Positions 1 through 64,000 of a stretch of 64,000 nt of DNA are shown piece by piece. The stretch comes from Minisyncoccota bacterium. GTDB lineage: Bacteria > Patescibacteriota > Minisyncoccia > Minisyncoccales > RBG-13-42-11. Under the pieces are notes generated by a model. That model was not told the origin of the DNA. It searched no databases and worked only from the letters and a program-made list of their open reading frames with translations. A program made the position numbers and the translations under genes. The first letter of the stretch is position 1, and each line of letters opens with the position of its first letter. The DNA lies in contig JADHYE010000001.1 of the NCBI GenBank assembly GCA_016782605.1, positions 11,128-75,127 of the forward strand, given 5' to 3'.

Positions 1-50
1 TTTCCGGGAAACTGGCAGAAAACGACATAATCGTAATCCTGAGCAAAGAG

Positions 51-1616
51 ATGGCTGACGCTTTCTTAAAAGAAAATCTTTTAAGCAAAATAGCAGCTAT
101 TTTCCCCTTCAGCCAAAGAAAGCTCAAAGAGGCCTTAAACGAAAAAAAAGAGCAATTAACCAAAACTTCCGGCCTCTGCCTGCTGATCGCCCTGACCAAA
201 CAAACAAGCTCAAAAGAAAAAGAAATGATGGCTGGAAAGAAAAGCTTCAAAATGTTTTCTCTGGTCAAAGAGGTCTCCGTCCTCTTTTCCCGCTTCGCTT
301 CCATAGGAAACTCAGCTAAAGAAGTTTTTAATCGCCGAGCTTTTATTCGTAAAAGCGAAGGCAAAGAAGAGATTTATCTCTTCGCTCCCCTGCTCAAACT
401 GGTCAAAAAAGCAAAGCTTCCAAAGCCTTCCTTCAGAATAAAAATACCTTTCAGAAAACCGCAGATAAAAATAGCAAAACTTAAATTATCTCTGCCGAAA
501 ATAAAAGTGCCGAATTTCAGCAAAAAAATAATCCTGATTTTAGCCTTAATCGCCTTCCTGGCTTTGGGCTTCTTCATTTTCCAAAATGAAGAAGAAAATG
601 ACATCCAAGAATACCAAAAACAGCTCAACCAGATTCAAGAAAAAATACACCAGGCAGAATCGTATCTGATTATCGCTGATTTCAATCCGCAGGCCAAAGA
701 AAACGCCAATAACATATATAAAGAGATCTGGGACGAGCTTTCCTCCCTGGAAAATATTTCATTGAATTTGCCCAAAACTGTCGCCAGCCAAGTCCAAGTT
801 TTAAGAAACACGGTTTCAGAAGATCTTTCTAAGTTGAACAATTTCGTACAAATACCAAAGCCAGAAGAAGTTTTTAAGTTTGAAGCGAAAACATTCATTC
901 CCCAGAAAATGATTTCATTTAACAATGAAATATATTGTTTCAGCTCTTTATCGAAAAACATACTTAAAATAAACCAGGAAAACAAAGACGAAATCCTGCA
1001 AATCAACGAGAAAATAAAATCAGCAACCCTGCTCTCAGATTCAATACTTTTTTTCTCAAAACCGAACAAACTAATTAATCTGAAAAACAGCCAATTCAGC
1101 GAAGCAATATTCCTTAAAGAGCCTTCAAATGACTTTGACTTTAACGCTTTGTCCTCTTTTCGCTCAAGCCTTTACTTTCTGGAAACCAAAAGCAATTCGA
1201 TTATAAGGTACCCTTTCTCCCAAGATCTAAGCTGGGGGAATCCTGAAGCCTGGATTTCTCCGGAAACAAAAACTGCTGTTGAGTTCAAATCAATAGCAGT
1301 TGACGGTTCTGTTTGGATTTTAACGAAGGAAAACACGATTGAAAGGTACTACAACGGCAAACTGCAAGAGACGATAAATATACAAACTTTTCCTTTCGTA
1401 AAAAACCTTTCAAAAATATTCACTTCCAACCAGCTCCAATATTTATATATCCTGGAGCCGGAGCAAAAAAGAATAATCATCTTAAATAAATCAGGACAAA
1501 CAATCAGACAATACCAAAGCGACAAATTCGACAATCTCTTGGACTTTTCAATTTCCCAAGACGGAAAAACAATCTGGCTTTTAAATGGCTTAACGCTTTA
1601 TAAACTAAATCTCTAA
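51..1616 (+). CDS. hypothetical membrane-anchored protein
   Basis: 521-aa ORF. One hydrophobic helix (KKIILILALIAFLALGFFIF). The C-terminal half has repeated strand-like segments. No family recognised. Confidence 0.5.
   Translation: MADAFLKENLLSKIAAIFPFSQRKLKEALNEKKEQLTKTSGLCLLIALTKQTSSKEKEMMAGKKSFKMFSLVKEVSVLFSRFASIGNSAKEVFNRRAFIRKSEGKEEIYLFAPLLKLVKKAKLPKPSFRIKIPFRKPQIKIAKLKLSLPKIKVPNFSKKIILILALIAFLALGFFIFQNEEENDIQEYQKQLNQIQEKIHQAESYLIIADFNPQAKENANNIYKEIWDELSSLENISLNLPKTVASQVQVLRNTVSEDLSKLNNFVQIPKPEEVFKFEAKTFIPQKMISFNNEIYCFSSLSKNILKINQENKDEILQINEKIKSATLLSDSILFFSKPNKLINLKNSQFSEAIFLKEPSNDFDFNALSSFRSSLYFLETKSNSIIRYPFSQDLSWGNPEAWISPETKTAVEFKSIAVDGSVWILTKENTIERYYNGKLQETINIQTFPFVKNLSKIFTSNQLQYLYILEPEQKRIIILNKSGQTIRQYQSDKFDNLLDFSISQDGKTIWLLNGLTLYKLNL
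354..388. repeat. short palindrome module (CGAAGG..GAAGAG-ATTTAT-CTCTTCG) lying in frame inside the 51-1616 ORF
   Basis: gcgaaggcaaagaagagatttatctcttcgctcc encodes ..SEGKEEIYLFAP... The same module occurs intergenically at 10881-10907, with relatives at 15161-15191 and 63936-63966. Confidence 0.5.
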
Positions 1617-1620
1617 AAGA

Positions 1621-1657
1621 AAAAGGGTGGCCGGAAAAAGACACCAGCCACCCTAAA
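1621..1657 (-). terminator. intrinsic terminator-like hairpin downstream of the 1739-2383 gene
   Basis: Minus strand reads GGGTGGCTGG-loop-CCGGCCACCC followed by TTTTTCTTTT. Confidence 0.55.
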
Positions 1658-1738
1658 TAGATTCACAGGTGTTGACTAGAGTTAGCCATTTTTAAGCCAA
1701 TGGCTATATGGACGACCGTCGAGAGCGATGAACGCTCT

Positions 1739-2383
1739 TCAAGTTGCGCGTAGATGCGACAACAGTAACGGCGCCGACATAGACGATCTGGCTATTACTT
1801 CGGAAATACCATCAAATGTAATGCAATTACCAGAACAGGCTATAACTTCATGGCTTAAACTCTCACGGAAAAACATACCCGCGACAAATGCGCAGTCAAC
1901 CGAAACATCAGGGTGAAGCAGCCCGTGGCTTGTTGTTGTAGTAAGGCCGGGGCTGAACATTGGTGAATTGTCATGCATGGCAGAAGCCAGGTAGAGGGCA
2001 ACAAAATCGGCAGAAACGTTATCTGAATTCGCCGTAAGTCCTTGCTGCCCAATGGATACTCCTCCTTGCGTCATAGGCCGGAACACTGCAGCTCCCAGGG
2101 AGTCGGCTGTCGAACCGAATTGTATATAGTTTATGGAGCCGGAAAGCAAAACACCAGCGAGGTTCCTGCTTGACATATTTGATACCGACGGTGTGTAAGC
2201 GGAACCCAGGCCGTCAACAGGAATAGTGGCTACTGTCGGCCCACCATAGTCAGTTGGAACCATTTCGGGCGCGGCCGCTACCAGCCTTGGAGCAGCCATC
2301 GTCACGCATATGACGAAAACCAGAACAAGAATGCATACGAGAGACAATATTTTTCTCACTATGCTTATGACCCCCTTTTTCAT
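1739..2383 (-). CDS. hypothetical secreted or membrane-anchored protein, compositionally atypical (GC-richer)
   Basis: 214-aa ORF with a signal-peptide/TM-like N-terminus (ILSLVCILVLVFVICVTMAAP). A hand count of 1741-1800 gives 30/60 G+C, against 20/60 at 421-480. No family recognised. Confidence 0.4.
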   Translation of the reverse strand: MKKGVISIVRKILSLVCILVLVFVICVTMAAPRLVAAAPEMVPTDYGGPTVATIPVDGLGSAYTPSVSNMSSRNLAGVLLSGSINYIQFGSTADSLGAAVFRPMTQGGVSIGQQGLTANSDNVSADFVALYLASAMHDNSPMFSPGLTTTTSHGLLHPDVSVDCAFVAGMFFRESLSHEVIACSGNCITFDGISEVIARSSMSAPLLLSHLRAT

Positions 2384-2536
2384 TTTTTCAGTCTCTTCCT
2401 GAAAGTCAGTATTACTTTTCTATATAATCACCCCCTTTTGTGAATCATTATGAAGTTGACAAAGCCAAAATTAGGCTACTAATTATATACATACGCTTAA
2501 ATAAAGCTATTGTCAATAGAAATTGTGGAAAAATAA

Positions 2537-2572
2537 ATTAAAAACAGCGCCTCTCAAAAAGCGCTGTTTCTA
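2537..2572 (-). terminator. intrinsic terminator after rplL
   Basis: Minus strand reads AAACAGCGC-TTTTTGAGAG-GCGCTGTTT followed by a T-run. Confidence 0.7.
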
Positions 2573-2585
2573 ATTCAAAGATAAT

Positions 2586-3002
2586 TTATTTCAATTCCAC
2601 TTTAGCTCCGGCCTCTTCAAACTTTTTCTTTAGTTCGTCAGCTTCTTCTTTCTTAGCATTCTCTTTGACTACCTGAGGGCCGGAAGCAGCTGCGTCAACC
2701 AGATCTTTAGCTTCTTTCAGTCCTTTCTGAGTGGCATCTCTGACAACTTTTATCACTTCAATCTTCTTTTCGCCGACAGCCGTTAAAACAACGTTGAACT
2801 CGCTCTTTTCTTCTTCTGCAGCTACGCCGGGAGCGGCAGCAACAGGAACAACAGCAACGGGAGCTAAAGCTGATACTCCAAACTTCTTTTCCAAAATCTT
2901 AACCAATTCAGCCAAGTCCAAAACAGACATCTTTTCAATTTCTTCAACTAGTTTTTTAAACTTTTCAGGAATCTTTACTTCTTTTTTTGTTTCTTCTGCC
3001 AT
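2586..3002 (-). CDS. rplL: 50S ribosomal protein L7/L12
   Basis: 138 aa. N-terminal dimerisation helix, Ala/Pro/Val hinge, and C-terminal domain ending ...[10 protein letters not shown]. Directly downstream of rplJ. Confidence 0.95.
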
Positions 3003-3074
3003 ATTATTTGTCGATGAAGTTTCCCCCTTCGGGGTTTGCCTTCATCTTCACTTTCGTTTTTGCTCTGCAAAAAC

Positions 3075-3587
3075 TTAGTTTTTAATTATAGTTAATAAAT
3101 ATACCAGACCTTTAAGATTATATTGCAAAGAATATACAAGGTTTGAAACCGGAGCAGAAATGCTGCCCACCAGTTTTGCCAGAAGCTCTGGCTTTGTCGG
3201 AAGCTGAGCCAAAGCAATTATGTCCTCTTTATCTTTAAATGATCCTTCAACAAATCCGCCCAAAATCTTCAAATTCTCATTAGCCAACCCTGACTGATAA
3301 ACTGTTTTTGCCGGCATTATTTCGTCTTCAAATCCGAAAACCAAACCTATTTCCTCTTTGTATTTGTTCTTGTTAAAATCCAGCTTCTTTTCCTTTAAAG
3401 CTTTTTCTATCAATGTTTTCTTAGCTACCTGCAAATTACCTCCAATCTCTTTCAGTTTCTTCCTTAAATCAGACATATCTTTCACTTTTAAACCGGCAAT
3501 GCTAATAAAAATCATTGCTTTCTGCTTGGCAATTTTATCTTTCAAATCTTCAAGTATTTTTTGTTTTTGCAGTTTGGTTTGAGCCAT
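3075..3587 (-). CDS. rplJ: 50S ribosomal protein L10
   Basis: 170 aa with L10-like sequence (MAQTKLQKQKILEDLKDKI...), immediately upstream of rplL. Confidence 0.9.
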   Translation of the reverse strand: MAQTKLQKQKILEDLKDKIAKQKAMIFISIAGLKVKDMSDLRKKLKEIGGNLQVAKKTLIEKALKEKKLDFNKNKYKEEIGLVFGFEDEIMPAKTVYQSGLANENLKILGGFVEGSFKDKEDIIALAQLPTKPELLAKLVGSISAPVSNLVYSLQYNLKGLVYLLTIIKN

Positions 3588-3850
3588 AGTGGTAATACTT
3601 AATTAATCGCGGCACGCGTCGCTTACGCTCCGCTAACACCGCTCTTTAGAAGACGAACGCAGTGAGGCGGGAAAAGAGATTTATCTCTTTGACCACTCTC
3701 GGTGCTCAATGAAGCTAAAGCTTCATTCCCCTTTCCGACATGGAATGGTTCTACTGAAACAAAAATGTCTGCTTTCCGCAGACAAAAATCAAGAAAAACT
3801 TAAAACTTTTCCTCGGCGGGTCTTATGGACGCCCACTGTCTGCGGATAAT
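3588..3850 (-). repeat. composite structured leader repeat F1, directly upstream of the rplJ ATG
   Basis: Shares the start-proximal block GCCGCGAyyTAATTArGTATTACCAyTATG and ..AAAGAGCGG.. with 33576-33870 and 57643-57794. Shares an 89-nt block (3639-3727) with 33651-33739. Confidence 0.6.
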
Positions 3851-3934
3851 ACTAATTTATTATATATCCAGAATCTTGTCAAGTGTTTCAAAAAGAGTAA
3901 GGGATCCGGTATTAAGGGCTCCCTTATGATAAAC

Positions 3935-3943
3935 ATTATACCA
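3935..3943 (-). promoter_or_regulatory. extended -10 promoter element (TGGTATAAT), candidate rplJ-rplL promoter
   Basis: Minus strand reads CCTGGTATAATG. The -35 is weak. It would give a leader of about 340 nt. Confidence 0.35.
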
Positions 3944-3992
3944 GGCATCTTTTAGTGACCTAATAATACGTATTTTAGAATTTTTGTCAAGG

Positions 3993-5021
3993 TTATTTGA
4001 AATACTTTACCTTAGCCGTATTGTGTTCGTCCAAGGTTTTGCTAAAAATAGTTTCTCCTTCCCTGGTGGAAAGATAATACCAGTAATCGCTATCTTGAAG
4101 ATAAACAGCAGCGATAATGCTTTCAAGTCCAGGATTACAAATCGGACCCAAGGGAAGCCCTTTGTATTTGTAAGTATTGTAGGGAGAATCAATTTCTGTA
4201 CCAGAAGCGATCTCTGATCTCATTTCGTCAAACGTCCAGTTTTCTTTTCCTAAGATATAAGCAATGGTGGCGCAGCTGCGCAAGGGTTCGCTATTCTCAA
4301 TCTTTCCCCAGAAAATGCCAGAAACTATTTTTTTGTCCTCCAAAGTTATTACTTCCTTCTCAAGAATACTAGCCATGGTCACTATTTCAAAAATAGTTTT
4401 GCCTTGTTTCTTAATTTCCTCTCTTAATTCAGAATTCAATTTCTTATCGAAATTAATAAGCATTTTTTCAACAACGCTTTCCATGCTTTCTTTGCTGGTT
4501 TTCTCGTAAGTATCGGGAAAAAGATATCCTTCCAGACTTAAATTCTCAGGCTTATCTCTAAGAAAAGCAAAATCAGCAGAAAAATCTTTTGAAGAAGAAC
4601 CGGTTATCGGAGAACCGACCAATCCAAAAAAATCATCAGCCCCAAATAAACCTTTGCTTTCAAAATAAGAAGCGATATCCCTTAAACTCCATCCTTCAAT
4701 AATAGTGATCTTTTCCTTTATGACATTGCCGGAAAAAAGCTTGTCAGCAATCTGAGGCATATTCATTGAAGGAGACAAAATATATTCTCCTGCTTTTAAA
4801 TAAGAAGCCATTCCCACAGTCAAAACATAAACCCGGAAAACAGGAGACCACCTTATCAATCCCTGATTTTCCAAATTCAAGCCGATGTCCCTTGAACCCT
4901 GACCCTTTTCCACGCTGAAAATAACTTCTTTTTCAGAATTCTGTTCTACGGGCAAAATAACCAGCCAGGAAGCAATCAGAACAATAATAACGACAATAAT
5001 TAAAATTAAAGATTTTTTCAC
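3993..5021 (-). CDS. mltG: endolytic murein transglycosylase, YceG/MltG family
   Basis: N-terminal TM helix followed by a YceG-like domain. The ORF-track start (5033, TTG) lies inside repeat A1. GTG at 5021-5019 gives MKKSLILII.... Confidence 0.8.
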   Translation of the reverse strand: MKKSLILIIVVIIVLIASWLVILPVEQNSEKEVIFSVEKGQGSRDIGLNLENQGLIRWSPVFRVYVLTVGMASYLKAGEYILSPSMNMPQIADKLFSGNVIKEKITIIEGWSLRDIASYFESKGLFGADDFFGLVGSPITGSSSKDFSADFAFLRDKPENLSLEGYLFPDTYEKTSKESMESVVEKMLINFDKKLNSELREEIKKQGKTIFEIVTMASILEKEVITLEDKKIVSGIFWGKIENSEPLRSCATIAYILGKENWTFDEMRSEIASGTEIDSPYNTYKYKGLPLGPICNPGLESIIAAVYLQDSDYWYYLSTREGETIFSKTLDEHNTAKVKYFK

Positions 5022-5152
5022 CCCGTATATCAACCTCCAAGCATTTTCAATGCGAAAATATCCTGAAGGCTGTCTTTATTTAATAATATATTCAACATAA
5101 TAACTTTGTTTGAGATTTTAATACGAAGTATTCTGGAAGTTGTATTACGGGG
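5021..5152 (-). mobile_element. family A hairpin (MITE-like) element, copy A1
   Basis: 132 bp. Arms are ccccgtatatcaacctccaag / ctggaagttgtattacgggg. Flanking direct repeat ttca at 5017-5020 and 5153-5156 (TGAA in gene sense). Lies between the pcm stop and the mltG start. Confidence 0.7.
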
Positions 5153-5153
5153 T

Positions 5154-5789
5154 TCATTTTTTCAATAAAGGAACGAAAATAAACCCTGGATGTTCTTTTT
5201 CTTCAAAATCAGTTTCGTTCTTTTTAATTAAAAGCCAGATTGAAGAATCAACCGGAGCAACAATCCTGCCTCCGATTTTCAGCTGCTTTTTCCAAGAATC
5301 GGGAATATTAACAGCACTAGCAGATGCTAAAATCTTGTCAAACCCTTCGACAAACTCAGGGTGAGAGGAGATATTGGGATAACCGTTGTTTCCGTCAAGA
5401 CAGAAAAACTGAACAATCCCCTTTTTAACGAAATTATATTTTGAAACGTTTTTCTCGCCAAAGTCCTTCAATTCCTGGATTATATCAAGGGAAATAACCT
5501 TTCCTTTTTTACCGACAATTTCAGCTAACAAAGCGCTGGTCCAGCCAGAGCCTGAACCAACATCCAAAACCTTATCCCCTTCATGCAAATCCAGCAATTC
5601 CATCATAAAAGCAACAACCAAAGGCTGAGAAATGGTCTGGCCGAATCCTATAGGCAAAGCCTCGTTGATCTCTGCTAAATTCTTTGAGTCTTCCGGCAAA
5701 AAATCGCTTCTCTTTATTTTTTTAAAAGCTTCTATCACTTTCGGCGTTTTCAGCCAGTTATCTTTAATTAGCTCTTCAATAAGCGGCAT
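5154..5789 (-). CDS. pcm: protein-L-isoaspartate O-methyltransferase
   Basis: 211 aa with a SAM-binding motif (VLDVGSGSGW) and a GQTISQP motif typical of Pcm. Confidence 0.85.
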   Translation of the reverse strand: MPLIEELIKDNWLKTPKVIEAFKKIKRSDFLPEDSKNLAEINEALPIGFGQTISQPLVVAFMMELLDLHEGDKVLDVGSGSGWTSALLAEIVGKKGKVISLDIIQELKDFGEKNVSKYNFVKKGIVQFFCLDGNNGYPNISSHPEFVEGFDKILASASAVNIPDSWKKQLKIGGRIVAPVDSSIWLLIKKNETDFEEKEHPGFIFVPLLKK

Positions 5790-5790
5790 A

Positions 5791-5860
5791 CTAGGTAGTA
5801 GAAATTCGACAAATTTATTTTTCTTTGCTGCCAGGCAGCAGTCGAATTTTCACTACCTGG
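5791..5860 (-). mobile_element. family B hairpin (MITE-like) element, copy B1
   Basis: 70 bp. Arms are ctaggtagtagaaattcgac / gtcgaattttcactacctgg. Flanked by cata at 5787-5790 and 5861-5864 (TATG in gene sense). 5789-5787 is the pcm ATG. Confidence 0.7.
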
Positions 5861-6312
5861 CATAGTTTTTGTGGTAAACTCATTTTATCAATAAATAGTA
5901 TTCCGTCCAAGTGGTCAATCTCGTGCTGGAAAACCCTGGCTGACAATCCATCAACTTTCATTTTGATTTTTTCCCCCTGCAGATTAAGAAACTCCAGTTC
6001 CACTTCCTTAGCTCTTTTAATCTTTAAAAACAAACCAGGAAAACTCAAGCATCCCTCTTCCATGACTTCTGTCTTTCTGCTTTTCCGCACGATCTTTGGA
6101 TTTATGAAAACTTGCGACTTTCCTTCAAAAAAAGCAGCGATTATGCTTTTTGATTCGCCGATCTGAGAAGCAGCCAATCCAATGCCGTCTTTTTCCATCA
6201 TTATCTTTTTCATTTCTTCGGCCAATATCTTCACCTCCTCGGTTATCTCCTTGATCGCAGAAGATTTCTTTCTCAGTATTGGATTTGGATATTCTAATAT
6301 TTGCTTACTCAT
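5815..6312 (-). CDS. def: peptide deformylase
   Basis: EGCLSFPG and QHEIDHLDG metal-site motifs. The last ~15 codons (CQVVKIRLLPGSKEK*) and the stop codon are encoded by element B1. Confidence 0.9.
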   Translation of the reverse strand: MSKQILEYPNPILRKKSSAIKEITEEVKILAEEMKKIMMEKDGIGLAASQIGESKSIIAAFFEGKSQVFINPKIVRKSRKTEVMEEGCLSFPGLFLKIKRAKEVELEFLNLQGEKIKMKVDGLSARVFQHEIDHLDGILFIDKMSLPQKLCQVVKIRLLPGSKEK

Positions 6313-7534
6313 GTCTTCTTAATGCATCAACTGGTTTTAATTTAGCAGCTGTCCTGGCCGGCAGAACTCCGGAAACGCAACCGATAATAAAAGAAAAAAC
6401 CAAGCCGAAAACAACCAAACCGAGGTTTACCGAAGCAGTAAAATAGAAAACAGGATGCACCTGTCCATAGAATTCAATACCTTTGGCCAGTAAGGAACCG
6501 AGCAGAGTGCCGCCTATCCCTCCAATTAAACCGACAATGCCCGCTTCAAAAAGAAATATCAAAAGGATAGCTGAGTTTTTCGCTCCAATTGCCTTCATGA
6601 TACCTATTTCTTTAGTCCTTTCTCTGACCGAAGTAAACATGCTGTTAGTAATTCCGATGCCCCCGACAATAATGGCAATGCTGGCAAAAGCAAAAATGAC
6701 CATCTGAATTATGCCCAAAATATTGCCGGCTATCGCCCCCATTTTTTCGGAAGTGATAACGGAAAAATCAGCCTCGTCGGTTCCTGACCTTCTCTTTCTT
6801 GTTTCGCTTAAGGCTTCTTCAATTTTTTGAGCCACGACATTCTCATCCACTCCGTCTTCAAGCTTAACCATGGCATAAGCAGCAGTGCCCCGCTTTTCTC
6901 CGGTAACGTCCTGGTAGACTTTCATATCCATATATACCATACTGTCGTCCTGCTTGCTGCCCAAGGAATCGAGCACTCCTGCCACCTGGAATTTTCTTCC
7001 CTTTATCGTTATTTCCGAACCGGCTTTCACTTCCTTTGAGAAAATTTCAGTGGCCACCTGGGAACCGATTAAAACTTCGTTTCCTTTGCTCGGCCACCTT
7101 CCTTCGGTCAAACTCCAGCCCTGAAAAATGCTCAAAATATCCAAACCTTCCTTCCACGGATCATAGCCGGCGATGGCTATTTGCTTTGATTCTTCCTTAA
7201 ACCTGGCAATAGCTCCGGTATAAGAAAATCCCAAAACCTTGTCTACGCCTTCTGCTTTTTTAATCGCTTCAATGTCTTCTTTCTGCAGCTTTGCGCCACC
7301 GAACATCATGGACGTAAGAAGATCTTCATCGCTGCCCGGCATAACCATAACCATTTCTCCGCCCATGGCCTGCAGCTGCTGGTTTATCGTTGATTTCAAT
7401 CCTTCTGACAGAGAAAGCAGGGAAATTATTAAAAAAACGCCAATGACAATGCCTAAAATAGTAAGAAAACTTCTCAATGACCTTGTTCTGATATTTCTGA
7501 CGGCAATATTAAAATATTCTTTTAATTCTTCCAT
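6305..7534 (-). CDS. ABC transporter permease, MacB/FtsX type
   Basis: 409 aa. N-terminal TM helix, large extracytoplasmic domain, three C-terminal TM helices. Overlaps the neighbouring ATPase gene. Confidence 0.85.
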   Translation of the reverse strand: MEELKEYFNIAVRNIRTRSLRSFLTILGIVIGVFLIISLLSLSEGLKSTINQQLQAMGGEMVMVMPGSDEDLLTSMMFGGAKLQKEDIEAIKKAEGVDKVLGFSYTGAIARFKEESKQIAIAGYDPWKEGLDILSIFQGWSLTEGRWPSKGNEVLIGSQVATEIFSKEVKAGSEITIKGRKFQVAGVLDSLGSKQDDSMVYMDMKVYQDVTGEKRGTAAYAMVKLEDGVDENVVAQKIEEALSETRKRRSGTDEADFSVITSEKMGAIAGNILGIIQMVIFAFASIAIIVGGIGITNSMFTSVRERTKEIGIMKAIGAKNSAILLIFLFEAGIVGLIGGIGGTLLGSLLAKGIEFYGQVHPVFYFTASVNLGLVVFGLVFSFIIGCVSGVLPARTAAKLKPVDALRRHE

Positions 7535-8235
7535 AAATAGTCTTTGGCAGTGGAATGGTTTTCAACTATCATGCCGTCTTCAATGTTTACTACCTGTTCG
7601 GCATAATTGGCGATCTTTGCATCATGGGTGACTACGACAACGGTCTTGCCCTCATTCTTGTGAAAATCGGTCAGCACTTCCATTATCTTTTCCCCGGTAA
7701 CAGAATCCAAATTTCCCGTCGGCTCGTCAGCGATAATCACTTCGGGATGATTGGCAAAAGCCCTGGCAATAGCCACTCTCTGGCGTTCGCCTCCGGAAAG
7801 CTCTCCTGGCCCATGGAAAATCCTATCCTCCAAATCAACGGAAACTAAAATGTCTTTTGCCCTCTTTTTTCTTTCTTCCTGGGCTATACCCTGAAAAGTC
7901 ATGGGTAGCATTACGTTTTCAATAGCTGAAAGATTAGAAAGTAAATTGAATTCCTGAAAAATAAAACCGAGTATCTTACCACGAAATTGAGCCAGTTGGC
8001 TTTCTGCCATTAAAGAAATGTCTTTGCCTTTTAAAAAAACTTTTCCCTTTGTCGGCGAATCCAAACAGCCGATAATATTTAAAAGAGTTGATTTGCCCGA
8101 GCCCGAAGACCCCATAATCGCCACAAAAGCGCCTGGAAAAATTTCCAGGCTCAATCCTCTTAAAGCGTGAACTTCTGTCTTTCCTAATTCGTAAGTTCTC
8201 CAGACATTATCCAGTTTAATAATTGGCTCTGCCAT
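7522..8235 (-). CDS. ABC transporter ATP-binding protein (MacB/LolD-like)
   Basis: Walker A GSSGSGKST, signature LSGGERQR, Walker B IIADEPTGNLD. Confidence 0.9.
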   Translation of the reverse strand: MAEPIIKLDNVWRTYELGKTEVHALRGLSLEIFPGAFVAIMGSSGSGKSTLLNIIGCLDSPTKGKVFLKGKDISLMAESQLAQFRGKILGFIFQEFNLLSNLSAIENVMLPMTFQGIAQEERKKRAKDILVSVDLEDRIFHGPGELSGGERQRVAIARAFANHPEVIIADEPTGNLDSVTGEKIMEVLTDFHKNEGKTVVVVTHDAKIANYAEQVVNIEDGMIVENHSTAKDYLWKN

Positions 8236-9776
8236 TATCTTAAAATTACTTTTTCTCCCTGCTCCAAACCAGAAACAATCTCCACCATATCATTACTACC
8301 TTTTAACCCGACTTCAATATCTTTTTCCTGAACGTTTCCGTCAACAAGAATTTCAACAAAATCTCTGGAATCCCTCGTACGGATTGCATCCTCAGGAAGA
8401 ATCAAAACATTGTCTTTTGTTTGGGCTTTAATGACAATATCAGCTGACATGCCAGACCTTATGCCTTCTGGAGTATCTTCAAATCCAATAATCGTCTCGT
8501 AATAAACCACTCCGTCAACTATTTTCTCCGCCGGGCTTATTAAAATAATCTTTCCTGTAAAAGTTTTTCCAGAAAAAGCAACCAAAGAAATATCAACAGA
8601 ATTACCGACAGCAATCTTAACCACGTCTTCTTCGTAAATATCTACTTTTATCTCGTAGGAAGCTGTTGGCAAAAGCACTATTACCGCTTCCTGTGAACCT
8701 GCTTGCGCTGACTCGCCTTCATTTTTATTTATCTCAGCAATCTTTCCTTCTACCGGACTGATAATCTTTGACTGCTCAATCTCGTTCTGATAAAGCTGCA
8801 CTTTAGTCAAAGCCTGCTTTACCTGGGTTGAATATAAATCAACGTCTACTTGTTTAGGATCGCCCGCCACCAGATCAAAATTATTCTCTGCTTCCTGGAG
8901 ACTTGCTCTCATCGTTTCAACGCCGGCTTCTGCAGAATAGATTGCCTGCTGATTGGTAATGATACTAGCTAAAGCAGTGTTAATATTTGTTTTTAAAGTA
9001 TCCAAAGAAGCTCTGTCAGCTGCTGAAACCTTGCTTTTATAAACAGGGGCTGTATCAACGACAGAACGTATTGTTTCTAGATGCAAAAATGTCTTCTCAA
9101 GATAATCTTTCATTATGGCCAAAGAAGCTTTGATATTTTCATTGGTCGGATTGGCTGCTAACGCATCTAAATTGCTTTCTGTCGCTTTTTCTACGCTTTC
9201 TATAGTATCCCTGGCTATCATTATTTTTCCGGCATCTGAATCAAAAGTACCAACATAACTGATGACAAACTGCTTCACAAAAACCAAAGCATTGTAAATG
9301 GAAGGATAAGAACTGTCCAAAACAGTCATGGCTGTCTGAAAGCTTTGCTGCAGATCATCTTGAGAGTTTTTAAAGGCAATTTGGGCGTTGTTAAGTTGTG
9401 CCTGGGAGATTTTAACTTCTTCAGTGCTAGCTCCTTCCAGCAGCTTTGTCAGATTTAACTGAGCTATCTCATAAGCAGCTCTCGCTTCCTGAAGCTGAAT
9501 ATTAATATCAGCTGTATCCAATATAGCCAATTCTTGTCCGGCCTGCACTTCATCGCCCACAGCAACATAAATCTTTTCAATTTTCCCGGTATTGCCGAAA
9601 TTAAGACTCAGCTTCTCTCCCTTTTCTACCTGTCCTGTTTCAAAAATCTCCTGACTGACGGTTCCTAAGGTTACTTCAACCAAATTAAACTCAGGCTTCT
9701 TTTCTTTCAAGAAAACCTGATAAACGAAAACTACTAGAACGATTACTGCGCCGATTATTAATATTTGTCTTTTCAT
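8235..9776 (-). CDS. HlyD/MacA-family periplasmic adaptor protein
   Basis: 513 aa. N-terminal TM helix, long coiled-coil region, C-terminal beta-barrel-like region. Forms an operon with the MacB-like pair. Confidence 0.7.
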   Translation of the reverse strand: MKRQILIIGAVIVLVVFVYQVFLKEKKPEFNLVEVTLGTVSQEIFETGQVEKGEKLSLNFGNTGKIEKIYVAVGDEVQAGQELAILDTADINIQLQEARAAYEIAQLNLTKLLEGASTEEVKISQAQLNNAQIAFKNSQDDLQQSFQTAMTVLDSSYPSIYNALVFVKQFVISYVGTFDSDAGKIMIARDTIESVEKATESNLDALAANPTNENIKASLAIMKDYLEKTFLHLETIRSVVDTAPVYKSKVSAADRASLDTLKTNINTALASIITNQQAIYSAEAGVETMRASLQEAENNFDLVAGDPKQVDVDLYSTQVKQALTKVQLYQNEIEQSKIISPVEGKIAEINKNEGESAQAGSQEAVIVLLPTASYEIKVDIYEEDVVKIAVGNSVDISLVAFSGKTFTGKIILISPAEKIVDGVVYYETIIGFEDTPEGIRSGMSADIVIKAQTKDNVLILPEDAIRTRDSRDFVEILVDGNVQEKDIEVGLKGSNDMVEIVSGLEQGEKVILR

Positions 9777-10084
9777 ATGTTTTGCTTAATTATTATTTGA
9801 TGCCAGTCCTCGTAGCAATATATTCCCTGGAACATCCAACCGACGAGAAAACCGGCAGAAAGGGTAAAAAACAAAGGCGAAAATCGATATTTCTTTCTTA
9901 AAAAAAATATAAGAAAGCACAATAAAGTCATTGAAATCAGCCAGTGATGCAAATGAATATGCCATCCCCACACATTAAAAGCCAAACTAAACAAGCCGAT
10001 ATCTCCTGTTTTTTCTCCGGCTAAAAACTTGCCAGTAAAATATCCAGCTGATGAACCTGTAAAAAATCCTAATAAAGTTCCCAT
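9773..10084 (-). CDS. small hypothetical membrane protein
   Basis: 103 aa, hydrophobic. Overlaps the adaptor gene start by 4 nt. Confidence 0.4.
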   Translation of the reverse strand: MGTLLGFFTGSSAGYFTGKFLAGEKTGDIGLFSLAFNVWGWHIHLHHWLISMTLLCFLIFFLRKKYRFSPLFFTLSAGFLVGWMFQGIYCYEDWHQIIIKQNI

Positions 10085-10091
10085 ATTTTTG

Positions 10092-10163
10092 CGGGGGCGC
10101 CAGGATTCGAACCTAGAACAGAAATTTTGGAGATTCCCATGATAGCCATTTCACCACGCCCCC
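10092..10163 (-). tRNA. trnW: tRNA-Trp (anticodon CCA)
   Basis: 72 nt, hand-folded. Acceptor GGGGGCG/CGCCCCC, anticodon loop CTCCAAA, T-loop TTCGAAT. No encoded CCA. Confidence 0.85.
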
Positions 10164-10167
10164 GTAT

Positions 10168-10500
10168 TTACATATTTCGTCTTGCGCAAAAAGCGTACTG
10201 CAAGAAATAATCATCAAGGTCTTTAAGCGAACTATTGTATTCTTTGCCACCGGTAACAGCATCGCAAAATAATTCTTTTACTCTGGCAATTTCCCTAATT
10301 CTTCCACTCAATCTTGGATCTATAAGAGTCAAATCAAACAACTCCAAAGCCCTGGCAACTGCTCCCCAAAAAGTATCTTCATCTTCCCCCTGCCATTTTC
10401 TAGCCCTGCTAACCTCACTACCGATATTAGCCATTTGCTCAATTAATGAAAGCTTGAACCATCTCCCCGATGAAAGGTCTTTGTGCAAGGTTTTTGTCAT
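10168..10500 (-). CDS. hypothetical helical protein
   Basis: 110-aa ORF. Overlaps the upstream ORF by 4 nt (ATGA-type coupling). Family not recognised with certainty. Confidence 0.4.
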   Translation of the reverse strand: MTKTLHKDLSSGRWFKLSLIEQMANIGSEVSRARKWQGEDEDTFWGAVARALELFDLTLIDPRLSGRIREIARVKELFCDAVTGGKEYNSSLKDLDDYFLQYAFCARRNM

Positions 10501-10847
10501 TGTGAAATTAATTTCTCTACGATATTTCTAATTTTATTCTGGATTTCTGGATTATCAACACTACGAGAACGATTGCCGAATGACGGTTTCAGATTAATAA
10601 CCGAATCGAATTCTATCATTTCTTCTTTATTTTTTCCCGGATATATATTTATCCCCCATGTGCTTTCGCGCCTTGATGTTTCCTTTTCCATTAATATTGC
10701 TTCTTCGTCAGCATGCATTTCTCCGCCCACGGCCATTATCCCCTGATCAATATCAACAACCGCTTTTATCAAATCGCCAAACTGCTCTTTTGCCATGTCA
10801 ATAAGCTCTTTTTTACTTATTGGATCTTTAATAATTTTTATCTCCAT
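10497..10847 (-). CDS. hypothetical protein (resembles the DUF5674-type family, from memory)
   Basis: ORF 10497-10877. The likely start is MEIKIIKDPISKKEL... at 10847. Contains conserved-looking MAVGGEMHADEE and GNRSRSV segments. Confidence 0.45.
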   Translation of the reverse strand: MEIKIIKDPISKKELIDMAKEQFGDLIKAVVDIDQGIMAVGGEMHADEEAILMEKETSRRESTWGINIYPGKNKEEMIEFDSVINLKPSFGNRSRSVDNPEIQNKIRNIVEKLISQ

Positions 10848-10942
10848 ATTGCTTATTTGCTTGCCGAGCTGCAGCAAGATAGAAGAAGAGATTTATCTCT
10901 TCGCTTCTTTGTGAAAACTAACTAAAAAGCACTTATATGAAT

Positions 10943-10970
10943 ATTATATCTAAAAAATAGATTATTACAA
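10943..10970 (-). promoter_or_regulatory. sigma70-like promoter TTGTAA-N16-TATAAT
   Basis: -35 at 10970-10965 and -10 at 10948-10943 on the minus strand, upstream of the 10847/10500 gene pair. Confidence 0.5.
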
Positions 10971-11107
10971 GCAATTTTTCTGTATTAATGTTTATTTAAT
11001 AAACACTAAAAAACCGTCTTCTTGAGAAAACGGCCGAAATCGGCTCCCCTGGTTGGACGATGCCTGTCCTGAGTCGCATCGAAGGGTTAGAACCTGGTTA
11101 AGAACTG

Positions 11108-11287
11108 CTAATTGGTCTTTTTAATTTTTTTTCTCATGGCTAATAAACCAATAGTAATAAATAATACTCCTGTCAATATCCATAATAGTGATGCAACTCC
11201 CGACATAACAGCTGCTCCAATAACAATCCAAATAACTCCGATAGCTATGTGAATTTGAAAAGGAAATTCTCTTTTTTGTTTTTCCAT
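11108..11287 (-). CDS. small hypothetical membrane protein (59 aa)
   Basis: Hand translation gives MEKQKREFPFQIHIAIGVIWIVIGAAVMSGVASLLWILTGVLFITIGLLAMRKKIKKTN*. Two hydrophobic helices. Below the ORF-track size cutoff. Confidence 0.3.
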   Translation of the reverse strand: MEKQKREFPFQIHIAIGVIWIVIGAAVMSGVASLLWILTGVLFITIGLLAMRKKIKKTN

Positions 11288-11380
11288 ATGTTTAAAAATT
11301 AATTATTTATTCCTTTTTCAATTCTACCAAAAAACCGCCCAAAACAATAGACGGAATAGCTACATCTCCATTGTTCGATT

Positions 11381-11920
11381 CTATTTTGTAAAAGGTAAAT
11401 TTGTTATTATTCTTGTAATCGCTGGGTGTTGGCTACAAAGTCTATATTGAAGTAATTTTATCACTATAAAAAAATCTTCTATTTCTGAAGTTAGTTTTTC
11501 TGGCCCAGTAAATATTTCTTTCGCCTCTTCAAGTGTGTGTTTAAAATACTCGCCAAGTTTTTCAGTATTAACCTTATTCTTTAAATAAGCTATGATTTTT
11601 TTAAACTCTCCATCATCGAGCCAAATCCCTTTACATTTGTTACAAAAATCTACTCTAACATCAGAACCTCCATAATGAACCTCATATAAATTCACTTTAC
11701 ACGTGGGGCAGATTTTTGAGGAATGAGAAGGTTGAAATTTCTCACTGTCTTTCCAAAGGTCAATATCTAACCATTTTAAAAATTGGTCTTCTTCATCTTT
11801 TGCTTTTCTTAACTCATCCTGATTAAACCAAATTCCTTTACATTGACTACACCTCTCTATTTGGTTTTTATTAAAAGTGATTTTTTCTAACGTTTCTTGT
11901 TTACAATTTGGACAATTCAT
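11381..11920 (-). CDS. zinc-ribbon protein (two CxxC...CxxC modules)
   Basis: 179 aa with CPNC...CSQC and CPTC...CNKC followed by GIWF/GIWL motifs (TFIIB-type zinc ribbon). Confidence 0.6.
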   Translation of the reverse strand: MNCPNCKQETLEKITFNKNQIERCSQCKGIWFNQDELRKAKDEEDQFLKWLDIDLWKDSEKFQPSHSSKICPTCKVNLYEVHYGGSDVRVDFCNKCKGIWLDDGEFKKIIAYLKNKVNTEKLGEYFKHTLEEAKEIFTGPEKLTSEIEDFFIVIKLLQYRLCSQHPAITRIITNLPFTK

Positions 11921-12037
11921 ATAATTATATTTTTAAAAAAATAATCTTTTAATCAGTATACCAAAAAACCGCCACCGCCGAAAGGCGGATTGGCGATTTT
12001 TATCGTGGCTTGCCCTGAGCGAGCGAAGCGAGTCGAA

Positions 12038-12065
12038 TGGGCTCCGGAGGTAGGATTCGAACCTC
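12038..12065 (-). other. orphan tRNA 3'-end fragment (T-loop, acceptor strand and encoded CCA)
   Basis: Minus strand reads GAGGTTCGAATCCTACCTCCGGAGCCCA. No matching 5' acceptor strand, D-arm or anticodon arm lies upstream. Confidence 0.45.
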
Positions 12066-12111
12066 TATTATTTTATGTTTATTATTTCCTCAAGCTCAAG
12101 ACAAAAAGCGC

Positions 12112-12276
12112 CTAACGCTTCCCTTCTTTGTGCAAGGTATGCTTTCTGCACCATTTGCAGAATTTCTTAAAACCCAACTTCTTCTCAACAGCTTCCTTTG
12201 ATTTCTTAGTAAAGTAATTAACCCTTTTGCATTCCTGGCATTGAAGTTTAGTAAATGGTCTTTTTTTAGCTGCCAT
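12112..12276 (-). CDS. rpmG: 50S ribosomal protein L33
   Basis: Hand translation gives MAAKKRPFTKLQCQECKRVNYFTKKSKEAVEKKLGFKKFCKWCRKHTLHKEGKR* (54 aa, CxxC...CxxC). Below the ORF-track cutoff. Confidence 0.85.
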   Translation of the reverse strand: MAAKKRPFTKLQCQECKRVNYFTKKSKEAVEKKLGFKKFCKWCRKHTLHKEGKR

Positions 12277-12348
12277 ATGTTTTTATTGTTATTATTTGAT
12301 AAGGCGATGAAGATAAATCTTCATCTTCTCTCTTCTTTGCGACTCGAG

Positions 12349-12421
12349 AGCCTGAGGCCGGGATTGAACCGGCGGCCTCGTCTTTACCAAAGACGTGCTC
12401 TACCAACTGAGCTACCCAGGC
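12349..12421 (-). tRNA. trnT: tRNA-Thr (anticodon GGT)
   Basis: 73 nt. Acceptor GCCTGGG/CTCAGGC, anticodon arm CGTCT-TTGGTAA-AGACG, T-loop TTCAATC. Confidence 0.85.
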
Positions 12422-12433
12422 AAAAAATAACAG

Positions 12434-12518
12434 TGGGTGTGGTCGGAGTCGAACCGACGGGATCTAATAAGACAGCGGTTTTACAGACCGTTCCCGCCCC
12501 CTACGGGACTACACACCC
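12434..12518 (-). tRNA. trnY: tRNA-Tyr (anticodon GTA), long variable arm
   Basis: 85 nt. Acceptor GGGTGTG/CACACCC, anticodon loop CTGTAAA, T-loop TTCGACT. Confidence 0.8.
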
Positions 12519-12690
12519 TTTTCAGATAATAATCTTTTTGCTCTTTTTAAGTGCTTTGTATTGCCAAATCCGATTTCGTTTATATACCGATGTAAATCTA
12601 ATTAATATATAATTCTATCAATTCATCCTGTTTTTTCTGTTCTTCTTCAATTGTCCATCGTCGAGCCATTATTTAATTTTACTATAAAAA

Positions 12691-13347
12691 TTATAATTTT
12701 CCAATTGATTTGCCGTATTTTCTCCTCCAGGCTTCTATCATTTTGTGATTACCCGAAACCAAAACTTTAGGTACCCGCCATTTCTGGAAAACTTCAGGCC
12801 TGGTGTATTGCGGATATTCCATAAATCCCTTTTCCTTAGTTATCCTTTCTTTCAATAAAGCAGGTTTGCCCAAAACTCCAGGTATTAACCTTGTTATGGT
12901 TTCCATAACTATCATTCCAGGCAACTCCCCTCCCATCAAGTCGTAGTCGCCAACTGACAACTCCATATCAGCAATGTGTTTGGCTACTCTTTCATCAACC
13001 CCTTCATACCGGCCGCAAATCATAATTATCTGGTTTAATTTTGACAACTGATAAGCTGTTTTCTGATTGAATTTCTTTCCCCGGGGAGTAAATAATATGA
13101 CTTTTGTTTTGCCTTTGCCTTTTATCTTTCTAACAGCTTTATATATGGACTCTACCTTCAAAACCATACCCAGCCCTCCGCCAAAAGGCCTATCATCAAC
13201 TGTTTTGCGCTGATCTTTGGCCCAGTCCCTCAAATTATGGACATTTATCTTAATCAATTTCTTTTCCCTGGCTTTCTTAATAAAAGACTCCTTCAGATAA
13301 GAATCGAATATTTGGGGAAAGATTGTAATAATATCAAATTTAAGCAT
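12691..13347 (-). CDS. trmD: tRNA (guanine37-N1)-methyltransferase
   Basis: 218 aa, TrmD-like throughout (MLKFDIITIFPQIF..., GGELPGM). Confidence 0.9.
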   Translation of the reverse strand: MLKFDIITIFPQIFDSYLKESFIKKAREKKLIKINVHNLRDWAKDQRKTVDDRPFGGGLGMVLKVESIYKAVRKIKGKGKTKVILFTPRGKKFNQKTAYQLSKLNQIIMICGRYEGVDERVAKHIADMELSVGDYDLMGGELPGMIVMETITRLIPGVLGKPALLKERITKEKGFMEYPQYTRPEVFQKWRVPKVLVSGNHKMIEAWRRKYGKSIGKL

Positions 13348-13348
13348 A

Positions 13349-13480
13349 CCCTGTATATCAACATCCAGGCATTTTCAATGCGAAAACACCCTGAAGATTG
13401 TCTTTATTTAATAATATATTTAACATAATAACTTTGTTTGAGATTTTAATACGAAGTATTCTGGATGTTGTATTACGGGG
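13349..13480 (-). mobile_element. family A element, copy A2
   Basis: 132 bp, flanked by cata at 13345-13348 and 13481-13484. 13347-13345 is the trmD ATG. Confidence 0.7.
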
Positions 13481-13544
13481 CATAAAAACAAAAACGGCCT
13501 ATTTTGAACAATAGCACCGTTTTTGCACTCTGTAAACTTAGAGT

Positions 13545-13856
13545 TTACAGTTTTAAATCTTCAATAGATTCAGACTTCCTTTCTCTCGTTGGCCTGCCGC
13601 CTTCTGGCTCTTCGATCTTCAAATTCACTCTTGCGTGATTTTTAAGACCGACAATTCTTACCAGATTTCTGATAGATCTGGCGGTAGAACCTTCTTTGCC
13701 GATAATCTGGCCCATGTCTTCAGGGTTCACTTTCAAAGAAAGCAGAACTCCCATCTCGTCAACCGTACGGTCAACTTTAACATCTCCAGGATTGTCGACT
13801 AAAGCTTTAATGAGATATTCAAGGAATTCTTTATCGTTTCCTTTTGTATCAGCCAT
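13545..13856 (-). CDS. KH-domain RNA-binding protein (KhpA/YlqC-like)
   Basis: 103 aa with a GxxG motif (IIGKEGSTARSIRNL). Conserved position between rpsP and trmD. Confidence 0.8.
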   Translation of the reverse strand: MADTKGNDKEFLEYLIKALVDNPGDVKVDRTVDEMGVLLSLKVNPEDMGQIIGKEGSTARSIRNLVRIVGLKNHARVNLKIEEPEGGRPTRERKSESIEDLKL

Positions 13857-13947
13857 AGTTCTTTCTGAGTTTTAGTAATTACTGATATTTATTCGTTTCT
13901 AGTAGCGCCGACCTTTCAATAAATCTGAAATGTAGCTACTGATTAGT

Positions 13948-13975
13948 ATTATATTCATTTGAACCATTTTGTCAA
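13948..13975 (-). promoter_or_regulatory. sigma70-like promoter TTGACA-N16-TATAAT
   Basis: -35 at 13975-13970 and -10 at 13953-13948 on the minus strand, upstream of the KH-domain gene. Confidence 0.6.
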
Positions 13976-13981
13976 GAAAAC

Positions 13982-14440
13982 TCATTTTTCAACTTCTTTT
14001 TTCTCTTTAACCTTCTCTTCTTTTTTCTCTTCGGCAGGTTCAGTTTTAATTTCTTCAACAGCCGCTTCAGCCGGCGCTACAACTTCAGCTTGTTTAGGCG
14101 AAGCCTCAACAGGTTTCTCAACAGGTTTCTCTTCGTGCCTCTCCGGCACATCCGCCGGAGAGGCGGACTTTTTTGATTTTTTATGCAAAGCAATCTTTTT
14201 CCCTTCAATGATTTTCTGAGAAATCAGCATATTATGGATGGTTTCAGAAGGATGGGCGCCGACTGAAATCCAGTATTTTATCCTTTCTGCCTTTAATTTC
14301 TTCTCTTTTGTCAAAGGATTATAAAAACCGACTTCTTCAATATATCTTCCTGAAGTCGAAGATTTCTCTTTTTCGACCACCACTATCTTGAATGATGGCT
14401 GATTCTTTTTTCCTGTTCTTAATAATCTAATAACTAACAT
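13982..14440 (-). CDS. rpsP: 30S ribosomal protein S16 with a Lys/Glu/Pro-rich C-terminal extension
   Basis: N-terminus MLVIRLLRTGKKNQPSFKIVV... is canonical S16. About 70 extra low-complexity residues follow. Confidence 0.9.
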   Translation of the reverse strand: MLVIRLLRTGKKNQPSFKIVVVEKEKSSTSGRYIEEVGFYNPLTKEKKLKAERIKYWISVGAHPSETIHNMLISQKIIEGKKIALHKKSKKSASPADVPERHEEKPVEKPVEASPKQAEVVAPAEAAVEEIKTEPAEEKKEEKVKEKKEVEK

Positions 14441-14447
14441 ATATATA

Positions 14448-15137
14448 TTACCAATGTTTGACTGCTAAAGCGTTTTTCGCTGCCTCAACTTCTGCTTCTT
14501 GTTTTGAAGATCCTTTGCCTTCGGCCACTAAATCCTTATCAAGGAAAACGCCGATAACGAAATTCTTTGCGTGATCCGGCCCGTGTTCTTTCAAAACTTT
14601 ATAGGTCGGAGTAATGCCCACTCTTTCTTGGGCTGCTTCCTGGAAAGTGGATTTAGCATCCCTGAAAAGACCTTTCTCAATGATTTCCGGCAATTTAACG
14701 ATTAAATTCTTTTTAATGAATTTTTCGCATGCTTTATAGCCTGAATCAAGGTAAGCTGAACCGATAAACGCTTCAAAAGTGTTGGCCAGGATATAATCCC
14801 TTGATTTGCCTGTTTCTTTCATTTCTCCTTTTGAAAGAAGCAAAAAATCATTAAAGCCCAATTCCTTAGCAACCTCAGCAAGCATTTTAGCATTAACCAG
14901 AGAAGCGCGCCAGTTGGTCAATTCGCCTTCCGGCTTTTTGGGATATTTGACAAAAAGGTGTTCGGTAATAATAAGTTCCAAAACCGCATCTCCCAAAAAT
15001 TCCAGTCTTTCATTGTTATCCAGATTGGCTTTCGGATTCTCGTTCAGATAGGAGCGATGGCAAAAAGCCTGAATCAATAAATCCTTGTTTTTGAATTTAA
15101 AATTTAATTGCTTTTCCAATATTGAAAAATCATTCAT
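14448..15137 (-). CDS. rnc: ribonuclease III
   Basis: Signature NERLEFLGDAVLE and a C-terminal dsRBD (..GSSKQEAEVEAAKNAL). Confidence 0.9.
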   Translation of the reverse strand: MNDFSILEKQLNFKFKNKDLLIQAFCHRSYLNENPKANLDNNERLEFLGDAVLELIITEHLFVKYPKKPEGELTNWRASLVNAKMLAEVAKELGFNDFLLLSKGEMKETGKSRDYILANTFEAFIGSAYLDSGYKACEKFIKKNLIVKLPEIIEKGLFRDAKSTFQEAAQERVGITPTYKVLKEHGPDHAKNFVIGVFLDKDLVAEGKGSSKQEAEVEAAKNALAVKHW

Positions 15138-15267
15138 ATACCGAGTCCGCCCAAGGCGGGCGAAGGTGAAGAAGAGGTTTACCTCTTCGACTTACTTTTC
15201 TAATACCGAGTCCGCCCAAGGCGGGCGAAGGTGAAGAAGAGGTTTACCTCTTCGACTTACTTTTCTA
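15138..15267 (-). repeat. perfect 65-bp tandem duplication (2 units) of a two-hairpin intergenic module that includes the nusB stop codon
   Basis: 15138-15202 and 15203-15267 are identical by eye. Each unit contains GTCCGCC-caa-GGCGGGC and GAAGAGG-ttta-CCTCTTC hairpins plus ..cttacttttcta (the last nusB codons). Confidence 0.8.
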
Positions 15268-15676
15268 ATTCTTTATAAACGGTCCCCAAAACGCCATTGA
15301 TAAACCTGCCAGAACTCTCTCCGCCAAAAGATTTAGCCAGCTCAATGGCTTCGTTAATAGCCACTTTTGGAGGAACCTCTTCTTTATTAGAATACAGTAA
15401 TTCAAAAAGTCCCATCCTCAGAATATTCCTGTCAACAACCGTTATCTGGCTTATCGGCCATTCAGGGGCTGCCTGTTCAATAATCTTATCCAGCTTTGAA
15501 AGGTGCTTAACTACTCCGGTAATTATCTGCCAGACCAGGCTTAAGTCCTCCAAACCAGGACCGAACTCTTTGATGTTCTTTTCAACTATCTTTTCCAAAT
15601 CATTTTTCCTGCCGCTAAAATCCCACTCGTAAAGAGACTGCATAGCAATACTTCTTGATAAATGACGACTAGCCAT
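15257..15676 (-). CDS. nusB: transcription antitermination factor NusB
   Basis: 139 aa, NusB-like ([14 protein letters not shown]..., [13 protein letters not shown]). Confidence 0.85.
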
Positions 15677-15693
15677 AATAAAATAACAATTAA

Positions 15694-15978
15694 CTATTTT
15701 TTGCTGAGACCTTCCCAGCTCAAAGGTTTTTTAGCTGAAGCTTTTTCATCCTTACCCTCAATCTCCTTTTCTTTCTTTTTTCTTGCTTTTCGGTCCAGCT
15801 TCTTTAAAACGTCAATCACTTCAACTCCCTTGTAATATCCGCAATTCAAACAAACAACGTGGGGCAAAACAGGTTTGCCGCATTTTACACACTTAGTTAA
15901 AACAGGCGCCTTTATGTGAATATGCATGCGGCGCTTGTTTCTTCTTGATTTGGTGTGTTTTTGTTTTGGAACAGCCAT
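15694..15978 (-). CDS. rpmF: 50S ribosomal protein L32 with a Lys-rich C-terminal extension
   Basis: [17 protein letters not shown]... and a zinc ribbon CVKCG...CLNCG. Confidence 0.8.
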
Positions 15979-15999
15979 ATCAATAAATATATTAACACA

Positions 16000-16626
16000 T
16001 CAATTAAATTTCTGCAATGGTTTAAAGGACATTCTGTGTATTTTACAGGGCCCGTGCTTTTTCAGTTGAATCTTGTGAAGCTTAGTGGGATATCCTTTGT
16101 GCTTATTAAAGCCGTACTTAGGATATTTTTTATCGTACCTGTCCATTATCCTGTCACGCGCCACTTTAGCAATAATTGAGGCGGCAGCGCAGGAAAACAC
16201 TTTATCGTCAGCTCCGACAATCAGCTTGTGATTAAAAGATTTCAGTTTATCAGAATTCAAATGGTTGCCGTCAACTAACAAAAAATCTGGTTTGAACTTC
16301 AAGCTCTTCAAGCTTTTCTCCATAGCCAGTTCAGCAGCGTTTTTAATATTAATTCTGTCAATCATACTTTCAGAAACCCTGCCTATCCCCCACCTGATAT
16401 TTTTATTCTTAGTCAAAAGCTTAAACAGTTTTTCTCTATTTTTAGAAGAAAGCTTTTTTGAATCTTTTACTTCCTGGAAAAGTTTTGAATCCAATGTCCT
16501 AACTAAAACTGCAGCTGCGGTCACGGGTCCTGCCAGAGGACCACGGCCTGCTTCGTCCAAGCCAACCACAAACTTAAAGCCCTTTTTACGTAATCTTCTC
16601 TCTTCTTGAAAAAATCCTTGTTTCAT
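16000..16626 (-). CDS. rnhB: ribonuclease HII
   Basis: GLDEAGRGPLAGPV motif. Start moved to Met-39 of the track ORF (16626), because the upstream part overlaps dnaE. Confidence 0.85.
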   Translation of the reverse strand: MKQGFFQEERRLRKKGFKFVVGLDEAGRGPLAGPVTAAAVLVRTLDSKLFQEVKDSKKLSSKNREKLFKLLTKNKNIRWGIGRVSESMIDRINIKNAAELAMEKSLKSLKFKPDFLLVDGNHLNSDKLKSFNHKLIVGADDKVFSCAAASIIAKVARDRIMDRYDKKYPKYGFNKHKGYPTKLHKIQLKKHGPCKIHRMSFKPLQKFN

Positions 16627-16656
16627 AATATACTTAGATAATACTAACACAAAGTC

Positions 16657-19600
16657 ATGAAATTTACCCAGCACCACTTTCCAAAGGAAAAATCTATTCC
16701 CCAAGAAAAAGCCACAAAAAGTGGTGCGGTGTTTACTCATTTACACGTCCACTCCCACTACAGCCTATTGGATGGCTTACCGAAAATCGACCAACTTTTG
16801 GATTACGTAAAAGAACTGGGCATGGACTCTGTCGCTATCACTGACCACGGCAACATCTACGCTGCCGTGGAGTTTTATAAGAAGGCAAAAGAAAAAGGCA
16901 TAAAGCCGATTATCGGATGCGAGATGTATACGGCCCTTGAAAAGATGGCTGACAAAAGGCCAAATATTGACGACAAAAGACACCACCTTGTTTTATTGGT
17001 TAAAAACGAAAAGGGCTACAAGAATTTGGTAAAACTGATAACTAAAGCCCACTTGGACGGATTCTATTATAAGCCGAGGATCGACGATGAACTGCTCAGC
17101 CAATATTCCGAAGGCCTTATCGGCCTTTCTGCTTGTTTGGCCGGAAAAATACCAAAACTGATTCTGGCAAAAAAAATGGAAGAAGCTGAAAAAGTCGCCA
17201 AAAATTATCAGAAGATTTTTGGAAAAGATAATTTTTATCTTGACATACAGCACCATCCCAATTCCGCTGACCAAAAAACAGCAAACAAAGGATTAATCGA
17301 GCTTTCCAAAAAAACAGGCATTCCCTTGGTCGCTACCAATGACGTCCATTACTTGAGACCGGAAGACTCTGATGCCCAAGACATATTAATGTTAATCAAT
17401 ACAGGTTCTGACCCCAATGATCCTGAAAGATTAAGCTTGAAAATGGATGACTTTTCAATGAGAAGCCCGGAACAAATGGCAAAAGATTTCAAAGATCTGC
17501 CGGAAGCCATTGAAAACACGCAGAAAATCGCTGACCTTTGCAACTTCCAATTTGAACTGGATAAAGTAAAGCTTCCCCAATTTGCCGTACCAACCGGAGA
17601 AGATCCGAATACGTATATAGAAAAACTCTGCCAAAAAGGGCTGACTTCAAAATTCGGGGAAAAACCGGAAAAAGAAGTTATTGAAAGGATGAATTACGAA
17701 CTTTCCGTAATCAAACAAACAGGCTTTACTTCATATTTTTTAATTGTCCAGGATTTTGTCAACTGGGCCAAAGAAAACAGAATTGTTGTCGGGCCTGGCC
17801 GGGGCAGCGTCGGCGGATCTTTGGTCGCCTATCTTCTAAATATTACCAATATTGACCCTTTAAAGTACGATCTTTTATTTGAAAGATTTTTGAATCCGGA
17901 AAGAATTTCCATGCCTGATATTGATTTAGATTTTACAGACAGAAGAAGGGACGAAGTGATCCAGTATGTCAGCCAAAAATACGGCCGGGACAAAGTGGCC
18001 CAGATCATAACATTCGGGACCATGGCAGCCAGAGCAGTAGTCAGGGATGTTGGCAGAGCCATGGGACAACCTTACAGCTTTTGCGATCAGATTGCTAAAA
18101 TGATTCCTTTCGGCATGACGCTTGATGAAACGATGAAAAAAGTAAGCGAATTCAGTTCTTTATATGAATCAGACCAAGAAGCTAGAAAACTGATTGACGC
18201 TGCCAAAAAGTTGGAAGGAGTGGCCCGCCACGCCTCAACCCATGCCTGCGGAGTGGTAATCTCAAATACTCCTTTGGACGAAATCGTGCCTCTGCAGCAC
18301 CCTACCCAGAATGACCAAAACATTGTCACCCAGTATGAAATGCATTCTATTGAAGACTTGGGAATCTTGAAAATGGACTTTTTGGGATTGAAAAACCTGA
18401 CCATTATTGAAGACACCCTTTCCAGAATCTACGTCATTCATGGAACAAACCTTAATATTGAAAAGATTCCGACAGACGACAAAAAAACATACAAGCTTTT
18501 TCAAACCGGAGGAACAGTCGGCGTATTCCAGCTTGAGTCGGACGGCATGAGAAGATATCTAAAACAATTAAAGCCGACTGAGTTCGAAGACATTATTGCC
18601 ATGGTAGCGCTTTACCGCCCTGGCCCGATGCAGTTAATTCCCGACTATATCAGCAGAAAAAACAAAAAACAGAAAATAGAATACTTCCATCCTAAGTTGA
18701 AACCGATCCTGGAGAAAACCTACGGCATTGCCGTTTATCAAGAACAGATTATGCGAATCGCCAAAGATATGGCAGGATTCACATTAGCTGAAGCTGACGT
18801 TCTCAGAAAGGCAATCGGCAAAAAGATAAAAGAGCTTTTAATGTCTCAAAAGGAAAAATTCATAGCAGGAATGAAAAAAAACGAGATAAGCGAAAACATT
18901 GCCCAGCAAATCTGGTATTGGATTGAACCTTTCGCCAGCTACAGTTTTAACAGAAGCCATGCTGCTGCCTATGCCACTATCGCCTATCAGACAGCTTATT
19001 TGAAAACCCACTTCCCTGCAGAATTCATGTCGTCTCTTCTGACTTCAGAGAGAAACGATATTGAAAGAATCGCTGTCTTGATCGAAGAATGCAAGAAAAT
19101 GGGCCTGACCGTTCTGCCGCCGGATATAAATGAAAGTTTCACCTTTTTCAGCGTGGTGCCGAAAAAGAACCAGATAAGATTCGGGCTTTCAGCGATTAAA
19201 AATGTCGGTTCTAATATCGTGGAAGTGGTGGTCAATGAAAGAAAAGCAAACGGCCCTTTCATTTCAATCGATGATTTCCTTACCAGAACCAGCTCAAGAG
19301 ATCTCAATAAGAAGTCTTTGGAGAGTTTAATAAAAACCGGAGTTTTTGATAAAATGGCAGAAAGAAACCAGATGCTCTCTAACATTGAAAAGATTCTGGA
19401 ATACGCCAGAGAAAGCCAAAAAACCAAGACTAACGGCCAGACAGGCCTGTTTGACGGAATGAGTTTTAACAACCATATTCATTTGCCAGACACTACCCCA
19501 GCTTCGGAAAAAGAAAGATTGACCTGGGAAAAGGAACTGCTGGGACTCTTTATCAGCTCCCATCCTTTAAACGGATTCGAAAAGCTCCTGGAAAAGAAAG

Positions 19601-19905
19601 TGGTTTCCATAGCCAAGCTTTCAGGCAATGGCTTAAGAAGAAACGCCAGAGTCAAAATTGGAGGCATTATTTCGAATATTAAAAAAATAATAACCAGGAC
19701 GGGCAAACCAATGCTTTTTGTAAACGTGGAAGATTTAAGCAGCAAAATGGAAGTGATCGTCTTTCCGAACATAATCGCTAGAAACCCGTCAATTTTCCAG
19801 GAAAATAAGATTGTCATGGTTTCAGGCAGACTTGATTCAAAAGATGGCATCCAAAAAATAATCTGCGAAGAAATCGAAGAGATATTAGATATAAAAGAAA
19901 ATTAA
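16657..19905 (+). CDS. dnaE: DNA polymerase III alpha subunit
   Basis: 1082 aa. PHP domain HLHVHSHYSLLDG, polymerase core, OB-fold C-terminus. Confidence 0.95.
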   Translation: MKFTQHHFPKEKSIPQEKATKSGAVFTHLHVHSHYSLLDGLPKIDQLLDYVKELGMDSVAITDHGNIYAAVEFYKKAKEKGIKPIIGCEMYTALEKMADKRPNIDDKRHHLVLLVKNEKGYKNLVKLITKAHLDGFYYKPRIDDELLSQYSEGLIGLSACLAGKIPKLILAKKMEEAEKVAKNYQKIFGKDNFYLDIQHHPNSADQKTANKGLIELSKKTGIPLVATNDVHYLRPEDSDAQDILMLINTGSDPNDPERLSLKMDDFSMRSPEQMAKDFKDLPEAIENTQKIADLCNFQFELDKVKLPQFAVPTGEDPNTYIEKLCQKGLTSKFGEKPEKEVIERMNYELSVIKQTGFTSYFLIVQDFVNWAKENRIVVGPGRGSVGGSLVAYLLNITNIDPLKYDLLFERFLNPERISMPDIDLDFTDRRRDEVIQYVSQKYGRDKVAQIITFGTMAARAVVRDVGRAMGQPYSFCDQIAKMIPFGMTLDETMKKVSEFSSLYESDQEARKLIDAAKKLEGVARHASTHACGVVISNTPLDEIVPLQHPTQNDQNIVTQYEMHSIEDLGILKMDFLGLKNLTIIEDTLSRIYVIHGTNLNIEKIPTDDKKTYKLFQTGGTVGVFQLESDGMRRYLKQLKPTEFEDIIAMVALYRPGPMQLIPDYISRKNKKQKIEYFHPKLKPILEKTYGIAVYQEQIMRIAKDMAGFTLAEADVLRKAIGKKIKELLMSQKEKFIAGMKKNEISENIAQQIWYWIEPFASYSFNRSHAAAYATIAYQTAYLKTHFPAEFMSSLLTSERNDIERIAVLIEECKKMGLTVLPPDINESFTFFSVVPKKNQIRFGLSAIKNVGSNIVEVVVNERKANGPFISIDDFLTRTSSRDLNKKSLESLIKTGVFDKMAERNQMLSNIEKILEYARESQKTKTNGQTGLFDGMSFNNHIHLPDTTPASEKERLTWEKELLGLFISSHPLNGFEKLLEKKVVSIAKLSGNGLRRNARVKIGGIISNIKKIITRTGKPMLFVNVEDLSSKMEVIVFPNIIARNPSIFQENKIVMVSGRLDSKDGIQKIICEEIEEILDIKEN

Positions 19906-19976
19906 TATATCTCTTCTCCGCCTTCATTCCGTTACCGCGGAACTTGGCAATAGAAGAAATCGTTGAATCATAATAT

Positions 19977-21668
19977 ATGAAAATTGAAACAATACGCCAT
20001 TCTTTAGCCCACATATTAGCTTTTGCTGTCTGGGAACTGAATCCCAAGGTTAAGTTCGGCATGGGACCGGCAATTGAAAACGGCTTTTATTATGATTTTG
20101 ATTCTTCTTTCGTGCCGAAAGACTTGCCAAAAATAGAAAAAAGAATGAAAGAGCTGATAAAACAGAATATTTTATTTAAAAAGAAAATAATTACAAAAAC
20201 AGAGGCCAAAAAGATTTTTAAAGGACAGCCATACAAGCTGGAACTGATTAATGAATTGCCTGATAGCAAAGCCACTATTTATCAAAGCGGGAAATTCATT
20301 GATTTGTGCAAAGGACCCCACATTAAATCAACCAATGAAATAGACCCTGAATCTTTTAAATTGACAAAAATAGCTGGCGCATATTGGAAAGGTTCTGAAA
20401 AAAACCAGATGCTGACCAGAATCTACGGCTTGGCATTTACAAATAAAAAAGAATTGGCCCTTCGTCTTCAAAAAGAAGCTGAAGCTGAAAAAAGGGACCA
20501 CCGTCTTTTGGGACAAAAATTAGGATTGTTTCTTTTTGACGAGGAAGTCGGAGCCGGCCTGCCCATCTGGAAACCGAAAGGAACCATATTAAGGCAAATT
20601 ATCGAAGACTACCTGCACAAAGAATTAAGCTCGCAAGGCTACCAGTGGATAACCAGCCCCCATATCGGAAAATTAGAGCTTTGGAAAACTTCGGGCCATT
20701 GGAACCATTACCGCGAAAACATGTATTCCCCCATTAAAATCGAGGAAGAAGAATATATGTTAAAGCCGATGAACTGCCCTTTTGCTGTAAAGATTTACAA
20801 GTCAGAGATAAGAAGCTATAAAGACTTGCCGATAAAATATGCGGAATTGGGAACGGTTTACCGCTACGAAAGGTCAGGGGTGCTGCACGGCTTAACCCGA
20901 GTCAGGGGCTTTACCCAGGACGATGCCCACATTATCTGCACGCCGGACCAATTATCAAAAGAGATAGAAAACCTTTTGAAATTTAGCTTTAAAATATTAA
21001 AGACTTTCGGATTTAAAGACTATGACATTTATCTTTCCACAAGGCCGGAAAAATATGCGGGAAACTTAAAAGACTGGGAAAAAGCAACCAATGTTTTAAA
21101 ATATGCTCTTCAGAAATTAAAGCTGAAATGGCAGTTAGACCAAGGAGGAGGAGTGTTTTACGGACCGAAAATAGATATAAAAATTAAAGATTCTCTGGGC
21201 AGGCCTTGGCAATGCACGACAGTCCAGATTGACTTCAATTTGACCGAACGTTTCGATATAGCGTATATCAACGAAAAAGGAAAAAAGCAAAAACCTTTCA
21301 TGATTCATCGGGCTATCCTAGGTTCGCTTGAAAGGTTTATCGGAGTTTTGCTTGAACATTATGCCGGCTCTATGCCTTTATGGCTATCCCCCGAACAAAT
21401 CTGGGTTATTCCTTTGGGAGCAAAACATGAAAAATACGCAAAAATAATTACCGAAACCCTGCGAGCTGCCGGTTTTAGAACGCAACTCAAAAACGAAAAC
21501 GAAACCGTTTCAAAGAAAATCCGTACAGGAGAAATGCAAAAAATCCCCTATCTTTTGGTAGTCGGCGATAAAGAAATGAAAGCTAAATCAGTCAGAGTAA
21601 GGGAAAGACAAAAAGGAGATATCGGCGAAATAAAAGTCAATAAATTTATTGAAAAAATTAAAAAATAA
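19977..21668 (+). CDS. thrS: threonine--tRNA ligase (no N-terminal TGS domain)
   Basis: 563 aa. Begins at the editing-domain HxxxH region (IRHSLAHILA), followed by the class II core and an anticodon-binding domain. Confidence 0.9.
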   Translation: MKIETIRHSLAHILAFAVWELNPKVKFGMGPAIENGFYYDFDSSFVPKDLPKIEKRMKELIKQNILFKKKIITKTEAKKIFKGQPYKLELINELPDSKATIYQSGKFIDLCKGPHIKSTNEIDPESFKLTKIAGAYWKGSEKNQMLTRIYGLAFTNKKELALRLQKEAEAEKRDHRLLGQKLGLFLFDEEVGAGLPIWKPKGTILRQIIEDYLHKELSSQGYQWITSPHIGKLELWKTSGHWNHYRENMYSPIKIEEEEYMLKPMNCPFAVKIYKSEIRSYKDLPIKYAELGTVYRYERSGVLHGLTRVRGFTQDDAHIICTPDQLSKEIENLLKFSFKILKTFGFKDYDIYLSTRPEKYAGNLKDWEKATNVLKYALQKLKLKWQLDQGGGVFYGPKIDIKIKDSLGRPWQCTTVQIDFNLTERFDIAYINEKGKKQKPFMIHRAILGSLERFIGVLLEHYAGSMPLWLSPEQIWVIPLGAKHEKYAKIITETLRAAGFRTQLKNENETVSKKIRTGEMQKIPYLLVVGDKEMKAKSVRVRERQKGDIGEIKVNKFIEKIKK

Positions 21669-21675
21669 TAACCTT

Positions 21676-23268
21676 ATGTCGGAATTATCCCAACAAACGC
21701 AAAAGCTAATTCAAAAATACCAGACCTGGCAAGATTCTTTACAGCCTAAACCGGAAATACCAACTATCCATGTTGACGAAGTTGCTTCAGCTGTTGCTGC
21801 TTTCTATGAAAAAATAAGAGGCGTCGTAGACTGGCGGGAAGAACATTTAATGAGAAGAGCAGCCATTGAAAGAATGTTAAAAAGAAGATTGCTTTTGACC
21901 AAAGACAGCCAGGAGGTTACTGAACCTTTAATACTGGAACTGATCAGAAGCGGACATTTCCCCAATGACAGAATACCGGAAACAGTGATCAGCCAAGTAA
22001 AGAAAATAATAGAAAAGTACGTCTTTATCTTGGAAAACGCTCCCCCGGCTCCAGCTGAAAAAATGAAAGCCCAGCTTTACGACTGGCTTTTATCGATTGC
22101 CGCCTGCGAAATAGAAGAAGAGCTTATTCCGCCTCACCGGGAAAGAGCGCTGATCGATTATATGACAGAAGCAATGACAGAAAAGATACAATTGAACAAC
22201 GGTATTTCTGAGGAACAAAAAAACATCTATATCCATATCGCCGTCCAAAGAGCTCTTTTCAAGCTGGATAATCCGATAATCATCTACAATCTTTTAAAAA
22301 GGCAGTATCCCCAGTGGCACGATCTGAAAAACGGAGACTCCCCGCTTCCGGAAATATCCCAAAATATTTATTCAAGCTGGAAAACTTTTGAAAAATATCT
22401 AAAACAACGCCTTTCGGAAAAATTCTATAAAGTTTGCGAAAGATACGATACTGCTTATTTGGTTCTGGGAGACGTAATTTCCGAAGAGCCGATGACCGCC
22501 CAGGAAAAGCTGTCTATACCAGAAGAGATGGAAAACAAAATATCAGCTGCTTACAAAAAAAGGTTAAAAACCCTGAAAAAGAGAATCAACCGGGCAGCTA
22601 TTTACGCCACTATTTCCATATTCGTCACCAAAATACTTTTGGCGTTGGCGATTGAGGTGCCTTTTGACAGATATGTAACCGGACAATTCAGCTACCAGGC
22701 ATTGGCTTTCAATATTCTGATCCCCGCCCTTTTAATGCTATTTCTAATCTCGACCATCAGGCCCCCTAAAAAGGAAAATCTGCAGCAGGTTGTCATGGAA
22801 ATAATGAAGATAGCCTACTCAACAGAAAGTAAAGACGTGTACACGATAAAAATCCCAAGAAAAAGAGGCTGGCTGATGAATGCCTTTATCACCAGTTTTT
22901 ATTCTTTCGGTTTTCTGACCTCTTTCGGATTAATAATCTTGGGCTTGTACAAATTGGACTTTGGCATACTTTCCATGATAATCTTCCTTGTCTTCATTTC
23001 CTTGATTTCTTTTGCCGGAACAAAACTCAGGGAAAGGTCACGCGAACTGGAAATAATGGAAAGAAAAGAATCGTTCCTAATGTTTATCATTGATCTTTTC
23101 TCTCTGCCGATCATCCGCATGGGCAAATGGCTTTCAGGCCAATGGGCAAAATACAACGTAATTGTCGTCTTTTTCAACTTTCTCATCGACATGCCACTGC
23201 AAACCTTTATTGAATTTCTGGAAAAATGGCGCGAATTCCTTAAAGAAAAGAAGGAAGAAATACACTAA
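21676..23268 (+). CDS. hypothetical multi-pass membrane protein
   Basis: Long ORF. Start moved to Met-10 (21676), just after the thrS stop. Several C-terminal TM helices. Confidence 0.5.
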   Translation: MSELSQQTQKLIQKYQTWQDSLQPKPEIPTIHVDEVASAVAAFYEKIRGVVDWREEHLMRRAAIERMLKRRLLLTKDSQEVTEPLILELIRSGHFPNDRIPETVISQVKKIIEKYVFILENAPPAPAEKMKAQLYDWLLSIAACEIEEELIPPHRERALIDYMTEAMTEKIQLNNGISEEQKNIYIHIAVQRALFKLDNPIIIYNLLKRQYPQWHDLKNGDSPLPEISQNIYSSWKTFEKYLKQRLSEKFYKVCERYDTAYLVLGDVISEEPMTAQEKLSIPEEMENKISAAYKKRLKTLKKRINRAAIYATISIFVTKILLALAIEVPFDRYVTGQFSYQALAFNILIPALLMLFLISTIRPPKKENLQQVVMEIMKIAYSTESKDVYTIKIPRKRGWLMNAFITSFYSFGFLTSFGLIILGLYKLDFGILSMIIFLVFISLISFAGTKLRERSRELEIMERKESFLMFIIDLFSLPIIRMGKWLSGQWAKYNVIVVFFNFLIDMPLQTFIEFLEKWREFLKEKKEEIH

Positions 23269-23289
23269 TTAAGAATTACAAATATGGAA

Positions 23290-23315
23290 AGCGGCCTTGA
23301 GAAGGCCGTTTTGCT
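23290..23315 (+). terminator. intrinsic terminator-like hairpin
   Basis: GCGGCCTT-gag-AAGGCCGTTTTG. Confidence 0.55.
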
Positions 23316-23332
23316 GTTATAGAATAAAAGAT

Positions 23333-24391
23333 ATGCTAAAGTACCAAATCATCACTTTCGGTTGCCAGATGAATAAAGCGGATTCAGAAAGAATTGCCAC
23401 GACATTAGAAAAGAAGGGCTATAAGCCGACAAAAGACTCAAACAAAGCCAATCTGGTTTTAATTAACATGTGCTCTGTCAGACAGTCAGCAGTCGATAGG
23501 GTCTATGGTAAAATCAACAATTTGAAAAAGATTAAAGTAAAAAATCCAAAACTTAAAACTATTCTTACTGGCTGTATTCTTAAAAAAGACAAAAGAAAGT
23601 TTGAAAAGTTTTTCGATGAAATTTGGAGCAATAAGAACCATTTCAAAGAAAAAGCCAAATGTCAAAACAAGTCCTTAGCTTTCGTGCCAATTTCCAACGG
23701 CTGCAATAATGCCTGTACTTACTGCGTTGTCCCATATACCAGAGGCGCTTTGAACTGCCGAAGCCATAAAGAAATACTGAAAGAAGCTAAAAGTTTTATT
23801 AAAAAAGGATTAAACCCCATTAGAAATGCGATTTCTAACGGGGCAAGGGAAATCTGGCTTTTGGGGCAGAACGTTAACGATTATCATTCGCCAACGAATA
23901 AAACAATAAATTTTGCCAGGCTTTTGGATCTGATAAATGACATTCCAGGAAACTTTAGGATTCTCTTCACATCTCCCCATCCCAAGAACTTTTCCGACGA
24001 ATTGATTGAGTCTTTAGATCGCTGCCAGAAATTCGGCAATTACCTTAACATACCCGTCCAATCGGGAAATGACCAGATATTAAAGAAAATGAACCGTAAT
24101 TATACGGCCAAAGAATATAGAAAGCTAATAGAAAAAATAAAGAAAAAGATACCGAAAATAAAGTTATCTACCGATATTATCGTCGGCTTTCCAGGAGAAA
24201 CCAAAAAACAGTTCCAAGATACGGTAAAACTGTTTAAAGAGATTAAATTTAACTGGGCCTATATTTCAAAATACTCTCCTCGTCCAGGCACCGCTGCCTT
24301 TAAATTAAAAGATGACATCTCCCTGTCAGAAAAAAAGAAAAGAGAAACCATTTTAAGAGAAATTTTAAAAAAAGCATGGAAAATAAACTAA
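23333..24391 (+). CDS. miaB: radical-SAM methylthiotransferase (MiaB-like)
   Basis: MTTase N-domain (IITFGCQMN) and radical SAM CNNACTYC. Start at MLKYQIITFG. Contains an 11-aa insertion encoded by a palindrome. Confidence 0.8.
   Translation: MLKYQIITFGCQMNKADSERIATTLEKKGYKPTKDSNKANLVLINMCSVRQSAVDRVYGKINNLKKIKVKNPKLKTILTGCILKKDKRKFEKFFDEIWSNKNHFKEKAKCQNKSLAFVPISNGCNNACTYCVVPYTRGALNCRSHKEILKEAKSFIKKGLNPIRNAISNGAREIWLLGQNVNDYHSPTNKTINFARLLDLINDIPGNFRILFTSPHPKNFSDELIESLDRCQKFGNYLNIPVQSGNDQILKKMNRNYTAKEYRKLIEKIKKKIPKIKLSTDIIVGFPGETKKQFQDTVKLFKEIKFNWAYISKYSPRPGTAAFKLKDDISLSEKKKRETILREILKKAWKIN
23815..23843. repeat. 29-bp palindrome with family-C-type arms, in frame inside miaB
   Basis: CCCCATTAGAAAT-GCG-ATTTCTAACGGGG encodes ..PIRNAISNG... 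The arms match C1 and C2 (CCCCrTTAGAAgT). Confidence 0.7.
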
Positions 24392-25260
24392 TCGTCATAT
24401 TGGGACCGACGGCTTCCGGCAAGTCGGATTTGGCCGTTAAAATAGCCAGAAAAATCAAAGCTGAAGTCATATCTGCTGATTCTAGGCAAGTCTACAAGGG
24501 AATGGATATTGGCAGCGGCAAGATAACCAAAAAAGAAATGAAAGGCATCCCCCACCACCTGCTAAACGTTGCTTCACCCAAAAAAAGATTCACGGTCAGC
24601 CAATATCAAATATTAGCAAAAAAAGCAATAAACAAAGTTTTAAAGAAAGGAAAAATCCCAATTTTATGCGGCGGAAGCGGCTTTTACATTCAAGCAGTAA
24701 TCGACGGTATAGCTATTCCAGAAGTAAAACCAGATTATACCTTAAGAATAAAACTTGAAAAGTTTACAACTGAAGAGTTATTCAAAGAATTAAAAAAACT
24801 GGACAAAGAAAGGGCGAAAAACATTGATAAAAACAACAGAAGAAGACTGATTAGAGCTTTGGAGATAGCGATTAAAACAAAAAAACCTATTCCTTCTTTA
24901 AAAAAGAATCCCCTAGCCTATCCTGTTTTGATTATCGGCATTCAAAAAGAAAAAGAAGAACTAAAAAAACTAATACAAAAAAGACTCTCAAAAAGATTAA
25001 AACAAGGAATGATTGAGGAGACAAAGAAACTCCATAAATCAGGAATCTCTTGGCAAAGACTGGAAGAATTTGGCCTGGAATACCGCTTTATCGCTCAATA
25101 TCTCCAGAATAAGATAAACTATGAAGAAGTGGTAGAACGCATACAGAAAGAAAGCGAACAGTTTGTTAAACGCCAAATGACCTGGTTTAAAAGAGATAAA
25201 CGTATTAACTGGATTAAAAACTATTCTGAAGTTGAAAAATTGATAAAAGAATTTATATAA
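24376..25260 (+). CDS. miaA: tRNA dimethylallyltransferase
   Basis: P-loop GPTASGKS and ..SADSRQVYKGMDIG. Confidence 0.9.
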   Translation: MENKLIVILGPTASGKSDLAVKIARKIKAEVISADSRQVYKGMDIGSGKITKKEMKGIPHHLLNVASPKKRFTVSQYQILAKKAINKVLKKGKIPILCGGSGFYIQAVIDGIAIPEVKPDYTLRIKLEKFTTEELFKELKKLDKERAKNIDKNNRRRLIRALEIAIKTKKPIPSLKKNPLAYPVLIIGIQKEKEELKKLIQKRLSKRLKQGMIEETKKLHKSGISWQRLEEFGLEYRFIAQYLQNKINYEEVVERIQKESEQFVKRQMTWFKRDKRINWIKNYSEVEKLIKEFI

Positions 25261-25346
25261 AAATATATTTATTATCCAAATTTAAAGGGCTAAGTTTTAT
25301 ACTTGATACTTAGCCCTCCGATGTTCATCTACCCAGATGTCTGGTT

Positions 25347-25532
25347 CTATAAAACCTGACAAATCTGATTAGTAGGTACAAAAAGATTAATTTCATCGGT
25401 TATCCCTGGGATTCCGGTCTTTACAATAACCGACTCAAGGCCGATGAAAACTACTTCTCCGATTTGTGGATGGGCATCGGTGAACATACGGCGGAATGTT
25501 GCCAAACCGCCCACTTTAAGATTTTGTGGCAC
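25347..25532 (-). CDS. small hypothetical protein (61 aa) with consensus expression signals
   Basis: GTG start at 25532, 8 nt after AAGGAGG (25547-25541). The ORF-track start at 25541 overlaps the SD. No family recognised. Confidence 0.45.
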   Translation of the reverse strand: MPQNLKVGGLATFRRMFTDAHPQIGEVVFIGLESVIVKTGIPGITDEINLFVPTNQICQVL

Positions 25533-25556
25533 GAATACCACCTCCTTATATATTAA

Positions 25557-25584
25557 ATTATACTACTTTTTTCTACTTTGTCAA
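25557..25584 (-). promoter_or_regulatory. consensus sigma70 promoter TTGACA-N16-TATAAT
   Basis: -35 at 25584-25579 and -10 at 25562-25557 on the minus strand, followed by the SD AAGGAGGTG. Confidence 0.65.
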
Positions 25585-25653
25585 CCCGGTAGTAGGTTTT
25601 GGACTCATTCGCCGAAGGCGAATAAAAGAAAGCGTGGCTTTGTCCAAAATTCA

Positions 25654-27087
25654 CTACCGTGTCAATATAGCTTTGAGAAGCTTATTAACTGTCTGGGGAT
25701 TGGCTTTTCCCTTTGATTTTGCCATAACTTGGCCGACTAAAAACTGAAGGACACTTTCTTTGCCCCCTTGATAATCTTGAACTACTTTTTGGTTTTCAGA
25801 AATTACTTCTTTAATAATCTTCTCAATTTCAGCTTCATCGCTAATTTGAACCAAACCTTCCTCTTGTATAATCTGCGAAGGGTCTTTCCTATTTTTTAAC
25901 ATCTCCTCCAAAACCATCTTTGCTCCCTTGCTTGAAATTTTATCTTCGGGAATGGAAATAATAAATTTAGCAAAAAGCTCCAGTGAAGGCCTATTCGGAA
26001 TATTATTTTTCTTCATTAGTCCTGGTAAGTCAGTAATCAGATAATTAGTAGCTCGCTTAATTGCTTTTACTAATTCCTTTTTTGAAACGGAAGCTTTAAT
26101 TTCTTGAATAACTCCCTCAAAATATTCCCCTAAATTCTTATTGTATACGAAAATATTAACGCTATTTTTATCCAATCCGTATTCTTTTAATAATCTTTCC
26201 TTTCTTTTCTGAGGAAGTTCGGGAATTTCATCTCTAATCTCTTCTATTTCCTTTTTAGTAAAATGCAGAGGCGGTAAGTCGGGCTCTGGAAAATATCGAT
26301 AATCATGAGCTTCTTCTTTCTGCCTTTGACTAAAGGTTACTTCTTTAATATCGTCCCATCCCCTAGTTTCTTGGATAATCTTTTCTCCTTTATTTAATAA
26401 ATCAATCTGCCTTTTAATCTCATAATCAATTGAGTGTTCTACTGACCTGAAAGAATTGAGGTTTTTAATCTCAACTTTTGTCCCCAATTCCTTTCCCTTG
26501 GTTACAGAAATATTCACTTCCACCCTCATCTGTCCCTTTTCCATATCAGCATCAGAAATATCCAAATAATGCACGATTAAATGAAGCTCTTCGGCAAATT
26601 CCTTTGCTTCTTTGGCTGAAGAAATATCAGGTTCTGTCACTAACTCCATCAAAGGAATGCCGGCTCTGTTAAAATCAACCAGAGAATAATCAGCTCCTTG
26701 AGGATGTAAAAGCTTACCCGTATCTTCTTCCAGATGAATCCTTCTGATTTTTATTTTTTTCCCCCCAATTTCTAAAAATCCTTCTTTACAGAAAGGCTGA
26801 TGCCATTGAGAGATCTGATAACCCTTTGGTAAATCAGGATAAAAATAACTTTTTCGCTCAAATTTTGAATATTCGGCAATCTGACAGTTTAAAGCTAAAC
26901 CAGTCTTTATCACCTTTTTTACAGCTTCCTCGTTAATGACCGGCAAAGTACCAGGATGACCCATACAAACAGGACAAACATTAACATTGGGCTGTTTTTC
27001 ATCTGGATCATTTAAACAACCACAAAACATCTTAGTTTTGGTTTTTAATTCAATGTGTATTTCAAGACCGATTGTCGGCTTATACAT
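25654..27087 (-). CDS. gatB: Asp/Glu-tRNA amidotransferase subunit B
   Basis: MYKPTIGLEIHIEL... N-terminus. Start moved to Met-21 of the track ORF. Confidence 0.9.
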   Translation of the reverse strand: MYKPTIGLEIHIELKTKTKMFCGCLNDPDEKQPNVNVCPVCMGHPGTLPVINEEAVKKVIKTGLALNCQIAEYSKFERKSYFYPDLPKGYQISQWHQPFCKEGFLEIGGKKIKIRRIHLEEDTGKLLHPQGADYSLVDFNRAGIPLMELVTEPDISSAKEAKEFAEELHLIVHYLDISDADMEKGQMRVEVNISVTKGKELGTKVEIKNLNSFRSVEHSIDYEIKRQIDLLNKGEKIIQETRGWDDIKEVTFSQRQKEEAHDYRYFPEPDLPPLHFTKKEIEEIRDEIPELPQKRKERLLKEYGLDKNSVNIFVYNKNLGEYFEGVIQEIKASVSKKELVKAIKRATNYLITDLPGLMKKNNIPNRPSLELFAKFIISIPEDKISSKGAKMVLEEMLKNRKDPSQIIQEEGLVQISDEAEIEKIIKEVISENQKVVQDYQGGKESVLQFLVGQVMAKSKGKANPQTVNKLLKAILTR

Positions 27088-27091
27088 AGAT

Positions 27092-27790
27092 TTACTCAGT
27101 TTTTCTCCAATCTTCTTTGGCTGAAATATCTTTTCCTTTTTCTTCATTAACTATTTCCACTCCGGAACTAGTGCCGATAATATCAGCTCCAGCTTTAATC
27201 ATCATTTCCAAATCAGCAAGAGTCCTAATAAAGCCTGCTACTTTAACCAGTATGCCGGGAGCTGATTCGCGCATTATCCTGACGTGCTTTGCTTTTTCAG
27301 CTAGTTCTGAATGGTCTAAAGGATCTTCAACCGTGGCTGTCTTAACACAAATTGCCCTAGCTTCCTTGACAATCTCTGAAGCTTTTTTAATTTCCTCGTC
27401 AGTCAAATAGCCAGAGCCGATTATCACTTTTGTCGGCAAAACAGCACAAATCTCTTTCAAATCAGACAAAACCTCGTCATATTTACCGTTCTTGAAATCA
27501 TCTATCTTCATTACCACGTCAACCTCGTCAGACCAATCTTCTTTAGCTCTCAAAACCTTTTTCATCCTGATTTCATGAGGGCTGGCTCCTGTTGGCTCAT
27601 CAATCAAAGTGGTAACCTTAACATCGCTGTCTAACAATGATTCTTTGGCTAATTTGGTGTGTTCTGGATAAACGCAAAGTCCCCGGAAACCGTATTCTCT
27701 TGTTTCCTGGCAAACCTTCTTAATCTCCTGTTCTAAAGCTCCTTTTTTAAGAAATGTCTGGTCTATTAATTTAGCTGTGTTTGGCTGCAT
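27092..27790 (-). CDS. DeoC/LacD-family aldolase (deoxyribose-phosphate aldolase-like)
   Basis: 232 aa. ..IDQTFLK.. start and an ICVKTAT segment in the position of the Schiff-base lysine motif. Confidence 0.65.
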   Translation of the reverse strand: MQPNTAKLIDQTFLKKGALEQEIKKVCQETREYGFRGLCVYPEHTKLAKESLLDSDVKVTTLIDEPTGASPHEIRMKKVLRAKEDWSDEVDVVMKIDDFKNGKYDEVLSDLKEICAVLPTKVIIGSGYLTDEEIKKASEIVKEARAICVKTATVEDPLDHSELAEKAKHVRIMRESAPGILVKVAGFIRTLADLEMMIKAGADIIGTSSGVEIVNEEKGKDISAKEDWRKTE

Positions 27791-28565
27791 AATAAACGTT
27801 TTTTAATAATAAGGCGACTGTTAAGGGGCCCAAGCCTCCTGGCACTGGTGTTAAAAAATCAGCTTTGCCAGCTACGCTTTTTCTGTCCACATCCCCTACT
27901 ACTTTTTTATTCTTCAAAACAACAATGCCTCCATCAATCAAAACAACACCTTTTTTAATCATATCCCCTTTTATATAATTAGGAAATCCACAAGCTGAAA
28001 TAACAATATCAGCTGATTTAATCTCAGGGCTTTTCCTGTTTTTAAGATAACTAATTTTAATTCTCTCTTTTATAAGAGAAGATTTTAGAACATTGCCGAA
28101 AAAATCAGAATTAACCAAAGCAATAATCTTTTTACCTTTAAGGTTTTTGGATGAATCTTTTAAGGCGATAAGAATGGCCGAAATCAAAGGAGAAGAAAAA
28201 TGTGTTTTCTTCTGGAAACCGTCAACATCTTTGTGAAAATCTATCTTTTCTGTAATCTTCCTTGCTTTTAACTTAGAGGGTAATGGCAATTGGACAATGA
28301 TTCCTGCAACGTCTTTATCTTTATTCAATGCTTCAATCTGCCGCACAATCTCTTTTTCCTTAACTTTGCTGTTAAATTTAGAATAGAGAATTCCAATACC
28401 CACTTCTTCAGCCGCCCTTTTTTTGTTCCTAATAAAAAGCTCTGAAGCAGGATCTTTTCCGACTGAAATTACCGCCAGCTTTAATTTCATTCTTTCTTTC
28501 CTGATTCTTTTTTTCAAATCCGACAAGATTTTATCCGCTTTCTTTTTACCATCGAAAATTATCAT
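27771..28565 (-). CDS. folD: bifunctional methylenetetrahydrofolate dehydrogenase/cyclohydrolase
   Basis: ..IIVQLPLP.. and ..TPVPGGLGPLTVA.. motifs. Confidence 0.85.
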   Translation of the reverse strand: MIIFDGKKKADKILSDLKKRIRKERMKLKLAVISVGKDPASELFIRNKKRAAEEVGIGILYSKFNSKVKEKEIVRQIEALNKDKDVAGIIVQLPLPSKLKARKITEKIDFHKDVDGFQKKTHFSSPLISAILIALKDSSKNLKGKKIIALVNSDFFGNVLKSSLIKERIKISYLKNRKSPEIKSADIVISACGFPNYIKGDMIKKGVVLIDGGIVVLKNKKVVGDVDRKSVAGKADFLTPVPGGLGPLTVALLLKNVYYAAKHS

Positions 28566-28597
28566 AAATTGAAGATTTATTAAAATCTTAGATGAGT

Positions 28598-29872
28598 TTA
28601 AAATTTGAACTCATCGTAAATGGGAAACTTCTTGGTTATTCTTTCCACCTCGCTCTTAATCAAATTTTTAATTTTCCGGCTATCAATATTTTTAATAAGC
28701 TTGACGATAAGGCGAGTAATCTCCCTTGATTCTTTCTCTTCCAAGCCCCTAGTGGTGATTGCCGGCGTTCCCAACCTAATACCCGAAGGAAAATAAGGAG
28801 GTTTTTTATCAAAAGGAATGGCGCTTCTGTTAACGTAAATGCCAACCTTATCCAATTCGTTCTGAATTTCCTTCGAGCCAACGCTAAAAGGAGAAACGTC
28901 TATTACCATCAAATGATTATCTGTTCCCCCGCTGATTACCCTGATTCCCTGCTTCTGGAATTCATCAGCCATGGCTTTGGCATTCAGAATAATCTGTTTT
29001 TGGTACTTCCTAAAAGAGGGTTTCATTGCTTCCAAAAAGCAAACAGCTTTAGCAGCAATAACATGTTCCATCGGCCCACCCTGGATACCAGGAAAAACAG
29101 CTTTGTCGATTTTTTGCGCTAAATTTAATTTGCTCTTAAGATTAAATCTGTCTTTAATTTTGCAAAGAATCAGTCCTCCGCGAGGGCCCCTAAGAGTTTT
29201 ATGAGTAGTCGTTGTCACGATATCGCACCAGGGGAAAGGATTGGGATGAACACCAGCAATAACCAAACCGGCGATATGAGCGATATCAGCCATTAAATAT
29301 GCTTTAGCTTTATCAGCAATCTTCCTGAACGCTTTAAAATCAAGAGTTCTTGAATATGAGGTTGTGCTGACAATGATTAATTTCGGCTTGAACTTTAAAG
29401 CTATTTTTTTCACTTCTTTCAAATCAATCTTTTCCGTTTCCCGATCAACCCCGTAATGGGAAAAATTATACAATTTTCCGGAAAAATTAACCGGCGAGCC
29501 GTGCGTCAGATGACCACCAGCCGACAAATCAATGCCCAGTACTCTATCCTTATAGTCCAACAACGCTAAATAAACGGCTGCATTCGCCTGGGAACCAGAA
29601 TGGGGCTGAACATTGGCATGTTCTGCCCCAAACAACTTCTTGGCCCTTTCTATGGCTGTCTGTTCAACCTCATCAATGAATTCATTGCCGCTGTAATACC
29701 TTTTATATGGATAACCTTCAGAATATTTATTGCTCAAAGGCGTGCCCATAACAGACAAGACCTCAGGACTGGCGTAATTTTCCGAGGGAATCAAAACAAG
29801 GCCCTGTTTCTGGCGCAAAATCTCCTTTTTAACCAAGTTATATATTTTAGAATCTGATTTTAAAAGCTTCAT
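28598..29872 (-). CDS. glyA: serine hydroxymethyltransferase
   Basis: 424 aa with the PLP-lysine motif TTTTHKTLRGPRGG. Confidence 0.95.
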   Translation of the reverse strand: MKLLKSDSKIYNLVKKEILRQKQGLVLIPSENYASPEVLSVMGTPLSNKYSEGYPYKRYYSGNEFIDEVEQTAIERAKKLFGAEHANVQPHSGSQANAAVYLALLDYKDRVLGIDLSAGGHLTHGSPVNFSGKLYNFSHYGVDRETEKIDLKEVKKIALKFKPKLIIVSTTSYSRTLDFKAFRKIADKAKAYLMADIAHIAGLVIAGVHPNPFPWCDIVTTTTHKTLRGPRGGLILCKIKDRFNLKSKLNLAQKIDKAVFPGIQGGPMEHVIAAKAVCFLEAMKPSFRKYQKQIILNAKAMADEFQKQGIRVISGGTDNHLMVIDVSPFSVGSKEIQNELDKVGIYVNRSAIPFDKKPPYFPSGIRLGTPAITTRGLEEKESREITRLIVKLIKNIDSRKIKNLIKSEVERITKKFPIYDEFKF

Positions 29873-29889
29873 TTCACTTCCCTAATTTT

Positions 29890-30408
29890 TTAAGATTTTT
29901 CTCGAATTTTTCTTTCCAAGGTTACAAAGTTATATTTATAAGAATTATCTTTATCAGGGTTATTTTCAATTCTTCCAATTTCTATCCAATCATTCCAATC
30001 AAATTCTGGGAAATAAGCATCAGCTTCGAACTCTCCCTCAATTAAAGTTAGATACATTCTATCGGCTAATAGTAAAAATTGACGATAAATTGACACTCCG
30101 CCACAAATCATTACCTCATCAAAATTTTTGGCAGCTTCTAACGCCCCTTCTATTGAATGAGTAACTAAGCAATCAGGTGGAATAAAATTTTTATCCAAAG
30201 TTAAAATAATATTAGTCCGCCCTGGTAACGGCTTACCGATGGATTCAAAAGTTTTTTGCCCCATAATTACTGGTTTCCCCATAGTCAGTTGACGAAAATG
30301 TTTCATATCGGCCGGCAAATTCCAAGGCAACTTATTTTTGATACCAACTACCCAATTATTACCTACGGCTGCAATTATTGAAATTAGACACTTGTCCTTT
30401 TTTTTCAT
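29890..30408 (-). CDS. folA: dihydrofolate reductase
   Basis: 172 aa with ..LPW.. and ..GRKTFESIG-like (GQKTFESIGKPLPGR) motifs. Confidence 0.85.
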   Translation of the reverse strand: MKKKDKCLISIIAAVGNNWVVGIKNKLPWNLPADMKHFRQLTMGKPVIMGQKTFESIGKPLPGRTNIILTLDKNFIPPDCLVTHSIEGALEAAKNFDEVMICGGVSIYRQFLLLADRMYLTLIEGEFEADAYFPEFDWNDWIEIGRIENNPDKDNSYKYNFVTLERKIREKS

Positions 30409-30487
30409 TATATGATATTATATCCTAAGGTTAGAAAATATACAACGTTAAAAATCTTATTTTTTAAATTTAGATTAAATTCTTATT

Positions 30488-31030
30488 ATGAATAAAAAAC
30501 ACAAATGCATTATATTAAACTATTCAGAGCTTAAAAGGGTTGTTGATGCCCACAAAACTTTAGAGCATAAAATTATCTGCACTGTTGGTTCCTGGGATAT
30601 GCTTCATATAGGGCACTTGCGTTATCTTATTAAAGCGAAGGGACAAGGCGATGTGCTCGTTGTAGGAGTGGATAATGATAGGGGAATAAAGTTGTATAAA
30701 AAGAATGAGTTGAGACCTGTTATCCCCCAAGAAGAAAGAATGGAAATGCTTAGTTATCAAGACTGTGTTGACTACGTTACCTTGATAGAGGATATAGATG
30801 ATAACGGCGAATGGCAGTATGAATTAATAAAGACAATAAAACCCCATCTTTTTGTCACAACCACGGACAGCTACCCAGAAGAACAAATTAAAGATATTGG
30901 GCTACACGTTGATAATGTTTTAATTTTGCCAAGACAGGCAGAAAACACTTCGACTACACAAATTATAGAAAGAATGATAAAAAAACATTTAGAAGTAATG
31001 CTCTCTAATATAACAAAGAAAGGAAAATGA
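30488..31030 (+). CDS. cytidylyl/adenylyltransferase-family nucleotidyltransferase
   Basis: HIGH-type motif GSWDMLHIGHLRYL. Substrate unknown. Confidence 0.6.
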   Translation: MNKKHKCIILNYSELKRVVDAHKTLEHKIICTVGSWDMLHIGHLRYLIKAKGQGDVLVVGVDNDRGIKLYKKNELRPVIPQEERMEMLSYQDCVDYVTLIEDIDDNGEWQYELIKTIKPHLFVTTTDSYPEEQIKDIGLHVDNVLILPRQAENTSTTQIIERMIKKHLEVMLSNITKKGK

Positions 31031-31467
31031 AAAAGTTTGTTAATATAAAAAATGCAAGACGCGGAGAATATCGAAAAGTAATAAAGGAAATAGCCCTAAA
31101 GGGCGAATGTCCTTTCTGCCCAGAAAATTTCAAATATCACAAAAAACCAATCTTCAAACGAAAGGAAGATTGGTTTTTAACAAATGATAGCTGGCCCTAT
31201 AAAAATACCAGTTGCCATCTTATTATCTTGGGGAAAAAACATAAAGAAAAATTTCAAGAATTAACAAAAAAAGATTTAGAATCTGTAGCTTACTTAACTC
31301 GCTGGGCAATTAAAAAATACAAAATTAAAGGAGGTGGATTGGCGATAAGATTTGGCAATACGGATTTTACTGGAGCTTCCGTTACTCATATTCACTTCCA
31401 CTTAATTTCACCAAAAATAGATAAAAAAACAAAATACGCAAAAACAGTGAATTTTCCTATAGGATAA
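31027..31467 (+). CDS. HIT-superfamily nucleotide hydrolase/transferase
   Basis: CPFCPEN zinc-type motif and histidine triad THIHFHLI. Overlaps the upstream gene by 4 nt. Confidence 0.6.
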   Translation: MKKFVNIKNARRGEYRKVIKEIALKGECPFCPENFKYHKKPIFKRKEDWFLTNDSWPYKNTSCHLIILGKKHKEKFQELTKKDLESVAYLTRWAIKKYKIKGGGLAIRFGNTDFTGASVTHIHFHLISPKIDKKTKYAKTVNFPIG

Positions 31468-31469
31468 AT

Positions 31470-32291
31470 TCAAACAGCTATCTCCCCTTTAATCGGTGGA
31501 TAAGGATTATATCCCTCAAGTTGAAAATTTTCATAATCAAAATCAAAGATGTTTTTTATTTTAGGGTTAAGAATCATTTTAGGTAAAGGTCTGGGTTCGC
31601 GGGTTAATTGAAGTTTAACTTGTTCAATATGGTTGAGATAAAGATGGGTGTCAGATAAGGTATGCACAAATTCATAGGCTTTTAATCCAGTAACCTGTGC
31701 CATCATCATCAACAATAAAGAATAAGAAGCGATATTAAAGGGGATACCAAGGAAAACGTCGCAGCTCCGCTGAAAAAGATGCAAAGATAATTTTCCCTGT
31801 ACGTGAAAAAATTTAAAAAAACAGTGGCAAGGAGCAACAAAAACTTTATCAACATCTTCCGGATCCCAAGAGGTAACAACTAAACGTCGGGAATCAGGAA
31901 AATTTTTAAGCTCTTCAATAACATTTGATATTTGGTCAATTACTCTACCGTCTCGAGTTTTCCAACAACGCCATTTCTCGCCGTAAATCGGACCCAGTTC
32001 ACCAGGAGGCAAATTATACTTAGCCGTAGCCTCTGGCATTGCCCACTCATCCCAAATTGTCACTCCATGGTCTTGCAAATACTTTACATTGGTATCTCCT
32101 CGTAAAAACCATAATAATTCATAAATAATTGATTTTAAGGACATCTTTTTTGTGGTAAGTAAAGGGAAACCATCATCCATTTTAAATCGCATCTGATAAC
32201 CACAAACAGCAATATTCCCTATGCCTTGTGGGTCGTTTTTTCTTTCTCCATTTTCTAAAACATATTTTAATAAATCTAAATACTGCTTCAT
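31470..32291 (-). CDS. thyA: thymidylate synthase (ThyA type)
   Basis: Collinear with E. coli ThyA. Catalytic APCH, QRSCD, FNIASY and DTHLY are present. The NDRTGTGT loop reads NDPQGIGN here. Confidence 0.9.
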
Positions 32292-32297
32292 GATTTT

Positions 32298-33149
32298 TTA
32301 TTGTAAAAGATTTTGAGGAATATGTATAATTTCGACCCCAGCTGCCTCTAAGGTTTTTCTCCCATCAAGATTTGAAGCTCCTTCAGAAAAATAGACTTCC
32401 TTAATCCCAGCCCAAGCAATAAGTTTTGCACACAATGAACAGGGAAAATGAGTAAGATAAAGAAATAAACCCTCTAATTTAATTCCGTTTTTAGCGGATT
32501 CGGAAATAAGTTTTTGCTCGGCATGAATAGTTGGAGAAAAATCTTGTTTCTCCCCGGCTTGAAAAAAATCTCTTACTGAGCCAACCTGATAAGGAGTACT
32601 ATCGTTTGGTACCCCTTGGTTATAAGAACGAGCTATTATTTTTTTATTCTTTAGCAAGACCGCTCCAATTTGACGCCACCAATCACTACTTTTTTGAGCT
32701 TCTTTATAAGCTTCTTTCATTATTTCTATGTCAAAATTATCCGTCGAAACCTTAATATCGTCTATCGGTAAATCGGCCACAACTTTTTCCTTATCCCATC
32801 GAAGAAAAACTGATTCCCATTCTATGTTTTCTCCTTTTAAATATTTTTCTTCCAAATTTCGGGAAATTTCGTCTTGGATAAGAATGATTTCTTTGCCCTT
32901 CAGCTCTCCAATGCTGTTTTTGGAAAGAATTGAAACATTTTTAAAATCGAATTTTTCTAATAAATCCTTCACTGTATTTACATCTAAAGAAGCAATATCC
33001 TGTTTAATATCAGAAAGTTCTTTTTGAAAAGTTTCATCAATGATATATATATTAGAAATTCTATCTAATTTTTTTTTAAAAAAATCTAAATAACCCTTAT
33101 GGATTACAGGAATATGAATAATGAGATTTTTATTTCTCATAAAATACAA
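32298..33149 (-). CDS. dCMP deaminase domain fused to an N-terminal domain of unknown function
   Basis: The C-terminal half has zinc motifs HAE...PCSLC. The first ~140 aa are unassigned. Confidence 0.7.
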   Translation of the reverse strand: MYFMRNKNLIIHIPVIHKGYLDFFKKKLDRISNIYIIDETFQKELSDIKQDIASLDVNTVKDLLEKFDFKNVSILSKNSIGELKGKEIILIQDEISRNLEEKYLKGENIEWESVFLRWDKEKVVADLPIDDIKVSTDNFDIEIMKEAYKEAQKSSDWWRQIGAVLLKNKKIIARSYNQGVPNDSTPYQVGSVRDFFQAGEKQDFSPTIHAEQKLISESAKNGIKLEGLFLYLTHFPCSLCAKLIAWAGIKEVYFSEGASNLDGRKTLEAAGVEIIHIPQNLLQ

Positions 33150-33152
33150 GTA

Positions 33153-33575
33153 TCACTCAATGGTAATGCCCATGTTCTTAGCCGTACCCTCAATTATTTT
33201 CATTGCCTGTTCGATGTCATCTGCGTTCAAATCAGGCATCTTTTTCAAAGCTATTTCTTTCAATTGTGCCCTTGAAATCTTGGCCACTTTAGTTTTATTG
33301 GGAGTGCCAGAGCCCTTTTCAATGCCAGCTGCTTTTTTCAATAATTCGGAAGCTGGCGGCTGCTTCAAGATAAAAGTATAGGTTCTGTCCTCAAAAACCG
33401 TGATTTCAACCGGAATAACGAAACCCTGGTTGTTTTTGGTCGCATCGTTGAACCTCTGGCAGAACTCGGATATGTTCACTCCGTATTGAGCCAAAACAGG
33501 ACCGACCGGAGGAGCCGGAGTCGCCAGAGCTGCTTTAATTTGAAGTTTTACGATTGCTTTTACTTTTTTTGCCAT
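33153..33575 (-). CDS. rplK: 50S ribosomal protein L11
   Basis: 140 aa. [26 protein letters not shown].. is canonical L11. Confidence 0.95.
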
Positions 33576-33870
33576 AGTGGTAATACCTAATTAAGTCGCG
33601 GCTCGCGCATATTATATATTAATATATTGCCTTCGGCGAATGTGCTACTGCCGCTCTTTAGAAGACGAACGCAGTGAGGCGGGAAAAAAGATTTATCTCT
33701 TTGACCACTCTCGGTGCTCAATGAAGCTAAAGCTTCATTTCGGTCTGCGCTTCCGTGAACGGAAGCTTGCCTTCTAACGTTTTCCACCTCATCGGCGGAA
33801 ATCCTGTTTTCCTATACGGAAGAACCTGATGGTTCTTCCGACCCATCTCCGATATGGGATACTATTACGT
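33576..33870 (-). repeat. composite structured leader repeat F2, directly upstream of the rplK ATG
   Basis: Shares the start-proximal block with F1 and F3, block 33651-33739 with F1, and block 33807-33868 with F3 (57726-57787). Confidence 0.6.
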
Positions 33871-34031
33871 TAATTATTAATTGTTCAAGCGAGGCAACAA
33901 GTTTTAAAGTAGCTCTCGGAAGCCTATTTGCATGGTTCGCCGGAAGCGAAAATAGGCTGAGAGCGCAACTCCCAAAATCTCGCAGGGATTTTGAGAAGCG
34001 GTACTTTCAAAACTTAGTTGCCGAGCACCCC

Positions 34032-34577
34032 TTATAGTTTCTTTATCTGTAAAGAATCCAGTTCAACGGGAGTATCTCTGCCAAACATATTAACCAATAC
34101 CTTTACCTTTCCCCTCTCCTGGTCAACCTCTGAAACCTTTCCGTCAAAATCCTTGAATGGGCCGTCAATAATTTTAACCAAATCCCCTGGCTTGGCTTCT
34201 ATCTTGAAATGCGGCTCATCTCCGGCAATACGCTTCTTTAAAGTTTCAATCTCTTCTACGGAAACTGGCACTGGTGTTGTGCCTGCTCCGACAAAACCAG
34301 TAACATTAGGCGTGTTTCTAACCACGTACCAGGAATCATCGGTCACGATCATTTCCACCAAAACGTAGCCAGGATAAATCTTTTCTTCTATCGTTTTTCT
34401 TTTGCCGTTCTTAATCTTAATCTTTTTCTCTTTGGGAACGATGACGTTGAATATCTTGTCTTCCATGCCCAAAGATTCAACCCTTTGCTTTAAAGCTTTG
34501 GCCACAGCGTCCTCATACCCGGAATAAGTATGGAGAACATACCAATTTTTTTCTGTGCTGATTTGCTGTTTTGGCAT
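34032..34577 (-). CDS. nusG: transcription termination/antitermination factor NusG
   Basis: NGN domain (WYVLHTYSGYE) and a KOW motif (GDLVKIIDGPFKDFDGKV). Confidence 0.9.
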   Translation of the reverse strand: MPKQQISTEKNWYVLHTYSGYEDAVAKALKQRVESLGMEDKIFNVIVPKEKKIKIKNGKRKTIEEKIYPGYVLVEMIVTDDSWYVVRNTPNVTGFVGAGTTPVPVSVEEIETLKKRIAGDEPHFKIEAKPGDLVKIIDGPFKDFDGKVSEVDQERGKVKVLVNMFGRDTPVELDSLQIKKL

Positions 34578-34582
34578 ATAAT

Positions 34583-34777
34583 TTAAAAAACAAACTTCTC
34601 CAGCAAAGTGGTAAACAAAACGTCAAGCCCTCCCAAATAGGCAGCGACAACCGCTGAAACACCGACCACAATCAAAGTGTATCTTATGGTCGTTTCTCTG
34701 GTCGGCCAATTAACCTTCCTCATCTCCAATCTTACTTCTTTTAAAAAAGTAATAAGTTTATTAATAATTTTTCCCAT
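34583..34777 (-). CDS. secE: preprotein translocase subunit SecE
   Basis: Single TM helix with ..EMRKVNWPTR.. motif. Start moved to MGKIINK... Lies upstream of nusG. Confidence 0.75.
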   Translation of the reverse strand: MGKIINKLITFLKEVRLEMRKVNWPTRETTIRYTLIVVGVSAVVAAYLGGLDVLFTTLLEKFVF

Positions 34778-34845
34778 GTTTTTGAGTCTAAAAAACGGCC
34801 TAACGGCCACAAGTTAAACTTAGCCGAAAACAAACTAGATGTCAA

Positions 34846-34930
34846 CCCCGCACCACTTTGCAGAAGAAATCTTCTTTTTAATATTTTGAAACAACTAATG
34901 AGATTTAAGTTGCATCAAAGTGGTGCGGGG
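34846..34930. mobile_element. family C-like hairpin element, copy C3
   Basis: 85 bp with perfect 15-bp arms ccccgcaccactttg / caaagtggtgcgggg. Flanked by tcaa at 34842-34845 and 34931-34934. Confidence 0.65.
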
Positions 34931-34939
34931 TCAAGGTTT

Positions 34940-36871
34940 CTAAATGTCTAAATTCTTAACGCCTTTGGCATGCGTCTGGATGAATTTCTTTCGGGGCAGC
35001 ACTTCATCTCCCATCAAGATATCGAAAATTCTGTCAGCTTCCTTGACATCTTCAATATCTACCCTTAATAAAGTCCTTTTTTCAGGATTCATGGTGGTTT
35101 CCCAAAGCTGATCCGGATTCATTTCTCCCAAACCCTTGTATCTTTGTATCGAAACATTCAAGATTTTCTCTTTCTTCAATTTCATTAAAACCTTGTCTTT
35201 TTCCTCTTCGGTATATGCATATTCTATCTTTTTGCCTGACTGTAAACGGTAAAGAGGAGGCTGAGCAATATATATGAAGCCTTTTTCAATCAGCAGCTTG
35301 AAATAGCGGTAAAAAAGAGTTAAAAGAAGAGTTCTTATATGGGAACCGTCAACATCAGCATCAGTCATTATAATAATGCGGTGGTATCTGGCCTTTTCAA
35401 TTTTAAAATCATCAGCCACTGCCGTACCCAAAGCAATGATCAATGATTTTATCTCTTTGGAAGAAAGCATCTTGTCCAGACGGGCGCGCTCAACATTCAA
35501 TATCTTTCCCCTTAAAGGCAGAATAGCCTGGAATCTTCTGTCCCTAGCCTGGCGAGAACTGCCGCCAGCTGACTCACCCTCAACTATGTAAAGTTCTGAG
35601 TCTTCGGGATTTCGAGAACTGCAGTCAGCCAATTTGCCCGGCAAAGCCAATCCCTCTAATGCTCCCTTGCGCAAAACAGTCTCACGCGCCACCCTAGCTG
35701 CTTTCCTGGCTTTTGAAGAAAGAATACATTTTTCAATAATCGCCCGGGCATCCTGCGGATTCCTTTCCAAAAAATCAGTCAGGGTTTCCGAAACAACTGC
35801 TTCCACTGCTGTTTTGGCCTCAGGATTACCTAACTTTGCTTTGGTCTGTCCTTCAAATTGCGGCTCTTTGATTTTTACGGAAACCACGCCGGTAAATCCC
35901 TCTCTGACGTCTTCACCCGACAAATTCTCATCGCTTTCTTTAAGAATGCCGTTCTTTTTGGCGTAATCGTTAAAAGTCCTGGTTAAAGCGGTTCTAAAGC
36001 CGGTCAAGTGATTTCCCCCCTCTCCGGTAAAAATGTTATTGGCAAAACTTTCTTCAAAACATTCATATTCTTCAGTATATTGGAAAGCTGCCTCAACCAG
36101 AATTCCTTCTTTTTCCCCGATACCGTAATAGATATTGGGATGGCGCTTAACCACGTCTCTGGTCAGATATTTGACGTATGAAGACAGTCCGCCCTCAAAA
36201 TAAAAAGCGTAGAACTTTTCCGGTTTTTCCCTTTGGTCAATGGCAGTGATTCTTATCTTTTTTGTCAGGTAAGCCTGCTGCCTGAGATGTTTCAGAATCT
36301 TATTAAAATCGAATTTGATTTCGCTGAATATCTCAGGATCCGGTTCAAAGTAAACCGTGGTGCCTGTCTGCCTGCATTTGCCGTCTTTTTTAACGGCTGT
36401 TTTAGGCTTTCCTTTGGCATATTCCTGGCAATACCTAATGTTATCTCGGCAGACTTCAACCCTCATCCATTTTGAAAGCGCGCAGACCACGGAAACTCCC
36501 ACGCCGTGCAAACCGCCAGCCACCTGGTAAGCTTTGCCTCCGAATTTAGCTCCGGCATGCAATGTTGTCATTACGGTTTCCAAAGCTGATTTTTTAGTTT
36601 GCCAGTGCCTTTCAACCGGAATTCCCCTGCCATCGTCAGTTGTCTTCACTTTGTTGCCTGGCGAAAGAATAACTTCAATGTTTTTTGCATGCCCGGCCAT
36701 TGCCTCATCCAAACTGTTATCAATGCATTCCCAAATCAAATGATGAAGTCCCTCTGGACCGGTTGAACCGATATACATGCCGGGCCTTTTCCTGACAGGA
36801 TCAAGGCCTTCCAAAACATAAATGTCTTTGGCAGTATAATCTTTTTCAGTTTTTTTAGGTTTTTGTAGCAT
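34940..36871 (-). CDS. gyrB: DNA gyrase subunit B
   Basis: GHKL ATPase and TOPRIM (EGESAGGS) domains. The ORF-track start (36898) runs into repeat A3. ATG at 36871 gives MLQKPKKTEKDYTAKDIYVLEGL.... Confidence 0.95.
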   Translation of the reverse strand: MLQKPKKTEKDYTAKDIYVLEGLDPVRKRPGMYIGSTGPEGLHHLIWECIDNSLDEAMAGHAKNIEVILSPGNKVKTTDDGRGIPVERHWQTKKSALETVMTTLHAGAKFGGKAYQVAGGLHGVGVSVVCALSKWMRVEVCRDNIRYCQEYAKGKPKTAVKKDGKCRQTGTTVYFEPDPEIFSEIKFDFNKILKHLRQQAYLTKKIRITAIDQREKPEKFYAFYFEGGLSSYVKYLTRDVVKRHPNIYYGIGEKEGILVEAAFQYTEEYECFEESFANNIFTGEGGNHLTGFRTALTRTFNDYAKKNGILKESDENLSGEDVREGFTGVVSVKIKEPQFEGQTKAKLGNPEAKTAVEAVVSETLTDFLERNPQDARAIIEKCILSSKARKAARVARETVLRKGALEGLALPGKLADCSSRNPEDSELYIVEGESAGGSSRQARDRRFQAILPLRGKILNVERARLDKMLSSKEIKSLIIALGTAVADDFKIEKARYHRIIIMTDADVDGSHIRTLLLTLFYRYFKLLIEKGFIYIAQPPLYRLQSGKKIEYAYTEEEKDKVLMKLKKEKILNVSIQRYKGLGEMNPDQLWETTMNPEKRTLLRVDIEDVKEADRIFDILMGDEVLPRKKFIQTHAKGVKNLDI

Positions 36872-36872
36872 A

Positions 36873-46035: not shown

Positions 46036-47112
46036 TTAAAATAATCTGGCAACGTCTTTTATCGTCACCAAAACCATTAATAAAAGTAATAAACTGAAAA
46101 ATACAGCTGTTATGTTCTGCTCCACTTTTTCGCTAATCGGCCTTCTCCTGATAGCTTCAATCCCCAGAAATAATATCTTGCCTCCGTCAACTGCTGGAAT
46201 GGGCAGAATATTGAAAATAGCGATATAAATGGCCACTATGCCGACAAATTGCAGAAAATAATTCGTTCCCATCTGGCTAGCCTGAGTAAAAAGATGAACG
46301 ACCCCTACCGGACCCATCAGTTCAACTCCCGAAGACTGGCCTTGAACAATATTGCTTATCACTTGGCCGTAACCTTTAATTATTGCTCCTGTCATATTAA
46401 CCGTTGCCACCAATCCCTGCCAAGGAGCCTGGTACCAGGAAAAAGACTGCATTGCTGTTCTGACTAAAGCTACGCCCAAAGGACCTTCTCCTGCTGGCGG
46501 CGAAACTCGAGGTACGACTTTGACGTCAAAAACTTCATTCCCCCTTTCAACCGTCAAAACAATCTCTTCTCCTAAATGAGTATTACTGAACTCCTGCACT
46601 TCCCGTATTTTACCAACAGCCAATTGCTCCTCGCTAATTGCCATTCCTTTTATCGTATCCCCAGGTTGTAAGCCAGCAAGTTTTGCCGGAGAGCCAGCAG
46701 AAATGCTAGCAATCTGCACTCTTGGATTAACTAAACCAGAAGCTTCATCGTCTACAGCCACTGCTGTTCCTAAATTGAAAACAATAGCAAATAGAATTGC
46801 TGCCACTATCCAAAAAGAAAGCACTCCGGCAAAAGCAATTAAAGCCCTTTTCCAGACAGCCTGACCTGAAAAACTGCGAGGGTCATTTACCTGACCTATT
46901 TCGCCCGGCATTTTTACGAAAGCACCTAGGGGCAGAAGATTTAAAGAATAAATAGTATCGCCAATTTTTTTTCCGAATATCCTGGGAGGGAAACCTATGC
47001 CAAATTCTTCAACTTTTACTCCGAATTTCTTTGCTACGATAAAATGGCCGAATTCGTGAAGAGTTACTAGCCCTATTAAGCTTAAAGAAGCGATAAGAAT
47101 TGTTAAAAACAT
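46036..47112 (-). CDS. rseP: site-2 (RseP-type, M50) zinc metalloprotease
   Basis: HEFGHF motif, PDZ-like segment, several TM helices. Confidence 0.85.
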   Translation of the reverse strand: MFLTILIASLSLIGLVTLHEFGHFIVAKKFGVKVEEFGIGFPPRIFGKKIGDTIYSLNLLPLGAFVKMPGEIGQVNDPRSFSGQAVWKRALIAFAGVLSFWIVAAILFAIVFNLGTAVAVDDEASGLVNPRVQIASISAGSPAKLAGLQPGDTIKGMAISEEQLAVGKIREVQEFSNTHLGEEIVLTVERGNEVFDVKVVPRVSPPAGEGPLGVALVRTAMQSFSWYQAPWQGLVATVNMTGAIIKGYGQVISNIVQGQSSGVELMGPVGVVHLFTQASQMGTNYFLQFVGIVAIYIAIFNILPIPAVDGGKILFLGIEAIRRRPISEKVEQNITAVFFSLLLLLMVLVTIKDVARLF

Positions 47113-47113
47113 A

Positions 47114-47245
47114 CCCTGTATATCAACATCCAGGCATTTTCAATGCGAAAACACCCTGAAGATTGTCTTTATTTAATAATATATTTAACATAATAACTTT
47201 GTTTGAGATTTTAATACGAAGTATTCTGGATGTTGTATCACGGGG
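47114..47245 (-). mobile_element. family A element, copy A5
   Basis: 132 bp, flanked by cata at 47110-47113 and 47246-47249. 47112-47110 is the rseP ATG. Confidence 0.7.
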
Positions 47246-47249
47246 CATA

Positions 47250-47810
47250 TTATTCTGATATTTCTTTTTTCTTATTCTCTCCCATTTCTTCTATCTTTTT
47301 ATTGTAATCGTCAACCAACTCCTGAAGCTCGTCTTTAGCCCGGAACTTGTCATCCTCCCTGATTTCTCCCTGTTTTGTTTTATCCTGGATTTCACTCCAA
47401 ACCTCTTCCCTCCACTTTCTAATAGTCCTTCTTGACTGTTCTTCTTTTTCCGCAATGGTCCTGGTTAAATTCTTCCTGTATTCTTCGTTCAAAGGCGGCA
47501 AATTAATCCTGACTGCATCCTTGTCAACAATTGGATTAGCGCCGATTCCCGTCTTTTCCAAAGCTGAAACAATGCCTTCGATATAAGACTTATCCCAAGG
47601 CTGAATTAAAATCTGCTTTGCCTCAGGTGTAGAAATGGCAGCCAATTGTTTTAAAGGAAACTTCTGGCCGAAACAGTCAACAACAACATCCTCCACCAAA
47701 GAAGGCGTTGCCCTGCTGGTACGAATCTTATTCATTTCCTTTTCTAAAAAGCCGATTACCTTGTCTAATTCCGGTTTAATATTTTGAATGATTGTTTTGT
47801 AGCTATCCAT
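47250..47810 (-). CDS. frr: ribosome recycling factor
   Basis: 186 aa, Frr-like throughout (..IRTSRATPSLVE..). Confidence 0.95.
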   Translation of the reverse strand: MDSYKTIIQNIKPELDKVIGFLEKEMNKIRTSRATPSLVEDVVVDCFGQKFPLKQLAAISTPEAKQILIQPWDKSYIEGIVSALEKTGIGANPIVDKDAVRINLPPLNEEYRKNLTRTIAEKEEQSRRTIRKWREEVWSEIQDKTKQGEIREDDKFRAKDELQELVDDYNKKIEEMGENKKKEISE

Positions 47811-47811
47811 A

Positions 47812-47943
47812 CCCTGTGTATCAACATCCAGGCATTTTCAATGCGAAAACATCCTGAAGATTGTTTTTATTTAATAATATATTTAACATAATAACTTTGT
47901 TTGAGATTTTAATACGAAGTATTCTGGATGTTGTATTACGGGG
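47812..47943 (-). mobile_element. family A element, copy A6
   Basis: 132 bp, flanked by cata at 47808-47811 and 47944-47947. 47810-47808 is the frr ATG. Confidence 0.7.
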
Positions 47944-47951
47944 CATAAAAA

Positions 47952-48842
47952 TTACATTTCCATTACCAGTCTTTCCAGAGCCAATCTGGCGTTAACATTG
48001 GTCTGGGCAAGCAGTAATTTTGTCGTTTGAATTAGATTAATAATATTTTTTAATTTATCAGCTGAATAACTTTTAAAGCTAATATCGGAATTGCCAGAAG
48101 AAAAACGGGCAAGCAGAATGTCCCTGAAATAATTAAGCCAGACATCCAGGGTTTTTTGCGTTTCTATCGGCTCTTCGCTCAAATCTTTTACGTACTGGAA
48201 ACGGGAATAAAGCATTGATTTTGAAAGATTTTTAACTTCTTCTATTTTTTTCTTGAACGCTCCAACCGCTTTTTTATCGGAAACGAAATCCATAACCAGT
48301 CCCGGTTTCCCAGAAGAAATGGAAGAAAGCTCTTCTGCCTCTTTTTTCAAAAACCCTTTGTCTAATAGATAGCGATTGATTTCTTCTTCTTTGACCGGAT
48401 TAAACTTTACAACCTGAACGCGGGAAAGAATGGTCGGTAAAAGATAATGTATTTTGTCGCTGATTAAGATTAAAACGCTGTCACCCCTCGGCTCTTCCAA
48501 TGTTTTTAAAAGCGCTGTCTGTGCCTCCTGATTCATTAAGTGGGCATTATCTATAACAGCTGCTTTCACCGAATTAAAAGAGCTTTTAAGCGAAAATCTG
48601 CGAATCAAATCCCTTATCTGGGAAATCTTTATCTCTTTTTCCTCAGGCGTAACAAGAACAAAATCTGGATGATTGCCAAAATCCTTACTGACTTTATCGC
48701 CAAAAAGCAGCGAAACCCATTGTAAAGCCAAAGTCCTTTTCCCTAATTTTTCGGAACCGGCAAATAAATAAGCGTGGGAAAAAGTCTTAGTCTCAGCCAA
48801 TTTTTTCAAAAGATTCCATTGTTTTTGGTGTCCGACCAACAT
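47952..48842 (-). CDS. holB: DNA polymerase III delta-prime-like clamp-loader subunit
   Basis: AAA+-like with a degenerate P-loop (GSEKLGKRT), LLKTLEEP and SRVQ motifs. Confidence 0.7.
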   Translation of the reverse strand: MLVGHQKQWNLLKKLAETKTFSHAYLFAGSEKLGKRTLALQWVSLLFGDKVSKDFGNHPDFVLVTPEEKEIKISQIRDLIRRFSLKSSFNSVKAAVIDNAHLMNQEAQTALLKTLEEPRGDSVLILISDKIHYLLPTILSRVQVVKFNPVKEEEINRYLLDKGFLKKEAEELSSISSGKPGLVMDFVSDKKAVGAFKKKIEEVKNLSKSMLYSRFQYVKDLSEEPIETQKTLDVWLNYFRDILLARFSSGNSDISFKSYSADKLKNIINLIQTTKLLLAQTNVNARLALERLVMEM

Positions 48843-48845
48843 AGC

Positions 48846-49847
48846 TTATCTTTTATTCATTATGCTCTTTTTGTAAACATCAAGGTTTTCCAAAACTACG
48901 CCCGTTCCTTTGGCCACGCAAAGCAAAGGGTCTTCAGCCAGAAAGCAAGGGACGCCTGTTTCCCGGGAAATCATTTCTGTAATATTTCTTAACAATGCGC
49001 CGCCACCAGAAACGATCATGCCTTTGTCGATTATGTCGGCTGACAATTCAGGCGGCGTATCCCTTAATACAGTTTTAATAACATGGATAATATCTCCCAA
49101 GATTTCAGAGATCGCTTCGGCAATTTCGTTGGAAGAAATTTTAACTGTCCGGGGCAAACCGGAAACCAAATCCCTGCCGCGAATTTCTATAAATCTTGGC
49201 TCTTTTTCCGGTATAGCTGTACCTATTTTCATTTTAACCTCCTCTGCTGTCTGTTCTCCGATAGCTAAATTGTATTTTTTCTTTATATAATCTGAAATGG
49301 CAAAATCCATTTTGTCTCCGCCGATCCTGATAGAATTACAAGTGACTATTCCCCCCAAAGATATGACAGCTATTTCAGAAGTCCCGCCGCCGATATCAAC
49401 AATCATATTGCCAGAACAGGAATTAATCGGAATGCCAGCGCCAATGGCTGCTAAAATCGGCTCTTTTGCCAAATATGCCTGTTTGGCACCCGCATTCAAA
49501 GCAGCTTCAATTACCGCTCTTTTCTCGGTTGAGGTAATGCCAGCTGGCACGCCTATCATTAATTCAGGTTTTAAGAAACGCCAAAAACCGCATACTTTAT
49601 CAATAAAATGCCTTAGCATTGCCTGAGTCACCCTGAAATCAGCAATCACCCCGTCTTTTAAAGGACGATAAACCCTAATTGTGTCTGGAGTACGACCGAT
49701 CATTTCTTTTGCTTCTTCCCCGATTGCCAGAATTCTGTTCTCTTCTAGGGCAACAGCAACAACTGAAGGCTCTTGCAAAACCACTCCTTTACCGGGAAGA
49801 AAAACCAAAGAATTGGCAGTACCCAAATCTATACCTATTTTTCTCAT
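48846..49847 (-). CDS. MreB/actin-like protein (paralog 2)
   Basis: DLGTANS and DIGGGTSE motifs. 333 aa. Confidence 0.85.
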   Translation of the reverse strand: MRKIGIDLGTANSLVFLPGKGVVLQEPSVVAVALEENRILAIGEEAKEMIGRTPDTIRVYRPLKDGVIADFRVTQAMLRHFIDKVCGFWRFLKPELMIGVPAGITSTEKRAVIEAALNAGAKQAYLAKEPILAAIGAGIPINSCSGNMIVDIGGGTSEIAVISLGGIVTCNSIRIGGDKMDFAISDYIKKKYNLAIGEQTAEEVKMKIGTAIPEKEPRFIEIRGRDLVSGLPRTVKISSNEIAEAISEILGDIIHVIKTVLRDTPPELSADIIDKGMIVSGGGALLRNITEMISRETGVPCFLAEDPLLCVAKGTGVVLENLDVYKKSIMNKR

Positions 49848-49877
49848 AAATATATTAACAATTAATTCAAATCTATC

Positions 49878-51074
49878 TTATCTTAATTCCCGTCTTTTGA
49901 CAAATATACCAACTATCAAAACTACAATAACTACGAAAATACCGCCGAAAATAAACACTAAATCATATCCCAGAAAACCAATAAGCAAGCCGGAAACCAA
50001 AGCTCCTAAAGCAACGCCTAAAGGAGCAAAAACAGTATCAATGGCACTGGCTTCTTCCGGCTCTGTCTTAAAGCTTCTGGAGACCAATCCTGAACGGCCA
50101 GAATTGCAAATTAAAGCGCCAGCAGAACGTAAAACATTAATCAGCAAAACGCTGAAAAAATTCAAAAAGCCACTAGCTAGACCAAAGACAATCGATAATA
50201 GTCCAGCAATTAATCCGCCCCGAAAAATACTTGCTCTACTATTGCTCTTTTCTAAATATTTAATAAGTAAGAAAGATAAGGGAAGAAACAAAACTGAAAA
50301 AACTGAAATAAAAATCAGAATTAAATTCTGCGACCAGACCAATTGCTCTTTTAAAAATAAAACGAAGAAAGCATGGTAAAAACCGGCCAAAAGCAAAACG
50401 GAAAAAGAAATCAAAAGAAAAGGCAGAATACTTCTCTTTTTTAAAAGTTGAAAAATCTTTTGGTAGTTATTCTGGGAATCCCTGACCTTAAAGCCTGCAT
50501 CCGTTAAAGTTCTCGCTGGTTTCCTTAGTTTAAAAAAGCAAAAAAAGGCGGTAAAAAGATGAAGTGCCATGCTTAAAATAAACACGCCGACAAAATTAAA
50601 CTGCCAGACAAAAAAAGCGCCGATAGCCGGAGCAATGGCATCAGCATAAAAAGGAGCAGAATAAAACCAACCGAAAGACCTGTCAGCATTCTCTAAAGGA
50701 AAACCCATTAAAATAGACCTAATTGAAACAAAAAACAAGGCAGCAGAAACCCCTAGCAAAACCTGCCAGAAATAAAACAATGCCTGGTTTTGAATTAAAA
50801 TCATACCCAGAGCGTAAAGAGCGTAACCAAAAATTCCAATAGCTGAAAGTATGGCCGGATTAATCTTGTGATTCAAAAAACCGGCAATCGGAGCGAATAA
50901 AGCAAGAGGCAAATAAATAAGCAGAAAAGCATAACCAACCTCAGGTAAAGACAAACCACGAGTAACCAAAAACAAAGGGAAATACAAAGAAAATGTTTTG
51001 TAGCCAAACAATAAAAAGAAATGGACTATGGTTGCGTCCATGGTTATCTTTTCTATCTTGGGAATGAAAAACAT
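49878..51074 (-). CDS. MFS-type transporter (putative)
   Basis: 398 aa with about 12 hydrophobic segments. Confidence 0.55.
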   Translation of the reverse strand: MFFIPKIEKITMDATIVHFFLLFGYKTFSLYFPLFLVTRGLSLPEVGYAFLLIYLPLALFAPIAGFLNHKINPAILSAIGIFGYALYALGMILIQNQALFYFWQVLLGVSAALFFVSIRSILMGFPLENADRSFGWFYSAPFYADAIAPAIGAFFVWQFNFVGVFILSMALHLFTAFFCFFKLRKPARTLTDAGFKVRDSQNNYQKIFQLLKKRSILPFLLISFSVLLLAGFYHAFFVLFLKEQLVWSQNLILIFISVFSVLFLPLSFLLIKYLEKSNSRASIFRGGLIAGLLSIVFGLASGFLNFFSVLLINVLRSAGALICNSGRSGLVSRSFKTEPEEASAIDTVFAPLGVALGALVSGLLIGFLGYDLVFIFGGIFVVIVVLIVGIFVKRRELR

Positions 51075-51090
51075 ATTCAGTTATTCTAGC

Positions 51091-51129
51091 AAAAAAAATA
51101 GCGGGTAGCCATTACAATTGACTACCCGC
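51091..51129 (-). terminator. strong intrinsic terminator after the 51135-51893 gene
   Basis: Minus strand reads GCGGGTAG-tcaattgtaatgg-CTACCCGC followed by TATTTTTTTT. Confidence 0.8.
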
Positions 51130-51134
51130 ACTGC

Positions 51135-51893
51135 TCACAGAGCAGATAACTTCTCCTCAACTCCACTGATGTGGAATTTAGCACTCAGCCCAGTCTCCTT
51201 CTGAGACCTCTCATATAACTTTATGGCCGTTCTGTACTCCGTCTTTGCTCTTCGTGTCTCTCCGATTTCCCTAAGGGCATCGGCCTTGTTCTGTTTGGCA
51301 TGCCCCGCTGTTCGGAGATCTCCCTTTGCCAAAGCAGTCTTATGCACCTTTTCGCACACTTGAACACTCTCAGCGAACCTTCCCTCACGACGAAGGGTAA
51401 TGGCCTTGGTATTCCAAACCGATGGCTCTTCGGAGAATGATGCAACAGCCTTATTGATAACTGACCAAGTCTCTGGCTTTTTATCTAAAAGCCAAAGTGC
51501 CAAGGGCAGCCCATTCAAACAGGAAATTTTCCTGCTTTTGTTTCTGGTATTAAGAGCTTCCCGAAACGAAAGCTCTGCTAGTTTAAGGTTGCCCTTCCTG
51601 GTTGCGACCGGGCCTTTGATTGAGATATAATAGTAATCCCATCCCAATATCCGGTTAGCCTCGGCAATCTCTTCTTTGCCGGTTAAACTTACTTTGTTCT
51701 TCTTGATCAAGGCAACTGACTCATCATATTTACCATCTGCATACAATTTCTTAGCCAGTTTCAAGATCTTTTGGGCCGGCATCGCTTTGGCAATTTCCTG
51801 CTCTTTTTTAAAGAACAGATAAACCATTGCATTGCAACCGGTAACAAAGCCCAATAGCAAGATAAATCCTGCTGAAAGAAAAAACTCTGCCAT
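51135..51893 (-). CDS. membrane-anchored TPR-like repeat protein, GC-richer than its surroundings
   Basis: 252 aa with an N-terminal TM helix and helical repeats. Preceded by AAAGGAGGTG (51908-51899), 5 nt before the ATG. Confidence 0.45.
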   Translation of the reverse strand: MAEFFLSAGFILLLGFVTGCNAMVYLFFKKEQEIAKAMPAQKILKLAKKLYADGKYDESVALIKKNKVSLTGKEEIAEANRILGWDYYYISIKGPVATRKGNLKLAELSFREALNTRNKSRKISCLNGLPLALWLLDKKPETWSVINKAVASFSEEPSVWNTKAITLRREGRFAESVQVCEKVHKTALAKGDLRTAGHAKQNKADALREIGETRRAKTEYRTAIKLYERSQKETGLSAKFHISGVEEKLSAL

Positions 51894-52066
51894 CTCGGCA
51901 CCTCCTTTCTTTATTTCTTATCTTTCGTTAATATATTAATCAAATCCTTACCTTGCAGGATATAATATGAATTCAACCTCCATCTCTCTTCTCTGCTCCT
52001 CACCATATATATCAACCCATATTGGACATAAAATGAACCACCGCTCCCCTCCTTCTACAATCACAT

Positions 52067-52095
52067 ATATTACCACGCTCTTTCCAAAATGTCAA
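52067..52095 (-). promoter_or_regulatory. consensus sigma70 promoter TTGACA-N17-TAATAT
   Basis: -35 at 52095-52090 and -10 at 52072-52067 on the minus strand. Would give a leader of about 170 nt to the 51893 ATG. TTGA of the -35 is also the flanking repeat of element C2. Confidence 0.6.
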
Positions 52096-52165
52096 CCCCA
52101 TTAGAAGTCCGCCTTGCCGGAGGCATGGCGACAGCCACCAAGGGGGCAGCTTACTTCTAACGGAG
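52096..52165. mobile_element. family C hairpin element, copy C2
   Basis: 70 bp. Arms are ccccattagaagt / acttctaacggag with a GC-rich interior. Flanked by tcaa at 52092-52095 and 52166-52169. Confidence 0.6.
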
Positions 52166-52177
52166 TCAAGATTGAGG

Positions 52178-52183
52178 TATAAT
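52178..52183 (+). promoter_or_regulatory. -10 hexamer TATAAT placing a predicted TSS on the A of the upstream duplicated ATG (52190)
   Basis: TATAAT-AATCAT-ATG. The -35 is weak. Confidence 0.35.
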
Positions 52184-52192
52184 AATCATATG

Positions 52193-52264
52193 CCAGGTAG
52201 TGAAAATTCAACCACTGCCGCGGCAGTGAAAAAAATAATAATTTGTCGAATTTCTACTACCTAG
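52193..52264 (+). mobile_element. family B element, copy B3 (inverted relative to B1 and B2, matching its plus-strand gene)
   Basis: 72 bp, flanked by tatg at 52189-52192 and 52265-52268. 52266-52268 is the ATG of the 52266-53570 gene. Confidence 0.7.
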
Positions 52265-52265
52265 T

Positions 52266-53570
52266 ATGACCAAAAAGACAAAAACAATACTGTTTTTAGC
52301 CTGCTTACTTGCATTCATCCTGTTAGCTCCCTCAATAGTCCTGTACTCCCAAGGATACAGAATTGATTTTAATCCTCCAGAAGGCGGAAAAATGATTACC
52401 CAAACCGGAGGCCTTTTTTTGAAAGTCACGCCCAAACAAACAGATATTTATATTGACGGCAAACCTAAAAAAAGAACTGATTTTCTATTCGGTTCTGTTT
52501 TAATTGAAAACCTCATTCCTGGAAAGTACAAAGTAGAAATCAAAAAATTAACCAGCCAGGAAGAATACTATCCCTGGGAGAAAAACCTGGAAATACGGGA
52601 AAAACAGGTAACTGAAGCCAAGAACGTTGTCCTTTTCCCGAAAAACGTTAATTTCAACGTCTTATCAACCAACGTAGAACAGCTTTGGCTTTCTCTGGAC
52701 CAAAAGAAACTAATCTTAAAGGAAAATGAAAAAGCCAGCTGGTCCTTAAAGCTTTACGACCCGGAAAAGAATATAAAAAGCTATTTAATAAGCGACGAGG
52801 ATTTCTTCACGAAAGAACCCCAATTAATCAATCTGAAATTCTCGGGAGACTCAAGAAGTATTAATCTGGAAGTCAGCATAAAAGAAGCAATACAATCTTT
52901 TTCTCTGCAACTTGACCAAGCAAAACCAACTTTAAATAAAAAAACAGCAGCCACAACGACAACTGGAAACGCTGCTATCTCGCAACAAGCAGGCAATGAT
53001 ATATATTATCTGGACAGTTTCGGCTATCTTTTCAGGAATAAAGAAAAGCTGGCAGAAACTCCCTTTCAAACAAAACAAGAAACAGAATATGCTTTAGATA
53101 TTTTCAACGGCAACATATTCTTAAAAGAAAACGACAAACTGTACAAATTCAATTACAATCTGAAAACATTTGAACATTTCTTTGACGGAATCAATATCTT
53201 AAAGCTTTCTCCGGACAATAAAAAACTGCTTTACGCTTCAAACAATGAAATGTGGATTCTTTTCCTGGAAGACAAAATCGACCAGCCGCAGAAAAAATCA
53301 GGAGAGAAAATCTTTTTAATCCGCTTATCAGACCAAATCACAAGCATCTCCTGGATAAACGACAATTACCTGGCTTTTCTTGCCGGCAATACCGTTAAAA
53401 TCATTGAAATAGACGACAGGGACAGAATAAACGTTATAGACATCTTTGAAACAAAAAACCTCCCTCAAGAAGGAAGCATTAATGAAATGTCCTGGAACAG
53501 GTTTGACAATAAAATCTATCTCTTGGACGAAAACGGCTATTTATATAGCTCTAACGTCCTGCTCCCGTAA
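52266..53570 (+). CDS. hypothetical membrane-anchored protein with a PEGA-like domain and a C-terminal propeller-like region
   Basis: 434 aa. N-terminal TM helix, and TDIYIDGKPKKRT...PGKYKVEIKK resembling PEGA. Confidence 0.5.
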   Translation: MTKKTKTILFLACLLAFILLAPSIVLYSQGYRIDFNPPEGGKMITQTGGLFLKVTPKQTDIYIDGKPKKRTDFLFGSVLIENLIPGKYKVEIKKLTSQEEYYPWEKNLEIREKQVTEAKNVVLFPKNVNFNVLSTNVEQLWLSLDQKKLILKENEKASWSLKLYDPEKNIKSYLISDEDFFTKEPQLINLKFSGDSRSINLEVSIKEAIQSFSLQLDQAKPTLNKKTAATTTTGNAAISQQAGNDIYYLDSFGYLFRNKEKLAETPFQTKQETEYALDIFNGNIFLKENDKLYKFNYNLKTFEHFFDGINILKLSPDNKKLLYASNNEMWILFLEDKIDQPQKKSGEKIFLIRLSDQITSISWINDNYLAFLAGNTVKIIEIDDRDRINVIDIFETKNLPQEGSINEMSWNRFDNKIYLLDENGYLYSSNVLLP

Positions 53571-54269
53571 TTTGATTTTCTTTTTAAAAGCTTCCCAGCC
53601 CATTTCTCCGGTATTGGCTATAACGCAAACTTCCTTGAACTGGCAATAACGACACTGCCAATTATCGGGGTAATCCGATAATCTGTCGGGAATAACGTTC
53701 TTATCAATCTTCTTTCTAATACCAGCCAAAAAGTCCAAAAGAGAAAGGGCGCATTTTTTATCGTATTTTACGACAAAATCCTTCAGCTGCTGGTTATCTT
53801 TATTAACGTAAAGCAGTATTCCTTTAGGAATCTTAAAATAATGGAGATAAAGCTGAAGCTGAGCAATATTTTCCTCCTTTGGCTCAGTTAACTTACCAAA
53901 AATCATGCTGTTCATACTTTTAATATCCAAAACATATAGTTCCTTGCCATCGCTGATTATGGCATCAGCCCTGCCTGAAATCAGTTCCTGAGGAGGAATA
54001 TTAACTTCGGCAGCCACCACATGGATTTCCCTGGTGCTCAAAAGCGGCTTCATAATAAGCTGATGGATGTGGTCGCCATGGTCAAACAGCCTTAGAATAT
54101 TGGCCTCCATCTCCTTTCTGGGAACATTCTTGAACTTAAAAAACAAAGCTCTGCCGCATTTGCCTGCGTCAGTAATATAAAAGTGATGCTGCTCTTTATC
54201 TCTTTGCCTGTCCAAATAGAATTTATCGATTATATCTTTAAGAAACATAGAGTTTATCTCTTCTGCCAC
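53541..54269 (-). CDS. PD-(D/E)XK nuclease with a Cas4-like 4-Cys arrangement
   Basis: One N-terminal Cys (DAGKCGRA), a D..DIK catalytic-type motif, QLQLY, and C-terminal CRYCQFKEVC (Cx2Cx5C). Confidence 0.6.
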   Translation of the reverse strand: MAEEINSMFLKDIIDKFYLDRQRDKEQHHFYITDAGKCGRALFFKFKNVPRKEMEANILRLFDHGDHIHQLIMKPLLSTREIHVVAAEVNIPPQELISGRADAIISDGKELYVLDIKSMNSMIFGKLTEPKEENIAQLQLYLHYFKIPKGILLYVNKDNQQLKDFVVKYDKKCALSLLDFLAGIRKKIDKNVIPDRLSDYPDNWQCRYCQFKEVCVIANTGEMGWEAFKKKIKLREQDVRAI

Positions 54270-54739
54270 TGAGGAGCACGACGAGCGCGCTTCAATCCGA
54301 ACTTCTTTCTTTCCCTCATCCTCGGGTCTCTTTTCAAAAAACCAGCTTTTTTCAACTGTTTCCTCAATTCTGGATCGAATAAAACTAAAGCGCGAGTTAA
54401 ACCGTGCCTGACAGCTTCAGCCTGGGAAGTCGTCCCTCCCCCTTTAACTTTTACTGAAACCTGAAATTTGTCAGAATAATCAGTCAAAATCAAAGGAGAA
54501 AAAATAATACGCTGAAGGTATTTTGTCGGAAAATAATTTTCAAAAGTCCTTGTATTTATTAAAAAGGTCTTTTCTTTTTGAACAGAAATTCTCACCCTGG
54601 CTACAGCTGTCTTTCTCCTGCCTATGCCCTCAAAATACCTGGCTACTTTAGGTTTAACTGTTACTTTGGCAGTTTTTTTAGCTGGAGCTTTTTTGACTTT
54701 CTTTACTGTTTCTTTTTTTGTTTTTTTAGCCTTTGGCAT
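54254..54739 (-). CDS. rpsI: 30S ribosomal protein S9 with a Lys-rich N-terminal extension
   Basis: C-terminus ..RERKKFGLKRARRAPQWQKR is canonical S9. The ORF-track start (54760) runs into repeat A7. ATG at 54739 gives MPKAKKTKK... Confidence 0.9.
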   Translation of the reverse strand: MPKAKKTKKETVKKVKKAPAKKTAKVTVKPKVARYFEGIGRRKTAVARVRISVQKEKTFLINTRTFENYFPTKYLQRIIFSPLILTDYSDKFQVSVKVKGGGTTSQAEAVRHGLTRALVLFDPELRKQLKKAGFLKRDPRMRERKKFGLKRARRAPQWQKR

Positions 54740-54740
54740 A

Positions 54741-54872
54741 CCCCGTATATCAACATCCAAGCATTTTCAATGCGAAAACACTCTGAAGGCTGTTTTTATT
54801 TAATAATATATTCAACATAATAACTTTGTTTGATATTTTAATACGAAGTATTCTGGATGTTGTATTACAGGG
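54741..54872 (-). mobile_element. family A element, copy A7
   Basis: 132 bp, flanked by cata at 54737-54740 and 54873-54876. The rplM stop codon (54867-54865) lies inside the element. Confidence 0.7.
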
Positions 54873-55215
54873 CATATTTTAATCTTTTAATCATTTTTGC
54901 TCTTAATTTATTCTTGGGCAGCATGCCAAAAACCGCTTTCCTCAAAACTTCTTCCGGATTCTTCTCAAATAACTTCTCCAAAGTTATCTCCTTCAAGCTT
55001 CCCAGATATCCAGAATGACGGTAGTATTTCTTCTGTTTGGCTTTTTTGCCGGTGAATTTCAACTTATCAACGTTTTGGACAATAACAACATCGCCGATAT
55101 CTTTGTACGGCGCAAAGTCTGCTTTCTGTTTCCCCCTCAAAAGCAAAGCTATTTCAACAGCCAGTCTGCCTAAAACCTTATCAGTAGCGTCTATTTTGTG
55201 GGTTTTGCGTTCCAT
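54865..55215 (-). CDS. rplM: 50S ribosomal protein L13
   Basis: 116 aa, L13-like (..VLGRLAVEIALLLRGK..). The last residues (..YAL*) are encoded by TATG plus element A7. Confidence 0.9.
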   Translation of the reverse strand: MERKTHKIDATDKVLGRLAVEIALLLRGKQKADFAPYKDIGDVVIVQNVDKLKFTGKKAKQKKYYRHSGYLGSLKEITLEKLFEKNPEEVLRKAVFGMLPKNKLRAKMIKRLKYAL

Positions 55216-55217
55216 AG

Positions 55218-55568
55218 TTATTTAACCAATTCTATTATGGCTATTTTGGCAGCATCTACTTTTCTTTGGCCAAGCTTAATAATCCTGGTATATCCTCCTT
55301 TTCTTTCTTTGAATCTCGGGGCGATCTCATCAACCAATTTCTTAACCACTTTTCCAGTAAAAAACTTTGCCAATAATCTGCGCGAAGCCAAAGTGCCGAC
55401 TTTCGCTTTGGTAATCTTTTTTTCAACGAAAGAGGAAACCTCTTTTGCCTTAGCTTCTGTTGTTTTAACTTTTTCTTTCAATATCAAAGCAGCAGCTAAA
55501 GATCTTAAAAGAGCGTTTCTTTGGTCTTTTTCCCTATTTAGTTTTTTCCCTTTTTTTCTTTTTCTCAT
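55218..55568 (-). CDS. rplQ: 50S ribosomal protein L17
   Basis: 116 aa with ..GYTRIIKLG.R..D.A..A.IEL typical of L17. Confidence 0.9.
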   Translation of the reverse strand: MRKRKKGKKLNREKDQRNALLRSLAAALILKEKVKTTEAKAKEVSSFVEKKITKAKVGTLASRRLLAKFFTGKVVKKLVDEIAPRFKERKGGYTRIIKLGQRKVDAAKIAIIELVK

Positions 55569-56364
55569 TTTTTACTTTTTTGCTTACTGCTTTCTTTTCT
55601 TTTTTCGGCTTCTTGGCCGCTTTTTTCTTTTCTTTGTCTTCCGGTTCTACAGATGCAGCTTTCGGCTGGAAAGCTGTAGCCAGCAACGAAAAGTGGCTAA
55701 TCAAAATTTCCGAAGCCTGATAAAATGCCTGTTCCGGATCGATAATGCCGTCTGTTTCAATTTCCAGAAACAATCTGTCAAAGTCAGTTCTTTCTCCGAC
55801 ACGCATATTCTCAACCCTGGAACTTACCCTTTTTACAGGAGTAAAGCTGGCATCCAGCAGAATAGCTCCTATCTCTAATTTTTCAGGCATGGAGCCTGCT
55901 GTTTTTTTCCTTGTTTCGCGGCTGGAATAGCCAATTCCCTTTTCAATCTGGATTTCCATTTCCAGTTCAGCGGATTTTGAATTCAAAGTGGCAATATGGC
56001 AGTTTTTATTTACCAATTCCACTTGGCTGGGCAGCTTGAAATCAAAGCCCTTCACTGCTTTTTCTCCCTTAACTTTCAGGGTCGCTTTCTGTGGCTCGTC
56101 GCTAAAAAGCTTAAATCTCAATTGCTTCAAATTAAGCATTATAGTGATAACGTCTTCTAAAACTCCTGAAATCGTTGAGAACTCATGGGAAACTCCCTTG
56201 ATTTTGACTTGGGTAATAGCAGCTCCTTCAAGCGAAGAAAGCAAAACCCTTCTCAAAGAATTGCCGACGGTTACTCCGTAGCCAGGACGCAAAGCTTCTA
56301 TTTCAAAAACAGCTTTGTTCCCTTCTTTTTTAACTATTTTGGGAGCGTGAGGTAAATTAATCAT
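55534..56364 (-). CDS. rpoA: DNA-directed RNA polymerase alpha subunit, N-terminal domain only, plus a Lys-rich tail
   Basis: About 235-aa alpha-NTD (..GNSLRRVLLSSL..) followed by a ~40-aa KKEK-rich tail. No alpha-CTD-like sequence. Confidence 0.9.
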   Translation of the reverse strand: MINLPHAPKIVKKEGNKAVFEIEALRPGYGVTVGNSLRRVLLSSLEGAAITQVKIKGVSHEFSTISGVLEDVITIMLNLKQLRFKLFSDEPQKATLKVKGEKAVKGFDFKLPSQVELVNKNCHIATLNSKSAELEMEIQIEKGIGYSSRETRKKTAGSMPEKLEIGAILLDASFTPVKRVSSRVENMRVGERTDFDRLFLEIETDGIIDPEQAFYQASEILISHFSLLATAFQPKAASVEPEDKEKKKAAKKPKKEKKAVSKKVKNEKKKKREKTK

Positions 56365-56422
56365 ATAGCGAGTCCCGCAACAACGGGACGAAGGTTAAGA
56401 AGAGGATGAATTCCTCTTCGAT
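56365..56422 (-). repeat. two-hairpin intergenic module related to the nusB-rnc unit
   Basis: atagcgaGTCCCGcaacaaCGGGACgaaggttaaGAAGAGGatgaattCCTCTTCgattta fills the whole rpsD-rpoA spacer. Same architecture as 15138-15202 with different stem sequences. Confidence 0.6.
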
Positions 56423-57052
56423 TTATTTTGAGTAAAACTCGAAAATTGCGGAGAGTTCTGCCGGTGGGACAGCCTCTTCTAAATTTGGTGAATCGATGAC
56501 CTTTGCCTCCAGCTTCTCAGCGTCTAATTTGAGCCAAGACGGAGGATTATATTTTTTTAAAGTAGATGATAATTTCTGGAAAATTGTTTTTTTTAAAGAA
56601 TTGGGGTTAACGCTTATTTTGTCCCCTTTCTTAACCAGATAGCTGGAAATATTAATCGGCCTGTCGTTAACCATAAGATGGCTGTGGGAAACCATTTGTC
56701 TGGCAGCAAATTTGGAAGGAGCGAAACCTAATCTGAAAACTACATTGTCCAAGCGGCTCTCCAAAGTTTTAATTAAAGCAGCGCCGGCATCCGTCACCTT
56801 TCCCCTGGCCTTTAAAATATCTTTGACGTAGTTCCTGAATTGCTTCTCTTCCAAATTATACCAGTTCTTTAATTTTTGTTTTTCCCTTAATTCTTTACCG
56901 TATTCAGAAAGCGATTTCACTCTTTTTTTAGCTTTTGGCCCTGGCGGATAAGGTTTTTTGATCATTGGGCATTTCTGCGATGAGCACCTTTCGCCTCTCA
57001 AAAAAAGCTTAATTCCTGCACGACGGCAAATTTTGCATTTAGAAACATTCAT
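56423..57052 (-). CDS. rpsD: 30S ribosomal protein S4
   Basis: 209 aa with an N-terminal zinc-ribbon-like CKICRR..C segment and an S4 domain. Confidence 0.95.
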   Translation of the reverse strand: MNVSKCKICRRAGIKLFLRGERCSSQKCPMIKKPYPPGPKAKKRVKSLSEYGKELREKQKLKNWYNLEEKQFRNYVKDILKARGKVTDAGAALIKTLESRLDNVVFRLGFAPSKFAARQMVSHSHLMVNDRPINISSYLVKKGDKISVNPNSLKKTIFQKLSSTLKKYNPPSWLKLDAEKLEAKVIDSPNLEEAVPPAELSAIFEFYSK

Positions 57053-57053
57053 A

Positions 57054-57185
57054 CCCTGTATATCAACATCCAGGCATTTTCAATGCGAAAATATCCTGAA
57101 GGCTGTCTTTATTTAATAATATATTTAACATAATAACTTTGTTTGATATTTTAATACGAAGTATTCTGGATGTTGTATTACAAGG
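57054..57185 (-). mobile_element. family A element, copy A8
   Basis: 132 bp, flanked by cata at 57050-57053 and 57186-57189. 57052-57050 is the rpsD ATG. Confidence 0.7.
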
Positions 57186-57192
57186 CATAAGT

Positions 57193-57642
57193 TTATACCC
57201 TTCTTACTTTTGGCTTACGACAGCCGTTATGCGGAACTGGAGTCATATCCTTAATTGAAACTATTTCCAAACCCCTGGCAGCCAATGACCTAATAGCTGA
57301 ATCTCTGCCAGAACCTATCCCCTTTACGAAAATCTCTATCTTTTCAATCCCTATTTTCTCGGCAATCTGGACGATTGCTTCAGCTACCTTGGAAGCAGCA
57401 AAAGGCGTTGCTTTTTTTGCTCCTTTGAAACCGATATTGCCAGCGCTAGTCCAGCCCAAAACATTACCCTTTGGATCTGTCAAAGTAAGGATGGTGTTGT
57501 TATAAGAAGAAGCAATGTAAATTCTGCCCTCTTGTATCCTTTTAAGGGTTTCTTTGGCCTGCTCTTTCACTTTCGTTTCCATGGCTTCACCTTCTTTCAA
57601 AATCTCTTCTTCAGTTTGTCGTATAACACGTTTTTTACCCAT
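57193..57642 (-). CDS. rpsK: 30S ribosomal protein S11
   Basis: C-terminus ..DMTPVPHNGCRKPKVRRV is canonical S11. Confidence 0.95.
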   Translation of the reverse strand: MGKKRVIRQTEEEILKEGEAMETKVKEQAKETLKRIQEGRIYIASSYNNTILTLTDPKGNVLGWTSAGNIGFKGAKKATPFAASKVAEAIVQIAEKIGIEKIEIFVKGIGSGRDSAIRSLAARGLEIVSIKDMTPVPHNGCRKPKVRRV

Positions 57643-57794
57643 AATGGTAATACCTAATTAGGTCGCGGCACGTCCCACTTGCAGCGGGACTAACACCGCT
57701 CTTTAAAAACCCTCGGTTTTTAATATTTTCCTACACGGAAGAACCAAAGGGTTCTTCCGACCCATCTCCGATATGGGACGTTATTACTGAATTA
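57643..57794 (-). repeat. composite structured leader repeat F3, filling the rpsM-rpsK spacer
   Basis: 152 nt. Contains hairpins CCCAT..ATGGG, GGAAGAACC..GGTTCTTCC, AAAAACC..GGTTTTT and GTCCCGC..GTGGGAC, and ends ..GCCGCGACCTAATTAGGTATTACCATTATG. Confidence 0.6.
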
Positions 57795-58184
57795 TTATGT
57801 AGGTCCCGGAGGCGGCTTTCTGCCAGAACCAACTGTCTTTCTTATATTTCCCCTGGCAGTTCTCGTATTGGTTTTGGTTCTCTGCCCCCGCACAGGCAGG
57901 CCTTTAATGTGCCTGATGCCTATCCAGGTTCCTGCGTCCTTCAACCTTTTAATATTCATCATAATTTCTCTTTTCAAATCGCCCTCTGTCTTATAATTCT
58001 TCTCAATAATGTCTTTTAAGGTAGACACTTCCTGAGTGGTCAATTCTGAAGCTTTTTTTGTTTCTCCAATACCAGCTTCCTCTAAAATTTTCTTGCTCAA
58101 AGAGCGGCCTATTCCGAAAATATAGGTTAGGGCTATTTGTATTTGTTTTTTTTCAGGGATGTTAATCCCGGCAATACGTGGCAT
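57795..58184 (-). CDS. rpsM: 30S ribosomal protein S13
   Basis: MPRIAGINIPEKK.. is canonical S13. Confidence 0.95.
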   Translation of the reverse strand: MPRIAGINIPEKKQIQIALTYIFGIGRSLSKKILEEAGIGETKKASELTTQEVSTLKDIIEKNYKTEGDLKREIMMNIKRLKDAGTWIGIRHIKGLPVRGQRTKTNTRTARGNIRKTVGSGRKPPPGPT

Positions 58185-58189
58185 AAGTT

Positions 58190-58306
58190 TTATCCTTGAC
58201 GCTGCTTATGTTTGGGATTTTTTTTGCAAATAACATAAATTCGTCCTGATCTTCGGACGATTTTACAGTCTTTGCAAATTTTCTTGACCGATGGACGTAC
58301 TTTCAT
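58190..58306 (-). CDS. rpmJ: 50S ribosomal protein L36
   Basis: Hand translation gives [38 protein letters not shown] (38 aa). Below the ORF-track cutoff. Confidence 0.85.
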
Positions 58307-58339
58307 AATAAAAAAACAATAATGACTTATTGCGCGAAA

Positions 58340-58555
58340 CTATTTTCCGCGGTATGTTATTCTTCCTTTTTTCAGATCATAGGGGCTTAATTCAACCGTC
58401 ACCCTGTCGCCCGGCAAAACCTTTATCCTGAACATCCTTAATTTACCTGCCAAATGGCACGAAACCTCCTCCCCGTCATCCAGCTTAACTTTAAAATGCG
58501 TGCTGGGAAGAGCTTCTGTGATTATTCCGGTTTTTATTAAGTCATTCTTATCCAT
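58340..58555 (-). CDS. infA: translation initiation factor IF-1
   Basis: 71 aa with an S1-like fold sequence (..[19 protein letters not shown]..). Confidence 0.95.
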
Positions 58556-58603
58556 TAAATAGGCAATTTTTTAGTTTATCAGAAATTAGTTATTTGGTCA
58601 ATG

Positions 58604-59905
58604 CTAATCAATGACCAGATTGAATTTAATCTTACTTAGGTCTTCTGGCACCTTATTGACCCAGAATGGCCAAAACTTGACGCTGGCCCTGGTAATCTTA
58701 GGATAGTTTTCCAAGAAGAGCTTAGCCTCGAGCAAAGACTTTCCTTTTAAGGCGTTTTTAAAGCTGAAAATGTCAACGTCAGCATAGATTTTAGCTGAAA
58801 TTGTCAAAGAAACAGCAATTTTGCCGGTCTCTAAATCAACATCGTCAATAGAATAATTTATTTTCAAACTTTCCTCATAAAGCTTTTTATCCTGGGGAAT
58901 TTGAAAAGTAATCGCTTCTTTAACGTAATTCCTAATATCTTCTTTCTTAAACACTACGACTTGGCATTGCGCTTTCACCTGATAATTAAAGTCTTTTGCT
59001 TCTGTTTCAGCAGAAGTCAAAGAAAAGTTCTCAATAATTTCTGTCTGGATGCTGTCTGGCAAATAATCGAACTTGGAAGAAATCGCTTCTGACTGCAGTT
59101 CTTTCTGCAGCAGTTCATTGCATTCTTTCTCCGCTTGTTTTGTTAAAGTTTCTTCAGCTTGAGATAAATCCTTTTCTGTCACTTTAGCAATTTCTTCATG
59201 GAAGCCGCCTGCCATTGCTTCAAAAGATTCGCCGTAGAATTTAGTATACCTGTCTGTGCCGGCAAATCCCGGTACGGAGAACTTGGTCAAAGCGATATTG
59301 TATTCTTCGCCAGGCTGATCTGCCACCACTTTTACATCTATTTCTCCTGGAACAAGCTTTCCTTTCTCATAAGTACCTCCAGGAACAGTAACTTTGATTG
59401 GCGTGCGGAATACCTTTCCGTCAGCTGAAACAAAACGGGTAGTGGCTATTAAAACCTGCTGCGAAGTTGAATAGGCATTGTACACTTTTATTGTGCCTTG
59501 CGCCTTCTCCTCTTTCATAATTTTACCGGAAGCCGGAAAAGTCTGAACAATGGTTTTTTCTTTCTGAAGCGTTTCTGCCGGAATAATCTTTAAAAGAGAA
59601 TCAATAGCTGTTGCGTTTTTGTCGATATTCGTTTCTTCTATAAGATTAAAAACTTCTGTCTCCGGCCAAACGCTTATTTCAGCTTTAGACAAAGCAATGT
59701 AGCAAAACGCTCCCAATAAAACCAAAAAAAGCAAAGAAAAAGTCAAACCCTTTTTAAAGGGTGGATTAGGAGCTTTTTTAGGAAAACCCCACAAAGGAAC
59801 CTTGGGCTTTTGCTCTAGTTCTATCTTTACTTCTGGCTCTTTGTGCTCCTCCTTTTTTTTCTCTTTTTTCGAAGGAGGGAAAACGTCTATTACTTTTTTG
59901 CTCAT
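58604..59905 (-). CDS. hypothetical membrane-anchored protein
   Basis: 433-aa ORF with a Lys-rich N-terminus and one TM helix. No family recognised. Confidence 0.45.
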   Translation of the reverse strand: MSKKVIDVFPPSKKEKKKEEHKEPEVKIELEQKPKVPLWGFPKKAPNPPFKKGLTFSLLFLVLLGAFCYIALSKAEISVWPETEVFNLIEETNIDKNATAIDSLLKIIPAETLQKEKTIVQTFPASGKIMKEEKAQGTIKVYNAYSTSQQVLIATTRFVSADGKVFRTPIKVTVPGGTYEKGKLVPGEIDVKVVADQPGEEYNIALTKFSVPGFAGTDRYTKFYGESFEAMAGGFHEEIAKVTEKDLSQAEETLTKQAEKECNELLQKELQSEAISSKFDYLPDSIQTEIIENFSLTSAETEAKDFNYQVKAQCQVVVFKKEDIRNYVKEAITFQIPQDKKLYEESLKINYSIDDVDLETGKIAVSLTISAKIYADVDIFSFKNALKGKSLLEAKLFLENYPKITRASVKFWPFWVNKVPEDLSKIKFNLVID

Positions 59906-59906
59906 A

Positions 59907-59979
59907 CCAGGTAGTAGAAATTCGACTAATTAAACATTATTATCACTGCCGCGGTAGTGGTCGAATTTTCACTACCTGG
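59907..59979 (-). mobile_element. family B element, copy B2
   Basis: 73 bp, flanked by cata at 59903-59906 and 59980-59983. 59905-59903 is the ATG of the 58604-59905 gene. Confidence 0.7.
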
Positions 59980-59988
59980 CATAATAAT

Positions 59989-59994
59989 ATTATA
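59989..59994 (-). promoter_or_regulatory. -10 hexamer TATAAT placing a predicted TSS on the A of the upstream duplicated ATG (59982)
   Basis: Minus strand reads TATAAT-ATTATT-ATG. Same 6-nt spacing as at 52178-52192. Confidence 0.35.
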
Positions 59995-60006
59995 CACTAT
60001 TTATGC

Positions 60007-61665
60007 TTATTCCAAAACAGCTCTGATCCTTCTAATGCCAGCGCTGGAAGATTCTTCCTTAACAATCTTGAAATGGCCGAGCTCGCCAGTGCGGCGAACG
60101 TGAGGTCCGCCGCATATTTCCTTTGAAAAATCGCTGATACTGTAAACTTTTACTTTCTCTTCATATTTATCTTCGAAAACTCCGGTCGCTCCCTTCCCCT
60201 TCGCTTCCTCTAAACTCATTTTTTCACAGACCACAGGCAAATCCTCTTTGATTTTCTGGTTAACAATCTCTTCAACTTCTTTAATCTCTTTTTCTGTCAT
60301 CTTTCCTGGATGAACAAAATCAAATCTTAATCTCTCAGTTGTGATATTGCTTCCTTTTTGAGAAACCTGGTTGCCTAAAACCTGCCTCAAGGCAGCTAAC
60401 AACAAATGATTAGCAGTGTGATATTCAACTACTTGCTCAGAATTATCAGCTAATCCTCCTTTGAACATGCCAGAAGAAGAAGTTCTTGAAAGGTCCTGAT
60501 GTTCTTTGAACTTTTTATTAAATTCTTCCACGTTAATATCCCTCCCTCTTTCTTTAGCCAATTCTAAGGTCAATTCTAAAGGAAACCCGTAACTGGTATA
60601 TAATTCAAAAGCGTCTGTGCCTTTTTCAAACTGTTTCAATCCCTCCTCTAATGTCTTCTCAAATTTCTCCTCTTCATTTTGAATTGCTGTTAAAATATCA
60701 GTTTCTTTTGATTTCAACTCAGGATAAACATCTGTGTACATTTCAATCGCTTTTTGAGCTAAAGGAATCAAGAAATTCTCCGGCAAATTAAGCAGTTTGC
60801 CATATCTTATCGCCCTCCTTAAAACTCTTCTCAAAACGTATCCTCTTTCAACATTAGAAGGTAGAATCCCGTCTGAAATTAAAAAAACCGAGCCCTTAAC
60901 ATGATCAGAGATAATTCTTTTTGCTCTTTCATTATCACCCGGAATCTCATTAATAATCGGTAAAAACAAATCAGTCTCAAAAACTGATTTTTTGCCCTGA
61001 ACAACCGTTGCTAATCTCTCTAATCCCATACCAGTATCAACGCCTTTCTGTTTTAAAGAAGTAAGTTTTCCTGTTTTATCCTGGTAATATTCGTTAAATA
61101 CCAGATTCCAAACTTCAATACCGTTAAAATGAATTTCAGTTGTCGGGCCGCAAGGCCCCTCTTCGCCTGTCGGTCCCCAGAAATTATCTTCCCTGCCGCA
61201 CTTTTTAATTTTATTCTCCGGAACACCAAGTTTTTGCCAAATCTCAGATGACTCTTTATCCTCAGAGACCTTCCCATCTCCTTCAAAAACAGTAAAAACA
61301 GCCTTATCTAATGGCAGTTTCAACTCTTTAAAAAGAAATTCATAAGCCAATTTTATCGCTTCCTTTTTAAAATATCCTCCGAAAGAAAAATTTCCAAGCA
61401 TTTCCAAAAAAGTCAAATGGCTATCATCTCCCACCTCTTCAATATCTGACGTCCTGAAGCACTTCTGGCAGGAACAGACATTCTGGCCAAGAGGAGATTT
61501 TTCACCGAGATAATACGGCTTGAACTGCTGCATGCCGGCCGTAGTAAACAAAACACTTGTGTCAGTCGGTATAAGCGAAGAGGAAGGCACTATTTTGTGT
61601 CCCTTTTTTTCAAAAAATTCTAAAAACTTTCTCCTCAGGTCTTTTGAGTTCATTAAAGTTTCCAT
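60007..61665 (-). CDS. alaS: alanine--tRNA ligase, short form lacking the usual C-terminal region (552 aa)
   Basis: Class II AlaRS catalytic domain, then editing-type HxxxH (HTANHLLLAAL) and CGGPHV motifs. Much shorter than typical bacterial AlaRS. Confidence 0.85.
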   Translation of the reverse strand: METLMNSKDLRRKFLEFFEKKGHKIVPSSSLIPTDTSVLFTTAGMQQFKPYYLGEKSPLGQNVCSCQKCFRTSDIEEVGDDSHLTFLEMLGNFSFGGYFKKEAIKLAYEFLFKELKLPLDKAVFTVFEGDGKVSEDKESSEIWQKLGVPENKIKKCGREDNFWGPTGEEGPCGPTTEIHFNGIEVWNLVFNEYYQDKTGKLTSLKQKGVDTGMGLERLATVVQGKKSVFETDLFLPIINEIPGDNERAKRIISDHVKGSVFLISDGILPSNVERGYVLRRVLRRAIRYGKLLNLPENFLIPLAQKAIEMYTDVYPELKSKETDILTAIQNEEEKFEKTLEEGLKQFEKGTDAFELYTSYGFPLELTLELAKERGRDINVEEFNKKFKEHQDLSRTSSSGMFKGGLADNSEQVVEYHTANHLLLAALRQVLGNQVSQKGSNITTERLRFDFVHPGKMTEKEIKEVEEIVNQKIKEDLPVVCEKMSLEEAKGKGATGVFEDKYEEKVKVYSISDFSKEICGGPHVRRTGELGHFKIVKEESSSAGIRRIRAVLE

Positions 61666-62177
61666 TAGCTGTATCTGTCAGCTACTGATGAAGCAGCGAA
61701 AGATTCCGGCTTGATTTTCGGCTCAAAACCGTTCCCTTTTATCAAACCGGTAACCTCTTTAATCATGTCCCTAGTTTTTCCGTTCTCACCGACATCGGCA
61801 TGAATGTAGCGAAACTGATAGTTAAGATTTGCTTTTCCGGGCTTTTGAATCACCTTTTCAAAGCTTTCTCTCAGATATAAAGCAAATTGGCAGGAAAGAT
61901 AAACTTCTTCTAAAATTCTCTGTTTCCAGTTATAGAAAATCCTTCCTTTATAATCTATCTTTTTAAGAAAAAATCTGCCCCCCTCGCCCACTCTCAAAAC
62001 AACTACTGCCAAAGGAAAATGCGGCTCTGTACCGGAGGAGGAATCGCAACCAACGATAACATCGTAAAACTTTTCAGGTTTTTCGGAAATATAATTAATT
62101 ATCTCCTCAAGCACCTTCTCAATCTTAAGATCGCCCTTGGTCGGATTAAAAAAATAGCCGTTTAGAATCTTATCCAT
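61665..62177 (-). CDS. RNase H-fold protein of the YkuK/DUF458 type (putative)
   Basis: 170 aa with ..VGCDSS.. and ..HADVGENG.. segments. Stop overlaps the alaS ATG (TAATG). Confidence 0.5.
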   Translation of the reverse strand: MDKILNGYFFNPTKGDLKIEKVLEEIINYISEKPEKFYDVIVGCDSSSGTEPHFPLAVVVLRVGEGGRFFLKKIDYKGRIFYNWKQRILEEVYLSCQFALYLRESFEKVIQKPGKANLNYQFRYIHADVGENGKTRDMIKEVTGLIKGNGFEPKIKPESFAASSVADRYS

Positions 62178-62215
62178 AATTTAATGGTTAAAAATAACAA
62201 AAATACCCAATAAGG

Positions 62216-62947
62216 TCAACTTTTCCTCACGCTCTCAATAAAGTCTTTGGCGTTCAGAGAGGCTGCGCCGATTAAAGCGCCGTTTATACCATCAACAGCA
62301 ACAAACTCTTGAATGTTCCTGCTGTTTACGCTCCCGCCGTACAATATCCTCAATTTCTGAGCAATATTTTTACCAAATAATTTAAACAAATTCTCCCGAA
62401 TAAAAGCTGCTCCTTGTTCAGCTTGTTTTGGAGTAGCTACTTTTCCTCCTTTTGTCGTACTTATCGCCCAAACAGGCTCGTAAACAACAACTAAATTCTT
62501 AACCTCATTTTTATTAATTCCAGATAAAGCTATTTCTAGCTGTTTCTTGATTTCTTTGAATTCCTGCTTCTGATTCTTGCTCTTGCTACCAATACAAAGA
62601 ATTGGCTTCAAACCAGCTTTTAAAACCGCCTTTAATTTCCTATTAACTATTTCATCTGTCTCTTTCAGAACTTCTCTTCTCTTAGAATGGCCAAGAATGA
62701 CATATTTTACACCAATGCTTTTCAACATTAAAGGAGAAATTTCCCCGGTAAAAGGCCCTCCGCAACAAAAACAATCCTGGGCTCCCAGTTCCAAACCGGG
62801 ACTGAGAGAAGCAATATATAAAAAAGGAGGGCAGATAACCACCTCTGCTTTTTTAATGTTTTTTACCCCTTTAGCAACAGAATTAAAAAGCTTTTTAGCT
62901 TCTGTCAAACTTTTAGGGTTGCATTTCCAGTTTGCGACAATCAACAT
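62216..62947 (-). CDS. tpiA: triosephosphate isomerase
   Basis: ..IVANWKCN.., ..ILGHSKRR.. and ..VVYEPVWAIST.. motifs. Confidence 0.9.
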   Translation of the reverse strand: MLIVANWKCNPKSLTEAKKLFNSVAKGVKNIKKAEVVICPPFLYIASLSPGLELGAQDCFCCGGPFTGEISPLMLKSIGVKYVILGHSKRREVLKETDEIVNRKLKAVLKAGLKPILCIGSKSKNQKQEFKEIKKQLEIALSGINKNEVKNLVVVYEPVWAISTTKGGKVATPKQAEQGAAFIRENLFKLFGKNIAQKLRILYGGSVNSRNIQEFVAVDGINGALIGAASLNAKDFIESVRKS

Positions 62948-62973
62948 AATCGTTGTTTTATTATAGAACTTTT

Positions 62974-63720
62974 TTAAGCTTCTGTTAATATTTTGCAGCC
63001 CTTTTCCGCTACAACAATAGTATGTTCAAAATGGCAGGATAAAGAATTATCAGCAGTTTTATAAGCGTGCCCGTCAGAAGCCAATTTGATTTTCCAGTCG
63101 CCTACGGCCAGCATCGGCTCAATGCAGAAAACCATTCCTTCTTTTATTTCAGGACCGCTCCTTCTTTTTCCGTAATTCAATATTTGCGGCTCTTCGTGAA
63201 CTTCTCTGCCAATTCCATGACCGCATAAGTCCTGTATAACGCTGAATCCCTGCGACTCAGCAAATCTCTGGATAGTATTGCCAATATCGCCAAAAGTATT
63301 GCCCGGCCTGACTTTTTTCAACCCTCTCTTTAAAGCTTTCTTCGTTGTGCGGATAAGCCTAGAAACTTCAGAGCTAACCTTGCCGACGGGCAAAGTCACT
63401 GCCATATCAGTATGAAAACCCTTATAAAGCATTCCTAAATCAAGGGAAATTATCTCTCCCTCTTTCAAGACACGATCTGAAGGAATAGCATGGACTATTT
63501 CCTCGTTTATCGAAGTACACAAACAATTAGGATAACCATCGTGTCCCTTAAAAGAACATTTTCCTCCGGATTTTAAAATCAGACTCTCGCTGAGCCTGTC
63601 TAATTCTTTAGTGGTAATTCCTGGCTTCACTTTCTTCTCCAACTCCTGCATAATCTTTGCCAGAATTTTACCGCCTGCTGCCATTATCTTAATTTCCTCT
63701 TTTGTTTTTATCGGAATCAT
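62974..63720 (-). CDS. map: type I methionine aminopeptidase
   Basis: 248 aa with the usual metal-ligand context (..ISLDLG.., ..GHGIG.., ..FCIEP.., ..HFEHT..). Confidence 0.95.
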   Translation of the reverse strand: MIPIKTKEEIKIMAAGGKILAKIMQELEKKVKPGITTKELDRLSESLILKSGGKCSFKGHDGYPNCLCTSINEEIVHAIPSDRVLKEGEIISLDLGMLYKGFHTDMAVTLPVGKVSSEVSRLIRTTKKALKRGLKKVRPGNTFGDIGNTIQRFAESQGFSVIQDLCGHGIGREVHEEPQILNYGKRRSGPEIKEGMVFCIEPMLAVGDWKIKLASDGHAYKTADNSLSCHFEHTIVVAEKGCKILTEA

Positions 63721-63831
63721 TTACCAAGTTTTTATTTATAAGTTCGATGAGATGAATCTCATTTCTCGCTCAATTTATATTTATCTCTCAAACGCGAAAT
63801 GAAATAAATATTTCATTGAGCAAACGCAGGT

Positions 63832-63901
63832 GGAAAAGAAGCTTTAGCTTCTTTGACCAAGCCGAGCTTCCGAAAGAGTCAAAGAGATAAATCTCTTTTC
63901 C
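63832..63901. repeat. 70-bp double-hairpin module (family G), inverted relative to its copies inside F1 and F2
   Basis: GGAAAAGAAGCTTTAGCTTCTTTGAC...GTCAAAGAGATAAATCTCTTTTCC. Homologous blocks lie at ~3669-3730 and ~33681-33739 on the opposite strand. Confidence 0.5.
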
Positions 63902-63966
63902 ATCTTTGTTTTCGCTATGCGAAAACTTGATAAACGAAGATGAAGAAGAGGATTTGTCCTCTTCGC

Positions 63967-64000
63967 TTACAGAGCTTTTAAAATATCTTTAAAAACATCT
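63967..64000 (-). CDS. 3' end of a gene truncated by the window edge (adenylate kinase expected by synteny)
   Basis: Minus strand reads ..DVFKDILKAL*. It lies upstream of map, as adk does in spc-operon order. Synteny guess only. Confidence 0.3.
   Translation of the reverse strand, partial: DVFKDILKAL

Follow-up and report, generated by a model that had tools for sequence, protein, structure and literature searches.

The 64,000-nt window analysed here, from a Minisyncoccota bacterium, raises the question of why three related hairpins each sit exactly on the start codon of a gene. All three copies of this family (family B) that a preliminary description had placed here are present in the sequence, each flanked by TATG on both sides, and the gene-proximal ATG of each does open a long open reading frame (ORF): pcm, 58604–59905 and 52266–53570. 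The features concerned are as follows.

5154–5789: pcm, the gene opened by the gene-proximal ATG of B1
5787–5790, minus strand: gene-proximal TATG duplicate of B1 (CATA on the forward strand); ATG 5787–5789 is the pcm start
5791–5860, minus strand: B1, a 70-nt family-B miniature element, identified by sequence match, arm pattern and fold
5861–5864, minus strand: upstream TATG duplicate of B1 (CATA on the forward strand), within the 3′ end of the def ORF
52178–52183, plus strand: TATAAT near B3, a candidate leaderless −10 box 6 nt before the upstream ATG copy; TAGAAT in relatives
52189–52192, plus strand: upstream TATG duplicate of B3
52193–52264, plus strand: B3, a 72-nt family-B miniature element, identified by arm pattern, fold and empty sites
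52265–52268, plus strand: gene-proximal TATG duplicate of B3, start of ORF 52266–53570 (434 aa)
59903–59906, minus strand: gene-proximal TATG duplicate of B2 (CATA on the forward strand), start of ORF 58604–59905 (433 aa)
59907–59979, minus strand: B2, a 73-nt family-B miniature element, identified by arm pattern, fold and empty sites
59980–59983, minus strand: upstream TATG duplicate of B2 (CATA on the forward strand)
59989–59994, minus strand: TATAAT near B2, a candidate leaderless −10 box 6 nt before the upstream ATG copy

B1 consists of an L arm (CCAGGTAGTGAAAATTCGAC), a GC mini-hairpin (TGCTGCCTGGCAGCA), an A/T tail and an R arm (GTCGAATTTCTACTACCTAG), and its interior is similar to that of short copies in Portnoybacteria loci. 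It is not intergenic, because the def ORF (5815–6312) runs through its upstream ATG copy and terminates inside it. B3 is inverted on the chromosome, as is its host gene. With short, stop-broken frames and 20-nt terminal inverted arms, B1–B3 (70–73 nt) are non-coding; the window contains six matches to the arm pattern, compared with 0.01 expected by shuffling. As RNA, they fold into long hairpins (−26.6 to −35.0 kcal/mol, z −5.1 to −7.4) whose stem continues into the flanking AUG/UAU. An Rfam scan of the window returned no match for the elements, the gathering score being reached by six tRNAs alone.

Family B elements are mobile. In relatives L207 and L210, the B2 and B3 sites are empty and hold a single, exact TATG; the B3 site is filled orthologously in L209. 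The comparison of filled with empty sites demonstrates insertion and duplication of the TATG for B2, B3 and three other copies. Loci L037 and L118 show reciprocal presence and absence of copies, and the site of the rpmH insertion in L119 is empty in L094. Copies are dispersed (three in 64 kb here, approximately 22 in the fetched loci of metagenome-assembled genome LBYG01), and nested and tandem copies occur.

An arm scan of species-representative genomes found the family in at least 120 stretches from Parcubacteria, Microgenomates and Berkelbacteria, with at least 126 arm pairs; as copies were ascertained by exact arms, apparent arm conservation is inflated. Among 125 non-redundant copies listed, the flanking 4-mers are identical on both sides in most, and include TATG (54), CATA (10), AATG, CTTG, TTAG, TTCA, TCAA, CGTA and others. 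Of these 125 copies, 84 directly adjoin an ATG that opens an ORF of 60 aa or more. Host genes are unrelated to one another and the interiors of miniature copies are hypervariable; in orthologous insertions, the arms are identical while the flanks are 73–82% identical. The coupling of orientation to the downstream gene, described earlier for the three window copies, holds in this wider census: the arm signature gives 69 forward and 14 reverse copies (P = 7 × 10−10), and the interior has the same polarity relative to the duplicated ATG in 46 of 49 non-coding copies (46:3), arm-'reverse' copies included. None of 65 full-length elements is reversed. Polarity is also kept in all six copies that lack a downstream ORF of at least 60 aa, one of which precedes the 44-aa rpmH gene. 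On minority-strand genes the arm signature gives four forward and two reverse copies, which are small numbers. In the restored loci, 75% of TATG sites fall within genes, and starts compared with other non-genic TATG sites stand at 54:19 against 386:965, favouring starts approximately sevenfold.

At B2 and B3, a spacing of exactly 6 nt from the TATAAT to the upstream ATG copy that follows it was confirmed, and the empty sites in relatives read TATAAT/TAGAAT-N6-ATG. Before insertion, both host genes would have had a −10 hexamer approximately 6–7 nt before the ATG and no Shine–Dalgarno (SD) motif. Judged by these motifs, B2 and B3 may sit on formerly leaderless promoters, as had been proposed. 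Across the family the idea is borne out in part: a −10-like hexamer at N6-type spacing precedes 46% of 68 targeted starts versus 26% of other starts, a moderate enrichment with profile peaks at G−14, A−11 and T−7. However, a leaderless start is not required, the enrichment is absent for full-length copies (11 of 35), and B1 and many other copies lie at operon-internal starts. SD motifs occur at 4% of targeted starts versus 16% of others, and SD-like motifs at 2 of 65 window genes and at 9–16% of genes in related loci. Only 48% of 16S genes from Parcubacteria were found to carry an anti-SD motif (PMC9297842). In these bacteria, SD-free translation would make the position before the ATG a permissive site.

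Full-length relatives of 307–363 bp carry, between arms of the B1–B3 type, one ORF for a GIY-YIG nuclease of approximately 90 aa (Pfam PF01541, E = 5 × 10−16). Four full-length copies are among the genome-locus matches listed, and all long copies among these and the best metagenome relatives contain the GIY-YIG ORF alone; no GIY-YIG ORF lies within the 64-kb window. Miniature copy L006 keeps both ends of the ORF, a deletion derivative that joins the short and long forms. Both arms stand at fixed spacing in 65 of the 80 best metagenome relatives, none of them reversed relative to the flanking ATG. The spacer from L arm to ORF is 7 nt in 44 of 52 copies, and read-through from the duplicated ATG into the nuclease ORF was seen in 32 of 36. 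In every case the ORF runs in the direction of the host ATG, and it usually shares the reading frame of the upstream duplicate; database gene calls of 97–103 aa (2183 clusters) take in this N-terminal extension.

The nuclease is a single domain of 86–104 aa. Its dN/dS is approximately 0.09, with synonymous sites saturated, and columns Y..Y, YIG, R27, H31-N32, E51 and E63 are invariant or nearly so; sequence comparison shows purifying selection on the ORF and on the arms. Domain, catalytic residues and predicted fold place the protein in the GIY-YIG superfamily. Its AlphaFold model (pLDDT 82) best matches the folds of UPF0213 and Slx1, and the nearest sequences and folds are UPF0213 BH0048/EF2693 and Slx1 (1zg2, 1ywl, 6seh and 4xm5), with I-TevI a much weaker fold match.

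A sister family, family A, is present in the window in the following copies.

5021–5152, minus strand: copy with a TGAA/TGAA duplication, one base further, into the codon after the ATG
13349–13480, minus strand: copy with arms CCCCGTAATACAACATCCAG / CTGGATGTTGATATACRGGG, on the start ATG of ORF 12691–13347
36873–37019, minus strand: copy on the start of ORF 34940–36871
41791–41922, minus strand: copy on the start of ORF 41259–41789
47114–47245, minus strand: copy on the start of ORF 46036–47112
47812–47943, minus strand: copy on the start of ORF 47250–47810
54741–54872, minus strand: copy on the start of ORF 54254–54739
57054–57185, minus strand: copy on the start of ORF 56423–57052

Family A arms likewise bracket a GIY-YIG ORF in L211, L219 and L221. 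This ORF lacks its own start codon; its first codon is the duplicated host ATG, and its stop lies within the R arm. Its product belongs to a subfamily (698 clusters) that is 52% identical to the family B nuclease, and nuclease subfamily co-varies with arm sequence. The preliminary description had noted that the two families share only the frame ATGCC...GGTATG, which is correct for the DNA but understates the link, as each is a miniature of a homologous GIY-YIG element.

[quoted passage not shown] This reading joins the observed mobility, 4-bp duplication, start-codon bias, fixed polarity and link to a GIY-YIG ORF. The full-length element comprises two 20-bp inverted arms around one ORF for a nuclease of approximately 90 aa and UPF0213/YhbQ/SLX1 type. 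Its insertion duplicates 4 bp; these are almost invariably (T)ATG and usually coincide with a host start codon. The interior or ORF follows the upstream ATG copy and points the same way. Within family B, an L arm and 7-nt spacer totalling 27 nt preserve the reading frame from that ATG into the nuclease ORF, and in family A the ORF takes the duplicated host ATG as its start. Some 10–20 nt past the stop codon of the nuclease, the second duplicate restores the host ATG. There is no obvious space in the element for a promoter of its own, and it would depend on the transcription and start codon of the host gene. Short copies such as those in the window, which keep the arms, GC mini-hairpin and A/T tail only, may have been moved in trans. 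The nuclease itself may cut or move the element, and polarity would be fixed because 4-nt TATG ends, being non-palindromic, could be cut and rejoined one way only. Known GIY-YIG enzymes hydrolyse DNA without strand transfer; a literature search found no precedent for a GIY-YIG transposase, and we know of no experiment in which a GIY-YIG nuclease mobilises DNA between inverted repeats. A 2-nt arm asymmetry that is swapped relative to the interior in approximately 15% of copies, scattered over the protein tree, also counts against the GIY-YIG model, and we have no clean explanation for it.

Start-codon association and polarity could instead arise from selection alone, with insertion random in position and orientation, permissive sites in compact, SD-free genomes retained and copies in the harmful orientation lost. 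We regard this as unlikely, even though the share of TATG sites within genes and the near absence of SD motifs speak for it, as does an unrelated TA-duplicating repeat (family C) that also crowds start codons in the window and has a copy on the B2-orthologous start in L209. Against selection alone stand the preference for starts over other non-genic TATG sites and the constancy of polarity in non-coding, full-length and ORF-less contexts, while miniature interiors in either polarity contained no terminator, no positioned −10 box and no polar signal that would make one orientation harmful. A conventional transposase encoded elsewhere, for example of the DDE type, might move short and long copies with the GIY-YIG ORF as cargo or helper. 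The DDE families IS1380, IS5 and IS701 typically duplicate a 4-bp target and have CC...GG ends, no GIY-YIG precedent was found, and an autonomous element of greater length with these arms might exist beyond the arm-pair matches listed. Nevertheless, we think this quite improbable: none of the 126 arm pairs listed for genome loci exceeds 330 bp, no DDE ORF as in an IS1380/IS5/IS701-like element lies between arms among the matches listed, and 65 of the 80 best GIY-YIG relatives lie between arms at fixed spacing. Moreover, the duplicated ATG and the R arm both overlap with the nuclease ORF, on which purifying selection is strong and which falls into two subfamilies, each with its own arm sequence; a single orientation on a non-palindromic target is not expected of DDE insertion.

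Two further readings concern the hairpin itself. Very stable hairpins that take in the start codon, and arms of orthologous copies conserved beyond the flanking coding DNA, are what host cis-regulatory RNA or DNA structures (for translation control or as an RNase III site) might look like. As a primary explanation this is very improbable and already contradicted by presence/absence polymorphism with exact 4-bp duplication, unrelated host genes, hypervariable interiors, nested and tandem copies, nuclease-bearing versions and the blank Rfam scan; the host may still have co-opted the hairpins secondarily. Strand-specific, single-strand elements of the IS200/IS605 or REP/RAYT (PATE/REPIN) type, which sit 3′ of a fixed tetranucleotide, would account for a hairpin with fixed polarity to a short target and GTAG within the arm. 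It is extremely unlikely that family B belongs to them, because flanks that vary yet match on both sides (TGGA, TTAG, TTCA, CGTG, AATG and others) are true duplications, a feature absent from those families, the arms of the copies listed enclose no HUH/Y1 ORF, and polarity tracks the gene even on the minority strand, with the small numbers given above.

Our literature search found no description of such elements, and the family is apparently undescribed. Bacterial MITEs (Correia of Neisseria, ERIC/IRU and Rickettsia palindromic elements) are likewise short, non-coding and multi-copy, with terminal inverted repeats, target-site duplication and hairpins in transcribed mRNA, and derive from a longer coding element with common ends. 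Here, by contrast, the duplicated 4-mer is non-palindromic and constitutes the start codon of the host gene, the elements keep a fixed polarity, their coding partner encodes a GIY-YIG nuclease of approximately 90 aa rather than a DDE transposase, and hypervariable interiors lie between arms nearly invariant across phylum-level lineages. Elements of the piggyBac/IS1380 type and other 4-bp-duplicating DDE elements also duplicate a sequence-specific target and have ends that begin with CC, but piggyBac inserts in either orientation at a palindromic target, TTAA. The transposases of the piggyBac/IS1380 type are several hundred residues long, and none lies between family B arms among the copies listed. 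The B3 pattern, filled in two relatives and empty in a closer one, would fit piggyBac-like precise excision but does not prove it. IS200/IS605 elements and integron cassettes share fixed polarity to the target and folded DNA ends, and integron cassettes are promoterless ORFs behind a resident promoter; both differ in using HUH or tyrosine recombinases without a 4-bp duplication, and cassettes enter a single attI site rather than start codons genome-wide.

GIY-YIG homing endonuclease genes (I-TevI, T4 Seg proteins and I-BmoI) are also selfish DNA with a GIY-YIG nuclease as sole gene. They have no inverted repeats or target duplication, are copied into one cognate site by recombination and encode a large DNA-binding domain (approximately 245 aa in total), whereas the single-domain element nuclease, between inverted arms and a 4-bp duplication, occupies hundreds of unrelated start codons in many unrelated host genes. 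UPF0213/YhbQ and SLX1, closest to it in sequence and predicted fold, are stationary host genes without flanking repeats. SLX1 cuts branched DNA, a structure that a 20-bp inverted repeat could in principle extrude, and by analogy the element's nuclease may cut cruciforms. More distant GIY-YIG ORFs of the same genomes lie in tRNA genes.

The three family-B miniature elements of the preliminary description were confirmed at their coordinates by direct reading of the window sequence:

B1, 5791-5860, minus strand: family-B copy whose second ATG opens pcm (5154-5789)
B2, 59907-59979, minus strand: family-B copy whose second ATG opens the ORF at 58604-59905
B3, 52193-52264, plus strand: family-B copy whose second ATG opens the ORF at 52266-53570

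Read in the direction of its gene, each element runs (T)ATG, CCAGGTAGTGAAAATTCRAC, a GC mini-hairpin, an A/T tail, GTCGAATTTCTACTACCTRG and TATG; the 20-nt inverted ends are termed the L and R arms, and their 2-nt asymmetry the arm signature. The arm pattern matches six times in the window against 0.01 expected, and the predicted RNA folds of B1–B3 (-26.6 to -35.0 kcal/mol, z -5.1 to -7.4) extend the stem into the flanking AUG/UAU. B1 is unlike B2 and B3 in being operon-internal, with the def ORF (5815-6312) crossing its upstream ATG copy and terminating inside the element. An Rfam search of the window returned tRNAs only, and a look-up of the B3 host gene gave no exact-protein match on record.

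Scanning species-representative genomes with a degenerate arm yielded at least 120 stretches, those listed coming from Portnoy-, Nealson-, Lipton- and Yanofskybacteria, Gottesmanbacteria, Berkelbacteria and other Patescibacteria. Approximate matching among the listed stretches gave 126 arm pairs, the longest no more than 330 bp, and 125 of these carried GTGAAAA on one side and GTAGAAA on the other. Among the 125 non-redundant copies kept from these matches, most are flanked by an identical 4-mer on both sides: TATG in 54, its complement CATA in 10, and otherwise AATG, CTTG, TTAG, TTCA, TCAA, CGTA, TAAA and more, with AAAA marking a copy nested in the arm of another. Through alaS we found relatives of the window at 92%, 89% and 86% identity; among those with names, Nealsonbacteria come closest. 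The preliminary description had proposed looking for empty sites in relatives, and these were found for both B2 and B3 in two loci fetched from other genomes or metagenomes, L207 and L210. L207 reads gtgTATAATgttatTATGagcaaaaaagtaatagacg where the window has gtgTATAATattatTATG, B2 and TATGagcaaaaaagtaatagacg, and L210 is likewise empty; the B3 site is empty in both (tataGAATaatcaTATGaccaaaaa), and a third locus, L209, holds an orthologous copy, a distribution that may reflect precise loss or repeated hits. Elsewhere, two sites show the reciprocal pattern between L037 and L118, with an element in one locus facing an empty site in the other, and the rpmH start is occupied in L119 and empty in L094. 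These filled-versus-empty comparisons settle the mobility of family-B elements and their duplication of a 4-bp target at (T)ATG. The arms stay conserved in place even as their flanks and synonymous sites diverge. In viral contigs, searches for family-B and family-A arms gave only single-arm chance matches within coding DNA.

Some 71-nt family-B copies lie within the L arm of others (L096 203-273, L127, L079, L086, L100, L119 and L036), with an AAAA duplication and the junction GTGAAAA/TTCGAC, so the family-B arm itself seems to be a recurrent secondary target. In JACQKU01, a Liptonbacteria MAG of higher GC content, all three copies (L104, L105, L116) have non-TATG duplications (AATG, AATG and TTAG), which could reflect an inherited flanking 4-mer or lineage-specific start contexts.

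Insertions are strongly biased towards start codons, with 84 of the 125 listed copies adjoining an ATG that opens an ORF of 60 aa or more. As background, TATG sites in the same loci were sorted after in silico removal of the elements and crude ORF calling: 4062 fell in genes, 965 were non-genic and 386 lay at called starts, compared with 16 'in gene', 19 non-genic and 54 at starts for element sites with an ATG-type duplication; most of the 'in gene' element sites are ORF-extension artefacts. From these splits, purifying selection against genic insertions does not by itself account for the bias. The coupling of orientation to the downstream gene, noted initially for B1–B3, holds in the census of listed copies: by arm type, the 84 comprise 69 forward, 14 reverse and 1 ambiguous (binomial p = 7e-10). 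Even the 'reverse' copies keep their interior polarity relative to the gene, with the GC mini-hairpin distal and the A/T tail proximal, and the sole swap is in the 2-nt arm signature. When interior polarity is scored against the strand of the duplicated ATG, 46 of 49 scorable copies among the matches listed agree, including all six that lack a following ORF of at least 60 aa, one of which precedes a 44-aa rpmH gene. Polarity relative to the duplicated ATG is thus near-absolute.

Several further ideas, on orientation and on the element interior, were considered and rejected. Were orientation imposed by terminator polarity, one strand should read as an intrinsic terminator; in gene sense the GC mini-hairpin is followed by A-runs, on the other strand T-runs precede it, and neither polarity forms one. 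An outward promoter in the A/T tail would call for a positioned -10-like hexamer, which is absent from 70 aligned copies, and direct reading of the R arm likewise shows no good -10. Coupling through a mini-ORF or stop codon in the short copies fits poorly with B1–B3, among which frame and stop position vary and the arms are open in all three frames. Control by replication direction is countered by minority-strand elements, which follow the gene, with an arm signature that is forward in four and reverse in two, albeit in small numbers.

The census also contained a candidate partner protein. In four long copies from genome loci, an ORF of 86-91 aa with a GIY-YIG domain (PF01541, E=5e-16) occupies the inter-arm space, and a 125-nt copy in L006 retains both ORF ends. 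A metagenome scan returned at least 498 relatives of this ORF, here termed GIY-B; among the best 80, which we examined, 65 have both arms (at most 4 mismatches) and 12 more the upstream arm. The full-length elements among these 80 measure 307-363 bp and have 4-bp duplications, mainly TATG but also TGGA, CATG, AATG, CGTG and TGAA; none of the 65 is reversed relative to the flanking ATG, and 10 of the 65 have a swapped arm signature. The swapped copies do not represent a single clade, being scattered over the protein tree. The spacer from L arm to ORF ATG is 7 nt in 44 of 52, which places the duplicated ATG, 27 nt upstream, in frame with the ORF; read-through from it gives MPGSENSTAI-MFYYVY... 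in 32 of 36. Public gene calls of GIY-B (97-103 aa) contain this N-terminal extension. The ORF often stops at TA joined to the first R-arm G, 20 nt 5' of the host ATG. A single conserved GIY-YIG ORF overlaps both the duplication and the arms.

GIY-B is under strong purifying selection (pN 0.15, pS 0.75, dN/dS ~0.09). At 90% identity the family falls into 2183 clusters, whose names go no further than 'GIY-YIG nuclease family protein', 'putative endonuclease' or 'excinuclease ABC subunit C'. By sequence and predicted fold (pLDDT 82), its closest solved relatives are the UPF0213 proteins BH0048 and EF2693 and Slx1, with a far weaker match to I-TevI. Some full-length copies sit directly behind another copy and re-use its regenerated TATG (L141, L145, L149, L180). 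Around distant GIY-YIG paralogues in the fetched loci, we saw no convincing inverted repeats. Small arm-less GIY-YIG ORFs, 33-43% identical, lie inside or beside tRNA genes in similar genomes (L046 5810-6067, L103 ~2367-2603, L004 2007-2270) and are probably intron- or tRNA-associated homing-type genes.

Family A, a sister group of miniature elements with other arms, has a nuclease subfamily of its own. Searching a representative library clustered at 50% identity returned some proteins with arm-like N termini, including P0294, which opens with MPSNTTSS, nearly the translated family-A arm of the window. This GIY-A family has 698 clusters, many from Nealsonbacteria, and shares 52% identity with GIY-B. 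GIY-A elements in L211, L219 and L221 run from ATG through CCCCGTAATACAACTTCCAG...CTGGAAGTTGATATACGGGG to TATG. Their ORF brings no ATG and is opened by the duplicated host ATG (MPRNTTSS-VFFYTYIL...); the R arm contains its TGA stop, and the right-hand ATG opens the next host gene. By sequence comparison, nuclease subfamily and arm sequence co-vary. Two subfamilies, each with its own 20-bp arms and with duplication and polarity in common, are what one would expect to see for a mobility protein and its ends. All eight miniature family-A copies in the window lie at starts in gene sense, one of them with a different duplication:

5021-5152: family-A copy whose duplication, TGAA/TGAA, is shifted by one base into the codon that follows ATG

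Here the arm's last G and the duplicated TG may together have supplied a new host start, GTG.

A mechanism can be proposed in which the arms, perhaps extruded as a cruciform, are recognised by the nuclease, as the Slx1-like predicted fold of the protein would suggest, and the nuclease then cuts with a 4-nt stagger at element boundaries and targets. Because TATG is non-palindromic, compatible ends would rejoin in one orientation only. Polarity would be inherited with the flanks, not read from the arms, and a swapped arm signature would be without consequence. The persisting polarity would be the one that lets the host promoter and ATG drive transcription and translation of the ORF, and miniature copies, carried along in trans, would inherit it. 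We tentatively propose, with slightly more doubt than conviction, that the window elements are miniatures of a new prokaryotic transposon class. Its sole protein would be a ~90-aa SLX1/UPF0213-like GIY-YIG nuclease making 4-nt staggered (T)ATG cuts at boundaries and targets, with one-way cut-and-rejoin through non-palindromic sticky ends; having no promoter (and, in family A, no start codon), the element would survive by capturing host start codons, regenerated through the duplication.

The miniature copies fit the structural definition of MITEs, and we file the window features as a MITE/IS pair. The partner protein belongs to none of the DDE, HUH, serine or tyrosine enzyme classes, and it differs from the usual homing endonuclease genes in its inverted repeats, its duplication and its hundreds of unrelated targets. 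In full-text literature of incomplete coverage, we came across no account of inverted repeats bounding a GIY-YIG gene in prokaryotes, or of CPR MITEs that target start codons. Confirmation of the nuclease as the mobility enzyme would make the partner element a new transposon class; at ~310 bp it would be the smallest self-contained transposable element architecture known to us, and the GIY-YIG fold would join the short list of DNA-moving enzymes. Landing on a start codon, using the upstream copy for its own ORF and returning a fresh copy to the host gene would likewise be a parasitic strategy new to us. Annotation is affected at repeat-adjoined gene starts and also where element genes are called as nucleases: in Patescibacteria, calls of 'GIY-YIG nuclease/excinuclease ABC subunit C' that are likely element genes number in the thousands. 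A compact, orientation-specific, ATG-targeting insertion system would also be of obvious interest as a tool.

The elements also bear on translation initiation in CPR, where SD motifs are nearly absent and many starts look leaderless. Of the 65 window genes, 2 carry an SD-like motif; an anti-SD motif was detected in only 48% of Parcubacteria 16S genes in one survey (PMC9297842). The TATAAT before the upstream ATG of B2 and B3 has a spacing of exactly 6 nt, and from this the preliminary description proposed that these genes may have been leaderless before insertion. Both empty sites fit, showing a form like TGnTAnnnT-N6-ATG, the profile of targeted starts (peaks at G-14, A-11 and T-7). Across the census loci, a TANNNT hexamer lies 4-9 nt 5' of ATG in 46% of 68 targeted starts versus 26% of 635 others (p=9e-4), and an SD-like motif precedes 4% of the targeted starts against 16% of the others. 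Operon-internal starts, however, host B1 and many other copies, and full-length copies lack the -10-like enrichment (11 of 35). We therefore read leaderless starts as good or permissive targets, not as the rule.

Repeats adjoin the starts of 16 of the 65 called ORFs in the window (eight family A, three B, three C and two D); 55 of the 65 genes are on the minus strand. The further repeats are:

3588-3760, minus-strand sense: family C, on the start of ORF 3075-3587
33576-33870, minus-strand sense: family C, on the start of ORF 33153-33575
57643-57790, minus-strand sense: family C, on the start of ORF 57193-57642
15133-15262: family D, adjoining the start of ORF 14448-15137
~56365-56440: family D, adjoining the start of ORF 55534-56364
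3632-3727, 33644-33739 and 63822-63912: common hairpin modules (GAAGCTTTAGCTTC.., GAAAAGAGATTTATCTCTTTGAC)

Family C starts with TA and RYRTCCCATATCGGAGATGGGTCGGAAGAACC and ends with ..GCCGCGACYTAATTAGGTATTACCAY, TA and TG on host start codons; it resembles an element that duplicates TA and cuts within TATG. In L209 (11640-11781), a family-C copy occupies the start codon that carries B2 in the window. Family D reads ..GAAGAGGnAAnCCTCTTC..CCTTCGnCCGC..GCGGGACTCGSTAT up to the ATG, and consists of two tandem 65-nt units at ORF 14448-15137. The hairpin modules lie inside or next to family-C composites and are inverted near the window end.

Follow-up and report, generated by a model that had tools for sequence, protein, structure and literature searches.

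TATG-targeted miniature transposable elements rewrite the ends of overlapping genes in a Patescibacteria genome

The stretch of DNA analysed here, hereafter the window, is 64 kb of an ultra-small CPR/Patescibacteria bacterial genome. It contains at least 14 mobile inverted-repeat elements (eight A, three B, two C and one D), which are non-coding and 70-147 nt in size. Their terminal inverted repeats are roughly 15-20 nt long in all four families, begin with CC and end with GG; those of A pair CCCCGTAATACAACATCCAG with CTGGATGTTGATATACRGGG, and those of B pair CCAGGTAGTGAAAATTCGAC with GTCGAATTTCTACTACCTRG. Both patterns are over-represented in the window, with 20 matches versus 2.5 expected for A and 6 versus 0.18 for B. 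The eight A copies are 81-100% identical to one another across 171 nt, and no Pfam transposase or other mobilising enzyme was found among the genes of the window. A burst in copy number, duplications and nested insertions are marks of selfish spread. The elements and the genes discussed below are as follows; sites are called empty where a relative has the orthologous junction without an element, the junctions compared being L001 and L005 (GCA_964481125.1), L006, and L004 and L010 (ERZ25039515).

3993-5021: mltG, with a YceG Pfam match
5021..5152, minus strand: A1, in the ATGA overlap of pcm and mltG; TGAA duplication at 5153-5156 and 5017-5020; empty site CTGAAAAAATGAAAAAATAT in L010
5154..5789, minus strand: pcm (protein-L-isoaspartate O-methyltransferase), Pfam PCMT
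5791..5860, minus strand: B1, 70 nt, CCAGGTAGTGAAAATTCGAC...GTCGAATTTCTACTACCTAG; TATG flanks at 5861-5864 and 5787-5790; empty site in L010, with the single-TATG junction CAAAAACTATGCCGCTTATTGAAGAATTAA
5815..6312, minus strand: def (peptide deformylase), Pfam Pep_deformylase at residues 3-147 of 165
13349..13480, minus strand: A2, on the trmD start codon; intergenic, without read-through; empty in L010
34846..34930, minus strand: D1, inverted repeat CCCCGCACCACTTTG, TTGA duplication; intergenic, downstream of gyrB
36873..37019, minus strand: A3, a divergent A of 147 nt on the gyrB start, left flank AATG; empty in L001 and L004
41791..41922, minus strand: A4, TATG at 41923-41926 and 41787-41790; TAA of the left inverted repeat, used as the gatA stop, at 41917-41915; empty sites AAATTATATGGAAACAATTGA in L001 and L004
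41915..43345, minus strand: gatA, Pfam Amidase; C-terminus altered by A4, N-terminus/start codon by C1
43327..43455, minus strand: C1, inverted repeat CCCCGTTAGAAGTTTGC, TGAA duplication, in the gatC/gatA ATGA overlap; empty in L001 and L004
47114..47245, minus strand: A5, on the rseP (M50 peptidase) start; the frr stop TAA adjoins the left TATG; empty sites in relatives
47812..47943, minus strand: A6, on the frr start codon; empty sites in relatives
52096..52165, plus strand: C2, TCAA duplication, in the promoter region upstream of B2; empty in L005
52193..52264, plus strand: B2, on the start codon of the plus-strand gene 52266-53570
54254..54739, minus strand: rpsI (S9), Pfam Ribosomal_S9; start ATG at 54739-54737 regenerated by the A7 duplication
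54741..54872, minus strand: A7, TATG at 54873-54876 and 54737-54740; empty site TTAAAATATGCCAAAGGTTAA in L005 and L006
54865..55215, minus strand: rplM (L13), Pfam Ribosomal_L13; stop TAA at 54867-54865
57054..57185, minus strand: A8, on the rpsD (S4) start codon; the S11 stop lies before the element; empty in L005
59907..59979, minus strand: B3, on the start of gene 58604-59905, directly downstream of a TATAAT box; empty in L005

As an earlier note on this DNA had described, def, gatA and rplM read across the TATG into an element and stop inside B1, A4 and A7, respectively. In def, CAAAAACTATG is followed at the junction by CCAGGTAGTG, so that the protein ends in QKLCQVVKIRLLPGSKEK, and its final 14 codons and stop come from B1. 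The gatA product ends in KLYAL by using the TAA of CCTTGTAA (41915-41922), which belongs to the left inverted repeat of A4. The rplM product ends in KYAL, using the homologous TAA of A7; the octamer there is CCCTGTAA, not CCTTGTAA. The second CCTTGTAA (57178-57185) is part of A8, and S11 has already stopped ahead of that element. In the TAT-GCC frame the left repeat stops an incoming gene at codon four, TAT being the first (by TAA in A and by TAG-TGA in B), and the other frame through the left repeat gives a tail of ~14-20 codons.

Deleting an element together with one TATG predicts ancestral C-termini, and comparison with orthologues that lack the element, which the earlier note had called for, recovers exactly these ends. 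GatA ends in KLYGNN in P0003 (96% identical), P0004 and P0008, and in KLYGND in P0005-7. L13 ends in KYAKG in P0121 (97% identical), P0122, P0124, P0126, P0127 and P0129, and Def ends in QKLCRLLKS in P0248 and in QKLCRLLKN in P0242-45. KLYAL, KYAL or CQVVKIR... tails were not seen in any close relative without the element, and the rewritten tails recur in independent assemblies (P0002, P0241). Def tails derived from elements are also found in distant lineages. Between one and five residues were replaced: GNN by AL in GatA, KG by L in L13, and RLLKS by QVVKIRLLPGSKEK in Def. The relatives carry a single TATG, and their upstream stop lies 14-22 nt past the downstream ATG, so the insertions landed in gene overlaps and replaced a few C-terminal residues, as had been proposed. 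The overlaps themselves are real, but they measure 14 nt for gatA, 14 nt for rplM and 22 nt for def rather than the 11-23 nt originally given. The frame of an upstream gene that formerly ended 14-22 nt past the ATG now enters the left inverted repeat. Pfam domains finish before the changed residues, and orthologues differ widely in their tails. The rewriting is therefore probably nearly neutral, judging from the position of the changes outside conserved domains.

Start codons are affected as well. The duplicated TATG at B1 regenerates the pcm start (ATG, 5789-5787), and the ATG at 41789-41787 beside A4 is the start of a 176-aa downstream gene. A1 and C1 both lie in 4-nt ATGA overlaps, where start codons were rewritten instead of ends. 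The pcm gene retains its own TGA stop within the left TGAA copy adjoining A1, and the mltG start is changed from ATG to GTG (5021-5019), composed of the last G of the element and the TG of the duplication. The start of gatA after C1 is either GTG at 43327-43325 or an in-element ATG at 43345, which would add MQTSNGV relative to the starts of orthologues.

A, B, C and D each comprise small, non-coding transposable elements whose insertion produces a true target duplication of 4 bp. Empty counterparts with a single 4-mer exist at all 11 A and B sites, in relatives whose GatA is 96% and 85% identical. Including C1 and C2, every one of these sites has a single TATG, TGAA or TCAA in relatives, which is the duplication characteristic of MITEs; the B2 site is empty in L005 and filled by a B element in L004. 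A and B also have the terminal inverted repeats of MITEs, and are likewise small (70-147 nt), multi-copy (eight A and three B in 64 kb) and without a transposase ORF. Among the 11 copies of A and B, ten have TATG as their 3' flank and nine of these have it at the 5' flank too, a recurrence far above chance; the 5' flank of A3 is AATG, and A1 has TGAA on both sides. Matched non-canonical flanks occur in the window (TGAA twice, TCAA, TTGA) and in metagenomes (CATG, AATG, TAAG, TTTG, TTCT, TAAA), showing that the target sequence is duplicated and is not carried by the element. No filled site without a matching duplication was seen.

All 11 A and B copies lie on the start codon of the downstream gene, in one orientation relative to that gene (binomial p=0.001). 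B2 is the only A or B copy on the plus strand, and its gene is also on the plus strand; orientation therefore follows the gene. In each case the duplication leaves an intact ATG ahead of the downstream gene. Insertion at start codons is the rule for these families, beyond the def, gatA and rplM sites. The essential genes rpsI, rpsD, frr, gyrB and trmD tolerate elements.

Genes of this organism usually start in the context TATG, and Shine-Dalgarno motifs are very rare: of the 74 genes in the window as reconstructed before insertion, 45 start with TATG and only 8 show a Shine-Dalgarno-like motif. Some bias towards start codons would arise in any case, since genes start at TATG and elements landing within genes would be lost. 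Based on crude gene calls, the ten TATG insertions fall on 10 of 45 start TATGs, and none falls on the 31 other non-coding TATGs (Fisher p=0.004) or on the 267 coding TATGs (p=6e-10).

B elements occur widely in metagenomes, where they follow the same rules and have a TATGCC target bias. Among 50 unique metagenomic B elements, 26 carry TATG at both flanks, and polarity is reversed in only one. A long ORF begins at the right-hand ATG in ~36 of 42 cases, and TATGCC is present at 12 of 40 target sites, compared with 4 of 74 gene starts in the window (p=0.0006). An upstream ORF runs into the element in ~7 of 55 cases, giving tails such as YAR, YAG and CQVVKIR.... Interiors of B copies are mutually unrelated, and the reading frame from the left ATG has no conserved stop position. 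A decayed B copy is kept at def/pcm in a distant lineage. The B copy of L009 is ~94% identical to B1 despite Def proteins that are 59% identical, which fits recent independent insertion, not shared ancestry.

Eight long B elements of 297-363 nt carry a conserved ORF of ~95 aa that encodes a GIY-YIG nuclease (Pfam PF01541, E=4e-18, 65.9 bits versus a curated cut-off of 22.6). The window's own element copies lack this domain. Long and short B elements share inverted repeats and TATG flanks, and the GIY-YIG ORF is the only ORF found between B ends in a sample of 134 loci. The nearest solved structures to its product are UPF0213 proteins and SLX1. Synonymous sites in the ORF are saturated (pS 0.7-0.9) while pN is 0.10-0.15, corresponding to a dN/dS of ~0.07, and the 20-nt repeats are nearly invariant despite this saturation. 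Five of the eight ORFs share the frame of the flanking host ATG (MPGSENST...), a proportion not significantly higher than one third; public gene calls begin at the flanking ATG in all three B ORFs looked up. We infer that the A, B, C and D copies in the window are non-autonomous derivatives. The candidate parent of the short B copies would be an element of 300-360 nt that encodes only the ~95-aa SLX1/UPF0213-type GIY-YIG nuclease. Its ORF runs in the direction of the host gene and frequently shares the frame of the captured host ATG; the element would therefore borrow the gene's expression signals, and such borrowing would explain an insertion machinery aimed at start codons in one orientation. 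Searches yielded no autonomous partner for A, C or D and no A copy in other lineages, and the interior of A has no significant similarity to the nuclease ORF.

We assign a probability of roughly 85% to the reading that, taken as a whole, best explains these observations: transposons targeted to TATG starts, with a 4-bp duplication, rewrote the tails of upstream genes, and the B copies derive from a GIY-YIG parent. How such elements move is a more speculative matter. B, and by analogy A, C and D, might form an unrecognised class of prokaryotic transposon that targets start codons and whose sole protein is the ~95-aa SLX1/UPF0213-like GIY-YIG nuclease, although we advance this idea only tentatively. 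If this were true, the nuclease would depend for its expression on the promoter and ATG of the host gene. The TATG(CC) start codon would be hit in one polarity, with the host start restored by the 4-bp duplication, and swarms of 70-150 nt derivatives would arise, occupying about a quarter of the TATG starts in this genome.

A somewhat unlikely alternative is that these are ordinary miniature elements shaped by selection, mobilised by an unseen DDE transposase (IS1380, IS5, IS701 or piggyBac-like) that prefers TATG. We know of no GIY-YIG nuclease that catalyses transposition, so the ORF could be a passenger while such a transposase does the work. Insertions inside genes would be purged, and survivors would gather on starts because TATG is the start context; start codons make up 59% of the tolerated non-coding TATGs anyway. 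The CC...GG ends and 4-bp duplication recall piggyBac/IS1380-type elements, the non-canonical duplications are compatible with strand transfer and subsequent gap filling, and C2 and D1, with other 4-mers, lie off start codons. However, the 59% is exceeded both in the window (10 of 10, p=0.004-0.005) and in metagenomes (~36 of 42, p=2e-4). Polarity is fixed even in ORF-less copies, whose two repeats differ by only 2 nt, leaving little for host selection to act on. The asymmetric TATGCC bias and the joint conservation of ORF and repeats while synonymous sites are saturated also argue against ordinary elements. Moreover, the 173 repeat matches (134 loci) include neither a transposase-sized partner nor a convincingly matching pair of repeats 0.5-6 kb apart, and no DDE transposase with these ends was found among them.

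It is improbable that the elements are instead host regulatory modules kept for their benefit, such as AUG-sequestering hairpins that couple downstream to upstream translation. Stable predicted RNA hairpins do pair the two TATG copies (-32 to -49 kcal/mol, z-scores -3.5 to -7.6), and such modules would accord with the tolerance of elements by essential genes and the persistence of the decayed B copy at def/pcm. Yet the relative with 96% GatA identity is empty at every site examined there, and in a search of the window with Rfam covariance models only six tRNAs reach the gathering score, with the elements matching no family. The unrelated B interiors, the left-ATG frame without a conserved stop, and the signs of selfish spread point the same way. 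Finally, the element-containing state could be ancestral, with deletion in relatives, or the junctions could be assembly artefacts. Apart from the def/pcm B copies in distant lineages, which could be read as ancient presence, nothing specific favours these ideas. Clean single-copy sites at many independent loci in the 96% and 85% relatives, near-identical copies at eight unrelated loci, the L009 copy that resembles B1 far more than the Def proteins resemble each other, and junctions reproduced by independent assemblies effectively refute both.

Rewriting of gene ends by miniature elements is already known, whereas a start-codon-specific, orientation-fixed and possibly nuclease-driven family appears to be undescribed in the literature searched. 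In Coxiella, QMITE1/2 overlap C-termini by 1-50 bp and lengthen EnhC by a tail of 33 aa (PMC5896051). Like these, Rickettsia palindromic elements and Neisseria Correia elements, the elements described here are small non-coding inverted repeats with high copy number and stable hairpins that overlap 3' gene ends and supply C-terminal residues and stops. Unlike them, they insert at the downstream start with a 4-bp TATG duplication and fixed polarity, and the rewriting follows from gene overlap; no start-codon rule was reported for Coxiella-, Rickettsia- or Neisseria-type elements in the literature searched. Neisseria REP2 and Borrelia upstream repeats lie directly upstream of genes and include the ATG start (PMC3184786). 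Those repeats contain a promoter, ribosome-binding site and ATG, whereas the ATG beside the elements described here comes from the host by duplication, and relatives have empty sites.

The 4-bp target duplication of the A-D elements is shared with IS1380/piggyBac DDE transposons, and we take the CC...GG termini and clean empty sites suggestive of precise excision to be a further resemblance. The piggyBac duplication is TTAA (PMC10813416); unlike it, TATG(CC) is non-palindromic and is used in fixed polarity. Insertion beside a fixed tetranucleotide in fixed polarity recalls palindrome-associated elements derived from IS200/IS605. That family inserts without duplicating its target and, in place of terminal inverted repeats, has subterminal hairpins; the flanks that match even when non-canonical (TGAA/TGAA), together with clear terminal repeats, rule out this identity. 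As in GIY-YIG homing endonuclease genes, whether free-standing or carried by introns, and in the non-intron insertions with GIY-YIG that are reported from CPR rRNA genes, a small mobile insertion codes for nothing but a GIY-YIG catalytic domain, but the long-B protein is a bare catalytic domain of ~85 aa nearest UPF0213 and SLX1, not I-TevI. Unlike homing genes, B has terminal inverted repeats and a target duplication at many non-homologous loci. Homing into one cognate site without repeats or duplication is therefore rejected, as the repeat-bounded B unit precedes many unrelated genes and its TATG is duplicated.

Fourteen small inverted-repeat elements of four families, A to D, lie in the window, which is ~93% coding by crude gene calls, has 39% G+C and carries its genes, of the CPR/Patescibacteria, mostly on the minus strand. 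The window's GatA has a 100% identical counterpart in a 'Candidatus Pacebacteria' MAG, and its neighbours carry Nealsonbacteria annotations. With one copy of the 4-bp duplication counted for each, the elements amount to 1,626 nt, or 2.5% of the window. Terminal inverted repeats measure ~20 nt in both A and B. The elements match no family in an Rfam search, and no mobilising enzyme is encoded within the window.

Element families of the window, with individual copies and genes discussed here
A family: eight copies, seven of 132 nt that are 81-100% identical over a 171-nt repeat unit and one divergent copy of 147 nt (repeat searches)
B family: three copies of 70-73 nt (repeat searches)
C family: two copies, with CCCCG...CGGGG ends
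D family: one copy, with CCCCG...CGGGG ends
5017-5156: A1, at the pcm/mltG junction
5815-6312: def, read through into B1
41915-43345: gatA, read through into A4
43327-43455: C1, at the gatC/gatA junction
52193-52264, plus strand: B2
54865-55215: rplM, ending in A7

The earlier note proposed that elements had rewritten the C-termini and stop codons of three genes, def, gatA and rplM, which carry the Pfam domains Pep_deformylase, Amidase and Ribosomal_L13 and are followed by genes for PCMT, an uncharacterised 176-aa protein and Ribosomal_S9, respectively. The def frame does cross the CTATG/CC junction into B1, giving the C-terminus QKLCQVVKIRLLPGSKEK, and gatA ends in KLYAL on the TAA of CCTTGTAA in A4. 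The end KYAL of rplM also stands; its stop, described in that note as the same TAA, lies in A7 at the homologous TAA, within an octamer that reads CCCTGTAA. Comparison with orthologues, suggested beforehand, gave tails in close relatives that exactly match the predicted ancestral ends of all three proteins. GatA orthologues of 96%, 92% and 85% identity end in KLYGNN, L13 ends in KYAKG at 97% identity and in five more orthologues, and eight Def proteins end in QKLCRLLKS or QKLCRLLKN. The ancestral gene overlaps are likewise seen in relatives, with stops that lie 14, 14 and 22 nt beyond the downstream ATG instead of across the 11-23 nt first estimated.

DNA of two relatives, GCA_964481125.1 (96% GatA identity) and ERZ25039515 contig_56505 (85%), has one TATG per junction. 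All 11 A and B sites are empty in one or both of them, as are the C1 and C2 sites, which identifies the elements as recent insertions rather than ancestral sequence and the 4-bp duplication as real. The same rewritten ends are present in independent assemblies (GatA, P0002; Def, P0241), and the proposed interpretation of these gene ends is supported, with minor corrections. Because the altered residues fall outside the Pfam domains and tails vary greatly between orthologues, we infer that C-terminal rewriting is probably close to neutral.

Gene starts are rewritten as well. A1 and C1 lie in 4-nt ATGA stop/start overlaps and are flanked by TGAA duplications, the left copy of which retains the TGA stop of the upstream gene. 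Behind both elements the downstream start is GTG, made of the last G of the element and TG; A1 thereby replaces the ATG start of mltG with GTG, and the stop of pcm is unharmed. In public annotation GatA starts at an ATG inside C1 (43345), as MQTSNGVKIQ... versus MKIQ... in orthologues, and the GTG at 43327 is an alternative start. With the A4 tail included, elements have thus supplied sequence, or a start codon, at both ends of GatA.

At all A and B copies, the downstream gene starts at the ATG of the 3' flank (at a GTG for A1), and polarity relative to that gene is identical in 11 of 11, including the sole plus-strand copy, B2. Statistics on start codons are based on a rebuilt pre-insertion sequence with crudely called genes. 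There, TATG starts 45 of 74 genes, T occupies position -1 in 47 (64%), a Shine-Dalgarno-like motif is present at only 8 starts, and the upstream region is A/T-rich. The 343 TATG sites on both strands comprise 45 starts, 31 other non-coding sites and 267 coding sites; each of the ten TATG insertions hit a start (Fisher p=0.004 versus other non-coding TATGs). Much of this pattern arises because TATG, the target, is also the context in which the organism starts its genes, and because insertions within genes do not survive, but the excess on starts and the fixed polarity ask for more.

Predicted RNA hairpins of the elements range from -32 to -49 kcal/mol (z-scores -3.5 to -7.6) and pair the two TATG copies, and by these predictions would bury the AUG; rpsI, rpsD, frr, gyrB and trmD are intact behind hairpin-forming elements. 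Ahead of the ATG of several window genes, those at the B2 and B3 sites among them, a TATAAT box lies at a distance of 6-8 nt, a spacing that suggests leaderless mRNAs. The B2 site is empty in the 96% relative and in the 85% relative (L004 ~1630-1710) is occupied by a B copy of another subtype with CCCGG ends, which suggests recurrent, independent use of one start codon. Repeated use of sites is unsurprising, because ~22% of window TATG starts are occupied.

Other repeats share the window. Insertions at 57643-57794 (S13/S11), 33576-34031 (nusG/L11) and ~3588-3992 (upstream of L10) reach exactly to the TATG starts of ribosomal-protein genes. They have in common modules ...CGCGACYTAATTAGGTATTACCAYTATG and the repeats labelled D2 and D7 in repeat searches, and are hairpin-rich and apparently composite or nested; an obvious 4-bp duplication was not seen. 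The S13/S11 and nusG/L11 insertions are missing in the 96% relative, where the gaps are 4 and 11 nt, and the modules upstream of L10 are missing in the 85% relative (L010). An intergenic 65-nt unit at 15133-15262 is duplicated in perfect-register tandem (97% identical) and contains a GC hairpin, CCGCCCAAGGCGGGCG, and a motif, AAGAAGAGGTTTACCTCTTCG, with related copies at 364 and 10883.

The A family was not found outside the window's lineage: an internal 22-mer had no matches in metagenome contigs, and the repeat pattern had four single matches in genome contigs, of which the one inspected (L012) has GC-rich, unrelated surroundings and looks like chance. The B family is widespread. A search of metagenome contigs with the B repeat 16-mer gave more than 120 contigs, from which 50 unique elements were analysed. 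TATG stands on both sides in 26 of the 50, and the remainder have mostly one-base variants or matched non-canonical 4-mers, which prove that the duplicated sequence is the target's own. Only one of the 50 has the opposite polarity relative to TATG, and in ~36 of 42 a long ORF begins at the right-hand ATG. Target sites extend asymmetrically to TATGCC (12/40 versus 4/74 window gene starts, p=0.0006), resembling the element's own left junction, TATG/CC. Three independent insertions (L056/L095, L117 and L121) have TACG in place of TATG in the left duplication copy, possibly through selection against a decoy upstream ATG.

An upstream ORF enters the element in ~7 of 55 B insertions, with the terminal tails YAR, YAG and FAR and the tail CQVVKIR..., so gene-end rewriting recurs across the family. 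At one def/pcm site (L009) the B copy is ~94% identical to B1 and the Def proteins are only 59% identical; two others (L007 and L008; Def 62% identical) have a decayed copy and the Def tail QKLCQIMKFRFLGCRSKG. Element-derived tails can thus persist in other lineages. These last two loci belong to strains of the same population, and downstream of trmD (L008 4524-5327 versus L007 4642-5340) one has a LAGLIDADG_3 homing-endonuclease ORF and the other an unannotated 232-aa ORF. B-type elements are also nested in one another (L123 1234-1596; L042, L053, L112 and L119), including a 31-nt mini-element in frame inside a GIY-YIG ORF and further insertions that lie within the central hairpin of short B copies and have duplicated, for example, CGGG.

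Eight B elements of 297-363 nt, at eight insertion sites, have the same repeats and TATG flanks and enclose a single ORF that runs in the direction of the host gene. Its product, of 87-97 aa, is a GIY-YIG catalytic domain by its match to PF01541 (E=4e-18) and is most similar to UPF0213 proteins and to SLX1, a structure-specific nuclease. Pairwise, synonymous sites are saturated, pN is 0.10-0.15 and dN/dS is ~0.07, and the 20-nt repeats are nearly invariant, which indicates long-term constraint on both protein and ends. In 5 of 8, the frame from the duplicated host ATG runs through the left repeat into the nuclease ORF (MPGSENST-x-IMFYYVYIL...), and gene callers place the protein start there in the three in-frame cases looked up. 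In three of these five the nuclease stop lies 24-34 nt ahead of the host ATG. Termination-reinitiation is not a general feature, since stop positions in the frame of the left ATG range widely, from -255 to +44, and an ORF ending just before the host ATG is true only of nuclease-bearing copies. One GIY-YIG protein (P0361) was set aside as evidence of multiple copies, as its 10 occurrences are one Metallophos/AMMECR1 locus in different samples. Elsewhere, a small GIY-YIG ORF inserted off start codons is flanked by different inverted repeats, TTTACCCCCACACCTAATG... (L081 4230-4620), and a CCCCGC...GCGGGG hairpin lies upstream of another (L072, minus strand); GIY-YIG ORFs may therefore be associated with inverted repeats beyond the B family as well.

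We consider a nuclease-only class of transposon that hijacks start codons, with a probability of about 0.35. Expression of the nuclease would rely on a promoter and start codon that the B element borrows from the host gene, and insertion machinery targeting TATG(CC) in a single polarity would on this proposal be adaptive for the element; ORF-less derivatives, including B1-B3, would merely reflect that intrinsic specificity. Only architecture ties A, C and D to this model: all three have CC...GG ends and a 4-bp duplication, and A shares the polarity. A was rejected as a deletion derivative of the nuclease ORF, since local alignment did not exceed shuffles in two of three comparisons and was marginal in one.

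GIY-YIG nucleases are not known to act as transposases, and a literature search gave no report of one doing so. The ORF may instead be a passenger, moved by an unseen DDE transposase of the IS1380 or piggyBac-like group. CC...GG ends, a feature of that group, would fit such an enzyme. So would the 4-bp duplication, which is documented for piggyBac (PMC10813416). Fuzzy inverted-repeat matching for a transposase-sized B partner within 6 kb gave only chance-level matches, and viral contigs gave 13 single matches and one small repeat pair. Cleavage that leaves 4-nt overhangs, followed by simple religation, would account for fixed polarity and clean empty sites but does not fit the matched non-canonical duplications, which resemble gap filling. 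These flanks, matching on both sides, also dispose of an IS200/IS605-style reading of TATG as target plus element-borne tetranucleotide.

For annotation, the consequence is that transposon sequence makes up part of the protein starts and ends in these metagenome-assembled genomes: both termini of the catalogued GatA derive from elements, and Def tails with 14-15 element-encoded residues are retained across lineages. Hairpin-forming insertions directly on start codons of ribosomal-protein, gyrase and translation-factor genes are tolerated in this streamlined, Shine-Dalgarno-poor CPR genome, which constrains how translation initiates in these organisms. If the nuclease is the driver, two features would be new: a transposon that targets start codons in fixed polarity, and an autonomous-looking form of only ~300 nt with a bare GIY-YIG domain, which would imply new transposition chemistry and possibly a compact tool for sequence-directed insertion.

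The start-codon/TATG rule, the fixed polarity and the repeat-bounded GIY-YIG units were not found described in the literature searched, nor was the family in work on CPR miniature elements, TATG duplications and GIY-YIG transposons. Rewriting of gene ends by miniature elements is already established, and the window is a new instance of it. Like the window elements, the QMITEs of Coxiella are miniature elements that rewrite gene ends; the genes whose 3' ends they overlap include ubiB, mutT and ruvB, and EnhC gains 33 residues (PMC5896051). The nearest report concerns GIY-YIG-encoding insertions in CPR rRNA genes, which are like neither intron class and do not show homing-element behaviour (PMC11270868).

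Follow-up and report, generated by a model that had tools for sequence, protein, structure and literature searches.

Start-codon hairpins in a Minisyncoccota genome are stripped-down copies of a very small Patescibacteria mobile element encoding a GIY-YIG nuclease

Why do short hairpin repeats occupy gene start codons in a Minisyncoccota bacterium, and what is the reading frame that runs through many of them and stops just short of the host gene? The window analyzed here is a 64,000-nt stretch of that genome (JADHYE010000001.1, positions 11,128-75,127; all coordinates below are window-relative), which holds eight A, three B and one C (C1) elements, all of them non-coding derivatives, and in which the 3'-arm motif occurs 10 times versus 0.01 times expected. 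The essential genes among the hosts are gyrB, frr, rpsD, rpsI, trmD and gatA. Our results show that the A, B and C repeats derive from a Patescibacteria family of very small mobile elements as non-autonomous, MITE-like copies, the window hairpins (~130 bp) being stripped-down copies of a ~312-bp element of the candidate phyla radiation. The upstream frame is not a new regulatory uORF; in the non-coding copies it is the inherited shell of the parent's nuclease ORF, and it has decayed in most such copies elsewhere. To the whole reading, that of a GIY-YIG-encoding start-codon element with internally deleted copies in the window, ribosome-driven opening of the stem and nuclease-based mobility, we assign a probability of roughly 0.7. 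No published account of such an element was found in a literature search.

The frames of the individual copies were recomputed and agree with those given in a preliminary description of this DNA, including its counter-examples. A2 (13349-13480, minus strand) is a 132-bp non-coding element at the start of trmD (12691-13347, ATG 13347-13345), with TATG duplications on either side (13345-13348 and 13481-13484). Its upstream frame (13358-13483, minus strand) begins at the ATG at 13483-13481 and runs for 41 codons to a TGA in the right arm (13360-13358), leaving a 10-nt spacer (13357-13348) before the host ATG. The same 41 codons, TGA and 10-nt gap, with an ATG-to-ATG spacing of 136 nt (1 mod 3), were found in five further minus-strand copies: A4 (41791-41922, at a 176-aa ORF, 41259-41789), A5 (47114-47245, at an M50 peptidase gene, 46036-47112), A6 (47812-47943, at frr, 47250-47810), A7 (54741-54872, at rpsI, 54254-54739) and A8 (57054-57185, at rpsD, 56423-57052). 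The A4 insertion also changed the C-terminus of the overlapping gatA, which ends KLYAL-stop in the window versus KLYGNN-stop in a relative. A3 (36873-37019, minus strand), a 147-bp element at the start of gyrB (34940-36871) with AATG on its left flank and TATG on its right, has an ATG-to-ATG spacing of 151 and a 46-codon frame (36882-37022; MPRNTTSSKVRSKQTPGITQMVVNMKLLSNNRLQAKTHLTAFGSGS) that ends TAFGSGS-stop at the same arm TGA, again 10 nt from the host start; it is a member of a widespread family of 146-152 bp. C1 (43327-43455, minus strand; 129 bp, arms CCCCGTTAGAAGTTTGC, duplication TGAA) lies at the gatC/gatA ATGA overlap, and its 42-codon frame (43332-43460) ends with TAA 4 nt before the GTG (43327-43325) at which gatA starts after the insertion.

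Other copies depart from this layout. A1 (5021-5152, minus strand), of the same family as A2, is inserted 2 nt further in, with a TGAA duplication, so that the GTG start of mltG/yceG (3993-5021) is made up of the last G of the element plus TG; its frame is shifted and ends after 21 codons, 70 nt upstream of the host start. Among the B copies, the 70-bp hairpin at 5791-5860 (minus strand; arms CCAGGTAGTGAAAATTCGAC / GTCGAATTTCTACTACCTAG, duplication TATG) has a frame that enters its host pcm (5154-5789) out of frame for 22 nt. In the copy at 59907-59979 (minus strand, at the ORF 58604-59905) the stop codon begins 23 nt and ends 20 nt upstream of the ATG. The copy at 52193-52264 (plus strand) has a 24-codon frame with a TAG 1 nt before the ATG of the ORF at 52266-53570, and is co-oriented with this gene although the gene lies on the minority strand.

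The origin of these frames is apparent from elements outside the window. The same arms, around unrelated interiors, delimit ~149 non-redundant elements in many Patescibacteria genomes and metagenomes, a sample that was seeded with one exact 20-mer and is biased toward A-type arms. A full element is ~310 bp long, with two ~20-bp imperfect inverted arms and the termini CCCNGT...ACNGGG, and the coding class (306-324 bp) has one ORF for a conserved ~101-aa GIY-YIG nuclease resembling UPF0213 and SLX1, which translates from the duplicated ATG in the same frame as the window frames. What the preliminary description missed is that, in the parent element, the upstream frame is a genuine gene that encodes a protein. 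The arms contain the first eight and last four nuclease codons plus the TGA; in the TATG register, the nuclease ORF continues in phase from the left ATG (ATG CCC AGT AAT ACA ACT TCC AG, or MPSNTTSS). The ORF stops within the right arm or next to it, and a few nucleotides separate its stop from the right ATG copy of an intact host gene: 32 of 33 intact A-type ORFs (306-324 bp) have TGA plus 10 nt, a B-type coding copy has TAA plus 21 nt, the TGA of a C-type coding copy directly adjoins the host ATG, and in L257 the TGA is itself the right duplication copy, with the host ATG directly 3'. A stop that closely precedes the regenerated host start, or abuts it, is a built-in feature of the coding parents.

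We assign the predicted nuclease to the UPF0213/YhbQ-SLX1 branch of the GIY-YIG superfamily, based on its match to Pfam GIY-YIG (PF01541, E=6e-17), its nearest structures, UPF0213 1ZG2/1YWL and Slx1 (E=2.7e-7 for 1ZG2), Foldseek matches to 1ZG2 and Slx1, and the invariant catalytic-type residues Y14, Y25, R35, E38 and E71. It is under purifying selection (dN/dS about 0.09; diversity over the codon positions 0.25/0.14/0.47), with a third-position diversity of 0.47 in the interior versus 0.06-0.09 in the arms, and its arm-encoded residues, 1-7 and 98-102, are predicted to be disordered. The B-type coding copy and L101 lack internal start codons, which leaves the duplicated ATG as the sole start for both. 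In A-type ORFs codon 9 is ATG or GTG in 30 of 34 cases, valine at codon 9 is always GTG (17/17, versus 28% GTG elsewhere), and in L147 and L016, which are in the ATGA register, codon 9 is the only usable start; A-type nucleases may therefore start internally, and the host ATG may be dispensable to them.

Insertion is accompanied by a 3-4-bp target duplication that nearly always includes a gene start codon, most often TATG, and the element is co-oriented with the gene at whose start it inserts. In syntenic relatives (L242-L246; 85-95% RRF identity) the sites of A3-A8, C1 and one B copy are empty, with a single TATG (or ATGAA) at each. Empty sites prove precise 4-bp duplications (TATG or TGAA) at the start codons of gyrB, frr, rpsD, rpsI, trmD and gatA; they also bear out the earlier suggestion that the upstream ATG keeps the native initiation context. 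The A5 site is empty in L242, L243 and L244, the A7 site in L243, and the A8 site in L242 and L243. At frr, the A6 site is empty in L242, L243 and L246, and L245 has a B-type element there; A and B elements hit this start independently. L243 lacks an element at the B site 59907-59979, L246 has one there, and the B insertion at 52193-52264 is also present in L242. Outside the window, an ORF of at least 80 aa lies 3' of 77 of 88 insertion sites, versus a 53% baseline (p=5e-12), and in all, elements with arms and duplications were found at about 100 different genes.

Three features of MITEs are thereby at hand: terminal inverted repeats, a target duplication seen against empty sites, and a window A family of seven copies, 92-99% identical, at seven genes. 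Coding versions that share the ends of A, B and C exist outside the window for all three arm types, with P0246 having B arms (protein start MPGSENSS) and P0355 having C arms (protein start MNPVR); their only protein is the GIY-YIG nuclease, which may act as a transposase. The window A copies have decaying termini (CCTTG, CAGGG), and no similarity between the A-family interior and the nuclease gene was detectable, so the descent of the A family rests on its arms and frame geometry. A Pfam search with the A-copy frame peptides gave no match, Rfam 15 covariance models gave only tRNAs at gathering score, and an Rfam scan of one A element gave nothing relevant at E<=1.

It could be argued that selection keeps the non-coding frame open, such that the frame is fully translated to the TGA 10 nt upstream and the host needs reinitiation. 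Consistent with this, in each of the three unrelated window interiors (A, A3 and C1) the frame stays open until a stop that lies 4-10 nt before the host start, every frame is open to the TGA in a tandem chain of three complete elements before radA (L143; a 309-bp coding element, then two 141-bp copies), and 6 of 31 non-coding families have at least one member open to the arm TGA, versus 0.8 expected from shuffled interiors. That is a modest enrichment, and the control with reverse-complemented interiors already yields 3 of 31. The openness of the A3 interior, correctly noted before, is explained by descent, since its TAFGSGS-stop end is like the KAFGSGS-stop end of the nuclease. Within the A family, open frames are no more frequent than chance: the seven copies have 16 variable sites distributed 6:3:7 over codon positions, in line with the earlier view of an unconstrained peptide, and with random placement of the same substitutions the probability that all six copies remain open is 57%; the six amount to one observation. 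A1 stops early on mltG, as do 25 of the 31 non-coding families, with gaps of 24-221 nt; ATG spacings across the 31 families are distributed 16:9:6 modulo 3. Of the 17 copies in the A3 family, 7 carry frameshifts, and premature stops interrupt 2 of the 10 that are in frame. With the frame broken in those 25 families and 7 copies, selection for full read-through is unsupported, and we regard it as quite improbable. Frame-broken copies are also found at the starts of long genes, and none of the 66 non-coding copies is fused in frame to the host ORF.

Contrary to what had been suggested, the frame likewise does not account for the fixed orientation, because a reversed A copy would also give an open frame through the arm and then an early stop. 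What every upstream frame does is cross the left arm, and for this reason ribosome-driven opening of the hairpin, together with coupling, remains our best candidate explanation for why the insertions are tolerated. The 20-bp arms pair at 96.9% of positions, with compensatory changes in 7 of 17 pairs and an invariant central 3x3 mismatch, and the predicted RNA stem buries both AUGs (MFE -34.6 kcal/mol, z -3.1). No Shine-Dalgarno signal was found upstream of starts, in agreement with a report on this lineage (PMC9297842). We propose that the host's own SD-less, AU-rich initiation region would recruit ribosomes to the upstream ATG, and that these would unwind the left arm and open the stem that masks the downstream AUG. 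In coding copies the nuclease would be made, with termination beside the host AUG and reinitiation there, while in decayed copies opening of the stem alone may suffice for host expression. The strong stem and the lack of an SD signal favor the hairpin hypothesis of the preliminary description; its premise of a maintained frame does not hold in the non-coding copies. The geometry of uORF coupling, that is a native initiation context and a near stop, was found in window A2-A8, C1 and the coding elements, and is missing in the 25 early-stopping families elsewhere; most decayed copies persist even with frames that end far from the host AUG, which counts against coupling.

The tolerance of such decayed copies would also fit a frame that is never translated, with the host expressed independently through a right-arm promoter, leader juxtaposition or an RNase III cut. 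In the promoter form, an outward TGnTATACT ~5-7 nt before the ATG would give a leaderless mRNA; in the stem form, the native leader would be brought beside the downstream AUG. The canonical right arm (GTTGATATACTGGGTATG) does resemble an extended -10 box placed as a leaderless transcript would require, this box and the TGA both arise from the asymmetry of the arms, and the window has an RNase III gene (14448-15137). However, ~40% of the elements, including most window A copies, have TATACG or TATACA and so are without the invariant final T of the -10 hexamer, B and C arms have no such box, a promoter scan of the arms found nothing, and many hosts are operon-internal, starting 1-8 nt after the previous stop. 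We consider this explanation decidedly improbable, and ribosome-driven opening of the stem preferable.

As for mobility, the GIY-YIG nuclease, as a relative of the structure-specific SLX1, may mobilize the DNA bounded by the arms. The GIY-YIG enzymes known to us are nucleases, not transposases, and we know of none that catalyzes transposition. A review has GIY-YIG domains only in homing endonucleases and Penelope-like elements (PMC5718144). These points favor a conventional transposase that is encoded elsewhere and recognizes the arms, the GIY-YIG gene being a passenger or addiction module, as do the YWWR-like duplications (TATG, CATG, CTTG, TAAA, TTAA) of short hairpin-only copies. An IS5-, IS1380- or piggyBac-like enzyme would be of this kind, with 4-bp duplications, YWWR-like targets and CC...GG ends. 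Against it, no larger element followed internal solo arms at 120 metagenome loci, at least four arm lineages have elements taken up entirely by the nuclease ORF, with arms that vary with the protein clade, and CCCNGT termini are common to different clades. We think such a transposase unlikely and favor mobility based on the nuclease.

Among known systems, the Correia elements of Neisseria (NEMIS/CREE) are similar: these multicopy repeats of 100-150 bp end in inverted repeats, are flanked by short target duplications, are co-transcribed with neighboring genes and form long RNA hairpins. They duplicate TA, however, at variable distances from genes and in both orientations, and have no known coding parent, whereas the elements of the window duplicate the start codon itself, have a fixed orientation and derive from a parent with a GIY-YIG nuclease gene. 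Rickettsia palindromic elements are likewise palindromic and are tolerated in essential genes of a reduced genome by respecting the frame, but they are inserted in frame inside ORFs and become part of the translated host protein. The elements described here lie before the ORF and out of frame with it (spacing 1 mod 3), with a stop codon ahead of the host ATG; given this and the 0/66 fused non-coding copies, a reading of this type was rejected. GIY-YIG homing endonucleases, whether free-standing or borne by introns (I-TevI, T4 Seg proteins), are also selfish genes for a GIY-YIG nuclease, but have a DNA-binding domain, one cognate site, and neither inverted repeats nor target duplications, in contrast to a bare ~100-aa catalytic domain between arms at many genes; the arms, duplications and range of target genes led us to reject this class. 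In sequence and fold, UPF0213/YhbQ and SLX1 match best (1ZG2, 1YWL, Slx1), and they have the same single-domain size, but UPF0213 proteins are regarded as products of ordinary chromosomal genes whose function is unknown, and no report linking them to inverted repeats or start codons was found in the literature.

IS200/IS605 elements, their PATE derivatives and IStrons share very small size, hairpin DNA, insertion in strict orientation beside a tetranucleotide and non-coding derivatives, and IStrons also neutralize their own insertion. They differ in that IS200/IS605 makes no target duplication, has separate subterminal hairpins and uses an HUH Y1 transposase, in IStrons splicing takes place on the RNA, and neither uses the host start codon. 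A PATE-type element was rejected given the proven 4-bp duplication, arms that pair with each other and the fact that no HUH gene was seen. Finally, in termination-reinitiation coupling (ATGA/TGATG overlaps, 70S rescanning), the upstream ORF similarly ends 0-21 nt from the next start, and ribosome passage would open structure that masks it. The difference from the classic cases is that here the upstream ORF is delivered by a mobile element, and that the target duplication provides its start codon and, in some clades, the stop codon as well.

The A, B and C repeats of the window, hairpins that are classed by their inverted arm sequence, are real and recent insertions on start codons. By its ribosome recycling factor (RRF), the organism is a Candidatus Pacebacteria MAG. 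Syntenic contigs of relatives (RRF identities of 95%, 89% and 85%) carried no element at the positions of A3, A4, A5, A6, A7, A8, C1 and one B copy, and since these empty sites hold a single TATG (ATGAA at the C1 position), precise insertion with a 4-bp duplication is proven. The A element is present in eight copies, all on the minus strand and each within CCCCGTAATACAACATCCAG ... CTGGATGTTGATATACGGGG plus a 4-bp direct repeat. From A1 to A8 they sit on mltG, trmD, gyrB, a 176-aa ORF, an M50 peptidase gene, frr, rpsI and rpsD, while C1 sits on gatA and one B copy on pcm. The window has 10 matches to the 3'-arm motif GGATGTTGATATACGGGG where 0.01 would be expected, and a strong hairpin covers the start codon of 12 of about 67 window genes, including gyrB, frr, rpsD, rpsI, trmD and gatA. 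At A1 and C1 the duplication is TGAA, and the GTG start is re-created from the terminal G of the element plus TG. The start of frr received independent insertions, an A element in the window and a B element in the relative L245, and is empty in the relative L246; the B copy at 52193 is common to the window and the relative L242. Insertion of A4 altered the C-terminus of the overlapping gatA (41915-41926), which reads ...KLYGNN* in the relative and ...KLYAL* in the window. A separate record of the window frr exists, a 679-bp contig whose ends fall close to the elements on either side of this gene.

The preliminary description had reported a reading frame that leaves the upstream, duplicated ATG, spans the element and stops just short of the host start, and recomputation reproduced these frames. 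In A2 and A4-A8 the frame comprises 41 codons and closes at a TGA within the right arm, with 10 nt between this TGA and the host ATG and an ATG-to-ATG spacing of 136 nt. A3, which has another interior that is 15 bp longer, carries a 46-codon frame to the same TGA, and in C1 a TAA closes a 42-codon frame 4 nt before the GTG of gatA. The exceptions that had been listed also held: the frame of A1 stops after 21 codons, that of the B copy at 59907 stops 23 nt upstream of the host start, that of the copy at 52193 has 24 codons and a TAG 1 nt before the ATG, and that of the third B copy runs out of frame into pcm.

The arms pair at 96.9% of positions, with compensatory double changes in 7 of 17 pairs, and at their centre is a nearly invariant 3x3 mismatch of ATA opposite ATA; the asymmetry of the arms gives rise to the TGA. 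Folded as RNA, A2 is predicted to reach -34.6 kcal/mol (z = -3.1) with its arms paired, and the UAUG/UAUG duplications would extend the stem, so that both AUGs would be buried; the z-score as DNA is -2.6. A scan for a promoter in the arm gave no support, and no Rfam family matches the elements. The 40 nt of the arms hold half of all variable sites among the window A copies.

A first genome scan, with a 16-mer pattern too short to be specific, gave 10 elements in other Patescibacteria among 120 loci listed, the rest being mostly chance matches. In these ten the arms are near-identical (CCCAGTAATACAACTTCCAG ... CTGGAAGTTGATATACTGGG), the interiors are unrelated and the duplications are of the TATG type. 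A metagenome scan with a 20-mer arm added 120 further loci and, after the elements were scored for orientation and de-duplicated, ~149 remained, in size classes of 62-84, 126-166, 203-243 and 306-327 bp. Viral contigs scanned for the B and C arms held none, and no larger autonomous element was found behind solo arms, which lie mostly at contig ends. Tandem arrangements occur. On the minus strand of one contig (L143, 0-700) three complete elements, one 309-bp coding and two of 141 bp, stand head to tail before radA with single TATGs as joints and every frame open to its own TGA; ahead of them is the tail of another 141-type copy, truncated by the contig end. Tandem copies were also seen at L192, L121 and L240.

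When translated from the duplicated ATG, the 306-327-bp class encodes a conserved ~101-aa protein, MPSNTTSSVFFYVYVLESLKDGKRYIGYTNNLKRRLEEHKKGLSFSTKFRLPFKLIYFEGCLN.EDAKRRENYLKTTQGRRFLGLRL...AFGSGS*, and all but one of its intact ORFs stop at the TGA of the arm. The protein is a GIY-YIG domain (Pfam E=6e-17), nearest by both sequence and fold to SLX1 and the UPF0213 proteins BH0048 and EF2693, and its Tyr/Tyr/Arg/Glu positions are invariant. With a dN/dS of about 0.09 and codon-position diversities of 0.25/0.14/0.47, it is, judging from its codons, under strong purifying selection. Taken together, the domain match, the relatives, the invariant residues and the selection point to a putative functional nuclease. 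At least 899 clusters of this protein exist at 90% identity, annotated as 'GIY-YIG nuclease family protein' or, wrongly, as 'excinuclease ABC subunit C'. In a check for recent transposition of a coding copy, the best pair at different sites was 89% identical, and one of the proteins (P0016) had a single location across all the contigs that were read. The arms encode the first eight residues of the nuclease and its last four codons plus stop, and these residues are predicted to be disordered. At third codon positions the interior is about six times more variable than the arms, which shows that the arms are constrained as DNA or RNA. In the A-type ORFs codon 9 is ATG or GTG in 30 of 34, and where it is Val it is always GTG (17/17, vs 28% elsewhere; p=3e-10); in two intact copies in the ATGA register, codon 9 is the sole usable start. 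These observations argue that A-type elements have an internal start.

The window A copies are non-coding derivatives of such a parent, and a search for the nuclease gene in the window found none. A3, whose frame ends in ...TAFGSGS*, resembling the ...KAFGSGS* of the nuclease, is a member of a widespread 146-152-bp family. The outermost bases of the window A copies are altered by transitions (CCCC to CCTT or CCCT; GGGG to AGGG), and their decaying termini suggest that they are no longer mobilised. At about 1124 on the minus strand of L184, a membrane-protein-like ORF (MPSNTTSSRNYTLALIVIIAL...) has a solo left arm, without a right one, fused to its start; this arm may have been domesticated as an N-terminal extension.

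Coding versions of the other arm types were found as well. A search of 1.84 billion cluster representatives returned 979 clusters at E<=1e-10, among the best hits of which were proteins starting with MPGSENSS, as encoded by the B arm, and MNPVR, as encoded by the C arm in the ATGAA register, which their DNA confirms. The element with B arms at L258 (TATG|CCCGGTAGTGAAAATTCAAG ... TAA CTTGAATTTCTACTACCGGG|TATG) is without an internal start codon, and the host ATG lies 21 nt past its stop. In the element with C-like arms at L257 (A[TGAA]TCCCGTTAGAGAT ... ATCTCTAACGGGA[TGAA]TGATG), the left duplication creates the ATG from which the ORF is read, and the stop TGA is the right duplication copy, with the host ATG following at once. 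A fourth arm type (CCCCGTACCACAG, L101) is likewise without an internal start; two elements of other clades (L261, L262) have their own ATG past the left arm and end in ...LTG plus TAA, the TAA lying in the flank. Read at this level, the coding elements have a common plan, in which the ORF spans the element from the left-junction ATG and ends just before the regenerated host start, 0-21 nt from its ATG. The termini CCCNGT...ACNGGG are common to all arm types and, together with the coding versions, argue that the three repeat families of the window all descend from GIY-YIG elements.

With the elements removed computationally, 46 of the 67 predicted window genes start with TATG, and a further 40 TATG/CATA sites in the window are non-coding. 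Each of the ten window insertions of the TATG type lies on a start, versus a 53% baseline. Of the 88 ATG-type sites outside the window, 77 are followed by an ORF of 80 aa or more (p=5e-12 vs the same baseline), and several of the others are small genes such as that for L36. No sequence preference was visible around the insertion sites beyond (T)ATG. A T before the start codon is far commoner in this lineage than composition predicts (67% of genes in the syntenic relatives L242-L246, 54% in CPR metagenome loci). The relatives show no Shine-Dalgarno-like G enrichment upstream of starts, and about half of Parcubacteria are reported to lack the anti-SD motif (PMC9297842).

Without exception, the ORF or its relic points in the direction of the host gene; only two cases, on minority-strand genes, can separate gene direction from replication direction, and both follow the gene. 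In a 219-bp family (L126, L040) the arm asymmetry is swapped, with ATATC left and AATAC right. Its members are nevertheless on gene starts with the ORF relic co-oriented, so the orientation of the asymmetry is not essential for movement. The hairpin-only copies of 62-84 bp are not on gene starts and have duplications of CTTG, TAAA, CATG or TTAA. The possibility that the duplication travels with a family and sets its next target was rejected, as a single 68-bp family has all four. Several CTTG mini-copies (L222, L124, L116, L215 and other 62-78-bp elements) abut -35-like boxes (TTGACA...TATAAT), the right duplication copy beginning the -35-like TTGACA/TTGCAA and a TATAAT-like box following about 17 nt later, and these appear to occupy the 5' edge of promoters rather than start codons.

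Other repeats lie near gene starts. A GC-rich, highly structured insertion of ~150-300 nt, different from A, B and C, stands 3 nt before the ATG starts of rpsK, rplK and rplJ (57643-57790, 33576-33870 and 3588-3740, minus strand). Its copies share ...GCCGCGAC.TAATTAGGTATTACCA.TATGG, its RNA has an MFE of -55.6 kcal/mol for 160 nt, it had no match in Rfam, and the relatives L242, L243 and L245 do not have it at their rpsM/rpsK junction. Two tandem 65-nt repeats directly upstream of the start of rnc, which encodes RNase III (15133-15262), and a related hairpin GCGAAGAGATAAATCTCTTC at 364-409 and 10883-10928 are another small repeat family near gene ends. Between rpsK and rpsD of two relatives (L245:950-1135, L246:3170-3356), AGAGTTTAAAT is duplicated around a ~60-nt hairpin-containing segment, which may be one more kind of insertion close to a start codon. 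In the same bacteria, tRNA genes with a duplicated 5' part contain related GIY-YIG genes that have an ATG of their own (L105:2000-2800; L004, minus strand, 4600-5050), apparently a second type of mobile GIY-YIG element.

Whether the frame is kept in non-coding copies was assessed on 66 elements of 100-300 bp that sit on an ATG, grouped into 31 families by clustering on interiors only. In this check, which the preliminary description had proposed, 6 of 31 families had a member open to the TGA of the arm (any open member sufficing), more than the 0.8 expected from shuffled and the 3 from reverse-complemented controls, but the remaining families stop early, 24-221 nt before the host ATG, and are still on long genes. 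ATG spacing modulo 3 was 16:9:6 at the family level. Among the 17 members of the A3 family, eight are open, seven frameshifted and two carry premature stops; in the window A family substitutions fall 6:3:7 over codon positions, and by chance alone all six A copies would stay open 57% of the time. By these tests openness is most likely a legacy of the coding parent, and any selection on it is weak at most. All copies in the TATG register have a frame that runs through the entire left arm (at least eight codons), and none of the non-coding copies shows an in-frame fusion to the host protein.

We propose that in this SD-less lineage the native AU-rich leader would stay with the upstream ATG, and that ribosomes initiating there would unwind the left arm and so free the right arm and the host AUG. 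In coding copies the same ribosomes would make the nuclease and then reinitiate at the host AUG, and the nuclease, a relative of the structure-specific SLX1, would mobilise the arm-bounded DNA. We infer that so many window gene starts can carry a hairpin because insertion doubles the start codon, the gene of the element is read from the initiation region of the host, and the ribosome is then handed back. In full, the window repeats would be relics of a new class of prokaryotic transposon, whose sole protein is a ~100-aa SLX1/UPF0213-like GIY-YIG nuclease recognising the hairpin or cruciform of its own mismatched arms. At about 310 bp the parent would be the smallest autonomous DNA element known; devoid of initiation signals of its own, it would land on start codons so that the duplication supplies the start (in some clades also the stop) codon, and return ribosomes to the host by coupling, hence its presence on ~1/5 of window gene starts, essential genes included, in SD-less CPR genomes. 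As one joint reading, we place this at slightly below even odds (roughly 45%).

If the nuclease moves the element, GIY-YIG would join the few prokaryotic transposase chemistries (DDE, DEDD, HUH, serine, tyrosine and Cas1), and the smallest self-contained mobile element would be defined; whatever the mover, the element would represent a novel means by which a parasite can be expressed without doing harm. The elements break metagenome assemblies, mislead gene callers on start sites and offer a natural system in which to study how CPR bacteria initiate and reinitiate translation independently of SD. In other bacteria, such elements may also account for the many small UPF0213/YhbQ-like genes.

Among known systems, a homing endonuclease gene as the parent is ruled out by the many targets, the arms and the duplications. 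Nor does the parent match IS200/IS605, elements that make no duplication and use an HUH enzyme. A 2017 review of transposable-element classification places GIY-YIG only in homing endonucleases and Penelope-like retroelements (PMC5718144), and a full-text literature search found no description of an element of this kind. The window copies fit the structural definition of MITEs. Unlike Correia, RPE, ERIC and PATE, they target the start codon itself, are strictly oriented and have a GIY-YIG nuclease as parent gene; the feature of the window is a MITE-like element whose target and parent are both new.

Follow-up and report, generated by a model that had tools for sequence, protein, structure and literature searches.

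Among the closest described counterparts of the element analysed here are the Rickettsia palindromic elements (RPEs), which measure about 100-150 bp and are confined to Rickettsia (Ogata et al. 2000, 2002, as cited in PMC10969869). They are palindromic repeats that lie in frame within unrelated housekeeping genes, at positions compatible with the fold, and are translated there. A second precedent is provided by the GC clusters of the yeast mitochondrial gene var1, which are inserted in frame and are optional between strains; their AG or TAG terminal repeats have been seen as target duplications, and they are recombination hotspots associated with unidirectional gene conversion (PMC8811140). 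The byps, or translational bypassing elements, of Magnusiomyces capitatus mitochondria are short blocks, dozens of them, that derive from palindromic GC clusters, lie within protein-coding genes and stay in the mRNA (Lang et al. 2014, via PMC5009743 and PMC8811140). The MITEs, among them Correia, ERIC, BOX and the Coxiella QMITE1 and QMITE2, are non-coding multi-copy elements with terminal inverted repeats and target duplications of variable sequence, which sometimes overlap or extend ORFs; QMITE2 is 150-190 bp and QMITE1 300-400 bp long (PMC10969869, PMC5896051). Finally, REPs and REPINs, which RAYT transposases mobilise, are multi-copy, hairpin-forming palindromes 20-40 bp long that are often terminator-like in intergenic positions; one end of the REP bears the tag GTAG or CGTC (PMC3733652). 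Against this background we propose that a 29-nt palindrome in a bacterial miaB gene is probably a minimal member of a family of tiny mobile elements that is widespread and occurs in frame within housekeeping genes in uncultivated bacteria of the candidate phyla radiation (CPR), and that it is translated in frame, with a single origin and a patchy spread, and we regard its standing as an in-frame mobile palindrome of the RPE-like kind as real.

The palindrome lies in the window, by which we mean the whole stretch of 64,000 nt that was analysed, within the first of the following features:

23333-24391, plus strand: miaB-like radical-SAM methylthiotransferase gene, from an ATG, supported by the ORF list, Pfam and NCBIfam
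23811-23814, plus strand: left flank TAAA, where the left copy of a 4-nt duplication would be expected
23813-23845, plus strand: insertion of 33 nt (11 codons) relative to empty alleles, supported by protein alignments, the L097/L096 indel and the gap in 7MJV
23815-23827, plus strand: left arm CCCCATTAGAAAT, invariant in 10 unique alleles
23828-23830, plus strand: loop triplet GCG, encoding Ala166, compared across filled alleles
23831-23843, plus strand: right arm ATTTCTAACGGGG, identical to the family consensus
23844-23847, plus strand: right flank CAAG, where the right copy would be expected

The host ORF encodes 352 aa from the ATG at 23333, with an upstream TTG start at 23297 also possible, and miaA (24376-25260) begins before its stop. 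The product contains the UPF0004 (PF00919) and Radical_SAM (PF04055) domains, with a CNNACTYC motif that fits CxxxCxxC, and exceeds the cutoff of NCBIfam TIGR00089 (MiaB/RimO) with 361.8 bits; its score for the MiaB equivalog, 329.7, is below the cutoff of 355.3. The protein lacks a C-terminal TRAM domain and ends at about profile position 361 of 429, and most of its close homologues are likewise 330-350 aa long and without PF01938. The name miaB rests on the family match together with the adjoining miaA; a 100% identical protein (P0001) bears the source name 'MiaB/RimO family ... Candidatus Pacebacteria'. The preliminary description had placed a palindrome in frame in miaB and ascribed 11 extra residues to it, and the coordinates, the ORF and the translation all agree: the reading KKG-LNPIRNAISNG-AREIWLLGQNV is right, the inserted codons N161-A171 being AAC CCC ATT AGA AAT GCG ATT TCT AAC GGG GCA, with boundaries that can shift by 1-2 nt because of A/AG microhomology. 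Read directly from the sequence, the 29 nt at 23815-23843 (CCCCATTAGAAAT-GCG-ATTTCTAACGGGG) form a hairpin with 13 pairing positions, one of which is an A.C mismatch (G.U or G.T on the minus strand) that results from the A at position 5 of the left arm, a base peculiar to the miaB copy and departing from the family consensus CCCCGTTAGAAAT. The loop is the sole part of the element that differs among lineages (GCG, GCA, AAA, GAG or ACG). Outside the element the left flank TAAA, which is TAAA, CAAA, TGAA, TTAA or TTAG depending on the lineage, fits the YNNR rule of the family given below but mismatches the right flank CAAG, which is the same in all filled miaB alleles; the absence of an intact duplication is thus as originally claimed. 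A structure model had been recommended for deciding whether the insert is a surface loop, and the AlphaFold model of the host protein (mean pLDDT 81.9) does put it, as residues 160-172, in a low-confidence loop that follows helix 145-157 and leads into strand 172-177; pLDDT falls below 50 at residues 163-168 of the protein. We infer that MiaB tolerates the insert and that the enzyme is presumably still functional. The window contains four tight hairpins with 13-nt arms, at most one mismatch and a loop of 2-6 nt, where a first-order Markov model predicts 0.52, so that a single one is unremarkable by itself; the miaB palindrome is marked as non-random by matching a repeat family and by recurring in homologues.

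Elsewhere in the window lie two longer members of the same family, C1 and C2, and one member of a sister family:

34846-34930, no strand assigned: 85-nt CCCC..GGGG palindrome of the sister family, flanked by TCAA/TCAA
43327-43455, no strand assigned: C1, a 129-nt family member, flanked by TTCA/TTCA
52096-52163, no strand assigned: C2, a 68-nt family member with arms CCCCATTAGAAGT / ACTTCTAACGGAG, flanked by TCAA/TCAA

The miaB palindrome had been credited with the same arms as C1 and C2; they are indeed similar, having 11-12 of 13 positions in common, but they are not identical. C1, with 18-nt perfect terminal inverted repeats (ACCCCGTTAGAAGTTTGC) and CCCCGTTAGAAGT on both arms, is intergenic between two minus-strand ORFs and has reverse-orientation homologues in L097 and L098, while C2 is intergenic between divergent ORFs; the sister element, also intergenic, has different arms (CCCCGCACCACTTTG) and the same end structure as the family. 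A metagenome scan for the arms yielded at least 120 loci, and 126 unique copies of 28-56 nt were analysed. Perfect 4-nt direct repeats flank 81 of these 126 listed copies and one-mismatch repeats 16 of them, compared with 2 of 126 in the control formed by the next 4 nt outwards; among the matches listed, all the perfect repeats are YNNR (81/81), and CAAG/CTTG ranks as the second commonest duplication. The earlier arithmetic of 29 bp plus a 4-bp duplication making 33 nt is thereby substantiated, as it is by a 100-nt family copy in L097, the corresponding site of which is cleanly empty in the close relative L096 and has TAAA only once. The consensus ends of the family are CCCCGTTAGAA(A/G)T ... 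A(T/C)TTCTAACGGGG, its elements (28-131 nt) are too short for a protein of their own, and the metagenomic contigs that carry copies are, among the matches listed, of Patescibacteria type and others, with 29-58% GC.

Terminal inverted repeats, a duplication of variable sequence and many dispersed non-coding copies are features that the family shares with MITEs. It differs from the examples named above in its far smaller mobile units of 28-40 nt, in having no known parent IS and in a duplicated tetranucleotide that is locked to orientation: in a 40-nt subfamily, represented at different loci by at least 30 copies whose cores are nearly identical, TAAA and never TTTA is the flank (22 of 22) once the loops are put in a common orientation. 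Insertion in either orientation, expected of symmetric DDE cut-and-paste, is therefore a criterion that this subfamily does not meet. The locked flank makes a classical DDE mechanism less credible to us without casting doubt on mobility, and, being unexpected of a symmetric cut-and-paste transposase, it counts against the explanation that we favour. From the ends and the duplication length an IS family could only be guessed at: IS1380-like elements have 'CC' ends and duplications of 4-5 bp. In about 2.2 Mb of fetched loci we found neither an autonomous partner, defined by an ORF between family ends that are separated by 150-4000 nt and share their duplication, nor a transposase or recombinase flanked by family ends; the end pairs with the same duplication in these loci, larger collections not being covered, are separate small elements. 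A search for phage carriage gave one match among 2.9 million viral contigs, and this lies outside miaB. Exact-sequence and concept searches of the literature retrieved no description of these elements in CPR/Patescibacteria, and the family is apparently undescribed so far.

The copies within genes keep the reading frame. Among the matches listed, the length plus four is a multiple of three in 26 of the 29 copies that lie in ORFs of at least 200 aa and in 23 of the 74 in ORFs of less than 100 aa; the three exceptions in the former set occur at relative ORF positions of 0.06 or less, and the 19 internal copies are, every one, in the PVR..SNG frame and give peptides of the form PVRN..ISNG. The interrupted hosts include IF-2 (infB), RpoC, PheRS-alpha (pheS), MurB, a CDC48-like AAA ATPase, TatD and the CCA enzyme. 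The likeness to RPEs drawn in the preliminary description is borne out by these in-frame copies in many housekeeping genes; furthermore, in both systems several families occur per genome and the mobilising enzyme is unknown. The present elements are set apart by their length of 28-56 nt (up to about 130), by their 4-nt YNNR duplications and by their occurrence in Patescibacteria-type and other contigs, and because both the 29-nt size and the host phylum differ we claim an analogy only and not membership among the RPEs. If this is true, CPR bacteria have their own version of the selfish DNA that occupies protein-coding genes in Rickettsia, which explains why segments of the types PVRN..ISNG(V) and PLEI..FLTG recur among predicted CPR proteins; for gene calling and phylogenetics it means that unrelated lineages score too high in similarity when they carry such inserts. 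From the kept frame and the lack of stop codons we infer, on frame statistics alone, that the miaB insert is most likely transcribed and translated as ..NPIRNAISNGA...

As to its origin, we posit a minimal element of two 13-nt terminal inverted repeats and a 3-nt loop that, like the other family members, would have inserted with duplication of a 4-nt YNNR target. The resulting 33 nt would have entered the codons of the loop that leads from the first helix to the second strand of the radical-SAM barrel, preserving the frame and avoiding stops, so that the element would be transcribed and translated. All miaB copies have CAAG as their right flank and share a G-to-A change within the left arm, from which we infer one insertion; the simplest putative target for it would be ..GGN GCA AGG GAA.. 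(G-A-R-E) with CAAG duplicated. Because the flanks of the miaB copy, TAAA and CAAG, do not make an intact duplication, the event that inserted it is a reconstruction and not an observation, which counts against our explanation. The subsequent scatter of the filled allele may then reflect inheritance, deletion between microhomologies, and recombination that exchanged empty for filled alleles or filled for empty ones, all of which are inferred routes. Plain insertion into an empty site of the L001 type (GGATTTAAAGAA) was considered and rejected: duplication of TAAA there gives CCC CAT TAG in frame and hence a stop, so that the filled allele did not arise from that site in this manner.

The preliminary description gave MiaB homologues without an insert at this position, and this holds for the nearest relatives and for the solved MiaB 7MJV but not for all distant lineages, some of which carry the same insert. 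The nearest relatives (P0002-P0006, 80-93% identical) have an empty site reading KKGF-KEIW, and against the closest homologues, of 90-94% identity, the insertion measures exactly 11 codons; the alignment to 7MJV (..AKGYKEVTLLGQNV..) has a single 11-residue gap just before the KEI motif, which HMMER sets slightly upstream of the insert; and the pair L097/L096, 97.8% identical, displays a clean 33-nt indel. The insert is absent from all 80 species-representative loci, and none of these empty loci has the paired family motif, which is found only in loci with a filled miaB. About 32 of the best 120 protein clusters contain the insert, with a well-conserved peptide (NPIRNAISNGAR), and it occupies the identical site in many Paceibacteria-type lineages. 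The insertion is not private to the source genome; it is a recurrent, patchily spread allele. Furthermore, the finding that would have refuted a palindromic origin, namely an equivalent loop without palindromic DNA in unrelated lineages, did not emerge, as the distant homologues with the loop have the same palindrome, nucleotide for nucleotide.

The state of the insert has almost no phylogenetic signal: on an NJ tree, poorly resolved at that depth, it takes 23 parsimony steps for 32 filled leaves, and in random shuffles the number of steps averaged 28.5 and never fell below 22. This distribution is among the points that make a homing-like spread conceivable, though we hold it doubtful, whereby the filled miaB would be driven into empty alleles via DNA uptake and break-induced or biased gene conversion, and the identical arms would be read as recent common ancestry and not as selection. 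Three near-identical gene pairs (99.5, 97.8 and 94.1% DNA identity) differ in state, and between the window or L087 and their empty near-twins the junction codons differ too (TTA..AGG versus TTT AAA, L..R versus F..K), which resembles co-conversion of flanking markers; these particular changes of state are therefore not simple in-situ insertion or excision, a point that also weighs against the explanation we favour. Highly diverged patches adjoin the element in pairs that are otherwise 96-98% identical, P0014 and P0035 have a common two-element patch of 92-97% DNA identity on a backbone of 70-78%, and var1 offers the precedent (PMC8811140). However, no endonuclease or cut site has been identified, and the junction types GLNP, GFSP, GFNP and RAVNP group by clade, which implies substantial vertical descent; recency alone does not account for a loop and a left junction that have diverged beside undiverged arms; and the weak resolution of the tree at the relevant depth detracts from the argument based on it. 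Likewise, among the fetched lineages there is no donor closer than 79% for the window's diverged 150-nt patch, the import of which is suggestive only, and this patch may simply be a fast-evolving surface region. Separately, a recombination breakpoint at the insert in L087/L094, hinted at by BLAST segments, was discarded, the mismatch map placing the divergence from about 1.5 kb downstream. If the reading that we favour is right, the inserts also offer a convenient marker for strain-level variation and recombination.

A further difficulty for the single mobile insertion that we prefer comes from the arms themselves. Across 10 unique miaB alleles none of the 26 arm positions varies while all three loop positions do, and third codon positions vary at 0 of 9 sites in the arms and at 53 of 57 in the flanks. 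The A.C mismatch is kept although a synonymous change of AAC to AAT would restore pairing, and the insert codons are fixed against the gene's own usage (CCC, AGA, TCT and GGG, each 8/8). A neutral relic should decay at synonymous sites, and the undecayed arms thus count against our favoured explanation; the puzzle is that the insert, 11 codons in a dispensable loop, comes and goes between near-identical strains and yet has arms that are synonymously frozen. This invariance next to saturated flanks, along with the retained mismatch, could be accommodated if the hairpin had been exapted and its arms were under selection, as a protein-binding site, as an mRNA or antisense control of miaB-miaA, or as an uptake-type signal subject to molecular drive. 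The RNA fold of the minus strand is much stabler than that of the plus strand (-18.9 versus -13.5 kcal/mol, with z-scores of -5.8 and -2.9), which would fit such a role, as would the one-armed remnant in L093 from which the C is gone (ATTTCTAATGGGG). We nevertheless consider an exapted hairpin unlikely: most close relatives have no insert, some filled lineages (P0033, P0084 and P0088) have decayed at the protein level, and the 4-nt duplications point to spread by insertion and not by mutation with uptake bias. Covariation is lacking for want of variation, and an Rfam gathering scan of the whole window detected tRNAs only and no family matching the hairpin.

We regard it as very improbable that the insert is left untranslated, whether through ribosome bypass, as in the byps of Magnusiomyces and T4 gene 60, or through removal from the mRNA. 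In size and nature it is like the byps, which are short coding inserts derived from palindromic GC clusters, and a GGA codon precedes the element with a GGG codon near its end; but the selection for frame and stop avoidance (26/29) would be needless in a segment that is skipped, and the codon after the putative take-off codon is neither a stop nor rare. The byps break the frame and are hopped by the ribosome, whereas the present elements are selected for frame and most likely translated; GLNPIRNAISNGAR would be the peptide expected from translation of the insert, and ..KKG-(A)REIW.. the junction peptide in the event of bypass. The notion of a native loop of a MiaB subfamily, with the palindrome coincidental or a by-product of the well-conserved peptide, can hardly be sustained when the codons are invariant against the gene's own usage, the same arms recur with target duplications at more than 100 unrelated loci that are not miaB fragments, the nearest relatives are empty, and other palindromic elements occupy the same or adjoining sites in P0078/P0086 and P0014/P0035.

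The preferred reading, a translated mobile palindrome, also invites comparison with the remaining known systems. The var1 clusters are likewise short palindromic mobile elements that lie in frame and are present or absent between strains; they are organellar and G+C-rich throughout, with 2-3-nt repeats, in contrast to the present bacterial elements, which have an A+T-rich stem with a CCCC/GGGG clamp and 4-nt repeats, and for which a conversion drive is only suspected. REPs are typically extragenic, whereas the present elements are frequent inside genes, start with CCCC and have 4-nt duplications. The GTAG/CGTC tag is absent from the family ends (CCCC/GGGG), and the absence of a duplication, a criterion for REP/REPIN, is not met, as 4-nt repeats flank most of the listed copies; HUH-type mobilisation is not known to produce a target duplication. 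We tentatively raise the possibility, for which the present support is limited, that these elements constitute a new class of ultra-small mobile DNA, comprising CCCC/GGGG-clamped palindromes of 28-56 nt. The orientation-locked flank suggests that they bring a 4-nt core of their own; they would move by means of a hairpin or a recombinase and not of a classical transposase, and would lie in frame in essential CPR genes, the miaB copy being kept identical in deeply diverged lineages by homing-like conversion drive or by an acquired sequence-specific function. Mobile units of 28-56 nt would place a constraint on the possible means of mobilisation. The boxes of integron attC sites are GTTRRRY/RYYYAAC, and the likeness of GTTAGAA/TTCTAAC to them was judged coincidental, the order of the boxes being reversed and the last base misfitting.

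The palindrome reported in the preliminary description was confirmed, and we found it to lie in frame within a miaB-like ORF (23333/23297-24391) whose product contains the Pfam UPF0004 and Radical_SAM domains, belongs to the NCBIfam MiaB/RimO subfamily, lacks a TRAM domain and is 100% identical to the protein P0001, by its source from a 'Candidatus Pacebacteria' MAG:

23815-23843, miaB palindrome, CCCCATTAGAAAT-GCG-ATTTCTAACGGGG, between the flanks TAAA and CAAG, unequal as first read
24376-25260, miaA, directly after the miaB-like ORF

The arms pair at 12/13 positions, and as the opposite strand has G.U in place of the coding-strand A.C mismatch, the minus strand folds more stably both as RNA (-18.9 versus -13.5 kcal/mol) and as DNA (-10.4 versus -8.6). 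The window has 4 hairpins of such tightness in all, against 0.5 expected; therefore, the palindrome alone is not decisive and its context counts. With the longer intergenic family members C1 (43327-43455) and C2 (52096-52163) it has 11-12/13 arm positions in common, such that the proposed sharing of arms holds for most, not all 13, positions. A further tight hairpin of opposite polarity (GGGGCTGAACA-TTGG-CATGTTCTGCCCC) occurs at 29601-29630, inside the minus-strand ORF 28598-29872. MiaB proteins of this clade generally lack the TRAM domain, most matches being 325-390 aa long, and in P0039 and P0105 (633-634 aa) MiaB is fused to MiaA, with the IPPT domains within one protein.

Where the window has KKG-LNPIRNAISNGA-REIW, the five nearest homologues, at 80-93% identity, have KKGF-KEIW; the 11-residue segment is missing from all 80 species-representative miaB loci, and an alignment with the Bacteroides MiaB of known structure (7MJV) has one gap, of 11 residues, in this region, bearing out the claim of an in-frame addition. 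In an AlphaFold2 model based on 76 homologues (mean pLDDT 81.9), residues 160-172 form a loop that connects helix 145-157 to strand 172-177 and whose pLDDT falls below 50 at 163-168. Since the helix-to-strand loops of (beta/alpha) barrels are found on the side away from the active site, it is plausible, as an inference from the predicted structure, that MiaB tolerates the insert.

A metagenome scan with the pattern CCCCRTTAGAART-N(0-30)-AYTTCTAAYGGGG matched at least 120 loci, all ascertained with exact arms. Of 126 unique copies of 28-56 nt among the matches listed, 81 were flanked by perfect 4-nt direct repeats and a further 16 by repeats with one mismatch, against 2/126 for identity of the next 4 nt outwards. 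All 81 perfect repeats have the form YNNR (47 TAAA/TTTA, 9 CAAG/CTTG), with G at -5 and C at +5 in the family-copy flanks. Furthermore, the locus L097 reads ..GAT-TAAA-[100-nt element]-TAAA-TCAG.. where the 97.8%-identical L096 reads ..GAT-TAAA-TCAG.., a filled/empty pair that confirms the 4-nt duplication; the repeats and the single TAAA of L096 also uphold the earlier arithmetic of 29 + 4 = 33 nt. One 40-nt subfamily has 30 occurrences with near-identical cores at different loci among these matches, and units so small must therefore themselves be mobile. Together these data establish the mobility of the family and a 4-nt duplication with YNNR preference. Genomes with filled miaB have further family copies nearby, against 0 in the 80 empty species-representative loci; viral contigs gave only 1 match in 2.9 million. 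Rfam returned no match, and full-text searches of the searchable literature gave no description of such elements in bacteria of the candidate phyla radiation (CPR). Ultra-small elements of this kind are widespread among CPR-type metagenomic contigs, the host taxonomy of most matches being undetermined.

In the 40-nt subfamily the flank is locked to the orientation of the element (TAAA 22/22, TTTA never), which is unexpected for symmetric cut-and-paste and hints either at orientation-specific integration or at a core, formed by the four flanking bases, that travels with the element. A search of the fetched loci revealed no ORF with family ends on both sides. Copies such as L201 1804-1856, L202 6583-6635 and many of 40 nt (e.g. 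L100, L163, L189) are frequently located directly upstream of the leader of a type IV pilin or joined to it; the end of the element and its flank encode ..FLTGFT, which continues into the prepilin motif GFTLIE(L)LVV. In L098 (~1580-1610) a 31-nt A/T-run palindrome (AAAAAGAACATATCGTTCTTTTTTT, flanks CCAA/CCAA) is nested in a family-C element and is absent from the otherwise identical L097 copy (~8985).

Frame selection is also shown: length plus four is a multiple of 3 for 26/29 copies in ORFs of at least 200 aa against 23/74 in ORFs below 100 aa (metagenome matches listed), the three long-ORF exceptions all being at the extreme 5' end. All 19 internal copies are in the frame giving PVR(N)..ISNG(V/A), while the PLEI..FLTG frame is found near N-termini. 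Given these frame statistics, ribosomal bypassing is unlikely. The interrupted proteins include, by Pfam, IF-2, a CDC48-like AAA ATPase, MurB, a radical-SAM enzyme, PheRS-alpha, RpoC, TatD and CCA/poly(A) polymerase and, by eye, ValRS. The object is an RPE-like (Rickettsia palindromic element), MITE-like in-frame palindrome, and the interpretation first offered is supported; it resembles the RPEs in lying in frame within genes, here in another phylum, but its units are much smaller.

About 32 of the best 120 homologue clusters have the same segment (NPIRNAISNGAR, with small variants) at the same place, a ranking inflated toward filled alleles since the insert contributes to the score. DNA was retrieved for eight of these filled clusters, and 10 unique filled alleles were compared; the palindrome is present wherever the loop exists, and homologues with an equivalent loop lacking palindromic DNA, which would have refuted the reading, were not encountered. 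Across these alleles the 26 arm nucleotides are invariant and the A.C mismatch is always retained; 0/9 third codon positions vary in the arms against 53/57 in the flanking codons. All 3/3 loop positions vary (GCG, GCA, AAA, GAG, ACG), as does the left junction (TAAA, CAAA, TGAA, TTAA, TTAG), while the right flank is CAAG in 10/10. The arm codons (CCC, AGA, TCT, GGG, AAC) run contrary to the codon usage of the gene. These alleles demonstrate a nucleotide-level constraint, or an equivalent process, on the arms. Three explanations for the absence of drift remain open. We rank first a homing-like or gene-conversion drive, for which the var1 GC clusters offer a parallel, followed by an acquired sequence-specific function; hairpin-templated correction comes last, as it does not explain the preserved mismatch.

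All miaB copies have a left-arm G-to-A change, where generic family copies have G, together with the right flank CAAG; these common features favour one founding event over repeated arrivals from resident copies, as far as sequence allows. Simple insertion at GGATTTAAAGAA, the common form of the empty site, was rejected: it would result in an in-frame TAG. Instead, insertion into GGN-GCA-AGG-GAA (G-A-R-E) with CAAG duplicated would directly give ..G-A-S-P-V-R-N-x-I-S-N-G-A-R-E..; this reconstruction remains an inference. The G-A-R-E state is present in P0068 and P0115, and L090 (GCA AAC CCC) and L097 (TTT AGC CCC) look like intermediates.

On a neighbour-joining tree of the best 120 proteins with the insert masked (a single gene, weakly resolved), insert state requires 23 changes for 32 filled leaves, against a mean of 28.5 and minimum of 22 in random shuffles; junction types are nevertheless grouped by clade. 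Three near-identical gene pairs differ in insert state. L097 and L096 differ by a clean indel of 33 nt with AG on either side, which fits a deletion across the hairpin. In window/L001 (94.1%) and L087/L094 (99.5%) adjacent codons differ too (TTA..GCA AGG versus TTT AAA), and these would accordingly be allele replacements, not in-situ events. Strongly diverged patches adjoin the element both in L097 and in the window, where the patch at 23880-24020 has 83-85% identity versus ~96% elsewhere. L219 and L087 have a common two-element patch of 92-97% identity on a 70-78% backbone, with 0 changes in the arms and 6 in the 38-nt loop of the first element. Recurrence and turnover of the allele are thus evident, and the miaB copy combines unusual conservation with unusual mobility between strains.

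Over its locus L001 has 89-98% segment identity to the window (miaB ~94%); L001 and several other species-representative loci, whose records bear the title 'uncultured Candidatus Saccharibacteria' or 'Gammaproteobacteria', are Paceibacteria-type miaB loci, and the titles look unreliable. The miaB site accepts more than one family, since L088 (10472-10555) and L089 (P0078, P0086) have there a longer, different palindromic element (arms CCCCCACACCAAGCGAGGAT .. ATCCTCGTTATGGTGTGGGGG, encoding HPHTKRG..NPRYGVGV). In L087 (10558-10620) and L219 (P0035, P0014) the first element is preceded, at a distance of 16 nt, by another in-frame one (59 nt + 4; CACCCCGTTAGAGAA..TTCTCTAACGGGGT, encoding HPVRESKEITYPQRDGFSNGV); the 99.5%-identical L094 gene lacks this second element. 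L093 (~10500-10540; P0048) retains a one-armed remnant (..KNAISNGAREIW, with ATTTCTAATGGGG, C to T, and no left arm) that looks like a deletion derivative of a filled allele.

Other repeats and selfish elements also occur. The thrS of L087 (8246-8289) has an extra in-frame 45 nt (VEELRSSSRFANARV) relative to L094 (~6303), with flanks otherwise 100% identical, containing the small palindrome GAAGAAC-TTC-GTTCTTC; close by, the same intergenic slot has different CCCC..GGGG hairpins in each strain. Inteins occur close to miaB in dnaE of L097 (2745-7139; Intein_splicing and LAGLIDADG_3) and gyrB of L084 and L086, and L083 has a free-standing LAGLIDADG gene (1143-1613), so that essential genes here are host to selfish DNA of other kinds as well. 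The window also has at least 7 copies of another, MITE-like element (TIRs ATACCC(C/T)GTATATCAACATCCAG / CTGGATGTTGTATTACGGGGCAT) and a third repeat family (arms ATAC(C/T)AGGTAGTAGAAATTCGAC / GTCGAATTTTCACTACCTGGCAT), one copy of which adjoins C2:

13346-13483, 36861-37031, 41788-41925, 47105-47254, 47809-47946, 54738-54875 and 57051-57188, ~138-nt MITE-like copies
5788-5863, 59904-59982 and ~52191-52266, ~76-79-nt repeat copies
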